Below are positions 1 to 64,000 of a stretch of DNA of 64,000 nt, piece by piece. A program made the position numbers and the translations under genes. Positions within the stretch are counted from its first letter, which is position 1; the number at the start of each line of letters is the position of its first letter. Under the pieces are notes generated by a model. That model did not search any database, was not told the origin of the DNA, and was given only the letters and a program-made list of their open reading frames with translations. Source of the DNA: Hydrolagus affinis (lineage: Eukaryota); contig JAAILG010000832.1 in the NCBI GenBank assembly GCA_012026655.1, forward strand, positions 1-64,000, given 5' to 3'.

Positions 1-168
1 ACCGTGCCTTTTGTTCCCCCCCGAATTCTTCGACCTCCCCTTCGTGTTTCACCCCCGCCCAAACACTCCCCTCCCAGCTCGGGTCACACTCCCCCTGTGC
101 AGCGCCTTGGGACGTCCTCCCGACGTGAAAGGCGCTCTATAAATGTAATTTGTTGTTGTTGTTGTTAT
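1..168 (+). mobile_element. L2-clade LINE 3' end
   Basis: C-rich 3' region, then cagcgccttgggacgtcctcccgacgtgaaaggcgctctataaatgtaattt(gtt)n; same tail follows ORF2-like coding at 47100-47474. Confidence 0.75.
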
Positions 169-224
169 TATGGAGTTAAGATACAAACTCATGTTGATCA
201 CTATTATTAGTGAAAAATTCACTT

Positions 225-529
225 TAATAATAATCCTTGCATTTGATATAGCATTTTTCACGTCTTCTAGACGTCTCAAAGCGCTTCATAGAACACTGTA
301 TACTGTAAAGTGAATTGACTATATATTCGTGGGCGAAACGTGGCAGCCAATTGCGCACAACAGTGTTCCACAAACAGTCGTGGATTGAAATGCCCAAATT
401 ACTGTATATGTTTGAGGGATTATTATCAGTTGTGTGTGGTAAGGAAACTTGCCCAAGGTTTCACCCTGCCTGAAATTGGATCCTGGTATCTTGTAAGGCA
501 AGTGCTCTAACCACTGAGCTACAGGATTC
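225..529 (-). mobile_element. tRNA-headed Deu-domain SINE, full length (young family)
   Basis: A box TAGCTCAGTGG, degraded B box, central GTGCGCAATTGGCTGCC, L2-like tail ending in (ATT)n; colinear with many other copies in the window. Confidence 0.85.
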
Positions 530-1270
530 TACTTTGCAGTATATTCTGTGAAGTGCTTTGAGGTGTCTCAAAGGTACAATAAGGTGCCATATCAAATGGA
601 AGGATTATCATCATTTTTATTAAAAGACAGTGGAAATTGATTAGAAAGACACTTTCCCCGGGAGAATTAATAGTAGTCACCTAGGCAACTCACACGTACT
701 TCCTGGATACCAATAGAACATTGTATTTGTCCTTGTAGAGTCCATTCTGCAATTCATTTGCCCATTTCCTTGATGTGGTGAGGATGTGCGACCCAGATAT
801 ACGAAGGGCAGAAACAGAAGTTACCAAGTTAATTCTTTCTATAGATTTTGGTGCACAAATAAATAAACAACTATAAAAGGGGAAGAAACTACAGTCTTCA
901 GGAGACATCGGGATCCAGGAACACCACACTGTCCAATTAAAACAGATAAAGTCTAACAAGGTTGTCCGATTGTTTTTGAAAAAATAATTAAATGACCCTT
1001 TTACGATTCAATTTTTTAATGTTATTAAAGATACAATGTTTAGAAAGTCAGTAGAACTTTGCTTGCACACAGAACAAATTTGCTCCCAATAGATTAGCAG
1101 CTGGAAATGATACAAATTTGCTTTAAGTAACATAAATGGGATATCATTCTCTCACCGACTAATCTTTCAAGGCCTCAAAGCCCCTGTTGTTGCAGCCATA
1201 TTCCTTTGGCTGAGGTAAACTGGGCTGTGATTGCTTGGCAGGAGCTGCACAGATTTGGAGAATCATATGT

Positions 1271-1312
1271 ATTATGTAAATTGTATATTCAATTATGTAA
1301 ATTGTATATTCA
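1271..1312. repeat. 21-bp tandem duplication ATTATGTAAATTGTATATTCA x2
   Basis: Directly visible. Confidence 0.95.
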
Positions 1313-1599
1313 AGTGCTAGAAACACATGTTAAATTATTGACGATTACCTTACGTAACACAATGATTCCACATTGCAGGTTGATTTCTGGAAAAAAATCC
1401 CCAACTTTCTGACTGGATTACAACATATGTTCATTTGTGTGGAAAAATACTCAAGATAAAAATATTTTTGAATATTAAATCTTGTAAAAGATTTCGGATG
1501 ATGCATATGATCAATATAAACATGTGGAATCATATGCTACATGAATAATGCTGAACTAAACTTCCAAATTGATGTAAACAACACTATATAGTAAAAGAT

Positions 1600-3042
1600 G
1601 ACTAAAAAAATAAGTTTATTAGTAAACATAAGGAAATGCATATTTTACAGGAAAAATCGGTAAATTATCATTTTCTCTTTGGGCTTAAGAAGTTTGTGTT
1701 AACTTCAGCAATGGGAAACCCACAGCACAGTAAGGAATGAAAAACAATATTTTCCCTTTAAATCATGAAAAGTTTATTATGATCAGGTTATAATCTTAAA
1801 GTTAAAAGAGAAGCACTGATAAGTGTTTTATACAAGCATTCTCATTAGTGAAGTGAAAAGGCTAGTGTTAACAACTGTCAAGCAGAGCTAACATACATTT
1901 AACAAGGATACTTTCTTAGCAGGCTTTTCTCACCTCTGCGTAACAGAGTATCTTGATAGTGTTTGTGTATTCCCTTATACGGTTAAAAACTAGGGCAACC
2001 AGCACATGACTATGTTGAAATCCCCAAATTTTCAAGTGGGCTGTTGAGACAGCAGTGGAAATGCAAGTTAATGCATTTCTGGTTAACATTAAAATATATA
2101 TTAAAGCTGAACTACATTTCTTGGTCAGAACAAAGTAACACATAAAATTAGACATTGCTGTAACACATACCAGATACATCAATATTTGTTATCAAACACA
2201 GCAAGTGCAAACACAAAATAAAAAAAGGGACAAAAATCATGTAAAAGTCTATGAACAGCAATCTTAGCAGTTGATATTTTGCATTTAAGTATTTTTTCTT
2301 AAAGATACAGGTTATTGTGTCGGGATTCTAAGCAGGTCCATAATACACTACAGTGTGGAGCCGCTTTGGAAATGTTCTATTTGCACATTTTTTGTACTTT
2401 GAAATACTCTGATGCCCAATTAAGACTGTCTACTGACATTTCTGACCACAAAGTGCCTTGAAGGCATAATCTCATTTGATCCAGTAAGACCATCATGGTA
2501 TATTTAAGTCACAAAACAAATAAAATTTTGTTCTCTTTAGCATAAAATACGATCAATATTGCACAAGATGATGCATCTTTTTCATAAGCAACCAATATCC
2601 CAAGGGCTCCCAATTCCATTCTCTGAAGTATTTAATGTAAATAAATTATGATGTATGTATTTCAAGTTTAAAAAGCCAACAAAGAGGAAGCTATATAATA
2701 CTGTCGACATCTTTTCTTCCCCTCGTCCTTTCATGAGCCTTCGCCCATAGTACCATATGGCAATGATAATTATATTGGAAAGGTTTGGCAAAGGTAACAC
2801 AGACAAAGGAACAGATAAAATGATCCCCTTCCCCCCGCCCCACCCCCCCACCCTCCCTCTCCCCACTCCCATCCCAATTCAGTATGAAACACGCATCTCC
2901 ACCACTTATCATGGCTGACTCCCATGTCATTCCCCACATCAGTCCCTTTGTTTTCATCAGCAGGCCAGACTGAAGTCTTGTTGACTGGAGCCACCTGGTT
3001 TGTGATATGAACCAGAAAACTTCATTTTGTTCATAGTGACAG
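1600..3042 (-). other. EVI5: Putative EVI5 3' UTR with candidate AATAAA signals at 1773-1778 and 1615-1620 (true end unknown)
   Basis: AT-rich stretch with no recognised repeats after the stop codon; tttatt on + strand at these positions. Confidence 0.5.
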
Positions 3043-3381
3043 TCACACAGTGGTGGAGAAAGAATCCTTCTGTTTCTGACTCCCTGTGCAGACCTGCGAG
3101 CTGCTCGTCTGACTGCAATGATCGGAAAGCATTGTTCTGTCCTCGTCGTCGCTGTCTGAACTGTCTTCGCTGTCCTTCTCAATAGTTTCCATTTGTACAT
3201 TTCTGCTGTGGTGCTGAAAATGGTGTGGAACCTCCAAGAAATGATTGACTCTCATAGAATCGGTTACGAGATCTTCATCAGAGGAGTGAAATGAGTCATC
3301 ATCTACCAAGTGGTTCACAATGTGGATTCCATCAAAAGTGGGTGGGCCTGAGAAGTTTCTCTGTCCTTTTAGGCACCTGAT
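3043..3381 (-). CDS. EVI5: EVI5 last coding exon 20 (339 nt including TGA; IRCLKGQRNFSGPPTFDGIHIVNHL...DSFSTTV*)
   Basis: aacag|ATC acceptor; GIHIVNHL, SFHSSDED and terminal STTV (class I PDZ-ligand-like) match EVI5. Confidence 0.95.
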   Translation of the reverse strand: MRCLKGQRNFSGPPTFDGIHIVNHLVDDDSFHSSDEDLVTDSMRVNHFLEVPHHFQHHSRNVQMETIEKDSEDSSDSDDEDRTMLSDHCSQTSSSQVCTGSQKQKDSFSTTV

Positions 3382-6300
3382 CTGTTGAAAGAAATGATGA
3401 TTATTTTTCTTCTGCTGTTCAGTACTTGGCCCCCTTCTAACCACATTTAACTCCAGCCTACTGCCGTGGTTTTTTTTTGTAAACAGTTTGAAAAGATTTT
3501 CATCAAATCTACCATTTATATTACGATGAGTCGAATGACATAAAAAATACTACAGTATATCCTGCTAGCTGCAGCTTACTTTCCTTATGATATGAGCCAG
3601 CATTCAATGCAATATCAGATTTAGATTGATGATTGTACATACCAAGTAATCTTAACAATTTGTCAAATTATTGCTTTAGTTCAATTTAAAAATTTACATA
3701 AACCAACGCAAATGAATTTGGCTGTACAGGCAATCAACATTTGATCTTCACCTGATTAGGGTAGAGACAGATGCAAACCACCTAGCTGCTATTTTAATAT
3801 CGTTTTCATCCTCAAATTTTCCACCCTACCTGCCTTAGCTTATGATTTGCTGCTAAATGTGCAATATAAATTGGCGTTGAGCCCTGGAGTCTTTATTGAA
3901 GGAGTGGCTTAGTGAACTGGCCAAGAACTTTCAAGTACTGTACTTATTTTTTTTTAAAAACATTGAAGATGATCATAACATTAGACCTTCAATAACATTA
4001 AAATGAAACGCCCCTTTCAGTTTGCTGTGCACGCACAAAGCTCTAAAAATCAAGCACCGGCGATTATTTGAGTTGAGAACACAATATGCTCTTTAATAAA
4101 ATATATATAGTTTAAAACTTTGATCGGTTTGCTCTGCATGCACAAAGCTGTAAAATCATGCCCCAGTGTGAAATGAGAAGTGAAAATAAACTTGCATCAC
4201 TTTTTTATACCAATGGTATCAAAGAATCTCAACTCCCAGTAATACGTATGTATTCTAGTTACATGAAAGTGAGATCTCACTTCTCCCTCTATTATTCATT
4301 ATACTTTTGAAACAAAAAAAATCTGACTCAAGTTAATAACACATTTGCCTTTGGAACCTCATGTCCACATGTCTGATAATCAAACAATTCAGAAGTGCAA
4401 CATAAACGATACTAAAAATTCCAAATGTAAGTTGTATAAAATGTTTGCTGGCTATCACAAAAATATAATTAATAATACAGGAGATGGGTAGAGCAAATGT
4501 ACAGTATCACTCGCTGGTTAGATATGTAAAGGTGATTTGAAGTTTATGAAGGTACAAGACAAAACCTATTCTACAAGGAAGCAGTTAGAAAGGGAAGTTA
4601 TTAATATTAGTAAAGAGCAGAAAAATCAATTATTAGGGGTTCTGGTAGAGGGTGTGGTGCAATTTAAAAAAAATCTATCACGAGATGACTATTTACAAAA
4701 TATATTACTTTTTTTAAGAAAAAAGTACTCTCATGAATGTACAAAAGTACAAATCTTCTTTGGTAGACTGAAGAGTAAACATGAACACAATTGCAAAGAA
4801 AAAAAGTGGAAAAATATTCAGCGTTTTAATCCTACAAAAGTACTGCATATGAAAACACAGTTCAAAATTTACACAAACACAATGTTGTTGGAAGTCAAAT
4901 GAAAAGATTGAATACTTCACAGCAGAATAACCGATCAATTAACCAATCTGGACCAGTATTAAAATAAAAAATTAGGATGCAGTATGATGAGAATGATTAG
5001 ATTCTTGTCAGAGGAGGGTTTTCACTCATACAAGTAAATAAAAAGGGAGTTTATGGATTGCACCAGTTAGCAATGGATTGGGGACATACACCATTACTTA
5101 CCCGAAGGAGACTGCCAATCAGTTGTGCATGTGATTGAAGGAGGGAGTAAAAAGACATTAATTTAGAAGACATCACACTATCCATACCACTGTGCTAAAG
5201 AGTCAATAAAGTTAAGCAGGGACAAGGTTCTTGAATAAAGAACTTTACGTAAAAAGGTGCATCGATCCACTGAAACAGCAGGGCCCAACAGTAATGTGTG
5301 CCCATAGTTAAGTTTAAAGACAGCTACTGCTAAACACGATTTAACTAGTGCCAGCAAACCATTCGACAGAGGCGCCATCACAGCTGAGCCAAACTCAGTC
5401 TCAACCAAAACCTACATTTCCAGCAGCAATCACTAGATAATTTGTTTCCAGACCTTCTCCATTACTTTCCCATTATTACCAGTGTCCCACTGCTGTTCTC
5501 CCAGCAGTATTTAATTCATTGGTTAAATAAATTGGATCTTTTTAATCAATTTCATGACAAATAATGTTTAAGAAAATTCAAAGTACAATATTTCCATTAT
5601 TCACTGACGCCTTGTGTGCCTGGAAAGAAAACAGCTGTTCTCCCTCTAGTGTGCAACATACTCAAGATTGTCTGGAAATTGCATTAAAGAGTGAAAAATA
5701 GGAGCAAACGGGTAGGTTCAAGCAACAAGTCACGGTTTGGGTGAACTGCCCCAAACAACAATTTTTTTTGTTTAGAAAGCCCTTCTTTAAACACCTAAAG
5801 GAGATTTCAGGGAACTGTAGCGTTGTGTTGTATATGGCTGACATATTAGAGATTGTGTAATGTAGGAGTTTGAACACCCCAAGCAACACACGCTCTCGGA
5901 GGAGGCAAATGTGAGAGAAGATAACCCGAAACCCTACCTCAACATTGACCAATCTAACTGATAAAGAGGCCTGACCAGGATGAATCTGCATGTGTCCACT
6001 TCTGCTTGATAGATTTCATATTGCAAGAGAGGAAGTGGAGAGGACCACGAGCAGAACACAAGTACGCATTAGATTAAATCTTAAGGCACTGTCATCAATT
6101 CCTGAGTGAGCTTCTCTAACTTTCAAAGTGCCTCCCTTTTCACTGCAATCCATCTCTGAACACACACTGTAAACTGAAAATGTACGGTCAGTGGAACAGC
6201 TCCGGTCACGACACGTTTCAGGGAAAGTGTTCCTGTACCTTATACTGTACAAAGTTTAAAGCAAATAAGGAAATGGACTGCCAGTGAATTTGCCGTTACG

Positions 6301-9300
6301 CTGCTTAAGATTTTTTGCTGAAACTCGCAGGAACATAAAATGCTTTTCAGTTGTGGCACTGCTGAGGAAACAAAATCTCACTGACAGACAAATAAATTTA
6401 ATACTGATTCAGATAATTGAAAAATTAATTGCATATCAATAAACACCATGACACTAGGAATGGGAGAAGGATCTTTGATAAATCCCAGAGTTGCGTTGGT
6501 AGCACATCAGATTTTTAACCTGACGTTGTTACAGTGATCTGAGGGAGCACGGTTTAAGTCCTTGTTCCGCACCCTCATACAACAGAACAGGCTTCGAGAG
6601 GCTGAATGACTTCCTACTGTTTATATCTACTCAATTAGACAAAAGGTAATCTGCTCCATTGTGATCCCTTTTCCATGTAATCTACTCCGAAAGGAGCAGC
6701 GTCCCAAACAGGTTCCTGATAGTATTTGCTGATGTGAGATACAAAAACGGTGATTGTTATATCAAAGAGAACAAATAAATATTATCAGTAAGATTTTTTT
6801 TAAAAAAGTTATCGACATGAGATGATTTCCTTATTTCTTCAAACCAATCAATGGAAAAATATCTAAATGAAACCTTATTAACAACTCGTTGCAATATTAA
6901 GAAAAAAATGCAATCATACTATTTTGTGACTGGATGAAGGACATTACTTTCCCTCCTTCTGCTGCTAGGCCAGAAAATACTTAGTGTAAATTTAGGAAAA
7001 AAAACTATGTTTTGAAGGTTCAACAATCTACATGGTTGCATCATTATTATTCTTTCGTATACAATTTGAGTCAGAACATTGCCAATAGGTTTGTCACTGG
7101 AGTTTATAGCTTCTAATGCACTGTTACATTTTTCTGTGGTTTCGCATCGCGTGAAAAGAAGTCCACAGGAAGTCCATTTTACTGAAGAGTGGACAAAGTA
7201 CATAGATTACACCCGAAAAAAGCAAGCAATGCATCTCATATTCTTAATCTCATATTCCACATTTCAAGTCTAGATATTAATGCTTAAATCAAGCAACAAG
7301 AACGATTAAACCTAACTGCTCAGCATGTATCATCCATCTAGCATCTCTTATGTTCTTATACATAGTACATAGGTAATTTGGGACAAATGTACATGCGACC
7401 ACCAGGAAGGTGGAAGGCGAACTAACTGGACCTTGTCTTTTCTTATGTTTTTATGATTCTGAAGAATCTTAATAGACATTTAATGGGCTAGAAAGAGCGA
7501 CAAAATCTGCTCAAGTGTAAACGTGACAAAAATTAGCTATGTGAAGAACCTGAAACCAGAAGGTTTCCAGTGAATCAGAACAGGAAACCAGAATAAAGCA
7601 CACTTTGATAGGTCATGACTTCTTGATAGCTGTAAAATAGAAAACCATGATTTGAGTCCACTGGCTAGTCTGCAAATTTGTCATCACATGAAAGGTTAGA
7701 TGATTGAAGTCTCTAGCTGAAAAAGCTTTAAAAACATAACCACCAGTTCTCTATTTGACATTCACCTATGTGTGACCTTGATTTGCAGCACAAAAGCCCT
7801 TACATTTGAAATGATTAGAAATGAGATTTTGTTTATCATTAAATTGACCGCCCTAAAAATTGTGCCAATGTGTTGGACCCTGCAATTGTTAACTGAAAGC
7901 AAAAGTAGAAGGAATAAAATTTTCACAAAGTCCTAGAATAATGGGGTTTTGGAATGCTGGCAACATTATGCATCACTGGCAAAGGAGGAAGCGCTGGCTT
8001 GAAATCATGGCCTCTCTTCCCAGGCATGTGGACAGGCACAATATGATCGAGAACTGTGCATGTTTCATTCTCAGAAGATAAAGGTTATGGTGCTCGGAGG
8101 TAGGTGGTGTAAGGAATAGATATAAGGACCATATGTTACCCAAACTTTTACATTGGTAAAGGCTTCCCCTCCCCATGCTTGAGGGTAAGTTTGCACATGG
8201 AGGGAATCTGAAAGCACTCTGTTAATGACGAGAAACTTCCAGGTAAGAGGAGGAAGAGGATGACACAGATAGCAGTGTGATCCTCTCTTTAATCCCTGGC
8301 CTCACATGACAACACAGCTCTGCAGCCAGCATTACAACTGCAAAACTCCACTCAGATCAGATCAAGGTATCTCAAAGATAATTTGACAATACTTGATGGA
8401 GCTCTAACCATGGTAGAGATGTAGATGATAGATTATGATAAGTCTGAATGCACAGTGAGGACACCAGAAGAGGGGAGTGGGGTTCTCAAAGTGGCTGCAA
8501 CAGTTTTGTGGTTTGAGTAGAATGAGGCATTGGCCTCCCTTTTCCTCCCCCTGTACCCCACTATTTGGGATCACACATTCTTTCCTTCTTACACAAGTAG
8601 AGGATGCACTGAATCAGGTTAGAGAGCGTACAAGACATCACCGGTTAGATACTGGAAGGAGAAAAGTCAGCGATGTGTGCCTGGCTACAGGTAGTGTTAA
8701 GGGATGTAAAAGTGACTTGAAAGCAAGTGTGCCTCTACTTCCAGCAGTATAACCATGACAAGTTTTATTTAATTGATGCAACTATTTCTCTTTGGCTTTT
8801 CAAATAAATCACATTTTCTAACCCAATAATAATAAACCAGATAATCACACAAATATAAAATCTATAAATCTTGACCCCTTCAAGATTTTTAAAAATTTAA
8901 ACTATTTATTTAGAAACAAATTACTCAGGCTCTGAAAAATATTCACCAGTAGTTGCAGGATAATCTTACTTTAAAATTACAACAATATAAAAAAAACAAC
9001 TACTTTTAGATAACATTTTAAAACTTTTGAATTTACATGCACAACCAGATTGTAATAATAATTCTTGCATTTAATATAGCGCTTTTCACATCTTATCGAT
9101 GTCTTAAAGCGCTTCGCAGTATATACTGTAAAGTGAATTGACTATATTTGTGGACTAAACGTGGCAGCTAATTGCGCACCGCAGTGTCCCACAATCAGTC
9201 ATGGATTGAAATGACCAATTTTTATTATTGTGTTTTTTTTGGACGGATTATTATTAGGCAAGTGTGTGTGTGTGGAGTAAGGAAACTTGCCGAAGGTTTC

Positions 9301-12300
9301 ACCCTGATCTACCAGGATTCGAACACAGGTCTCAAGCTTGTAAGGCAAGTGCTCTAACCACTGAGCTACAGGAGCTCCATTGGGTTCCATGTACATTGTA
9401 GCACATTCTTGTCATTTAAATTATGATCTGTTCTCAAGAAAGTGAACAATACTCTGTGCATCAAGTATTACTGCTCAAAATATATAAAATAAGTGGAGGC
9501 AGAATGCATTAAGACCTAGCATTTCTATGCATCAACGCAATTCAATTGTATTACTATATACATTTTACTTTAAAACAAACACTGGTCACTCCGCAAGTTT
9601 CAAGTTTGCAAGGCAATTTCCTGTTGACAAACTTCCTTTCCTTGGTGACGCTTGCTATACAGAGCAGCAAGCCTCATAGCTGTAGATACTTTTGAATCCA
9701 CTGTAAATTTGAGTGATACTGTATAGTTCAAACCTTAATTATTGCGGTTGCCTAACTGTCCAGTGCCTTGGGAAGGTCTCCTGACATGCTACAAATGTAA
9801 TTTGTTGTTCTTGTTGTTAACAGCAGAGGTGCATTTCCCCATCTACTAGAAAGTTTTGAATGCAATTGTACAATGCAAATAATCATATTCAGTGCATTTA
9901 AATAAATCAATTTAAGCAACTTTTCATTCAGCTCATTTTGTTATGTGCACAAGTTATCTTTAAACAAATCAAAATATATTAAACTCCTCACTTATTTGAA
10001 CAACTTTTTAAACTTCAGGGCTTTTTCCTCAATTCTATCCATATCCTTAACTATCAATTGTGGCATGGAAAGGGAGATAGATAATCATCCAATTAAAGGA
10101 GATTAACTAACGTGCAAATGTTTCCTGCGTTTTACCGATTGCAACAATAATAACATCAAATTGCATTTACAAAGCACCTTTCAAGTCAGGAGGATATGCC
10201 ATGGTGATGGACGGTGAAATGTTTGCACTCTGAGTTGAAGGTTGGAATCCAGAGGACAAGGGGAAGATGACCGAAAGCATGTCTGTGAGGGGGGTCTTAA
10301 GGTGGGCTTTGAAGGAGGCAAGCGACGAGGTATGATGAGGGGCCTCCGAGATGGAAGTTCCAGAGGGTTGGGGCAGATCGGCTGAAGGCCCATGGTGCAA
10401 CATAGGTGTCCTACATTCTTAGTTTCTCCCTTCTCTTTCTTATTTCTATTAAAACTTTAGCAATTTTTAGAACAAAAAAAAATTGTGTGAAGCTTTTACC
10501 TTGCCCTTTTCAAAAGAAAAACAGGCCTAAGATTGTTCCCTACAATTGTGCAAAAAATACCTGGAGCTGGAATGGGAATGGGCCTAAACTTTTCCATTGC
10601 CACTGTTTGACGATCTATCAGTTTTCAATAATTTACGTACACTCGGCCAATTGGGCTGATTGCATTGGCAAGGTGATACCAATGATTCATTCTTTAATTC
10701 ATATTGGACTGAGTAATAGGTCAGTGTGATAGTGGTGTACAGCTACAAGTGCGATTAGGAACTACATTGGCTCAGCCTTTCTGAGTAAAAACGAATAGGC
10801 TCTGGAAACACCTAATGTCCCCAGTGTCCTCCCATTAATTTAGTCCTACACAACTACTGTAAACAATGTATGTTAGACAGTTGGAGTGTACTTGGTAGGT
10901 TTCAGTATAGAAACTGCAAAAACAGAAGCAAACAAGAAATTTTAATGCTTTTACTAATGTTACTAAAAATCCTTGAATAAAGTCATTGTTTAACACCAAA
11001 CTTTTGGTGTTATGCAAAAGCTTAATTCTATGCATTTAAAGTGGAATCACACGAACATACAGCTGACCTAATAAAACTGTTCATTATGATTTTTGTCTCT
11101 CCACAACTGCACCACAAATCCTCCACCTTTTTCCTCAAAATTGCGTGCATGAATGTCATGAAACTCTTCAGTTTTTTGCATCTTACCACAAAAAAGATAT
11201 TATTTATTAGCAATACCCCGAGTGGAGTCTAACACCGTGTCCATCGCTCTGACAAGCAAACAAAGAAAAATTGTGTTTTGAACACTTTGCATTGTGTAGG
11301 CTAGGAAGAGGCAACCAGAGCTGATGCATTAAGGTTTGGGTGCCTGAAAATCATGTGACCCTTGTGAATGCTATCTTATCACATCACAGGTTCCTTAGGC
11401 TGACCACAACCACTTAAATCAGACTAAACCAGCGAGGTGACTCGGGATTTTTGACACGTACCAACAATCTGATACAGTTTCTGGTCACTGAGCAGCATAC
11501 AAACCTCTGCTGCATCGAGTGCAAATCTGATCATCACTTCTTTGGCTAACTGCACTTCTAAGATAGGGTGAAATGGAGCACATAACGTGAAGATTTACTG
11601 GTGCATTTTTTTCAATTCAAAACAAAGTGCGTTTTCCTTTTTGATTGGGGCGGGGGAGGAGATAAAACTCGATTCACAGAAATACTTTCCGTTCCAAGTT
11701 TGCTTGTCCCAAACCGTCTTGGTAGATATCAAAATTGTTAATGCTTTGTCTTACCTATTGATAACCAGGAAATAATTCTAACATATTAGCAATACAAGCA
11801 AATATTTTTTTTGCTTTCATTTTCCGTATCTAATGCATTAAGCCCTTTCAAACTGCAGATTTGTCAGTGGCTTAGCAAATCTACATATCAAATGCCATAG
11901 ATGTATAGAACAGGAAGTTCTAAAGTTTGAACCATAGTCTGTGTTGATCACAGCTAGGACAGCAGGGGAGGTTGGCTTCAATCAAGCTCAGCTTCCTGAG
12001 ATAGGGTTCCCATTTCTGAATCCACCTTCCATTGCTGTATACTTGTAAACAAAATTGGACTCAGTTTCAAGAACCATCACCCACCCACTCCCCGTCAAAT
12101 AGCCTTCAATATTCAGTCATTTATGAATAATAATAATCCTTGCATTTGATCTAGCGCTTTTCATGTCTTCTCTCAAAGCCCTTCACAGAATATACTGTAA
12201 AGTGAATCGAGCACAGCAGGGTCCCACAAACAGTCGTGGATCGAAATGACCAATTTATTATTATTTTTCTTGCGGGATTATTATTAGGCGTGTGGAGTAA

Positions 12301-15300
12301 GGAAACTTGCCGAAGGTTTCGTCCTGACCTGCCTGGAGCCAATTTCAAGCAGAAACCAAAGAACCCTAAACCCACTCACTACCCTCAACAGCACTATCAA
12401 AGCAACATGGCCCATGTAATGACTCATCCAGATCGCCCTCACACTATTAACCTGCCAATTTACCAATAACTTTATGAATTCATTTATTTGGAGCATTTTC
12501 ACCTCTGAATTCAGAAGGTTGTGGGTTCAAATCCTACGTTTGGACTCAAACTCATAGCCGATACACCAATGCAGCACTGGGGGGGGTGTTGCATCGGAGT
12601 TTCTGTCTGCCTGTTCAGGTGGATGTTTAAGATCCCCTTCGAAATGAGAAGGGAGTTTCTCCCAGTTCCTGGCCAACAAACCCCCAAATAAAATTGGTCA
12701 CTCATTTCATGGCTGTTTGTGAGACATTGCTGTGTGCAACTGTACTGCATGTTTGCCTAAAAATACACCATCATTCCATGTCACAGTAATTCCTGCGAAG
12801 CACTTTGAGATGGCCTTTCGATGTGATAAGGTATTATACCAAATTCAAGGATTAATATAATTATTCAGTACAGGTTTGTAGAAATTAAGAAAAATTTTCT
12901 AAGATGAAGGATCCTGGCTGTTGCATGCTGTCGCATAAATGGGATACAATAGGTACTAAAATTAGGTTAAAGTAAACACTATTCATTTACTAATACTATG
13001 CATGTTTGATTAGTGCCATTTATTGGTGTGAAAGTATCTATCTGCTTTGCACTTCTCAAAAATCACTTATCATCATTATTGCAGTCTTTACAATTAAAAA
13101 ATTATTTCAGCCAAAACAGAGTAATTTATCCACATAATGAACAGTGTCTTGTATCTCGAACCATATTTTATCTCGATCATTAGGTTTTTTGAGATGACGA
13201 GAAGACATGAAAAGCTCTATATCAAATGCAAAGATTAGTAAACCTAGAAATAGTTGGTCTTAAACCAATACCAGTCTCTGAAGGTAGTTTGTGGTGTGCC
13301 ACAAGCAACATGTGAGTGAACTGGCATCTCATCGGTCATCTTCTGAGCATATTCCCATTATCTATAGAGCACACACACCATTCTCAACAGGAAACTGAAA
13401 CCTCTTGTTTCTTAAGAGAGACAAAAAGGGTTTACTTTTTTTTTTTAAAAAAGCTCCAAAGCCTCCCCCTACACCCCCTAGAATTTCTGTTTTTTTGTTG
13501 TTTAAAGTTCTGAACACGCTTGTTTATAAATACACAAATCAAATTATTTAGTGTTTCAAAATGGTTACATTTCAAACTATCTTTATTTCAGAAACGTTAG
13601 ATATTCATCAAAACTCATTTATTTTGCACGCACGCGGTTTTGAATTCCTTCAATGTCAAATCACTGTTGTCTGTTTACAAGAATTGCTCAGTGAATGAGC
13701 TGAAATAAGGCCATATACATGGTATCATTTATTCAGTGTCTATATTTATTTATATATACACACACCCATATGCATGAAGACTGGAGCCCCAGGTAGTTAA
13801 TTTTAGTAGTAGTCGTTAATCTCACCAATCATTGTCAGGCTCCATCTCACCATCTCTCAAGAAATCAACTTCAAGGTCCTCAGCATCATCTATATATCCT
13901 TCAAACTATAGCATCTCTCTATGACTTGCTACCTCACTCGTCTGCTTGTGTCCTCCTTTCAGCTAACTTGGACTTGCTATTGCCCCCCACCCCCCTCCAC
14001 CACCACCCTCTCCGCAGCACCATCCGTGCTTACAACTTACTTCTTTGTCTGTATCTATGATCCTATGGTCACTTCCTTTTCCCTTTGCTCAGCACCTAAA
14101 TTAGAACTAAAGCCAATGCAAATAGAAGTGGAAGAGCTAACCTCTTCATCCACGTATAGATAAGGCGATATACAAGCCGTGATAGTTAATATGTTGGCAT
14201 AATATTCAAACAGTGTTCCAACAATAGTTACTGGGTGTTGAAATGTAGTCAAATCTCAGGTGGATCCCACAGTAAAAAAAGGGATTAATGAGTGAAGGAA
14301 AAAAAAACAATTCCCAGGCCAAAGTATCCCATGGTCACTTTGTGTCTTTCAGGTACTTGATTTCAAAGTGTTTGGGGCAAACTGACCACCCTACCCCCTC
14401 CCCACTAAAGAGTCATCATCAAGGCAAACAGGTGTCAAAGAGAACACTCCAATATCAGCTGAGAAGTGGAGAATTTAATAAAAGGAACTTTTAGATTTGG
14501 GAGTTTAGTCAAATTTGAAATTTTATGTAGAATATACTTTTTTTTAAAAGAAAAAGACCAACAAAAAACTAGTTTCTCAAACAACAATTGGAGCAGACAT
14601 CAATTTAAAGTCTTTTTCATTTCCCTCATTTAGGAGCTGTCTGTTGGGCTTGTGGTCACATTTCACATAGAGCACATCCCTATCTTCAGGAAGATGAATG
14701 TGCAACTTTGTTTCTCTTACTTTTCTACGAACATTTGGAGAAGTAAAATCACAGATCTCATTGCTGATAAAGGTAACGCAAAAGGGCCACATCAGGGCCA
14801 GCCCATCATAATATTCCAGCAACAATGTTCTTAATTAACATTAAACGATTTTGCAGTAGATTTAGCCTAACAGTTTAAGTTGTGTATTTAAGTCAGTAAA
14901 AAAGGTAAAAAATATTTACAATGGAATCTAAAAATAAGTTTGAGCTGTTACAAAAGATTTTTAAATACTACATGTTTAAATGTACAAGAGTTGTACGTCA
15001 AACTTCTTTTAAAATGATTCACTTGAACGATCCAGTTTGAACCAACAAGTTGCTTTATCGATAGGCTTTAACATTTACTAAAATGTATGACATCGATGTC
15101 AATATGAGCTCTGTATTACAATGGAATTTTTCATTGCCTCATTGCAACTGTTGGTCAAAAGGCACATCAACCACATTGTGACGAGAACATTGCATTAATA
15201 CTTACATGACACTAAAGTTTCTGTGAAAAAGTTTAAGTAATGACTTCAGTTTTGTGAAGATTCTAATTATATGTTTTTTCAATCGCAGTTGATGTTATTG

Positions 15301-18300
15301 AAATTTTAAATGAGTAGGCTTCAATAAGGTTACACATTAAAAAAAAATAAGTGAATGGACTTCAACAATGACCTTCTGGTGCAAAGGCATCTTTTGGTCC
15401 AGCACCAAGTAAGTCCAGAGGGTTGTACATTTGATTCCATATCAGAGGTAAATAATCTTAACCAGCTAAGGAGAGGTTAAAGAAATGACTGTTGCTGGAA
15501 AGTGTACATGCGGATATCAGTGAGAATAGGGTCATCTGTAATGCCCTTTTGGTTGCAGAGCTTGCTGACTCTCCTCGTCCAGTGTCATAAGGAATAGTTA
15601 CGTGACGAGAAACTAAACATTTGCCAGCTGTGAAACAACAACTTGCATTTATATAGTGTCCTTCACACAGGGTAACGTCATTAAGCACTTGTACCCAGCA
15701 AGAGTCATCGAGTACAAGAGATGGGGGGGGGGGGGGTGACCTCACATCTTTGTGGGGGAAGCACAGCTCTAATTGTGAAGCCTGGATATATAAAGGTGAT
15801 GCTAACAATTTACACAGCCAATGGTCAGATCAACTGTGATGCCTTTTAATCCAAATAAGAGAAGTAAAGAATCTGCCAACTGATCTGGTGTTCAAAACAT
15901 CTGCTTTGCAGGTAATTGCCGTGAAGCGTAGTGACTGTGAATATTAAGTGTTTTAGCTGATATGCTCCATTTAAAAAGAAAACAATTACCACCATTAATC
16001 ATGCAGCGGTTCAATGTTTGCCATCTCTGCCTTCCGGATTCCAGTTTCAGGAAATGTTTTTTTATTAAAAAGTAGCTTAATGCAGACTGTAGAGATTAGA
16101 TACTGTCCCTCAAACCCCTCCATTGGTGCAAAATGTTTAATTTATTCTGCCCTTTTCATGGTGAATCACTTTGAAAGTTGAGCAAATCTGCTGTGAAGAG
16201 CAGTTTAAATCCTGTCCAAGGCACGATTTGCTTTATCAACTGCTGAGAACATCCAGGGGAGTTGATTGGCCAGGACTTCAATTCACTCAAATTCACTTTT
16301 CACTAAAAAATGGTCCCATTGAAAAATGCTATTAATAATTTAATTGATCTAATTAATCAGACAGCCAGTTTTTTAAAAAAAAATCAACCCCAGTTTTAGT
16401 GGAGTTCTGAACATTCTTCACATCTCCCAAAGTGATGCGGAATATTAAACATAACTTCTCAATTATTGATGTTTTATTTCAACATTACAAGCATCAACTG
16501 CAATAGGATTAATCTTAGATTGAAGGCTATGAACAAAGCGACTCCAAATTCTCTCTGAAAAAATAAGCATGTGAAATTTCTTTTGAACAATTCAGATATG
16601 TGCAGCAATAGGCCTAATCTGCACCCTAAGCAAGTGTTCCAATATGTAATCACTTATCTTAGTGCAAGTGAATTTAAGATGTTGCAAAAGAAGGGTCATG
16701 ATAAGTAGTTGAGCCTCAACCTTCCAAAACGTAATCTTGAAGAATAAATCAGAAGAAGTACCAGAATGGAACAACCCACACAATTTAAGCAATGTACAGC
16801 AAGTTTATGTTAAAACCAGAGCCTCCAGTTACAAACTGAGTACATCAAAAGTCAATAAAGATTAAAAAATGATTTAAAGAAAGGGAAATAAGATAAAGAA
16901 TGTTGCTTTTACGAAGATTTGCATTGATGAATTTACAGCAGAAACTTGCAATAGAAGATTTATATCAAAGGCAGCTGCACTTTTCAGAAAGCCAAGTCTG
17001 TACCAAAAAAAATGTTTAAGCGATAATAGAAATAATTTAACCAAAAGCAAATACAGATTTTATCTCTTACCTCATGCTTCAACTCTTCTATCTGATCCTT
17101 TAGTTCTCGGATATATTGGGTGGCGTCAGAATTACTGAGTTGGCCTTTAACTTTAACCTCTTCTTTCTGTTATAAGGTGACAAAAACACATACTGTAGCA
17201 TTTCTTTAAATCTCGGTTAAATCAGAAGAACTTGACACAAGTACGTAACATGATTTTGTTTCTCTCTAACTTATTTCCCTTCCTCTCGTGAACACCTTTT
17301 TGACTTCTCCTTCTGTGGGACATGGTTCTACAGACAACAACTGCTTCTGGTACCATGCTAAAGCTGACCGTTATTTATGTGCAAGCCATACCAGTTAGTT
17401 TCAGAGACTGTTTGCCAAACTGAGGTAGTGAGGAGGGAGGGGAGTGAGGGAAAGACATGAGTGCATCATGTCCTACCTCAGCATACATATATATATATAT
17501 ATATATCTCAAACACACACACACACAACTCCTGCAACACTCATTAACTCGGAATCAAGAGCAGGCTCATTTCTAAATCTAGGTGGCTGAAATCTCCTATT
17601 TTCATACCATCTGAGATCAGATAATTCAGGGCAGACCTTGAATTAGCTGCACTTTTCTGAAAGTTAAGTCTGTGCAAAAAAAACCTAGCAGAACAAGAAA
17701 ATCTAGTACAACATATAACTATTTTTGAAATGTTTACCACAAACAAAACCAACTTTCTATTTAGAGACTGAAATTTTACTTATTCCAAACATACAGAATT
17801 GAATAAAAACATTGGTTACTGCAGTAACCTCATATAGATCATATCAATTGGGATCATATATTTAACATGACCTTATGCCAAATATGAGATAAGTTAATCT
17901 TGCCTAAGTCATATCACATACAACATAATTCAGAAAATATTTTTCAATGCATCTAGATGCAATGTCTGGGATTCTAAAATTAGCTAAATAATCCTAATAA
18001 TTTCTTTTAGTAATTATTTGAAATGCCCCAATAGAAACTATTATTTAACTGGGACTATCAAACCGGCTCCAATGTGACAATGTTAATGGCAACAAAAGTC
18101 ATAAATACTGCTGAGAATCAGTGTTTTGTTGAGGTTTTCCCTAACCTAACAGAAATCAGATATCAGACTTCCTAGTTAGGAACAAATGGCTCCCACAGGT
18201 GGCAGTTAAACTGTAGCAAGATGTCAAGAATTTAGAAGTAATGACTTCCCTGTTTCTATGTATTTCAGTCCTCCATGGATAGGATTTTAACTTTTCTATA

Positions 18301-21300
18301 TACCTCAACTAAAGCAGGATTCTGCACATTCAATTCAGATGTGGTTCAGTCATCATGATTATCCATTTAATTCTGTAAGCATTAATGAATGCTGCATTAC
18401 CCATGACAATGCCAAAAGCATAAATAAATATTGCTTGGGTTACCCAATGGAACAGAATACAGTACACACTAACTTTAAAAAAATGAAAGTCTGGAAGTGC
18501 AAGATGGTATTTATCAGCAATGTCATGATAAAAATAGTCTAGGAAAATTCTAGCTAAGATTCATCACCAATTTAATTTATTTTTTCCTAATCTATATTAT
18601 TCAGACAGGGACAAAAATAACTTAGTTTTTAAAGAGAATGCGATGGGAGATAGGCCTTAAATGTATTTTTTAAAGTCAGGCTTCTGTAGTTTGATCTTCA
18701 TTTTCTCCCCACCATAGTCTCTATGTTTCTCCCCACCATAGTCTCTATGTTTCTCCCCACCATAGTCTCTATGTTTTGCACCTCTTCAAGAGGACTCCAT
18801 TTATGTGGCTCCTTTGAGCAACAAGTAATGAACTGCAACTCTCAAGGACTGTTTTTGACATCTTGCCCCTCCCTTATTGCATCTTATTACCAGCCGAGAT
18901 TTGCATATCACCATCTGGGGGAAGTTAAAAGTTGATAGCTGCCAACCGAAGCATTCAAACTTCCATATTCCTCTCCACAATCTTTTACATGTTTAGTTAC
19001 CAGTCACAATGCAATGTAGAAGCCAATCACATGACAGGAAAGGAAGGAAATTGAATGGAATCACCATGTTTGACTGATTTTAGGCAATCCCCAGGTGCCA
19101 GTCACAATGAGATGAAAATTCAGAAAATGATTATCTACCTAACAGATGGTGGTAATTGATAATAGACATACCAACAAAAGGAATAGGTTAAGAAAAATCA
19201 ATTAACAAAACTCAGAATAAAATAACCCAAGTCTTTCAACTCATACCTACAAAGATCAGAGGAAAATGGTGAGAAAACAGATTTACACACCCACCTTTTC
19301 AACATTTTCCAATTTCAATGGGAAGCAATGAAGAAACCATTTGTGTATTATATCAATATATATGACAAATATCACAAGCATTTATGAGCTATGCATCCTA
19401 TTGATTTATTTCCTATAAATCCACTCCAGTCCTGTAAAACAATCTGGTAACTGAGTGCTCCATAAAAGCAAATCGCTTTCAGTAGAATAGAAAACAAGAA
19501 ACATTAAACAGTATGTAAACAGTCATAAAATCACATGGGAACATAGGATGTGGTTTCCTCCTCATATAGTGTACATAGTGTACATGTGGTCTAAGAACAG
19601 ATCAAACCAAAGTCTAAAATTCATTTGATATACATTTTTAATTTCATTAAAGAACTGAGTGTTCATATTTCACCAGTATAGGCATTTCTAATGCTGGAAC
19701 ACAATTACCTCCAACTTTATCTACACAGAGATGCAAAGCAGAATCGCAAAAGATAAAAAATAGTTCACAAAAAAAATCTTTTGAATGAGAAGCAATATCA
19801 AGGACCAATGAAATGTTTGAATCACTTTTACTCAGTCTATTCTCGTCCTCCTGAATTGTTTGTAAAAGAGCATCAACCAAATGACTGATACACTGTCCTG
19901 ATCAGGGAAATAGTTTATAAATTTAAAATTGGTAAAAGGTTGAACCTAATATTCCAGTCAACAGTTTTTTTTACGCACATTTAACCCACAAAGCAACCTG
20001 GGACACTGTATAATTGCAAGTTGTTGTTGTGCAAAGAGGCGAAGTGCGATATTTTGAAACTATAAAATTACAAAATTACACTGACAGTATCCAAGGCACA
20101 AAATTTGCCCATAATCATAGCCTGTTTAAAAATTATAGATCAGGCAGAATGGTGAAAAATTATGTTCAGTTTTAATGGTATTTTTGACATCTGCTTCCAA
20201 ATGAATAATAATCCTTGCATTTAATATAGCGTCTTATCACATCTTCAACATAAGAAATGCCAGATGATAAAATAACCAAGGTCCATCTAGTTCGCCCCCC
20301 ACCATCATTGTGGTCGCATGCACATATATTCCAAACTACATTCTTCTGTACTATATTCCATAATGTAATTTCCTAAAAGAAAAGTATTTAGTATGTGTTT
20401 GAAAGAATCAACACTTCCTGCTTCAACCGTCTTCCAGGGGAGCCTGTTCCACAGATTCACTCACTGAAATGGTATTTACGTAGATTTGTTCTAAATTTAC
20501 TTCTCTTCAATCGTAGGCTGGTTTTACTATTCTGGATAAGTTGAAACAGCCTGTCATGATCTATATTGTCTTGCACCTTCAGAATCTTAAAGATAGCAAT
20601 CCTGTCAGCATTGGGCCATTTCAAAGCACTTCACAGAATATATATTAACACAAAATTGTGAATTTTCCACAATTCTATGTGATCTTGAATCTTAAAAGAC
20701 AAAATTATCTTATGAGTTAAGAAGAGGTGAAGATTTGAGCATCATGTGTTAAAGACAGCAAATTCCTGTCAAGCTATTGCTTAAAGGGGCCATACAGTTT
20801 ACATTTCTACAACCTTTTCCATCAGAGCCCTTCACACTGCTGAGGCACTCAAAGATTTCCTGCAAACAATCAATTTTCAAAATAGAATATTTTTTCTTTT
20901 AAAAAAATTGATCATTGGATTAAATTTAGTGTCTTTGACAATAAGAAAATTACCATGTAGTGTATATACCAGAATAGTGGCCTTATGTTTTGCTACACCA
21001 GGTATGAAACTTAATTATTACAGGCATTAGCTGAATATTAATAACTACCAAGACAGTTTTTTTCAGAATATCAACATTTTTATGGCCTGTGTAGAATCAC
21101 AATCATGTTAAGCATAAATCACAGCTTGCACTTATTGCTAGCATCAGCAAAAGAACTGCACACTGAGCTACTCTCTGGATGAATCAGCTATTCTGGGAAA
21201 TGAAAACGTTTCAAGAGTTTGAGACCAATTTTGAGGTATCTGAGTTTATTCATCAAGACCAATTACAACACTTCCCATGGCTTGTAAGATCACACTACAA

Positions 21301-24300
21301 ATGTGAATTGATAGCCTAGCTAAAAACAATAGATTAAGAGCTTCCAAATTCACTAATTTAATCAAATGCTTGGTAGCACATTCAATTCTGGAGGAATATT
21401 TAAATAGCTCCACTGGTTAGCAAAGCAATTGTAACGATTGAAATTAAGCATTATCCAAAAGACATGATTTGCAAATTGATGAGTGGATGATGAGTGATTA
21501 TTTGGATTAATAAATAGCTCACTGATAGTAAGCTAGTTGTCTCTTTCTCTTACTGTGTTCCCTGAAGATGAATCTGTTTGTTCACAGGTTTTTGAAAGTG
21601 AACATGAACAACTTGTTAGAAGAGTGGGCCAGGATTTAGATCAATAACATTACAACTAGTGTCTGTCTGTTCCTGAGTGCTAAAAGCAACATTTGTAAAA
21701 CTGCTCATATTCCAAGTTGTAGATCAACCATTGTCTTCTCACTCTAACATTGAAGTCAGATATCTTTGAAGTTTCTGAGGCGCCCTTCTTCACTTTAACT
21801 ACGAATTATCCCATTTGTTAATAATTTCAGATTATTGCTAGTTAATTTTCTTATAGCATTACACTCCCACACAAAACTAGCACATCATTCTTATGCGTTT
21901 CTTGGGGAAAAATAACTTTTTAAAATTTGACAACAAGTGATATAGGCATACTATCCAGTATTTCATCTAGTCTGAAATAAGCAAAATGACTATGTTGTAA
22001 AATTCCGCTCACCCAGAAGATATACGGATTCAGTTTACAAGTAAGCCAAAGGATATAAATCCTAAATAACTTAAGGGCCCAAAGAATTTAGGTTGATAAA
22101 AGTTTTGTTTCTGCAACAATAGTACAAGAGAACTGATTCAACTGTGATCCATTCAGAAACAATCTAATATACTTCAATATAATGCAACACATTTAGCATG
22201 TTGCTAAAGGGAACTAATATAGAGATGTGCGAAGCACAAGTATGAGTCATTCTAAATGAGATGATTAACTTGAGAATTACTCAGAATGAACCACACCATG
22301 GTGTAGAACATGATCTGCTTCTATCAGTTTTTCTGGTCAACGAAAACAGCCGTTGATACAAAAAGACAGACAATGCACAGTGAAGCTTAAATTTGAAAGA
22401 TCATTATACAACGCTTACTAGTGAAAGAAATATTCCTGTAATTCAGTTCCTTGGATAAGCTGTGTTAAAGCTATGTTAAAATATATTTGAGTTATATTTT
22501 CTTTGTGCAATACCAATTCTCTGGGCTTCTGAATAATTAAGAGCATAAGTCCTCTTGAGCTCCTTCCCAAACAAATAACTAAGAAAGAAAAGAATGGCAA
22601 TGTCCACTATACCAGTTTCAGTTCTAAAGGGGAAAGAAAGGCTAGGGAGGGTGTACTTTCTATTCAAAGTTATCCAATCCCCCAAATTTAGCTAGATATA
22701 TAGTACCACACTGAAATGTCCTCAGTTTGTGTTCAAATTAAGCCACTCCGCAATGCTCTTCCAAAAAATTTATTTTGCAGGGTTTATTTTTGTTGACAGT
22801 GCTTAATAAATATTTTTTGGAGTGCTTAATAAAAAATAAATCAGTGTTTTGGGGAGCTTTCACTTACTTGTAATGAGAAGATTCAGACATGTCTGCGCGC
22901 ACGCGCGCAAGGGGAGTGGCAGAGAAAGAGAGATTAATGCGTGCGCAGTAGGCATCAGGTCAGGGAACTAATTATAGGTTTTTACACTGTTTATTGGATA
23001 AACATCAATTTCATTCTCTTTGTTCTATCAGGGTTTTTTGGTTAAATATAAAAATCAGAAGCCTCAATTACACTGCAAATTGCATCAGCTTTTTTTTTAA
23101 AAAAACTGCACTCCTGTGTTTGACTCATTTATACAGTTCCTTCAGACACATTCTGTGGCTGAGATATCAAGATTCAGATTTAGTTTTTTCACTATGAATT
23201 TTGTGTGGGACCACATGAAATCATCACTCTGCTTGACCTCCTGATGAACCTTTTTTCTCCTGAAACATAATTATCGATCTCTCATATTTGTCACACATTT
23301 TCCATTTGTGAAAAGTCATAGATTTTTTCCCTTATACTTTTGACAAGGCATTATTTTCTCAAAAGGTCTACCAAATCATACCAATAAAATGGCTTTTTGC
23401 CATCGACCTCAAAATCCACGTCACATTCATTGATCCTGCATGAAATGTACTCATGAATGAATTCACCTCATAGATTTACAATCTTTCTCTTTATTCTTAT
23501 TAAGATGAGTGGGAGTTGGAATCTGTTGTTAAAAAGTGATGTTTTTGCAACAACAAATTTGTACCTAAACTGTTATGAAAAATTATAATCTTTAATTTTA
23601 TTTAGAATAATTTAGCTATTCGATACATGGTCAATGGAAAATAAATATATAATCTTTGCATTTGATATAGCGCTTTTCACATCTTTTAGACGTCTCAAAG
23701 CGCTTCACGGAATATACTGTAAAGTGAATTGACTGTATATTTGTGGGCGAAACGATTGCACACAGCAGTGCCCACAAACAGTCGTGGATTGAAATGACTA
23801 GATTTTATTATAGATTTTTTTGGACAGATTATTATTAGGCATGTGAAGTAAGGAAACTTGCCCAAGGTTTCACCCTGACCTGCCTGGATTTGAACCACAG
23901 GTCTCACACTTGTAAGGCGAGTGCTCTAACCATTGAGCTACAGGTCTCACACTTGTAAGGCGAGTGCTCTAACCATTGAGCTACAGGACTCCATATCAAA
24001 CTTGGTGAGATTTCTGTTTAACTTGTTCATCATAAGATTTAAAATAAAAACGTTCTCAAAAGATTTACATACTGTTTCATCTATTTACCATGAACTGGAA
24101 CTTGTGAGTAAAATGATTACAATCATTAAATATATGTGAAGCAACATTCCATGCAAGCAATGACTTTTTAAGATTTAGTTGCAATATGATTCTTATATTA
24201 GCACATAATATTGTAGTAATCAAAATTCCTTTTTGAAGGTAACCCAGCAATGACCTCAATAAGCACAGTCAACACTGATTTAAATCTATCATTTCTGTAG

Positions 24301-27300
24301 TTGAGTTAATTTGAAAACTTCTGTGGGTGTACTGGCAATGCAGCATGTACTGATGTTCAGACTAGATTTCTAACGTCTTTTACATACACCTAGGAACACT
24401 TCACACATTAGTGCACGATTAGGTTAAAAATGGTTATTGTGGTGCAATTTCAAGATTTTTGAAGTTGGTCACTTGCCAAAAGGGCTTACGTGGAAAAACA
24501 ATATGGGTGTGTGCTGACACCGTTTCCTGTGCACTTCCTCTTACCTTTGAACACTTGGCTTTACGAATGCTCTCCTATAGTTCTGTGAATGCAATCAAGG
24601 ATGTGTGTACTCTTAACTTACTTAAAAACACAGCATTCTTCATCTGTATTTCATCGAATCCTATGTTTCCATTATGTCACCCATACCTCTCCCAAAAATC
24701 AGCACAATCTTCACCTTTATTTGCCAAATTTGGTTGGGATTATGAATACAGGACAATTTTTTTTGTTTTTACAGTGCTTGATTTTAAAGCCTGAGTGAGA
24801 CTTCTAGATAGGCCATGACTTAGTCAATGTCCCTATAACATGAGAGATATAAATGATTACATTAACAATATAGACATGCTCTTGCGTTCCTTAACAAAAG
24901 GGAATTAAATGTGTCCCGTACACATTACTTTATGTTTAGATCAGATATGCACTTATCATTCCTCACCTTCACCAACAAAAAGGTTTCTCAAAACTGGCCT
25001 TAACATCGCAGGTTAGCACGAAAAATTTGTGGTTATTTCATACAGTTCACTTTTAGAAGTGATGTAAAAGATCAGAAAAGCATGAAGTTTCAAAATTCAC
25101 AAGACATTTTCCTGTTTTCACATTCTTCATAATGCAGATAAAGAACATCAATTTGCAAGTTTTAACGAAATGTTATTGCAATTATCTCTTTAAATCAAGT
25201 TCTTTACACTTTTCACAGAACAGCACACTGAACTGTTAATTATCTATTCTTGAATCAATGAATTTCACTACAAACTGTTGATTCAGTAGTTTGCTGTAAA
25301 GATTACCAGCAGTTAACAGTGAAATAGTGTGAACTCTGCAATAGTTCGATACATCATTCAAACTAGATCTAAAAATTGTAGTAACGCAATTTGTTACTTT
25401 AAGTACCTGGATTTCTAGTTCAGCAACGTGTTGTTGGAGCTCAGCCACAGCTGCAATACTATCTGCTTCTCGAAGTCTCACAGCCATCACATCTTCTTTA
25501 TTCTGAAATAAAACAATATACAAACCGCAAAGTAAATAAATCTCTTAAAAATGTCAATTTAATGAGACGGGTGTGTTATCTGATTTCACAAGCAATTAAT
25601 GTAACTTGTGGTTGCTGTATATTATTTAAAAATGAAGGATTGTGTCTACGTAAATCCACAAACTAGCTCAAAACTACAGCATTTTGGTTGACTCTCAGTG
25701 CTCCTGTAAGACTTTGATCCAGTCTGATTTCCTTCAGCTCTGCAATATTGCCCTGTTCTATCCATACCTCTCACCTCTGGTGCAGCCAAATCTCTCATCC
25801 AATCCTTTGGCCTTTCCAGACGTGATTTTACTAATGCTTTCCTCACCATCCTTCCTAGCTCCATCCTCTACCAGTTCCAAATGATCCAGAATTCCATTTC
25901 CTGAACCAGATTCCTCGAACCCAACATCATTATCGTCGCTCGGCTCCCATTTCCCAACAGATCGACTGTAACATTTTCGTTCTTACTTTCAAATGCTCCA
26001 TACACTTGCCCTCCCCCACCAACGATCTCCTCACCCACTCCCTCATTTAGCGCCTTGGGATGACCTGCCGACGTGAAAGGCACTCTATAAAATGTAATTT
26101 TGTTGTTTTGTTGTTGTTAATTCAGGCCTGAGGGAGCAAGGATGATGGGGGAAAGGGGGAAACCGAGGCTCAGTCAAAGAGGTAGGTTTGAAGGCAGGAT
26201 TTGAAGATGAAGAGAGACGGAGGAGCGAGACACAGGGATATAGGGAGGAAGTTCCAGAAGTTAGTAAAGTAGTAAATGAATGCCTATAGCTCTTTAACAG
26301 CATTAACCAATACTGTCTGTCTCGCATTTTGGGACATCCTCCGAACATGAAAGGCGCTATACAAATGTAATGTTGTTGCAGTACGTAGCTGCTTTTGTTA
26401 TCTTGGTTTTACAACATCTTTTCAATCCTAGCAGAAATGGCACTTATTTAATATATTTGCACACTGTATATTGGAATAGGAGTTTGCATAAGAAGTTGCT
26501 AATAACTGCAACTAAAAGTTCACGGCTTGCACAGGACATTTTATTGTGGGTGCAGATGCTGGTTTTAAATTCATTCGATGTACCAGAATCGTAAACGAAT
26601 GTACCGGAATACACCGATGTTGCTGCAAACTGAAAAACCTCACGAGGGTTGACCAAGATGTGTACAGCTGTGACCGACATGCAGCAGTGTGGCCTCCTCA
26701 AAGCAGATGATTTACAATTTGCAATTGGGCTGTTCAAATTAGCATCATGTCACGACTGTGCAGCTAATGTACTTCTCGAGAAAGAAATTGCAATAATTCC
26801 TGCTATGAATTCTTAATGGGGTGGGAGGTGGGGGGAAAGGGAAGATAAGAGTGACCAACCACATCAAAAAAATTGTCTAAAACAATACCCATTTACATTT
26901 ATTTCCTTGCAGACAAAGAAACGAACACTTGTTTTTATACTCAATACAGGAAATGTAGAGGTTGATAAAGTGGATTTTTTTTCAAAACCCTTTGACATAA
27001 ATACCTCACTTGGGTTACACAAACAATAAAGATGACACAAAGTACTGCAATGTTTTGTAACAGATGGAAATACCTAGCATAATTGTGATGATATCAACAG
27101 GTGATATTATAGTTGTGCTCAAAATGGTTTTTCAATCTCAAAATATGTCATTTTCACCCCCAAATCAATGAGCAAAAAACATTGCCAAACTTTCGGTTGC
27201 TTGTTCACCTAGGATCATCTTTGCCCGTCAGTGAAGCTTAGATTTGCTTATAACGGGATGGTCAAATTGAGAGGGCCAACTTCACCCACCTCCAACCCTG

Positions 27301-30300
27301 CCTCCATTTCATCTGCATTGTGATCCTGTAGCTCTGCGGTTAGAGTACTCGTCTTACAAGTGAAAGACCTGAGTTCAATCCCAGGGCGAAACCTTGGGCA
27401 AGTTTCCTTACTCCACACAACTAATAATAATCCCTCACAAAAAAATAATAAACTGGTCATTTTAATGAAGACTGTTTGTGGGACACTGCTGTGTACAATT
27501 GGCTGCTGCATTTCGCCCACATATATACAGTTGATTCACTTTACATATATTCTGTGAACAAGGTGCTATATCAAATACAAGGATTATTATTTATTATATA
27601 GATATATAAGAACATAAGGATAAGGAGTAGGAGTAGGCCATTTGACCTCTCGAGCCTGCCTCGCCATTCAATAAGATCATGGCTGATCTTCTCACCTCAC
27701 TCCACCTACCCACCTTATCTCCATATCACTTAATCCCTTTATCCATAAGAAATCTATCAATCTCAGTCTTGAATATGTTCAAGGACTGAGCATCTACAGC
27801 CTTTTGGGGTGGAGAAATCACACACACATATATATACACATATACTGTATACTGACATTTNNNNNNNNNNNNNNNNNNNNNNNNNNNNNNNNNNNNNNNN
27901 NNNNNNNNNNNNNNNNNNNNNNNNNNNNNNNNNNNNNNNNNNNNNNNNNNNNNNNNNNNNATTTTATTATTGTGGTTTTTTTGGAGGGATTATTATTAGG
28001 CATGTGGAGTAAGGAAACTTGCCCAAGGTTTCGCCCTGACCTGCCTGGATTCGAACACAGGTCTCCCCAGCTTGGTCTCCCCAGCTTGCAAGACAAGTGC
28101 TCTAACCACTAAGCCACAGGAGCTCCACGTTTTAGATGAGTATAAGCACTAAACATACAATTCACTTTTATTTAATATTATTTATTTCTGCATTCTTTCA
28201 TTCTCAACATACTTCAGTTCTGATAAGGATAGTATAAAAAGTTTTGAAAAAGTTTTTAAAAAAAAACACAAATCAATTTAAGTGCACAACCAACTGCGAT
28301 GGTTTTCATTTCAGACAGTGACTGACTCAGAACATTTCTTATAGCAGTCAAGCTCTTGAGAATGTTATGAATGAGTCTTCCTCAAATAAATTTCATATGG
28401 GGTTCATTATGATTATCTCTCAAGCACCACCTCAAAATTTCATTTCAGTTCCTACCCTAAGTTGGTCTGCACGGAAGATATACCCACGATTTGATTTTCA
28501 TATACTGTACCTTGTATTCCAGCTCAGCAAATTTTCGTTTAGCTTCATTTAACTGAGTAACCAATCCCTTGTTCTGGGCAGAGAGATACTGCACCTTCTC
28601 CTGCAGAGCACAGGATTCTTCTTCCGCTCGACGCAGATGATTATTGTTGATTTGGTTCTGATATTTTGATTAATTAAAAAGACAAAGAAAAACATCTAAA
28701 ATTTTCATTCAGGAGACAGTGATTTGATTCACATTCTAGATGCTCTGATGAACAAATTTTCACTAAAAATGCCCCCTTTTTTTGGTAAGTAACCTAGCAA
28801 CCTCTTTCTCTGCATTTCCATCTCAGCGTTCCTTCAAAGCATTCCAGGCTACACATATGTTTCATTTTGTGCAAGTAAATCCAGTTCCGCCTCCCTACTC
28901 CCCCTAGGTTCTCCCACATCAATCAAGCATTTTTCAACCAACAGGCTGGGTGGACAACTTACTCTAAGGCATTAGTTACATAAATCAGAAGATTGAAGGT
29001 GCCCACAAATAGAATGCGATAATTGGGTTCAGTGTGCCTGGTTTAAATGAGGAAAAAAACTCAGCCAGTGTTCTCATTCTGGATTGCTATTCTGGAACAG
29101 GGAAGGAAGTTCAAATGTACGATTCTATGTAGAGTTGAATTGCACATTAACCAACATGAATTGTCATGGCTCACATACTTGAGAATGGAGAAAACTGGGT
29201 GGGCAAAAAAAATATTGTTGAGTAGGTTATATATATGACATTTGGTTTGACCTTACAAACTGGAGGAAAATAACTTAAGATCGGACCAAAAAAAATCTTA
29301 TAAAAGAAACTTTGATGTTAAAGCTTTAAGGCATTTCACCTCCCACGACCAAACATAAGGCTGCAAGCTGCAATGGATACCTGTGTTTCAAGTTCCATCA
29401 TCCTTTGCTTAATTTCTTTCACTTTAGCCTGTGTTTCAGCTTCTCTAAAACGCACTGACATCAGTTCCTCTTGCAGCTCATTAACAGGATTCTTCCGTGG
29501 TGAGTCTTTCCACCGACTGGTAGTTCTCGCTAGGTGGCGCTGCAGATAATTGGGGAAAAAATTGTAGAATTTATATAGACTCGAAAACAATAAACCTTGC
29601 ATTTGATATAGCATCTTATCCTATCTTCTAGACGTCTCAATGCGCTTTACAGAATATATTGTAAAGTGAATTGACTATATATTTTGTGGGTAAAAAGCAG
29701 CAACCAATTGCGCACAGCAGCGTCCGTGGATTGACTAATTTTTAAAAAAGAGATTATTACTCCCCGTCCATCAACTAACAAAATGGCCCCTACAAGTTTA
29801 TCAAATTACAATCTGCACCTAAGTGCTGCAAAATAAACCTTTAGAAATTAAATATTACAGTGGGAAAACCTCAGGTGTTGAATTTTCATTTTGTGAGGAA
29901 TTATATATATTTTAAAAAAAGTAGAGTTCCTATATGGGGACTCTAGCTGGAAAATTTGGAAGTTGAAATTGAAATTTTGAAACGTGAACTGAGCACTGAT
30001 ACCGCCATTAGTCTAATAAACTAAAAATTCAAGCATGAAGAATGTATAATACTTAGATGATGTTGTAGAAGGTGTCTGGTGCATGTGGAACTACAAATCT
30101 GGTCAACACATACTTCATTTGTCACTCAAATGCTTGTGTCAAATCTCGTTTAGTGATTGAATTTTTTTAAAAAGTAAACCACTGATTCCCAGCATCTAGC
30201 TCAACAAAAAGTCAAACCTTAGGCACCAAAAACATTATTAAATGCCTCTTCATTGATAAGTCAATCGAATTAACAGCAAAGGCCTGCTTCGCGATTAGTT

Positions 30301-33300
30301 CAAATTGTAATTCAAACAGTGCTGCACTGCCATCTACTGACAGAACTGATATTTGCCAACTCTTCCAGTTTTAATCACTGCATATATTGTAGTAACGGAT
30401 GGAAACGATAACCATCGGTAATTATAGATGATTAGTCCCAAACTATTTTTAGTGGAAAATTTAAAATATGTATTGTGTTTAGAACAAATTGCTTTTAAAA
30501 AACAATAAAAATAGAAATTATCCATTCAAATCTGACAGCCAAGATCACAGATTGATGTTCTGGCAGATGTTCCACCTCCAAATACAGAATGTGGGTCAAG
30601 GCCTTTATCAGCCACACAATTCAAAATGGCAGAAAACATACTGCTACAGCTCTCTCTGCAAGGTAATACTAATTAGCTAAGTTTGCTCAAACCTCATCCC
30701 AGACAAATTTCTGCATTTCCGATGCAGAAATGAATCTATGTTTCCCCTATCTTGTTCTACCTACAAGAACAGGATGGTTTGTATTGCGGAATTCAGTGGA
30801 TGCAAACAATGCTGTTTAAAAGAAATTTTTCCAAACAACGTTATTTCATCTGAGAACTGATTTTTAACAAACCGACATTTAAAAACTGAAAATGTCGGAA
30901 TTGCACAGTAGGTTAATCAGCTTTTGAAACAGAAAGATAAGATGCATGTTTCAGATAGGTTAATGTGAATCTTCAAGAAAAAAACTTTATGAGTTCTCAT
31001 AAAAGCTCAGGTGTCAAACGGGTGAGACATTAAACTGAGTTTCCGTCTCCCTGTTCAGATGGAATTTAAAGATTTGTTCTGGCCAACAATCCCCAAATAA
31101 AATTGATCATTTGATCACTTTATGGCTGTTTGTGGGACATTGTTGTGTGCAAACTGACTGCTGCAATCACATTTAAAATACACTTTATAGTAAATCCATT
31201 GAAGCGCTTGAGGTATCCTCCTGTGTGAAATGGAAAGATTATTATAATATCCAAAAATAGCAGATTTATGATGATTTCCAGAAATTGTTTAACAAAAATG
31301 TAATATATATTTGTAAAATCATCACGTGGCTCTATCTTACCTGCCAATGCTCTTCTAAGTCCTTAACTTGCTGCCTGAGTTCTTTCAGACCCATTAGTGC
31401 TTCTGCTTCCCTTAGTTTCACTCCTATAAGTTCTTCTTGCAACCTGGCCACGTTATTTTCATCAGGAAAGTAGCTATTTTTCTGTTATTGAAATGTAACC
31501 ATAAAACAATTATCAATGCAATCTTATCCACATCCGCAGAAACTACCAGGGAAGAAACTGAAATTGAAAACAAATTACATGGCTCCAAATATAACCCATT
31601 TTCAGGGTTTGCAACACCTTTAATGTTTTAATTGCTACTCATACCGTTAGATGTATATGTGTTTAATGCTGTGCGCACTCGTAATGAGAATACATTTATT
31701 TTACGTAGAGGGACAGTGGGATTGTCAGATCCCCTCATCCAAGTAATTATTAATGTATGTTATGGATCACAGAATCAAAATAAGGAAAAATAATTCCAGT
31801 ACCTTTTCCATGTCCAAGACTTTGTCTTGCATTTCTTTAAGTGCACACTGACACTCTGCTTCTCTTAGCCTTGCATGCACAAGCTCTTTCTCCAACTGCA
31901 GTACAAAATCCTCACTATAGCGTGGATTGCATTTAGGCTATTAAAAAAAATTAGAAAAATGTCAGCATTGGATACGTTTTAATTATAAATAACCAATTTT
32001 ATGTTTAGATTTACATAATAAAATTACTTTAGAAGGATTCTTTATGAAACTTGCAAAGGTTTCGATCGGTACTTCAGAAATCAATGTTAGTATTTGCAAA
32101 CTAGTACAGAAAATGCTACTCAATAAAAAAAATTACAAACTACACCTCAGTAAAGATATGCTGTATCTTAGAAATGCATTTATATAATAATTTATAATTT
32201 CAACTGAATATGCTCAATGCAATTACAAAACCAGAGATTCCACATTTAAATCACATTTGATATATCCAGATATTGCAAATTTACTTCAATATTACAAGTT
32301 GTGTATAATAGCTGCATCGACAGTGCTGAAATATATTAATGTTAGTTCCACATTGCTCAACAGATTTATGTCATATATACATATAACAGATTGACCCCAC
32401 TCCCCACCTACATATCCAATTTATCATACATCACACATACAAAGCTTGCAGCCCATGTATTTGTATACATCAATTGGTATGTGCATTCAGTTCAAGCACA
32501 CATAACAAACGGAGTGCTCACCACATACAGTGCATGAACATAAAACTTGAACAGAACAAAGACACGGTAGAACATATACAGGTGGACTTTTATGTACAAA
32601 ATACATTAATTATTTCAAACAATGGTCAATGGTACCCAATGGAAACAGTTGAATCTCGAAATCCAAAATGTAATAGGTAGCCTATTTTTGTGCTTGCCAT
32701 TGACAATAGGCAAAAACTATTTTGGTTTACCAATAAGAACATTGGGCCTATTTATGTCTTGAAACGTCTTTTAAAACTACTTTGGCACTCAAAGCTGTTT
32801 TAGTGTTGCCAAGTTACTTTTCTAAACTCTGCCCTTTCTCCTAAAAGCCATGTCTCTTGTGGAAGTACATCTGGATGGATGCTACAAGTGCCCCCACTGC
32901 CCACTATTCTGCGGATAGGATTTTGAGTTTCAGTAAACAAACACAAAGAGCATAACCAAGTCTAATTCAGTTCTCAACTAACATCCATAGCTTTTAACAA
33001 GCATCACTGGATGAGATTCAGAAGGATCCCGCATTAGAACCCTGACTAATTTAGGATCAGCCATTACACCTGTAGTGCCCACCATTGCCTTTGCCGATAT
33101 CAGATAATGCATTAATTCATTGGTCATTTCAATCCATGACTGTTTGAGGGATTGATTGGATGCTGTGTTTCGCCCACATATATACAGTCAATTCACTTTA
33201 CAGTATATTCTGTGAAGTGCTTTGAGACGTCTAGAAGAGTGAAAAGCGCCACATCAAATGCAAGTACAGTAGAAGCCCGTTTATCCGTGACCCGATCAAC

Positions 33301-36300
33301 CGTTACTTCCATATAACCGGCACCGCAAAAAATGGTCCACATTCGATAAACCGGAATCTATCCAGGAAAATGCATTTTTTGGTGTTTTGTGTTGCGTCAG
33401 TATTTTGCTACTAGGTGCCTGATGATGGTGCTAGCTCAGAATGCTGCCGGTACAGCATTCTGCAGAGTGTACAGAGGTACACTCTCCGGGTTTGAGAGAG
33501 GAGGGATAGCGAGGGTGAGTTCATTAATTTAGCCACAAAGCAGCAAAACACACACACACACAAGCAAAGCTTGCAGATCAATGCATATCACAGCCTTAGC
33601 TTTTATTTTAATAAATTTAATAAATTAATAAAAAACACAAACCCCTGCAACACATCTCAAGTCTGGTTTATTTTACAAATATCTTTAAGATAGCTTAAAG
33701 CTGGGAAGCTGCAGCGTGTATCAGGAACACTCAGCGCCTCCCCTTACCCCAGTTTGATGTTAAAAACAAATCTAACTTTAAAAGTGAAATGAAACGTTTG
33801 CTTTCAATGCCGGTCCTTGGATCATTTGGAAGGAAAGTTAGCTGAACAGTGACAGCGGGGCTGCTTTCTCAATAACACGTTTGCTTTCCTCTCCTGCCCC
33901 CAATGAGAACAGTGTCATTCAGACGTGTAACTTTTGCACTAGTTTAAATATCTCTCTGAACTGCCTGCTCGCTGTGTGTAAAATGATTATAATTATTATT
34001 CATATCATATAAATGATTATTTAGTCTATTATTAATATGTTTTAAAAAATGTAATTTTAAAAAAGTTAAATAATTTTTTTTTGTGTTAGGCTTTCTGCCG
34101 AATATCCGGCAGGCACTTTAACCGGCACTGGCCAGGTCCCGAGGTACCAGATAAACGGGCTTCTACTGTATTATTATTATTGCAAAACATTTCATGAACC
34201 CAGGGTTTTCAGTTCTTATATGGCTCAGCTCATGACATTTTGCACAATATCAACAAAGATAGTTTTGTAAAGATCAGTATTTTAAGGTATTTAATGTACT
34301 TCTGGTATTTCTGGTAATATTGAAGTATTTCTACCAGATTTATATCAAGGCAAGCCTCTACTATATTAAATATTGTTCTGGACCTGTAACTTTTCATATC
34401 ACATTACAGTATTCATTGGAGTAATTTAGAATTCATCAATTTGCTGAATTAGAATTATTGTGGCTGTCAATCAACTGTCTTGTTAAAATCATAAGTGAAA
34501 GTAGAAATCTGGCTATAGAGAGGCTGTATAACTACAGTGTGTACCAAGCCACAAAAGTGTGTGTGGATATATATGCAGGATATTCCATGTGTTAGCCAGA
34601 GAGATTTAACCATTCGCAAGCTACCCTTCACTCCCTTTTGTACAGTCGTATCATTACAAAGGTGCCACTAGAAAGGAAGATTTAATGGAATAGGAAACCT
34701 AGTAGTGTGATTTGTCTGATTCGACTGCAATCAAGCAAAGCACACTATTGAATTGAACACATTTTAGGAGTGACCAATCCACAGCCAAGACACATCACAG
34801 CAAAGGAAATTTGCAATTCAGCAAATGATAGGAAGTTCTACATAGTATCAAGTGTGGCTCATGTTAATGGGAAATTTGATATTCATTGAATATCAACTTA
34901 TGTACTTAATCATTTTATAGATTACATTCCTTGAATCTATAAAACGTACTTTCAATCTATTATTCCTGTTCACTATAATGTATTTGTTCTGTGGGAGTCT
35001 CACACACTGCCAGGATCTCGAGGACAAGCCTTGCCATTAGGAGCTTTCAGTCCCAGCAGCTGACAATTCAGAAATGTTTCTGCACGTTAGTTAGTTCTGA
35101 AACTCTCGAACCGAATCCGTTTTGGGTGTGGGACGGGTGGTTGGGGGGCGGGGAGGTGGGGAGGGAAGTGGTAAACATCCATCTGCTTAACATGGGTTAA
35201 GCCTTTCAGGGTGTTATCTTAAATGGTTCTTCTAGAAGATGTGAAAAGCGCTATATCAAATACAAGGATTATTATATTATTGTATATAACTAGGTTGGTT
35301 GATCAATTATTATTATCCTAGAGTACTGCAGGGCTGTCTGGCTGAGGGAATGGTTCCCCTCTGTCTTGGTCATACGCATTATAATGGACTCAATCCCACA
35401 GATGCCTTATTTATCGTTCCCCACCCTCAGAAAGTCATTCATTGCATCCCACACCTCATTCTCCAGGCAAGTAAACATAATTTTAAAAAATATATATTTT
35501 TTAAATAAACTTTTACTCTACAGAATTGTTCAGGCTCACATGGCAATAATACGAGCACTGACAGAACCTTTATGCTGTCACATTGGAAACTAAACATTTA
35601 TAATATTTAATATTCTGAGATCAAGTTTGAATTAGATAACAGGATATTTTACAATGATGTGATAGCCAACGTCATGATCCAATTTTACATTTTGTTCATG
35701 ATCCAATTAACACTAAAGCCATGCTACCTTGAGTCACAAATACATTTAGATTAATTAAATGAGCACAATTAACTCTCGATGGTCCTCAGAAAGTCTTTTA
35801 CTTTATCTTTAAATCATCAGTTTAACTCCTACCTAGAGACAAGTTACCACAAGCTAACTCTGATGGAGAATGCAACTATAGCCCACTACAACAACAAATT
35901 ACATTCGTATAACGCCTTTCATGCCAGGAAGGCACTGGATAGTCAGCGATTTGGAACCAAGCAGGGAGTTGGGATCAGGAGGGGTGAGAGAAAAGTGGGG
36001 ACCACACCATCAGCGTGGTCAAAAAAAGAGGATCTTAAAGGAGGGAAGGGAGGGAGCAAGGTGAAGGGACTGTGGAATGGAGTTCCAAATGCTGGAGGTA
36101 GAGAGGCTGAGGGCCAGGTAGAAGACATGGAGCAGACAGGAGCCTGCTGAGTGGAGGGAGATGACAGGTTGATATGATGTTAGCAGGTCATAGATGTAGG
36201 ACGGAGCACAAGATTAATTAAGGAAATTTATTTATAATCATACCTTTATATAATTATTTTCAGCGTGTAGAAAGCAGCCAAATTCAGTGTAAGACAATAC

Positions 36301-39300
36301 ACATGTGCCATTTAAACAAAACAATTTTTAATTTCAAATTTGATCTGCAGCAAGGCAGCCTTTAGCAATCTGTTTAGGTTATCACTGATTAATGACTAAA
36401 TGGTATCAAATCATGGACCAACCTGTGATTTCAATGCATTTCTATGATAAATTTACATCAGTATTAATCACTGCCAATAATCCCAATGGTGACATAGAAA
36501 CTGGATTTTGCACTGAACTACAAAAGGTCAGAAAATCTGCCGCTACTTCAATACCCATTCAGAAATTCAGGAAAAAGGAAAAGCACAATGTGTAAAGTAA
36601 AGGATTATGTTCCATTGCCAGAGTGAACATTAACAAAACATCAAGAGTTGAAAACACATAAAATGACATGAACAATAAGATGCAACCAAGCAAATGAAGA
36701 ATAGGAAATGTATGGTACTGCCAGCCTCCTTACCCGTTGCTCTTGGAGCTCCCTGAAGGCATTCTGAGCTTTCTCCAGCTTAGCACTAGCCTCATCACTC
36801 TGCTGTTTAATGGTGGCCAGCTCCCGTTTAATGAGGTAGTTTTCCTCTGCCTCTTGTGCCCTTGTCACTTGTCCCTTAGGACACAATTGTGCAGGGAGTA
36901 AGGATTGGTGTGGGGGAGTTCTGAAGAGATTTGTCTATTTTACATTGGTATATTAATAATGCATACCAACATTAGATTTGATTATTTGCAGACTGTTGCC
37001 CATCTCTACTGTTTAGGCAAAACAAAAACCACTTACCAATTATTTTACATGCATTTCCATTACATATATGTAGTTAGAATTAAGGCCTTGAATGAGTTAG
37101 ACGAGTTGAGTCAGTGAGGAGTTTTACATGCACTAAAATTACCAACACTCCTCAAATTATTTTTCTAACATTTGAGAATGTAATTTAACAGTCAAAGAAC
37201 TTGTGCATCTGGAATAGTTATCAATGAAAAACTATCCTATTGAATATTGATGTTTTTATTATTAAAATATCAAAACTGAATCGTATGAATTCAATTGAGA
37301 ATTTCTTCCATTAAAATTACACTGCAATGGCTTTCAATATAAATTACCTGAACATCTACTGAAATATGGAATGCTTGTATGAATTGCTACTTTTTTTTAA
37401 AAAATGTAGAGAAACCATTTTCCAGAAACACACAAGTTACCAGTTTATTTAAATTTAGTTTTAAACCAGGAAAAGATGCAAACAAAATATAAAGGGCAAT
37501 GGGCGATTTTAAATCTGGGTAATGATATTCACCCATTTTACAAGACACTGACAGGATGAGGAACTGTACCTGGATCAATCTATCTGCCAAAGAAGCACTT
37601 TCCTACAAAGGAAAAATCCAGACAGGTATAAGAAAAAGACCAAGGAAACAGTAAACATAAAAGAGGTAGTGACAAAATAAACTGTAAAACCCAGAAGAGA
37701 AACTCTATGAAACTTCTGGACGGTGCTGAGGCCTATTCAAATCACTCCTCCTTGAAAAGACCCAAATCATTTTCTTTTTATTGCCAATTAAGTTTACGTT
37801 AATGCAAGGAGGTAGAAACTGAAGAAGGGCCTGTGTGACATGTCCTGTAGCTAGTTTTAGCAAATCACAGAGGTGTTTGCCCAGCAGTAAAGAACTAAAA
37901 ATTGCAAAGCAAAAAGAGTTATCCACTCCAAAATATTATGCACAAGGATCAGTTGTACTTTGTACAGCAAGCTTCATACCAACCATGCTGTAGTTAGAAA
38001 CTATTAATTCAATCATACGCTAAGAAAAACTTCTTATAAAAACAGGTACAGCAAAAACTTTCAACCACTTCTTTGCAAGAACAGTTTTTTTTAATGTTCC
38101 AATTAACTTTAAACTACAGCGCATTAGTACTCACAATTTTAGTTCTCCATTTTCCAATGCAGCTTATAAAACTAACCAAAGCAAAAAAGCATTCAGCAGA
38201 TCATACCCATCATGCAGCTATTTAGAGAAACGTATGTTATTTTGTCTAGAAAAAAATGTCACTACTTGAATTCCACCGTAAGACGTACAAAACCAGCAAT
38301 ACTGCATTTTTGGAACTCATTCACTCTCTACACTGCCACTTATAATACAATTTATTACATAAATCTGCTCAAGGGTCAGTTCATGACACAGATCATTGAA
38401 GCAAAGTACAAATTAATACAGTTAAGTGCAATATTTTAATGATATTAAATTTAGAGAAACTTAAACACAAACTTTGCAGCATAAAATTGTAAGACAGTTT
38501 AGTCCACAATACTGGGCAAAACGATCTCTGTATAATATGGGTTGCATCTACTGTAAACACCTAGAAGTAGAATTATTCCATCCAGAGAAGTGAAGTAATA
38601 AAATCGCATTAAAGATCACAATAAATTAAACAAGTGCTGGAATTTTATCCATCAATAATAAACATCAAACCATATTTTAGATTGCTTTTACTATTTGAAA
38701 TTAAACAGTTGTCAGTAAATAATAACAGTAAATAATATAAATACACAAGCTAGAAAGGATAAAATGGAATGCACATTTCTAGAATGGATAAAATCCAAGT
38801 GCAAACATGGTGCACTAGTTGGTTGGACCAAAAATATTGTCCCGCACATATTTGGTGAAGAAAGTCTTTGTAACTTAGAATCCAAAATTGTGCGTGTTCT
38901 GTAATTTAAAACATTTACTCTGGATGCCCTATTCTTAGCTGGTGCTATTAAATATAATATAGACAAAGTTACTGTATTTAAAACAGTAAAATTGACAAAA
39001 AAGTAAAACTTGCCAACACAGCTAGAAAGAAAATCAGATAAACATTATAAAATCTTCAGATTTAAACCTGAAACCTGTAACAATGTGATTAAAACATCCT
39101 AAAAAGCACCAGATTCATTCTTCTCACTCTACAGGACGAAAACAAACAATCAATATTGGACAAAGATACTACTTTTTTCCCCAACTTAAATACCTTTTGC
39201 TCATCATGCATTTGTTAAATCCAGTGTGTTCCCCTGCCAAATATTAATATGTAATTCAGCCAAGCATAGTTAGTAAAGAAACCAGCTAGCTATATTGTTG

Positions 39301-42300
39301 GCTGCAAGCAATTTTTGTCTCAGTTAACCACATAAAACACCTTCCTGAAAAATGCCAGTAAATATTCATGAACATAAACAGTTCATGTTTTACTTAAAAC
39401 AGTCCTTGTTTTAAATACCTATATTACTTGTTACTGTTTAAAGCAACAGTAACAAGCAATACAGGTACTTAAAACAAGGATCTACATTAATTAGACCCTT
39501 ACTACTGAATTTGGATGTCCTTACCTTCTCTAATGTTTCAATTCGGTGTTTCAATAGTCGATTTTCTGTGCGTAACCTCTAAATGTAATAAAAACAATCA
39601 GTAGTCTACCATATTCTTTTCACTTTGCTTAAATTACTTAAATTTCAATGAATCATTGAACGATTCATTTTGCAGGTACAAAGCTCTGGGTTTAAGTATT
39701 TTAGTGATTATACTGATTTCAATTCATGCATAGAAAGCTTGGAGTACCAAAAGTAAATTTTAAATGCACTGAACTGAAAAATAAATAACTAGTTCAGATT
39801 TCATTTACAAGCCTTTGGTGCATCTCAAAAGGAAAACATGTAGTAAAATGTGAAATTATAACTGATTACTAACTGTGCTTAGATTATTAAATTTGCAAGT
39901 TGATGCAGATTCAATTCATGTGAATCTAGTTTGCTTTAAATATTACTTTAAACATTTTATGACAATAATTAAAATACGAAACTTACCTTAATTTCCACTT
40001 GTTCTTCCATTTCTTTATTTTTTAATGTAGTGTATTCCTTTTCTAACCTAACACAAAAAGCATAAAAACATAAGGAACTGCAGTGATTGGTATGGTATGC
40101 AAAATCACATTCTGAAGAGGGAATGCACCACTCTAATTGGATAAATAAATAATCCTCAATTTGATGTAGCATCTTTCACATTGGGAGGATATCTCAAAGT
40201 GCAGGATTTGCAAATCCAATGCAATGCTGGGGGGTTGCTACATTGATGAAGGTGCCGTGCTTCAGATAGGACATTAAAATGAGGTCCCTGTTTAAATGGT
40301 TATGAAAGATTCCATAACAATAGTTGAAAAGAGAGGGAAGTTGCTAATCATACTACTCTTTACTCTCATTGTGATGGGCTAATATTTGAGCCAAACTATT
40401 TTAACAATAACTGTCTCCATATTTCTGTTTGGATCTTAGTATCCAGTGAAAAAATTAAAGAAAAAATTGAGAGTTGTAAGAACAGAGAACACAGAATAAG
40501 CAACTGGACAAGGAGGCCGATTACAATCTGTGAATCTGTCGGAAAAATGTTTTGAAATATACTTGTTTTAGAATCAAGCAAATCTGATTAGTTTTGAAAA
40601 TATGTTATAGAAGCAATATCATTGGGAAGCCTCTTCAGCATACTGTATACCATATCTAATCAAAATATTGCTTTAATAAAACATACTTTTTCATCTTCTT
40701 TGCGTTGTATTTAATTTGATAAGCTGCTTGGATCAGCTTGTCAGGACCGCTATCAAATCGATGTGGAATGACCCTTTGAAAGTGCTGAAGGCAATAGTTA
40801 CACAAATGAATTAGTCAATGTGTTAATAAACAAACTACAGCATTTTCTTGCAAATAACATCAAAGTTTTACTGTAAGCGCAATAAATTCACTTAATTCTT
40901 ACGTGTAACATTCCTTCCATATCAAGCTGCATCAATTCTGCCTGATTGGCCTGAAGAATAGCTATTCCAACACGAAAAACGATTTCTAGACCCTAGTGTA
41001 AAACAGGAAGAAAAGTTGTGAAAAATACTTCTTATTCTCTTCCTCCTTCTCCCTCACAAGAAAGCACATGCCTTTATTTAACAACCCCCAATGATTCAGG
41101 TGCCTGGTTGGAAATAGCCTCCCTTTGCATATACTGTACTGTACTTCATTATCCAGTTATTAATTTGTTGATTACAAAATCAACTTACCTCTGACATGAA
41201 TATGTCAAATAATCTTGTAGCAACTGGCAGTGGAAATGTAGTCAGAAAAATAGTTAGGAACCAGGATGAAGAGTACATGGAGGTATGGAAATTCTGGGAT
41301 TGAAAGTGCACCTGAAGTTCCGGTAGGTGTTCCTGTGAAAGGAATACAACACACGTTGATTTATAGTTGTAGGGGTGGCATTGCACCCTTCAAAATGCAC
41401 ACTAAAACCATCTGATATTGTAATGACTATATTTCAATCCTTTGTGGTCCCTTTCTGTTAACTGGGTAATTTGTGGTTTGGTTCATGACCACAGAAATGG
41501 TTTGACAAAAAAAGCACAAACACATTTATTTAAGGTCAGCTGGGTATCTGACACACCTTAAAACCCATCACAGTGCTAAAGATTCTCCAAACTAAAACTG
41601 CAACTTTACTACATGTGCTACATACATGTCTAGAAATTTTTAGGACATTTAATCATGGAGATTGAAAATCGGTGCTTGGATTTTTCAATATTACGGATCA
41701 GACACATGTAATTCATCGGCAACAATCATTTTAAACTGAAGTGTTACATTTATCCAATCGTGGATATGGATTCAGAATGTTTTTTGTTTCCACTTACCTG
41801 TATCATCCACTCAAACTGGTACATACATAGACCCAACTCAGCCATACTGGGCTTGAATAGCTCTCGTAGCCTGTAATCTTGCATTAGCTTCACAAAGACA
41901 CAAAATGCTTCCTCCTCTGGCATCTTCACAGCAGAAAACAAAAATCACAGAAATTCACGTGCTGTCCAGCAACACTTCTTGCAGTTCAGGCCCCAAATAT
42001 CAACTTCACTTTTAATACAGAATTTCCTGCATCAGCTTTAGTTCTTCTTGTTAATGCTTTACAACAATAAATTGCATTTACATAACACAGGGCTTGTTTT
42101 ATAGGAAATAGTAAATAGTTCAGAAAAATGTTTGTTTAAACATTGTATAGGAATTGATGGTAAATTTCAGATTAAGCGCTGCAATCTAACTGTTAATAAG
42201 ATAGCTGTACATTCCCAGAAAATATGGTTTCATTGAACTAAATATACAAATTTCAAAACTTTAATAAATCCTTACAATTTGCAATAATCAATTCTAGAGA

Positions 42301-45300
42301 AATTTATGCAATAAAAGTATTAATTGCAGAGGATGTATGATTAGATTTTATAAAACTACACCAAGAAATGACTTTCAGGTTTTACTAAATGCACTTACTT
42401 TGTATGATCCTAGAGAGCCTGTTACTTAGAAAGAAAACTGGTGTTGGTATTACAAAATGCTAAAAGAATCATCAATCAATCCTAATAATCATAATAAACC
42501 TTGCATTTGATTTGCAAATGGCAGGAGGATAACCTTTCAAGGAAAAAATATTTACCTGCATAAGAAGAAGTCCCACTATAAAAGCACTTCCTTGACAATA
42601 ACCAACTTCACGGTCTACAAGTGAATAAGCCTACAAAAGGAAATGAAATATACTGCTAAAACCTTATTCGTTATATATTTTTCTATTCATTTCCACATAC
42701 AAGACATAAGCTGTCTAAGTTATTGAATTTTTTTTAAAATTTGAATATTTATTTAAACCTTCCCAATAACAAGCTGATAATTAAGTAGTTTAGAATATAG
42801 CTCTAAATCCTTGGGATTTGGGTTTACATCAAGCCCAAATTGATAGAATAAAAATCTCCTTGGTCTCTGCTGATCAAAGCAGTTTACACAAATTATGTTT
42901 GGGAAAATTTAACTCATTCTCGTGAATTTAGTCCCACAACTCAATTTAGCCCAAGCAGCACCAGATCTGCATTTCAAACATCATAAAGGTGAAAAATATT
43001 CCAATTATGCATCAGAAGTGTTCTCTGTGTATGGAAGGTAAAGCTGAGCAGAAGGAACATTATGCTCTCTCTAACTGTGCCAAATATAGAAAATATATTT
43101 CTGACTACAACAACTATAGTTCAAACTGAATACTGTACCATTAAAAATATAGCTTTCTAATTAAATTATTATTGCATTGTAAATATAGCTTTCTGATTTC
43201 TTGGAATAAAGAAGTTGCACTTTTTAAGCAGTGAGATTGAAATATTTAATGATATCGTCACCTTCATAACATTAAATAAAACCTCTTGTCCCAGGCTATC
43301 CTTTTCTTTGAAAAAATCATGTTCTGGATATGTTCTGGCAATGTCCCTTCTTATAAGTTTTTCGCAAGGTGACGTGTCCTTCAGGAGGTCTGAATATTGA
43401 TCTTTGATGGGCATATTTTGGGCATTGCAGAGGAGCTGCCACACAATAGCTCGGAAATGATGAGGAATCCCTTTTCGTACAAGTTCCTGAAAGGTATAGA
43501 AATTGTTTTTAAAGAAAAAAATTAGTTTTGCTTTCACTGAAAGCTTCTGTGACTTAGGTTGTGAATCAGTAAGACACCAGGGTACTGTACCTAATGTAAA
43601 ACTGAAAACAATACATCTAACATAGCCATTGTCTAGGACAACCAAATGGCAGCGTGTTCAAAGGAGAAGACACATGCATGTAATTCAGTGGTTGAATTCT
43701 CGCCTACATACAGGAGCCCTAATGGTGGAAGTTAATGGATGGGGCACTATGTAACTTCACCGCATAGTAATCCCTAAAAATAAAATCTCATTAACAGTTA
43801 GGTCACACAAGATACCCTTTCTTCCTGTAGGATAGTGTTCTCCTCCACAATTGTATGCCCAAGTGTTTTTAATACCCCCTCCCTTCTTGTAGGATGATGT
43901 TTTCCTGTACATGTAAGCAACCCAAGTGGTACAATACAACGCATGGGGCATTTCACGTGCCTTACCCTTAGCTGTTTTTCTTTCTTTTTTCGCACATCGT
44001 CCCATTCGTTCACCATTCGTCCCCAGAGGATCCAGGAATCCTCTTCCAAGTGGCTGAGGTTACTTGAAGCAGAAGAACTAGAAACAAGGGAAGATCCACT
44101 GTTTCGACGAGATCCATTCACTGATTTCAAAGACTTGCTGTCGGTCTCCAAAAGTCTGTGTACAACAAAAACAAAAATGGAGTATTCCAAATGATCCACT
44201 AAACCTTGGTATCTTCCTGAGATGCATTACTCAAGTTCACTACAAAATGGAAGGGTGTCAGAAGTTTAAATTGCTTGTTCACACAGTATGAAAAGAAAAT
44301 GAAAATAAACAACCATAGGCCACAGTCAAACACCTCGCAGGAAATGATTCGGGACCTAAGAAGTGATTTGTCAAACAGAAAATAGAGTAAAGCTTGGAAG
44401 GGATCCTAATGAGAGGGAGCCACTTAAAAAATACAGGACGGAATGCATTTGTCATTCACTTAGGAAAAAAACAGGAAGAAAAATAACTACAAGTAGACAA
44501 CACTTAAGAAATATTTGAGCCTCCAACAGGTTACAGTTAGAACCCAGATCCAGTGTTGCACAACTACAATTCCTTTGTTCCTCCACTGGAGGTCCCAAAC
44601 AAGCTATATACGCATTAATTCCCTCCCATAAAATAATGCAGTTCTGAGTTTCGTTTACTCATGTTTATCTGCAGAGAAGATTGGATGAAATCATGTTTAA
44701 AGGCCTGTGCAATGCATAGCAATGGGCATTCACATAATAAGTACTGCAGAAAATAACGCATCAAAACAATTGTGTGTGCAACTAGCAAAACTGTTTTTCT
44801 TATTTTTAACAAAGGTTTCTGATTTTACACACTTTTTCTCTCCTCTCCTGAAAAACATGCTGAAATACAATTTTTCATAGAAAGCAGTAGCCCTCTAGTC
44901 AAACATCAGTGAGGCTTGGTACGGAATACAATCCAGCTATTGAACTGTGGGAGCAGCTAAATTTGATCCTGTCCGCAACAAACACAAACACACACCATCC
45001 AGCAGAGGTCACTGAATAATGGTCACACAACACAAAATAACACTGAAAATTTGCCTGCCAGTTTAATTTTATGTATATTATATATCATCAAATAAATTAA
45101 AGATCAATTTTTTTTTAAAAAGTACTATTTTATAATTGCTGCCTATTCTATTACCCTAGGTAACTTGATGCCTCTCAATCACTATCTGTAACTTGGCTTG
45201 AGTCCATGTCATGACGCAAATCAGATGAGATTTACCATGTGTAAAACAATCTCCATCCAAAGATCAGATGAAAGGCTCTGAACTGGATACATGAAACATT

Positions 45301-48300
45301 AATATCAGGTTCTCTCATTACACATTGGAACAGACTCTACACAAAAGAAAACTTTAGTACAGTACTGAGTCCTATTATTAAAAGTAATAATACTCCAGAG
45401 GTTTTTGTTAAGTTTTATTTTCACTTTTCGAGTTTGGAAATAAGTTTCTCATATTTTTAGGTCATTGCATAAAACTTCAAATAGTACAGTATTTCCTTTC
45501 ATGTACCTCAATACCAAAAATATTGCAACCAACATCATGTTATTATTGTATTTGCATAGTTTTTTTTCCCTGCGCAGAATTTATTTACCTATTGCTGCAT
45601 TCCTGGAAGTTCATTTGGTTGACTGGTTATATTGTGTGGGAGATATTGTGATGATCTATACAGTACTAATAAAACAACAATGTCTGTCTGTCTGCATGAA
45701 CAGAGCATGCACATAGCCAAGCATTGGCATGAACAAAATAAAGAACACAGGCAAAGCAAAGTCAACAAAATTACATTTTAAAGTACCTTTCAAGTCGAAA
45801 GCACGTTTCAGTGATTATAAATGATTCAATTAGATTTATTATTTCAAAGATACCTGAGTGAAAATCAAACCTTTTGAAGATAAGTAACAATGCCAGATAA
45901 AAGAGAGAATGTCCATTAAATGAAACTGAAGAACAAAGAACATTGCGGCTGCACTTTAATGTTGAAAGGACTGCGACAGCGCAAAATGAGTTGCCCATTC
46001 AAAGAACAGCATGGCCAAAATGAGTCCTCCATCCCAAGATTCCTTCCAGATGGGTATAGATAAAGATGAAATGTCTTTATTTTCTGTGTGTCAATGTACA
46101 TTCCATATTAGATCCTTTGGTTGTAAGTGTAGCTTTCTGGAACAGGTAATGGTTTCTGGAACAGGAATTTGTATGCAATGAAATGGTATATTTTCCAAAG
46201 GCAGAGAAAAAAAGGGCTTTGGGTAGGATTATTTATGATTCACTGAAAGTTTCCAGTCAATGTGAATGTTATCATTAATGCTAATCAAATCATTATAATC
46301 CTTGCATTTGCCAATATTATATTGATTGGTTAGGATGAAAAAGGCTAGTCTATTACCAGCCACCCCTTCCATTCTATTGGCTTACTCTTAGAAAGAACCA
46401 ATACTGTATACTGTTCTTGACAATCTTGATTTATCTTTCCCTTGGAGGGAGAGCATGAGCTTTCACTTGACACAGTTGCATCTTCTCAGTATGTGGAACT
46501 AAGAGGTTCCATCCCACAGACCACCCTTTTATTTTACAATATTATTGTCTAAGCATTTACAATAAATTCACTGGTGCTTAATATGTAGTAATAACACTCC
46601 TTACATATGATATAATACTGTACCTACATTCTCCTGAAATGCTTCACAGGTAATTGGTGTCTAGGGTACTGGCTGCATTTGTTGACAATGCAGCCAATTT
46701 GCAGAGTGAAGTGAATGACCAATTTATAATATATTTACTGAGACGGTTAATGTACTCAAAATTTCCAACATCCCTTGGAACAAAGCTCATTACAGAGTGG
46801 GAACTTAATACACTGAGGTCCGAAAAGTCCGAAGTTAAACACATTGACTTATGTTGCCAGGCATAGAATCAAATGGTTTAGACATTAGACTTTTAACAGA
46901 AATCAACAGAAAATAGAAAATAGGAGAATGGAAGAAACATGACGACAACAACAAAAAACAACAAAAGTACATTTGTATGGTGCCTTTCAATGAGGACGTC
47001 ACAAGGTACTGGTGACAACAGAGAACACAGTTTAAAAATATGCTTTGTTTAACAAAACTAAATGTCAGCCTGTGCACATTGTACAGTACAGTATATACCC
47101 ATCATAGCCTCGCCCCACCCTACATCCGTGAACTCCTAACCCCCTACCAACCTGCCCGCCCCCTCCGCTCAGCAGGCTCTAACCTGCTCCATGTCCCACC
47201 CACCCCACCGTTGGCGGGCGAGACTTTAACCACTATGCCCCCCAACCTCTGGAACTCCACCCTGCAATCCCTCCGCCTCGCACCCCCTCCCTGGCCTCTT
47301 TCAAGTCCTGCCTCAAGACCCTCCTCTTCGACGTTCCCATCGGTCACCCCAAATACCCCCGTTTCCCACCACACTCCCTGTCACGAGCTTGGGTCTGAAA
47401 CAACAACTGTCCAGCGCCTTGGGATGTCCTCCTGACGTGAAAGGTGCTATACAAGTGTAATTTTGTTCTTGTTGTATAGTAACTCCTTCGAAATAAATTT
47501 AAACAGGTTTTCTTTGTATCATGTCCTTTCAGATTAGCTGCAAACATTGGCAAAGTTTCAATGTATTTTTTCCTTTGTGTATACTATTTTATAGCAATCC
47601 ATATTTTGGTCTAAATTTATTTATGTATGAGGGAATCCAGATGGTTCGTTGTTAGGTGGTCGAAGATTAGCCAAGCAACCCATTATATTATACACTGTAT
47701 GTATTGTTAATAATTCAAAGTGACATAATGCTATTGCGTAGAGCTCGGTATATTTAGCATGATTTACGTGTGCAGCTACTCTTGATTGCAATTTATTTTT
47801 AAAACAAAATCTGGAGTCAAGCCAACAGTACCTTCCATAAAAATGTATTCAGTCAAAACAACATAACTTAGGGTGAGGCCACATAGATTCAAACCAGAAC
47901 CTCAGCATTTTTGCGAACATTAAAATGTCCTAATTGACAAATCCTTCATAATGTGCTCTCCCATCGGTTCCTTCAGTACAGTACTTTGTTTGGGACTGGA
48001 AATAAAACAATTTCCTTGAAGGATTACAAACAGATTCACTCACATTATCCTGAAATCTGGTTCACAAACCCAAATATAATTTGGCCTCAATATATTAATG
48101 ATAATCCATGTATTTGATATCGCGCTTTTCACGTCTTCCAGACCTCTCAAAGCGCTTCACAGAATATACTGTAAAGTGAATTGAATGTATATATGTGGGC
48201 GGAACACAGCAGCCAATTGCGCACAGCAGTGCCCCACAAACAAACGTGGATTGAGTGACCAAATTATTCTTGCTTTTTTTGAGGGATTATTATCAGGTGT

Positions 48301-51300
48301 GTGGAATAAGGAAACTTGCCCAAGGTTTCGCACTTCCTGGAATCAAATCCAGGTCACTTGCTTGCAAGGCGAGAACTCTAACCTCTGAGCTACAGGATTC
48401 CTTTACCAATTCAGTTGAGTTTCCTATTTTATGGGGGTCAAATCTACCAATACTTACAGGTGCCTCTTCTTAAAATACATCCTCCCGACGTGAAAGGCGC
48501 TTTATAAGTGTAATTTGTTGTTGTTGTTGTTAAAATGCATTCATGCAAGTTTATTCATGCAAGTATTCATGCTAGTTTACATATCTGTTTTTAGACTAGA
48601 AGACCACATTTACAAATGTATTTCCGTGAACTAATTTCTTGAATATAATCCATAGGTTTCACATGAATTTGGCACAGGTGTGAGATGTACAGCCATGTGA
48701 ATTATTCAAGTGCCATCCTTCTAAGAATGGAAAAGAGATGAGGACCCAAGATAATGTAGAGTATATACAGGTCATTATTACTTGACTCTTCCCAACGTGA
48801 AAGGCATTATAAAAATATAATTTTGTTGTTCTTCTTCCTCTTCCTTGTAGCAAAGCTTTCAAGAGTTTAGCTGCAGCCAACTCACGGATACAGAATAATC
48901 TGGCTTCTGACATTATTGGAAATATTTGTTTTAAGTTTCGGATTTTTTTGTGATGTGTCAGTTAAACTAGCATTATCTGGCTTCATTTATTTTTGCAGAT
49001 TTTCTAAACATATATGTACACATACACACATACACTGTATATGAACACATTATATATAAAATTTAGAGGCTGAGTGTCGACTTTTACAATAAATAAAAAC
49101 TTTGCTTGCTTTTCATTTTGAATGATGTAGTAAAAAGATGGATATAGGACAAAGTACAAAGGATTGATCTAACAAAGATAATATTAGCAGTGTGACAAGC
49201 CCATTTGTATCCATCATAAATCTTTTGGAAATACGATACTCAGGGTGTGGTGAACACATTATACATGACGCCTGTGACATCAAAGCAGTAATTGGAGCCT
49301 TTTCATAACAATGTAATTCAGTGACAGATGACAAATCTTCACCTGCAATCAGCGGGCCTGTTGGGACGTCCTCCTGACGTGAAAGGCGCTATACAAGTGT
49401 AATTTGTTGCTGTTTTTATTGTTTTATAAAACTGAGTATAGAGTCATCTCTCCTTCTCAAGGAATTTAGGTCTGGTGAACATTGACACAATGCAAATAAC
49501 CCAAACAAAACTAACACAGTAAAGTTCATGGTGATTCAATTGATTAACAAGTACTATCTGGATGAAAACATTGTGCTGCTAGTTTTGATTTTGCACCAAC
49601 CATAACATCAATCAGGACAATGGCCAACATGATTAAATTCACTGAGAACAAAAGTAAATCTTCAAATGTACAAAACGCGAAGCAGTACTTTGATTAAGAT
49701 TTGATTCTCAGCTTTTTGAAAGGCCAAAAAAACACAACCTCCTCAGTGTATATATATTTGTTGTTAATCATTTGCAGGTGCAAATATAGAGGTTGCAGCA
49801 CAAATGTGCAAGGTAGTCAAGTACTTAACCACTGACAACCCAATGGCATAAAATCTCACAGAAACAGAAGAAAAGCACACCATGTTCTACAACTTCAAGA
49901 AACAATTTTTTGAAAAACATAATATGATAAAATGGTAAAATATAAATTATCAGAGATTACAAAAAACCAGTAAATATATTCTTTCCACCTTAATTACCAT
50001 TTTGCAACTACAATAGTAAAACAATACATTTTAATAGTAAAAGTATAACATATGATTAAACTTACAAATCCTGAAAATCTGATATTGAAAATACAGATTA
50101 AATAAACCATCCATTTTGCAAAAACATTGATATTTTGCATTGTTATCGGAACAGCTAATAATACCATTTAAATCAATTAATTCATCTTAAGGATCACCTT
50201 CAGCGTAGCAAGTCAGTCAGTCATCAGAAGCATCAAAGAAGTGACCATTTTCTCAAAACAAAACTCCTCAGGACATGTAGTTTGGATTTCAGGTCACCGA
50301 CAAAATTACAAATGTGGATAACATTGTGAACACTTCCTCTCCAAGTGGAAAACATTAATCCCACCACAAACTCATTGACAATGGAATTTTTGAGAACGTG
50401 GACATATGCACAAAAACACACACACACAAACACAGATGCTATTTTAACAAAACCTGCTGCTTAGGTTTGGCAGATCTTTAAAAAAGCTCACATTGGAAAA
50501 AAATTGCACTCGATAACTTTGAAGACCCATGCTTAAAAATATGAGGCAGCATTTAGAACTACAGAATTATTTGACAATAGAACTTTGAAAACAAAATACA
50601 ATTCCAAATAACTTGATCAACCTTGCTGGAATTTGTATCAATGTGTTTTGGCATTTTCACAGCAATGCCAGCATTCTAATAACTAAAAATAGTTTAGTTG
50701 AAAATATCCTTACCGTGTGAAGTTCATAATTCCACAGTATATCTTCAAAATAAGGATCAGGTTCTACATAATCCAGTTCAGTTGAACAAATAAATTACCA
50801 GGAATTCAAACAAATGAAACCCCTCCCCTTAACCTTCAATACCAGACTCTACCATATTGCCTATTTATGGAGGGGGCTCCTTTGAGGGAAGGGGCTCCTT
50901 TGGGATGGGGTGTTTGGGGAATTGTGGAGAGTTATTCGTCAAAGCTGGATGTGTTCCAGCTGACATGCAGCAACCAATACTGACAACGAATGCCAAAAAA
51001 GTCCACTAATAGTTTACACCATATCTTATAATCCATTTGCTGCAAATTAAATCTCTGGATTTGGCAACTAAATGTGACTAAAGCAAAGCAGCACTCCAAA
51101 TCTAAAGAGGATTTCAACTCAACATTTGGAGTTGGCCATATTTTTGGCCAACAGTGAGCTGAGAAGTTGAATGCATCATCCTCAAGAAAAATCATTCTCA
51201 CAAACATACAGCCATTATTATAACGTAGTACTGTACCATGGCTCTCATCCGCCACACCTATATGGTCATTCTTTACATACAGTGTAGACAATCAACGAAG

Positions 51301-51863
51301 CAGGATATTTGAACAGACAGGGTTTAACAGCTGACTCAATAAAGATTTCTAGGCACTTTCCAGAAGGTCCATAGTGATTGAAAGCAAGAACCCTCCTGAT
51401 TTCCCCCTCACTTTAGTCCAGGGAAGGTACAGCTTATTTCAGTAGCCCAAATATTTCCCATCTGAGACAACTGACATGGAATAGTACAATTCAAGCATGC
51501 AACCTTCTGACTCATATGATTTTCTTCTGCACCAGGATGGTATGTTTAACTATACATTATCTATGGTACGTTTATCTGACTTGTATAAACAAAACAATTA
51601 TTGCCTTGGAGCTGGGACGTCCTCCCGACCTGAAAGGTGCTCTACAAATGTGATTTTGTTGTTGATTATTATTTTTCTGGAAGAGAATGTCAGTCATGGA
51701 CTTACCTGTTCTGTTCTTCTAGCTTGGCAAGTAACTCCAGATCATCTGGACTGAGCTGTGTTGGCGATACTGGTGAGAGTGCTGGCGTTGAGAGTGTTGT
51801 AGATGAGGATGTAGTATGCAGAGATGAAGATGTTGCAGATGGGCTTGCCACCTGACTAGCCAT
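3043..51863 (-). CDS. EVI5: EVI5 (ecotropic viral integration site 5) Rab-GAP, spliced CDS of 19 exons, 835 aa: N-terminal Ser-rich region, TBC domain, long coiled coil, C-terminus ...FSTTV
   Basis: Exon translations match recalled vertebrate EVI5 (LSPDDLELLAKLEEQNR, GIPHHFRAIVWQLL, IRRDIARTYPEH with the Arg finger, YCQG with the Gln finger, RLREADSIAAVAEL, STTV*). All junctions are GT-AG and the exons sum to 2508 nt in frame. Confidence 0.96.
9053..9378 (-). mobile_element. Same SINE family, full length
   Basis: A box TAGCTCAGTGG, B box GTTCGAATCC, same body and tail. Confidence 0.88.
10143..10400 (-). mobile_element. L2-clade LINE 3' fragment
   Basis: Reverse tail plus SSLASFKAHLKT, a typical L2 ORF2 C-terminal motif. 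Confidence 0.72.
12127..12335 (-). mobile_element. Same SINE family, head-truncated with an internal deletion
   Basis: Tail and body align with the 9053-9378 copy. Confidence 0.82.
12497..12866 (+). mobile_element. Older, longer Deu-domain SINE
   Basis: GGGTTCAAATCC B box, GGCTGTTTGTGAGACATTGCTGTGTGCAA Deu core, diverged version of the same tail. Confidence 0.7.
17071..17166 (-). CDS. EVI5: EVI5 exon 19 (96 nt; KEEVKVKGQLSNSDATQYIRELKDQIEELKHE)
   Basis: aacag|AAA and GAG|gtaag; hand translation. Confidence 0.94.
18702..18773. repeat. 24-bp unit TTTCTCCCCACCATAGTCTCTATG x3 (perfect minisatellite)
   Basis: Directly visible. Confidence 0.95.
20247..20620 (-). mobile_element. CR1-type LINE 3' fragment nested in a SINE tail (20204-20246 and 20621-20646)
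   Basis: Begins aacataagaa (CR1 terminal repeat, reverse strand); homologous end at 7405-7460; SINE tail is colinear on both sides. Confidence 0.7.
23648..23992 (-). mobile_element. Same young SINE family, full length, with a 43-bp tandem duplication in the head
   Basis: Alignment to other copies; repeat units start at 23897 and 23940. Confidence 0.88.
25407..25502 (-). CDS. EVI5: EVI5 exon 18 (96 nt; NKEDVMAVRLREADSIAAVAELQQHVAELEIQ)
   Basis: ttcag|AAT and CAG|gtact. Confidence 0.95.
25700..26118 (+). mobile_element. Degenerate L2-clade LINE 3' fragment; further L2 pieces at 26125-26260 (-) and 26325-26380 (+)
   Basis: Decayed ORF2 C-terminal sequence followed by the shared tail. Confidence 0.65.
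27322..27596 (+). mobile_element. Same SINE family (variant head), plus orientation
   Basis: TGTAGCTCTGCGGTTAGAG...GAGTTCAATCCC head, same body, partly deleted tail. Confidence 0.85.
27607..27820 (-). mobile_element. CR1-type LINE 3' end
   Basis: taagaacataag...ggagtaggccatt...gccattcaataagatcatggctgatc, typical of chondrichthyan CR1 3' ends (recalled). Confidence 0.72.
27861..27960. other. Assembly gap (100 N)
   Basis: Run of N. Confidence 1.
27961..28127 (-). mobile_element. Same young SINE family, head half (remainder lost in the assembly gap), with a 14-bp internal duplication
   Basis: GTTCGAATCC B box; ggtctccccagctt occurs twice. Confidence 0.85.
28511..28657 (-). CDS. EVI5: EVI5 exon 17 (147 nt; NQINNNHLRRAE...FAELEYK)
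   Basis: atcag|AAC and AAG|gtaca; hand translation. Confidence 0.94.
29381..29539 (-). CDS. EVI5: EVI5 exon 16 (159 nt; RHLARTTSRWKD...MELETQ)
   Basis: tgcag|CGC and CAG|gtatc. Confidence 0.95.
29586..29740 (-). mobile_element. Same SINE family, tail-half fragment
   Basis: Aligns with tail and Deu core of other copies. Confidence 0.8.
31341..31481 (-). CDS. EVI5: EVI5 exon 15 (141 nt; KNSYFPDENNVARLQEEL...LEEHWQ)
   Basis: aacag|AAA and CAG|gtaag; hand translation. Confidence 0.94.
31803..31937 (-). CDS. EVI5: EVI5 exon 14 (135 nt; PKCNPRYSEDFVLQLEKELV...KVLDMEK)
   Basis: aatag|CCT and AAG|gtact; hand translation. Confidence 0.94.
33113..33266 (+). mobile_element. Same SINE family, tail half; its (ATT)n end resumes at 34169-34181 after the MITE
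   Basis: ...gtgaagtgctttgagacgtctagaagagtgaaaagcgccacatcaaatgcaagta|MITE|tattattattatt. Confidence 0.85.
33267..34168. mobile_element. 902-bp non-autonomous Tc1/mariner-superfamily (Tigger/pogo-like) MITE
   Basis: Perfect 19-bp TIR CAGTAGAAGCCCGTTTATC at both ends, TA duplication at 33265-33266 and 34169-34170, subterminal TAACCGGCAC repeats, no transposase ORF. Confidence 0.9.
35886..36210 (-). mobile_element. L2-clade LINE 3' fragment
   Basis: Reverse tail caacaacaaattacatt...; minus strand contains pieces like SAFGTPF/LWNSLP-region decay. Confidence 0.68.
36734..36874 (-). CDS. EVI5: EVI5 exon 13 (141 nt; GQVTRAQEAEENY...LQEQR)
   Basis: ctaag|GGA (AAG acceptor) and CGG|gtaag. Confidence 0.9.
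37570..37602 (-). CDS. EVI5: EVI5 exon 12 (33-nt microexon; ESASLADRLIQ)
   Basis: tgtag|GAA and CAG|gtaca; peptide matches long EVI5/EVI5L isoforms. Confidence 0.9.
39403..39480. repeat. Inverted repeat, 36-bp arms (33/36 Watson-Crick), 6-nt loop
   Basis: tccttgttttaaatacctatattacttgttactgtt / aacagtaacaagcaatacaggtacttaaaacaagga. Confidence 0.95.
39525..39578 (-). CDS. EVI5: EVI5 exon 11 (54 nt; RLRTENRLLKHRIETLEK)
   Basis: tttag|AGG and AAG|gtaag. Confidence 0.95.
39987..40047 (-). CDS. EVI5: EVI5 exon 10 (61 nt; LEKEYTTLKNKEMEEQVEIK)
   Basis: gttag|G and AAG|gtaag; restores phase 0. Confidence 0.95.
40687..40784 (-). CDS. EVI5: EVI5 exon 9 (98 nt; HFQRVIPHRFDSGPDKLIQAAYQIKYNAKKMKK)
   Basis: ttcag|CAC and AA|gtatg; hand translation. 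Confidence 0.95.
40903..40992 (-). CDS. EVI5: EVI5 exon 8 (90 nt; GLEIVFRVGIAILQANQAELMQLDMEGMLH)
   Basis: actag|GGT and CAC|gtaag; hand translation. Confidence 0.95.
41189..41332 (-). CDS. EVI5: EVI5 exon 7 (144 nt; EHLPEL...FDIFMSE)
   Basis: cacag|GAA and GAG|gtaag. Confidence 0.96.
41798..41923 (-). CDS. EVI5: EVI5 exon 6 (126 nt; MPEEEAF...FEWMIQ)
   Basis: tgaag|ATG (AAG acceptor) and CAG|gtaag. Confidence 0.94.
42556..42630 (-). CDS. EVI5: EVI5 exon 5 (75 nt; AYSLVDREVGYCQGSAFIVGLLLMQ; Gln finger)
   Basis: tgtag|GCT and CAG|gtaaa; translated by hand, not in the ORF track. Confidence 0.96.
43262..43486 (-). CDS. EVI5: EVI5 exon 4 (225 nt; ELVRKGIPHHFR...LFNVMK; start of TBC domain, Arg finger)
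   Basis: ttcag|GAA and AAG|gtgac; IxxDxxR motif. Confidence 0.96.
43966..44155 (-). CDS. EVI5: EVI5 exon 3 (190 nt; LLETDSKSL...KKEKQLR)
   Basis: cacag|A acceptor, AGG|gtaag donor; completes the phase-2 codon from exon 2. Confidence 0.96.
47100..47474 (+). mobile_element. L2-clade LINE ORF2 C-terminus and 3' tail
   Basis: HSLAPPYIRELLTPYQPARPLRSAGSNLLHVP...PNLWNS matches the L2 ORF2 C-terminal pattern, followed by the stem-loop tail. Confidence 0.85.
48095..48400 (-). mobile_element. Same SINE family, full length (variant head)
   Basis: Colinear with other copies. Confidence 0.85.
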
Positions 51864-51944
51864 TTGACTGACAGTGTGAGTCACCGTATTCTTCACCCAT
51901 GAGAGAGTGGAACTCAATTTCTCTGTAACCTTGTCTGTCGCCAC
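51706..51944 (-). CDS. EVI5: EVI5 exon 2 (239 nt; ATG at 51863, MASQVASP...EEQNR; the upstream 81 nt read VATDKVTEKLSSTLSWVKNTVTHTVSQ in frame)
   Basis: Acceptor catcag|GTG, donor AG|gtaag; translation matches EVI5 N-terminus. Confidence 0.93.
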
Positions 51945-53181
51945 CTGATGAGACAAACATTTGATGACATTATCATCATTCAAAATACCATTCGCTCAAT
52001 TAGCAACAGATTTAAGGACTTTAGTGCTGGTTTCCTTTGAATCTGCAAAATCAGCTAGAATGTGCAGGTAAACATGTTCTGACGAAGGGTCGTGCACCCG
52101 AAACGTTGAGTTGCTTTCCTTTCTTCATGGATGCTGCCTGACCTGCTAAATTTCCCCAGGAACTTGTGGTTTTAGTGCAGGTAAACATGTTGGCTTTACA
52201 AGTATTGACCTCACAATTATCTAGATTATCAAGACAGAAACTTTCATGTAGACTTTCGCATAAAGGAAAAAAAGTAAAACTCACATAAGTTGTATCGGTT
52301 GGGTCCTTAACATTTAATATGATTTTGAGAAGTAACAGTTATAGGCAAACTTGCATAAATCGTACAACATCCAATGTAATCAATGCACTGTGCATGCATT
52401 CTTCAATGTAGCCAGTAAGTGATGTGTCCACGGGTTTCCATGATTTAATGAAGCCTGCGGCGTTACAAGCTAGGAAATTATTTGTTTAATAAAATGCACC
52501 TAGTGCAAAGAAATCTAAGTGTTTCTGGTAGGAAACTGACTGTGACTCGCATGCATGTACGACTTAAGACGATTAGCACTCCGGAAAATCTACCCAGCAA
52601 AAAGGACACTATATAAATGCAAGTTGTTGTTATTGTTATTGTGAAATGCTCTGAGGCGCCGTCTGGCGTGGAGGGCATTATATAAATCCAAGTTGTTGTT
52701 GTTGATTATACAATTTATGAAACTAAAACTTAGAGTGTTACTGTAATCACTTTGGAAAGATGCCAGAGGGTATCAGCAACCATAAAAGTATATTCTGGTA
52801 TGTCATTGCTGTCATCAGACAAGAGAAAAGCCCTTCTTGTTACCAGAGGTCGAAATAAGATTTAGATAGCAGCATATTCTGGAGTCTCACTTCTCCAAAC
52901 ATCAACATCAACAATATGATACATCAACAACAAAATTACGTTTGCATAGCGCCCTTTGAACTCAAGTCTTTCACTTGCAAGGAGAGAGCTCTAACCAATG
53001 AGCTACAGGATTTCTCACAACCTTATCCTTTTCTGAAAACCCATCTTGGATCAATAAAATATTACACTAAAAGGTTCTCAAAAGAAGTTTGTAATATAGT
53101 TCTATTGTTATAAAATTAGAACATCCCCTCAGGCACTGCTGAATATTAAAGGCAAGACTTGTAGAAAACATAACAGTGCCG

Positions 53182-53438
53182 TGACATCTCAAAGCGCTTC
53201 ACAGAATATACTGTAAAGTGAATTGACTGTATATTTGTGGGCGAAACGTGGCAGCCAATTGCGCAATGTCCCACAAACGGTCGTGGATTGAAATGACCAA
53301 TTTTATTACTGTGTTTTTTTCTGGACGGATTATTATTAGGCGTGTGGAGTAACGAAACTTGCCCAAGGTTTCGCTCTGATCAACCTGGATTCGAAATTGT
53401 AAGGCGAATGCTCTAACCACTGAGCTACAGGAGCTCCA
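53182..53438 (-). mobile_element. Same young SINE family, lacking the extreme tail
   Basis: A box intact, body colinear with other copies. Confidence 0.85.
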
Positions 53439-55299
53439 CTTTGAAAGCAAAATTAATAATTCAAAATAACAAAATGTTAACAGGCAGCAGAAGTAAGGGG
53501 ATGATAACATAAATTGTGGGCATTATTAAAGTTCTTCAGATTTAACAACTATAAAATATGTCATAATTACTGCTGAAACATAAAAGCTATTTCTTATATT
53601 AGCTACATTTGCGTCAGAAAGTAGTTACTTATCCCTGAACACAACGTCAGCTGGATCTCACCTCCTGATGGACAGACAAAACTGAGAACTATTCAGCTTT
53701 ATATGAAGGATGAATGAACAAGGAAAATTAGTTGGCTTCCAGGGATCATGTAATTTGGAATCAGTGAATAGTGCACAGAGTCCCACTGTTACAGTCTGAC
53801 AGTCTCTATTATGCGTACGCACCATTAAAGTCTATTTTTCCCACAATAAAAAAAAATCTGGATATTTATGAGGGCAAATCTTGATGCCAAAAAGCACCAG
53901 ATTTCACCATAAATCTGAAATTGATTTAATTTTCTATCCATTTTAAAAGTGGTCAGAATACACCATAATTTCTTTCACAGCACAACTCTTTCTCTCAAAC
54001 CACTGGCAGCAGTTATAATTGATTCTGATTCCAAGGAGCATACTTTAGCATGAAGAATACATTCTCAAAGACACCACCTGTGCACTGTTGCAGGGTTCAG
54101 AAGCCTGGTGAGCAGGCAATTTGCAAGTCGGTTTAGGATTGTGATATGCATGCATCTCAGAGACAAGAAATAGCTGAAAACATTGGAGAAGCCAGGGGGA
54201 GTATTAAGAGAAAATAGTTTTTCTTAGCAATTAACTTTCAGCAAGCAATATGGATAATTTCAGTGATAATGTATATCTATAGAATTTGGTAAAATATAAC
54301 AGAAGACAGAAAAGCCGAACAGCTATGTGGAAGCAGTCAGATATACAAAAACAAATTTACATTTATATAGCTGGCGTCTTTCATGTCTGGGTGATATCCT
54401 AAAGCGCTGCATAGTTCAGGATTTACATCCTTCAGGTGTTATTTGCCAGATGTAATTTGTCACTTCCTGATACTTCAGTTGAGATCAGATCAAATGATCA
54501 TACTGTATTGGAAATCACCCGCCAATAATCCACGTCACAGGCTACTGCATGCTAATTTTAAGTGTCCTCCAGATTTCCACTTTAAGTCACAGCAAGCTTA
54601 ATAAGAGTGTGAGTAAAATGAAAGAGAACTCAACAGTTGTTACAATAAAGAAGCAACAAAACAGGCAGTAGCTGGGAAACAGTTTAGACAACATGTTCAG
54701 GAAAGGTGAGGTAGTTTGGAGATTGATGGCTCTGCTTTAGTTTTGAACTTCATCTCATTTCCTATGAATAGAAATGAATGCTGCAAATTCTGTAAGGCTA
54801 CTGAAATGTTTCAATTCAAGAAAATATAATGTGTATCTGGACAGAAATTTAAAATATTTCTGTTCTAAATCCTTCATCAATAACGCAAATTACCATCATT
54901 ATTAAACCAGTAAAATGTCTACAAATACAGGACCTAATCTCTATTATGGGGGAGGTGAGTGGAAAGAGATAAGTATAGTTCTAAAATGAATATCTTATCC
55001 ATAATCTTTGCCCATGTATGAGTAAAGGTCAGTGGGAAAGGTAACTATGGAACCACACCACCAATAGAAAGAAAAGGAGATTCAAATGCCTTCAGGAGAT
55101 GAGGACGAGGGGAGAAAATTAGCAGGGAAGAAGAAATTAATGTCTGAGCACCTGCATTATTTAAAGGCCTTGTTATTAGCCACAGGCATCCTTCTTGGCA
55201 TAGACATGAAAGAACAGATGGTGTACCAACAATTTTAAATCAGCCTTTTATAAGGTCTTAATCAAGCACCCCGAGTTAATGCTGTTGTTGTTTTAATCC

Positions 55300-55369
55300 C
55301 ACTTAACTGAAAACTGAGATGGCACAAAGCAATCTTTCCTGTTGTGCTATCTCAGTTTTCAGTAAAGTG
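55300..55369. repeat. Inverted repeat, 28-bp arms (26/28), 14-nt loop
   Basis: cacttaactgaaaactgagatggcacaa / ttgtgctatctcagttttcagtaaagtg. Confidence 0.95.
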
Positions 55370-56754
55370 ACCATGTTAATGATAAAGGACCATGATTTTA
55401 AAGAGCTAGCTCCTGGACCAGTTGGAGTACTGCAACTCATAAAGCACTCATACAATGTTCCAGAAACATGATATTCAAAGGCAATTCAAGACTCTGATCA
55501 ACATTTCCAATACAACAATCTACTCCTAAACGTAATATGAAAGAACATCACAAATTTAACATAAAGAGGCACATAATCAATCAAATGATTAGTTTATGAA
55601 TCTGCCATTTAGTGTACACTTTTAGAGTACACTCAGGTTGTCCCAACACAAAACATCTACCAAATAGCTACCAGCATAGAACATTGCTATCAGCTAAGCA
55701 CCAGAGCAAGTTCTGGCAGGTTTGTGGAAGTAACTACATACAAGTCCTGACTTACACATTCAAAAACATATTTTGATAAATATCAATAGTTAGAAAAGTA
55801 AACCTTCTGTCTGCATAAAAACTTTCCGTGCATGTAAAAAACAAGCAACACAGTAAAAAAAACTAAAACTATTTTTCTTCATCCTCTTGAATGTTTTTCA
55901 ACCATTTCCTGAAGAAACAGCTGCATTCTGATAAAAACATGTTGAGAAGAGAAATTAGCAAGAAAATGAACAATGTGTTTGTGAACTGCAATTATACATG
56001 AACTTACATCAATTGGCATGTCAGCATTAATTTCTTAATCAACACGTTGTACACAGTAGTGACAAATTCATTGTTTCCCTTGACTAATAAACACATAATT
56101 TAGATGAGCAAAATGTTTACAGCACTGAAGGAGGCCATTCAGTCCCGTATGCTTAATTCTAGCTTCCACTTGAGCTGCCTACTCTGCTTCCCATGTTCTC
56201 TCCATATCATTTCTTTTTTTTTCTCAACTATTTAAGCAATGTGGATTATATTAAAGAATAAAGTTTTTAAATAACATAATTAATTGAATATTCTAGCCGA
56301 GGTAAACAAAATGAACAATTCCAACCATTATGAACCATTTTGGACCAACAAAGCAATTATGTCAGATCACAAGTATGTCTTCTTGTTTGGCCTTTCAAGC
56401 ATGTGGGTCCTGTGTTTGACCTACAGTGATTCCAAAAGGGTGTTATAATATTATAATAAATACAGAGATGTGGATATAGAGAGGGCACAATGACAAGTGG
56501 CAGATGTAATTAAATGTGAATAAATACAATTCACTGTTAGACGACAGGATAAAGCACTGAAGTGGGATATGGATGGATACATCTCTGAAACGATGAGCAA
56601 AGTGAAGCCGCAGAGGAAAAAAGTAAAAATACTCAGATAGAGTGTATGCACTGAGGGATAAACCATAAATTCCAAGGAAGCAAGTCTGGTGGTTCACTAT
56701 AATGGTGCGTCCACCTAGAATACTCGTGTACATTATTTATTACTGTACGACAGT

Positions 56755-56870
56755 AACGACATCCAGACAAAAAGGATATAGCTGTGGGCAACTAAACAAA
56801 CACATGGGATAAAGAATCGGACTTACAAAGAGAGGCTACAGCATCTGAAATACTTACACTGTTGGGACAA
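56755..56870 (+). mobile_element. Degenerate CR1 ORF2 C-terminal fragment
   Basis: Reads GIKNRTYKERLQHL, similar to the CR1 LSYEERL motif. Confidence 0.45.
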
Positions 56871-59800
56871 ATAAAAAACAGAAGCAATTTTTTCAATTTT
56901 TTTTTACCAAAAAATAGTTACACCATAGTTATCTGGATTTTCTGAAAGGAAGTAAATACATCAAAGGGGGGGAAAAAAAAGTAATTTCCTGCAGAAAAGG
57001 CACTCTGATGGAAACCTGCAACCTCAGATATTCCAGCCAGAGAAGCGATTGGAGCGGTAACGTTAACACGCAGGTCCAGGAAGGATGTCAACTCCCACAC
57101 ACATAATGACATCTTACAAAAGGCAGGCCTGCTATACAATAATGTATTTTTAAATTGGTCTCCTTTGTAAATAGCTAGATTAGCAAGGTTGGATTTGACC
57201 AAGTACTGTAGTTAGGATTTGCAGTGAACAATACTGCAATCACTCAGAATTAAACATAGAGTTCCACTTATTGGAGCCAGCTTTAACCCAGATAGTAGGA
57301 GAGACCTTAACAACCCACTACCCCTACAACCAACCATGGGAATATGTCAATACATCAAAATACTCTAATCATCTTTTATAAAGCTATAAATGCTAAATCA
57401 AAGGTTAAAATGACAATCATATTCTGTAAATTAAGGCTAATACAGTATATTAACACTGCAATTAGTTACATCGCTAACTTAAATAGAGGATCAGTATTCA
57501 GGATAAGGTCTGAAATCAGCATGCAATATACCACCTCTTGCTTCATCAGTACATAAACTGTCATAACAATACTGATTAGGTGGTTCAGAATGCCAATAGA
57601 TGGTAAGTGGGTCAAAAGAAAGTAACAGTATTCTTTATCTTCCTTTTATGGGGATACTGTATCTCAAAGAGTATTTTAAATCAACATAAATTGTTTTAAT
57701 GCAAGTTATAATACAGCTTTAGAATAGCAATTTTACCATCATCACCTTTGCAAAATATTTTCATGGTCAGACATCAAAGTTGAATTTCAAGACAATAAAT
57801 CGTTTCATGAAACTTTTTTGGAGTCATGTCAACATTTAAAATGCTTACAACAAGCAAGCTACCTTTGTTTTGGGATAAATTCAATATACACCATATGGCT
57901 TTTTTTAAAAAAAACTCTTGATTGTGAAGGGTGCTATATAAATGCAAGTTGTTATTGGAGTTGAGTTGGAATGGATATTGCTTTTCGCCCAGTGACTTTT
58001 GCTGTCAAGTGTACATTTTGACATGCAGGAAAATGGTCAGCAGAGATATCCCCAACACTGATCACCCTCAACAAAGAAGTCAATATTCATGTGTTACTAA
58101 TTCATCTGAACAGTATAATGGAAATCCCTCATCCAGATTCAAACATGAAGAATTTTCATTCAAATGAATTACAGAATACGCCATTACCTTCAGGAGTCAG
58201 AATGAGAAAATAAAATGAAGAAAATAAAACATAGAATGCAAACTCCAAATACATTTAGTTGAAAATGAGTGTTCATATGAAAATAACTGATGATTCAACT
58301 TAGAATTTTATATCTTTTCATTTAGAATAATAAAATAGTAAAACAAATAAATAGGAGTCAATATATTGATACCGACAACAACAAAAAACAAAATTACACT
58401 TGTACAGCGCCTTTCACATCAGGAGGACATCCCAAGGCACTGAATGCCTGCTAGCGCATTCCCACAAGTGCTACAGAATCTTGAAATGTCACTTTTTCTC
58501 ATAAAAAATAAATGCATAAGTGCTTTCAAACCAGTGGTTAGATAAAAGAAATGTACTTACATGGGAAGCCATTCTTTTTTTTAAACAATAATCCATTCCT
58601 TGAGATAATATTGCCTTATGTTGTCGAGAAATCTCAAAGGATATACCGGTAGTGTAAAGTAGATTGACTGTGCATTTTGTGGGTGTATGGGCAGCCAATC
58701 TCCACAAACCTTGATTGAGTGAATGACCAATTTTATGGGGCATTTGATACAAGGAAGTGATTTGAAGCAGATTTCCCTGGACTGGTGTGGACGCCACTTC
58801 TTGACGTCCTCCCGAGTGGCCAAAGTAGTGACCTTCACACAAGGCTTCATTTCCTCAGACATTTTCTTCCAAAGCATCACACCCTCCTGTCCCTAAAGAC
58901 TGACTGATAGTATCTCAAATTTTAATAACCAGGTGTTGAGAACTGGTTGCCCACCTGCATTGGTGGCTGCAGACTGAGGGAGACAACAGTGGGAAGGAAC
59001 TTAGAAGCCAAGGAATTCTCAAGATAAAATGGATTGTATAGAATTCAAATTCACTAGGGATAGGTTTCTAACTAGTTCTACCAACTAGTGAAATGACAAA
59101 ATTCCAAAATTTTAATGATTTCTTTTGCCTCATCACCAAGTATCTAAAAACATATTTGAACCTCTAAAAAATATTGTGGTTTAAACAGCAGCAATTTAGA
59201 TAAATGAAAAATGTCCTGACAAGCAGAAACATTCTCATTCTAACAAGCCATACTTATGACTCATTTAATAATCCAGTCAGTTTATATTTTACCGTAGATT
59301 ATGAAATTTTACCAGGCAACCACTGAATACGTAACCTAACATTAGTATCTTCTGACTGCAGTAAGCATAAACACAGTATTGCTGGTAGAAAGCTTTTTAG
59401 CGTTTTAGTTTTATTTTAGCAATCCAAATTCATATAGAATTCGGCTGTAAATAACATTGAAAACTGCAGAAACAAACACTTAGGAGTACTCCTGTGCACT
59501 TGGCTGGTACTGAAATTTTACTTGACTGATTCCTCCGCATTGGTATGCAAGCCAAAGAGTTGCAGGCCTGAGCAACTGTTATGAACCTACTCACTAATAT
59601 CAGCTGAGTGGCTCTTTTCTAGCTTTCAGAGCTAACGTGGCAAGTCTCCAAGAAGCCATCTCCAAGAAGGTGAAAATGAAATTTGATCCAATAAACAGGA
59701 GTGATCTTTAACAGCTTCCCCCACATTTTTGGAAAAATAGAGCAGTGGCTTAAAAGTACTTTCTCTTAGTCACATTCCCTTTAAATTTGTGATATTTGAA

Positions 59801-60964
59801 AGTATTCACAATTTACAGAGACATAGCGAGAGAATATTACAATATATTTGCAGATGTGTTTTCATTCTGCAATTTTAACAGTAAGTATGGAGCTCATTAA
59901 TTACTGAACTGTCATTTTTCCTCCCTTCTACCAATCCGATGGACCAAACACCAAATCTTAGCTGTTAAAATTGGCAATCCTTTTTATTTTAACACCAAAC
60001 TCCAGCATTGATATATCCCTGCTTCCACATTTACTAGATCTTAAAGCTAAATAGCCATCATCTTAGCACAAGACTCCACCCAACATTACTGGATGGATAG
60101 TAAGATCCAGGAAGTTACATCATAGTTAATTAAACAATCTTAAACAAAATAAGTGTACAATTTGGTTTAATATCTCACAGACAACAACGCTTGAACAACT
60201 GTTATGCTCAAAAGTTGAGTGTGTCTGCCAATTCCAGTCTTCAGACAATAATTACAGTATCACTTCCTCTCAACATGCTGGCTGACCCTGTATGATACAT
60301 GCTGAGAGTGGTAAGAACAGTTTGTACAGCTATGAGATTTTTGATAATTTTACGCTACTAAAAGATTTGTACGAAGTCAGCGTACAGCTGCCTGATTATA
60401 CAGCTGACATTTTAGAGAACCACAGACATTTCTATTTCTCTTTTAAACTTCCCCCAGAAACAACACAACTAAGTAAATTCATATGATCTGGATAGTAACA
60501 ATCATAGGTTTGAGAGAAACCTGAAGGGCCTTCCCCATGACTCAGTAGCTCTTATTCATGCAGATGAGGAAGGTCCCAAATTCAATCCCTAGTTATAATA
60601 AGTAAATGGATTTCAGATAAGACAGAAGATTTGATCAGTGTGGCTCAGAACAACATTATTTATCCAAGGTTCTCATTACTCATCATTAATCACTAACCAC
60701 TGATGGAATTTGTACATATGCATGTGGGACAATCGAAACAAAGACAATCCTCTGCTGCCATCCTCCCACTACCCAACCCGCAATGTCAAACAGCCCACTG
60801 ATGATATATTATGTGTAGACTTAGAACTGAAGAAATTAGTACTTGGGCAAGGCATTGGAATGTTGCTTCAATGAGACACGTCGTCTACATAGTAGAGAAG
60901 CTACATACAACATAACAAATAAAGACAAAGAGGCACTAACGACTATCTACAGTTAGAGAGTAAC

Positions 60965-61215
60965 TTTCACGTGAAAGTGCTTTACAAAATCAGAATAATT
61001 TGAAACACAGCAAGTGTTACTTTGTAGGCAAAAGCTGCAGCTACCTTTGCACCATCATCTTCTGACAAATGACAATGTGATGAATACCCAATCAGTCTAC
61101 CGGTAATCGTTTTAGAATGAATTGGGTGAGAGAGGCATGTTAGCCCAGACAACCGAGAGGCATTTCCTACTCTTCTTTGAAATATTAACACAGGGTCTTT
61201 CAATGCCAGCTGGAA
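60965..61215 (-). mobile_element. Old, diverged Deu-domain SINE relic
   Basis: Diverged Deu core (gtaggcaaaagctgcagctacctttgcac...acaatgtgatgaatacccaatc). Confidence 0.5.
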
Positions 61216-62194
61216 TCATTAGCCAGCCCTATCTAAGTGTTCATTGTTTTTGGATCTTAGTTTAAGGACTCATTCAAATAAGCAATGATCTGGAATGATT
61301 TCTTGCACATAATATAGTGGCTTATCATATTAAAATATTGTAAACCGCTTAGCAAAAGTAGTTAATTTTAACACAAATCCACAAAAATCCAAATCTCAAT
61401 GGCACAAAAAACACACGCACTGTAGGTGGATATGTAAAAAAAACTAATCTTTGAATCTCTAATTAAAAACGATTTGATAAAAATTTAAATAGTATCTGTA
61501 CATTTATAAATGCTGCGTTTAAGAAATCTTTCGGCATTTAGACCAATTGCTAGTGTAGCCCTTAAAAGAATTTTTAAAAGCAAAAGGATTTGTTTTTAAA
61601 ATAGAAGTCAAGATTATTGCTGCCCAATGCAGCTTGAGGACTTTGTAAAACTGTTAATTCCACAAATGTAAATGGTGTGCTGCCACATGGTTTGGTTTGT
61701 TAAGGACTGAATAATAACTTGGGGCGGGTGTGGGGGGTAAATCACAAACTTAAGAGGCTCAGATATCAAGATACAAGAGCAAATATTTAAATCCTAATAC
61801 AATGTACATTTTGGTTTAAGTACTGTTTTGCTCTTGTTTATCTGATGATGATGCTTAATCAATCAGTGCTTATTTCAACAAGCTTACTTCCTGCATATAT
61901 GTGCAAGAAGCACTTCTGTCATCACTTCTCAAAGGAAATTATGGCTGTTATTTTTTGTTCATAGCGTGCATGAACAGTAAGCAAGAAGTGATGTCAACAT
62001 ACACAGGCAAGTGATGTTAGTGGCAACCTGATGACTCAGAAGCCAACAATGTTTTCATGCCTATATTGTCCACCTGATGTGAAAGGCGCAATACAAATGT
62101 AATTTGTTGCTTTGTGGACACTGAGATATTGGACTGAACGTGACTTCATTATAACAAGGTTTTTCTGTATATCCAACAACTAAAGGGTTTATAG

Positions 62195-62380
62195 TCAAGA
62201 CTGATCCCATTCTCTGAAACTCTATCCCGGAGTCTCTCCGAATCATTCCCTTCCTCACTTCTTTCAAGGTGAATCTCAAGGCCTTCCCCCCGGCTCCCAA
62301 CTCGGGTGACCACCAGGGCATTAGGACAGTCTCCTGGCATGAAAAGGGCTCTATGAATATATATTTGTACTGTTGTCTTG
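62195..62380 (+). mobile_element. L2-clade LINE 3' fragment (extra solo tail at 62065-62110)
   Basis: ctctgaaactctatccc...ttcaaggtgaatctcaag followed by a diverged tail. Confidence 0.6.
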
Positions 62381-62559
62381 TATCCTGTCTCATAGTAAAG
62401 AGTGATATGTCTACATAAAATAATAATTTAATCTAATAATCTAATATACCGCCTATAACTTCAAAACATCAGTTTGTTTTAAATACTCTTAAGCATGCGT
62501 CAGACATCCAATTGACCGGAAAAAAAACACAATAATTAAATGTGGTAACTATGAATTTA

Positions 62560-62860
62560 TAGGACAAAATGGCTGGCAATTTGTGCTCAACAATGTCCCA
62601 TAAAACAAACATGAGGTGAATGACCAATTTAACAGGAATTTTGGGGGGACATGACACCAAGGGAAACTCCATTATCCTTTGTATAGCTCCTTTAACATTC
62701 ATTGAAACCGTCACTTAAGACCTTGGTGTGATGCTTAGCCAAAGGACCACATCTCCAACAACAAGGTGCTCCCCCAACACTGCTTTGAATTGTCCATCTT
62801 AGTGGCCCAACATGGGACATGAAAACTTTCTGACATTGAGGTGAGAGCATTACCAACTGT
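62560..62860 (-). mobile_element. Old, diverged long Deu-domain SINE relic
   Basis: ggcaatttgtgctcaacaatgtcccataaaac core and gagagcattaccaactg head remnant; resembles the reverse complement of 12497-12866. Confidence 0.5.
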
Positions 62861-63629
62861 CAAGCAAACTGGCCTGAGAATTTCGAGAACATAAGATAAA
62901 TCAAAGACTACTCATTAGGTTAGAGGAAGTTGGGGTTATTAACAAGTCTGAAAGTGGGAGGGAAATCCCCATGTGGTTTAATTTGTAAATTCCAACACCT
63001 TCTGACAGCTGTGCTGCACTACACTGACATTTCACAGAGGTCAGTGATTCTAAATAGCAATATTTTTTAAATGTGCTTCACAATGAATCCTACAACTCCC
63101 CCCCCCCCCCCCCATCACCACCACCAAAACGAAGCCATCCACCAAGTACAGTACAGTACAGTAGATAGAAACACCTTTAGTCAGTTCAGGTGTCACATGA
63201 ATTACCTACAGTGTTGCAATACGTAATTGACCTTCGTTCAGGAATGACAGCAATGATAATTTCCTCTGTCACAAGTTAACCCAAGAACTCTCTTCCTATT
63301 TCACGAAAAGATAACAATTTTTGATGGGGGGGGAGGGGGAATCAAAATAAAACTTGTGTATACAGATCTTCAGTGGCATCTGACAGTGTTTTCTGAAATT
63401 CTGCCCCAGTGATCAGTGATGCTTTTAAACCAGGTCGATGTGGCTCCACCATCCAAGTTTGCAAATAGCAATACTGTGTATACATGTATACAACTGTACA
63501 GTACAGTACTTGTTAAAGCAGCAGCAAGAAGGCAGACTCCAGAACAGCGCTGTCGAGCAACGCAGATTCACTCACTTCAAACACACATAGAGACAGAGAC
63601 ACACACATACACAGAGAGAACTGAACCAT

Positions 63630-63729
63630 NNNNNNNNNNNNNNNNNNNNNNNNNNNNNNNNNNNNNNNNNNNNNNNNNNNNNNNNNNNNNNNNNNNNNNN
63701 NNNNNNNNNNNNNNNNNNNNNNNNNNNNN
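63630..63729. other. Assembly gap (100 N) within the putative promoter/first-exon region
   Basis: Run of N. Confidence 1.
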
Positions 63730-64000
63730 CAGGAGTCCGGGAGGGGAGTGGGGGATGTCAGGGGACCGGTCAGTGCTCGGGTTCTGCCACCATTTGTGTT
63801 GATGGTTGACAGTGATGGTTGACCCGAGAGGAGAGAGAGAGAGATGGGGGACAGCGGCGGGAGGGCGGGAAAGGGGGTGTAAGCTGGGTGTGGGTTGGGA
63901 GAGGAGAGGGGGCTGGGGTGGGGGGTCCTCTGGAGGTAGTCAGTCAGTCAGTCAGTCTCTCCCTCCCTCCCTCTCCGGGGCTCCCTCCACACAGTCGGTC
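63730..64000 (-). promoter_or_regulatory. GC-rich segment, probable edge of the EVI5 promoter/non-coding first exon
   Basis: Abrupt rise in GC and CpG content, GGGCGG box at 63863-63868, many G-runs; lies upstream of exon 2 on the gene strand. Confidence 0.5.

Follow-up and report, generated by a model that had tools for sequence, protein, structure and literature searches.

In the accessible text of its description, the Sleeping Beauty (SB) transposon leaves exactly TACAGTA or TACTGTA behind, by NHEJ (PMC6943129). The Tigger family of pogo elements has been reported in Chondrichthyes, in the available parts of two surveys (PMC7386202, PMC9219625), and the available part of the account of Passer gives its target as the palindrome AAGTACTT (PMC9976928). 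Annotation records only the insertions that survive, which makes it hard to measure how often DNA transposons are excised in natural germlines and how the breaks are repaired.

The window considered here is a 64-kb stretch of Hydrolagus affinis DNA. TACWGTA heptamers are strongly in excess in it, and we put at about 0.9 the probability that the excess words are exact 5-bp insertions at TA, most likely fossil excision footprints of cut-and-paste CAG...CTG elements, among which Tigger-type pogo elements with their MITEs probably predominate. The main landmarks are:

3046..51863, minus strand: host gene EVI5 (TBC-domain Rab-GAP), with 21 tblastn exon hits
23580..24012, minus strand: example copy of a SINE with a tRNA head, the heptamer being part of its consensus; seven window copies carry it
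33265..33266, plus strand: left TA target-site duplication, within the tail of a SINE copy
33267..34168, plus strand: 902-bp MITE with short TIRs and CAG...CTG ends, non-autonomous and related to a Tigger-like pogo element
34169..34170, plus strand: right TA target-site duplication, behind which the SINE tail picks up

TACWGTA in the window and across the genome

An earlier sequence-only reading had counted about 48 heptamers by eye, some 39 of them outside the SINE consensus position and the MITE ends, and had proposed roughly one scar per 2 kb. These estimates were close. The exact count is 50, every coordinate listed in that reading is present, and 40 of the 50 lie outside repeats; with repeats and tandem repeats masked there are 38 in 55 kb, against 11–16 expected (Markov orders 2–4), an excess of one per 2–2.5 kb. 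Dinucleotide shuffles (n = 100) give a mean of 8.59 and a maximum of 18. Among the 8192 strand-merged 7-mers of the window, TACWGTA ranks first against order-3 and order-4 Markov models, second against order 1, third against order 2 and eleventh against order 5 (33 expected, 50 observed). The comparison with Markov backgrounds and control heptamers suggested in the same reading thus shows enrichment at orders 1–5, with TAGWCTA found six times and TACSGTA once. The ten repeat-borne heptamers are:

301, 9124, 12193, 23715, 33199, 48167, 53209: seven SINE-consensus heptamers, inside SINE copies
400: one heptamer elsewhere within a SINE
33267..34168: two heptamers, at the ends of the MITE, where each end plus its target-site duplication spells the word

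The SINE-consensus heptamers are no scars of their own. The 40 outside recognisable repeats form a field at 3551..63508 (no strand), starting at:

3551, 3936, 4500, 6243, 9717, 10855, 17191, 18458, 27843, 28503
34405, 38549, 38970, 40641, 40869, 41132, 41137, 43131, 43583, 45358
45485, 45659, 46402, 46616, 47082, 47087, 47977, 51229, 52739, 54501
56741, 57204, 57441, 57655, 60253, 63147, 63152, 63157, 63497, 63502

None of the heptamers falls inside the 21 EVI5 exon hits; the sites are intronic or upstream, and their flanks tend to purine before and pyrimidine after, like MITE insertion sites. Summed identity over the EVI5 exons places the host at class level, which a single exon did not do. 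One heptamer begins at the second base of an intron:

28503..28509, minus strand: heptamer at the splice donor of EVI5 exon 28660-28511

About 22–27 of the 38 masked sites make up the excess and are probably excision scars, the remainder being at chance level, and each single site is best regarded as a candidate scar.

The pattern extends beyond the window. In 990 kb of repeat-masked sequence from 140 stretches sampled genome-wide there are 452 TACWGTA against 161–195 expected, and it is the sole word not of low complexity in the top ten at Markov orders 2 and 3, being roughly three times over-common in non-coding DNA. Its one-mismatch neighbours in masked DNA do not reveal age cleanly, since their excess is taken up by the Markov background.

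TACTGTA is also listed among the motifs enriched in salmon 3'UTRs, as one for miR-101/199/144 (PMC2774873), and the words might be selected regulatory sites (miR-101/144/199 seed matches), or the product of a mutational bias, for instance CpG decay or the correction of palindromes. This is highly improbable: in the window the word lies in introns or upstream and in both orientations (17 versus 23 on the plus strand), 128 odd palindromes have a median observed/expected ratio of 1.01, and in repeat copies the word comes about by insertion. For non-UTR DNA the insertion data given below refute miRNA-site selection, CpG decay and palindrome bias alike.

The words might also stem from decay of element ends, from the SINE consensus or from slippage of 5-bp microsatellites. 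Of 371 classified repeat-borne sites, 255 derive from a consensus, and many of those at repeat edges belong to MITE ends; an origin of this kind accounts for the 9–10 repeat-borne window sites. For the masked excess it is largely refuted and has very little probability. The excess survives masking, and behind masked heptamers the match to the one MITE TIR family compared is at background (4.15 versus 4.16 of 17 positions), reaching at least 9 of 17 in just 8 of 474 cases. Slippage bears on closely spaced heptamers. Pairs at 5-bp spacing number 14, with at most one at any other spacing up to 30; nine of the 14 consist of identical units, as slippage would give, but five mix A- and T-centred units, which is beyond what slippage can make. 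The window has four such arrays:

41132..41143, no strand: pair of heptamers 5 bp apart, putative nested scar
47082..47093, no strand: pair of heptamers 5 bp apart, putative nested scar
63147..63163, no strand: three heptamers at 5-bp spacing, either nested scars or slippage of one scar
63497..63508, no strand: pair of heptamers 5 bp apart, putative nested scar

Five-base insertions at TA in repeat copies

If the words are scars, they should arise as exact 5-bp insertions at a TA, as the sequence-only reading had proposed, and inside repeat copies they do. At one TA site of the SINE, 72 copies genome-wide carry a 5-bp insertion, alongside 34,352 uninserted copies, and 65 of the 72 have the form TA-C(A/T)G-TA (by eye, 46 exact, 19 one mismatch off and 7 other). 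The exact ones are centred on A in 24 cases and T in 22, so left- and right-end forms are about equal, and the inserts copy no neighbouring sequence. A second, unrelated repeat has 76 copies with a 5-bp insertion, 56 of them scar-like (again by eye, 34 exact and 22 with one mismatch; the other 20 are mostly tandem duplications), with the two end forms at 20:14 among the exact scars. At both TA sites the TA is duplicated with a net insertion. A non-TA control position in the SINE has three five-base insertions in about 36,000 copies (estimated from a sample), none scar-like. Both TAs at the SINE site have been hit, in a 38:8 split, where a hand calculation from the flank profile predicts near equality.

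Insertions of other lengths also occur at the SINE site. Those of 3–4 bp (95 copies) are commoner than 5 bp, and many belong to one apparent subfamily; of 29 insertions of 6–7 bp, about a dozen resemble imprecise scars. Most of the insertions in these two length classes are tandem duplications or belong to that subfamily.

Amplification of a single inserted SINE was rejected as a source of the 5-bp inserts. On a weakly resolved tree of 110 columns, retaining 23 of 30 inserted and 35 of 40 uninserted copies, the inserted copies are scattered, and the inserted and uninserted labels change 18 times against a shuffled mean of 18.3–18.5, as for independent origins. Inserted copies lie as far from one another as from uninserted ones (0.78 in both cases), and both SINE subtypes carry the same inserts.

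Elements are also found in place. Of 12 candidates checked, four (L225-L228) are intact CAG...CTG elements at the SINE TA described above, flanked by its duplication and with the SINE resuming behind them, so that a single SINE TA is found empty, filled and scarred. The four have different TIR types, and their terminal bases match the inner bases of the scars. None of L262-L269 was confirmed as a filled SINE site (L262 and L263 are ambiguous), and the dominant MITE family is absent from the SINE site among the first 100 matches listed.

Local scans were sparser. All-against-all BLAST gap calling in 1.46 Mb, a small and noisy sample, found two scar-type cases among 16 five-base insertions, and a site-by-site pass through repeats gave six automatic scar calls, some ambiguous, plus about six by eye; the case therefore rests on the genome-wide pattern searches. 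Four related runs, from relatives 1–3% diverged, were aligned to 38300-58200; in this SINE-swamped alignment the 12 indels listed of 94 included none of 5 bp, no window site was shown to be absent in an orthologue, and site 40641 differs in run X3 by a substitution.

We infer the excision step itself. By analogy with Tc1/mariner chemistry, the transposase would cut 3 nt inside each element end, the two 3-nt overhangs would be end-joined, and the central mismatch would resolve to A or T about equally. A germline scar could then drift to fixation, and might serve again as a target, giving nested 5-bp arrays. The activity would be old (scars appear about 8–12% eroded) and would have involved several CAG-ended families.

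The total is estimated at about 0.2 million exact scars genome-wide, roughly 10–20 per surviving element. In the accessible part of a rice survey the balance is the reverse, with 2.6–2.8 mariner insertions per excision (PMC4423477), which could point to aborted or reversed integration, the target being cut and joined and the element removed at once by repair, instead of excision of a resident. To our knowledge such a pathway has not been described. The product is the canonical excision footprint, with A and T centres near 1:1, and fast excision after insertion would have the same outcome with no distinct chemistry; we consider aborted integration improbable.

Resident elements and target flanks

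The MITE with a TA duplication at 33267-34168, as the sequence-only reading had it, is real. Ends of its family matching a 21-letter pattern number 18,125 genome-wide and are shared by L221 and L222. L222 (906-3604) is a 2.7-kb element with the MITE TIR at both ends and a TA target-site duplication, the 5' TA and CAG being mutated (one TIR base); L221 and L223 have no recognisable second end. The frames of L222, read as they stand, are broken and encode CENP-B_N, HTH_Tnp_Tc5 and DDE_1 domains. In L221, L222 and L211, 32 residues separate the second and third D, within the DD29-36D range, which overlaps that of pogoR, a group known from one vertebrate in published reports. By domains, TIRs and D spacing, the putative MITE parent L222 resembles a Tigger-like pogo element.

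The flanks suggest the same source. Those of 955 half-sites in masked DNA correlate with those of 125 MITE ends at r = 0.89 (positions -4..-1) and 0.71 (-10..-5), and heptamers in purine-before/pyrimidine-after context number 227 against about 43 expected, versus 69 against about 52 in the opposite context. The excess words thus have the flanks at which the resident MITE family prefers to insert, and these resemble the published pogo/Passer target. The SB target is alternating AT.

The scars could be real and yet come chiefly from a since-lost SB-type Tc1 element, SB being the best-documented source of TACWGTA; a young Tc1 family of about 1.5-1.6 kb with IR/DR-like CAG ends (L259-L261) is in fact present, and the family assignment is therefore less sure than the footprint reading. 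We think this source unlikely. Matches to DDE_1 number 150, against three to the Tc1-type DDE_3; intact CAG-ended elements in the sample mostly have short pogo-like TIRs; and the flanks follow the MITE and not alternating AT. The window MITE lacks the SB-type IR/DR structure, its ends matching each other over 28 bp and its partner carrying DDE_1. Of the earlier proposal, then, the reading as excision scars inserted as 5 bp at TA is supported, while the SB-type source gives way to mainly pogo/Tigger residents with short TIRs.

A probable excision history and comparison with known systems

The counts of empty, filled and scarred copies at one site of a high-copy repeat allow excision-to-survival ratios, footprint spectra and the target preference of an extinct transposase to be read from one assembly. 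They yield a natural prediction of the Tigger cleavage offset, and account for a top-ranking k-mer of the genome, which a motif search might take for a regulatory site. We lean towards reading them as an odometer of cut-and-paste transposition in the germline, with 0.2–0.4 million fixed canonical scars, 10–20 per surviving element, made by Tigger-type transposases cutting 3 nt inside their ends. If so, most transposition history escapes repeat annotation; heritable excisions were mostly closed by end-joining and not by repair from a template; scars give rise to nested 5-bp arrays and, where they fall in 3'UTRs, to ready-made sites of the miR-101/144 type; and some 200,000 past jumps could be counted from the genome.

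A literature search that reached few subscription papers turned up no account of fossil TACWGTA footprints across a genome, or of a record on such a scale in a vertebrate; the footprint chemistry is already known, and a vertebrate fossil record of this scale seems unreported. Nor was a 3-nt CAG/CTG footprint found there for Tigger, though figures and supplements (Passer Fig. 4D) may bear on the point.

The SB footprint, as described in the available text, is alike in having three terminal bases between duplicated TAs with an A/T centre (PMC6943129; bioRxiv 10.1101/659086). It is known there from experiments in cells and embryos, whereas here about 0.2 million fixed sites make up a record written in nature, and the residents are pogo-type with short TIRs. 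Tigger elements share a length of about 2.8 kb, short TIRs, a TA target-site duplication, the CENP-B_N, HTH_Tnp_Tc5 and DDE_1 domains and DD29-36D (accessible parts of PMC7386202 and PMC9219625); the word "footprint" does not appear in the accessible text of PMC9219625. Passer (pogo DD35D) targets TA within AAGTACTT, which the scar and MITE flanks here resemble, and differs in pairing DD35D with BrkDBD and in footprints given, in the part available, as 0–4 bp (PMC9976928). The rice survey likewise counted natural excisions via homologous sites; its accessible text gives few clean footprints (8 of 94) and more mariner insertions than excisions (PMC4423477), whereas here clean scars dominate and outnumber the surviving elements.

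The heptamer excess and its setting

The heptamer TACWGTA (TACAGTA/TACTGTA) is in clear excess in the window, as the sequence-only reading had claimed, with 50 exact copies against a shuffle mean of 8.6 and Markov expectations of 9–19 (orders 1–4) or 33 (order 5). Most lie outside repeats (40 of 50, the other 10 within them), also as claimed, and masked window DNA holds 38 where 11–16 are expected. Across 140 stretches of this 1.11 Gb vertebrate assembly (1.4 Mb, 990 kb after masking) there were 452 heptamers against 161–195 expected; in this sample odd palindromes had a median observed/expected ratio of 1.01, and none of the other TA-xxx-TA words came near the heptamer's excess. Multiplying the sample excess of 257–291 by 796 (contigs >20 kb) gives an estimate of ~0.2 million exact heptamers genome-wide in non-repeat DNA.

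Two repeats dominate the window: a SINE with a tRNA head, and one that we take to be a LINE-like 3′ end. The (TAA)n tails of the SINE, which cannot be scored by alignment, are broken by ~17 heptamers and are likely a scar hotspot. The host gene has a summed identity of 0.85 to the Callorhinchus protein, the highest, and 0.65–0.79 to nine other vertebrates, which makes the organism probably a holocephalan:

51863 to 3046, minus strand: EVI5, 21 tblastn matches

One heptamer (28503–28510, minus strand) begins at base 2 of an EVI5 intron; if a scar, it would have rewritten the splice donor from +4 onward and been tolerated. Selection for miRNA sites, or mutation bias, is a very improbable origin for the heptamers: TACTGTA is listed as a miR-101/199/144 motif in salmon 3′UTRs (PMC2774873), but that listing leaves the intronic insertions on two strands unexplained. 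Conversely, scars in 3′UTRs could create sites of this type.

Insertion at TA and target preference

Small-sample repeat alignments were weak evidence on how the heptamers arise (two of 16 five-base insertions scar-type; in a second pass, six automatic scar calls and ~6 by eye). Genome-wide exact-pattern searches of repeat copies settled the matter and showed the predicted 5-bp insertion at TA. At a TATA site in the SINE, found 34,352 times without insertion, 72 copies have five extra bases: 46 are exact TA-C(A/T)G-TA, 19 one mismatch off, and seven other, and the exact scars split 24:22 between a central A and a central T (by-eye tallies). At a non-TA control position in the SINE just three copies had five extra bases, none scar-like. 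Among 76 copies with such an insertion at a TATA of an unrelated second repeat, 34 are exact, 22 one mismatch off, some of which may be decayed duplications, and 20 other, mostly tandem duplications; as a source of the heptamers themselves, decayed ends or slippage is scarcely credible. Insertion at TA, a duplicated TA, inner bases matching resident element ends and equal use of A and T are all observed.

Other insertion lengths also occur at the SINE site (95 of 3–4 bp, 29 of 6–7 bp). One identical 4-bp insertion is common to ~35 copies on small contigs (above C40000), probably a young subfamily or a collapsed duplicated unit. For a tree, 23 of 30 inserted and 35 of 40 uninserted copies aligned well enough; the inserted label required 18 changes, no different from shuffled labels, which makes the insertions independent, as judged on a weakly resolved tree.

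The heptamers in unique sequence are tied to transposition by a shared target preference in their flanks. Outer flanks of these heptamers (955 half-sites, after correction for the 40% expected by chance) have A at −3 in 48%, A/T at −2 in 84% and a purine at −1 in 80%, against 58%, 88% and 78% at 125 MITE ends; log-ratios of the two correlate at 0.89 nearby and 0.71 farther out. Heptamers preceded by a purine or followed by a pyrimidine make up nearly the whole excess. The target of Passer, a pogo element, is given as AAGTACTT (PMC9976928). The same flank profile predicts the 27:7 usage of the two TAs at the second repeat; the 38:8 usage (second to first, by eye) at the SINE site is a misfit by hand calculation. 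The second TA of a scar has G in front. Fourteen heptamer pairs are spaced at 5 bp, five of them in mixed orientation, a pattern that fits re-insertion into a scar. One SINE copy (G000:C1595:63214–63248) has apparently three stacked, mixed-orientation scars at the tested TA.

Resident elements and filled sites

The window MITE (33267–34168) is one member of a family for which 18,125 ends match the search pattern. Its terminal inverted repeat (TIR) is also found at the ends of a 2.7 kb element (L222:906–3604). That element carries CENP-B_N, HTH_Tnp_Tc5 and DDE_1, with their frames broken, and its last two aspartates are separated by 32 residues. In size, TIR, domains and spacing it fits Tigger as described in PMC7386202 and PMC9219625, a placement by description rather than by a tree. 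Several further pogo families (among L203, L211, L213, L218, L224) have CAG-starting TIRs of other sequence, and a pogo fragment (L223, G000:C38324) lies next to a long short-period tandem array. Top DDE_1 matches with open frames of 480–716 aa, for which no TIR was found, are candidates for domesticated genes or for young copies.

CAG-ended, TA-targeting elements are the most likely source, probably mainly of Tigger type rather than the proposed Sleeping Beauty-type Tc1, with at least three DDE_3 matches (from eight candidates) versus at least 150 for DDE_1 (from 236). The DDE_3 matches form a young IR/DR Tc1 family (L259–L261) whose ends are also CAG; it is low in copy number, near-intact and teleost Tc1-like, with a 317-aa open frame in L259, and a recent horizontal arrival is possible. 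That Tc1 elements since lost were the main writer of the scars is unlikely.

There are 338 SINE copies with TA then CAG at the tested site, and the first 100 hold 44 canonical CAG-type scars (by eye). Four of 12 odd rows fetched are intact elements (386–580 bp, CAG...CTG, TA duplication, SINE resuming beyond), with four different TIRs; two more are doubtful. None of the four belongs to the dominant MITE family, which points to scars from several families. As all elements start CAG yet only half of scars do, 44 doubles to ~88, a ratio of scars to elements of 15–22 to 1 (~88 to 4–6). The 140-stretch sample gives ~12 to 1 (~270 excess words, ~22 intact paired elements from 26 rows minus duplicates and doubtful ones); both counts omit eroded members, and elements decayed past recognition would reduce the ratio. 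Another ~25 of the 100 rows have TA-CAG then SINE with zero net length change, and ~6 have +2; two substitutions, or excisions repaired through microhomology, might explain them.

Independence, the target signature and filled copies at the same site are likewise observed, and scars from aborted integration are even less likely than a lost Tc1 writer. In the excision reading, cleavage would be staggered 3 nt inside the element ends and the two overhangs end-joined, as is established for Sleeping Beauty (PMC6943129; 10.1101/659086). Excision would occur in the germline and the scar be fixed by drift; since neutral scars fix at their rate of origin, scar number would approximate cumulative heritable excisions repaired by end-joining.

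Age and comparison with known footprints

Ratios of one-mismatch to exact scars suggest erosion of ~8% at the SINE site and ~12% (an upper bound) at the second repeat. MITE TIR columns, excluding CpG and subfamily positions, average ~5% off the majority, and SINE copies diverge by 13%. Related runs diverge from the window by 1–3%, and the scars mostly predate these splits, so that no window site is shown absent in an orthologue: in run X3, site 40641 is present with a substitution, and the piece covering 41132–41143 has no 5-bp loss. At 57193–57534, runs X11 (near-identical elsewhere) and X3 are longer by 19–20 letters, which could be a window-specific deletion or a polymorphism.

The heptamer scar record in this genome is well supported. 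The Sleeping Beauty footprint itself is textbook knowledge; in the literature searched, with incomplete coverage, neither a genome-wide fossil record of it in a vertebrate nor a Tigger excision footprint was found. In rice, one survey gives clean footprints in eight of 94 excisions and more insertions than excisions (PMC4423477), whereas here scars exceed surviving elements.
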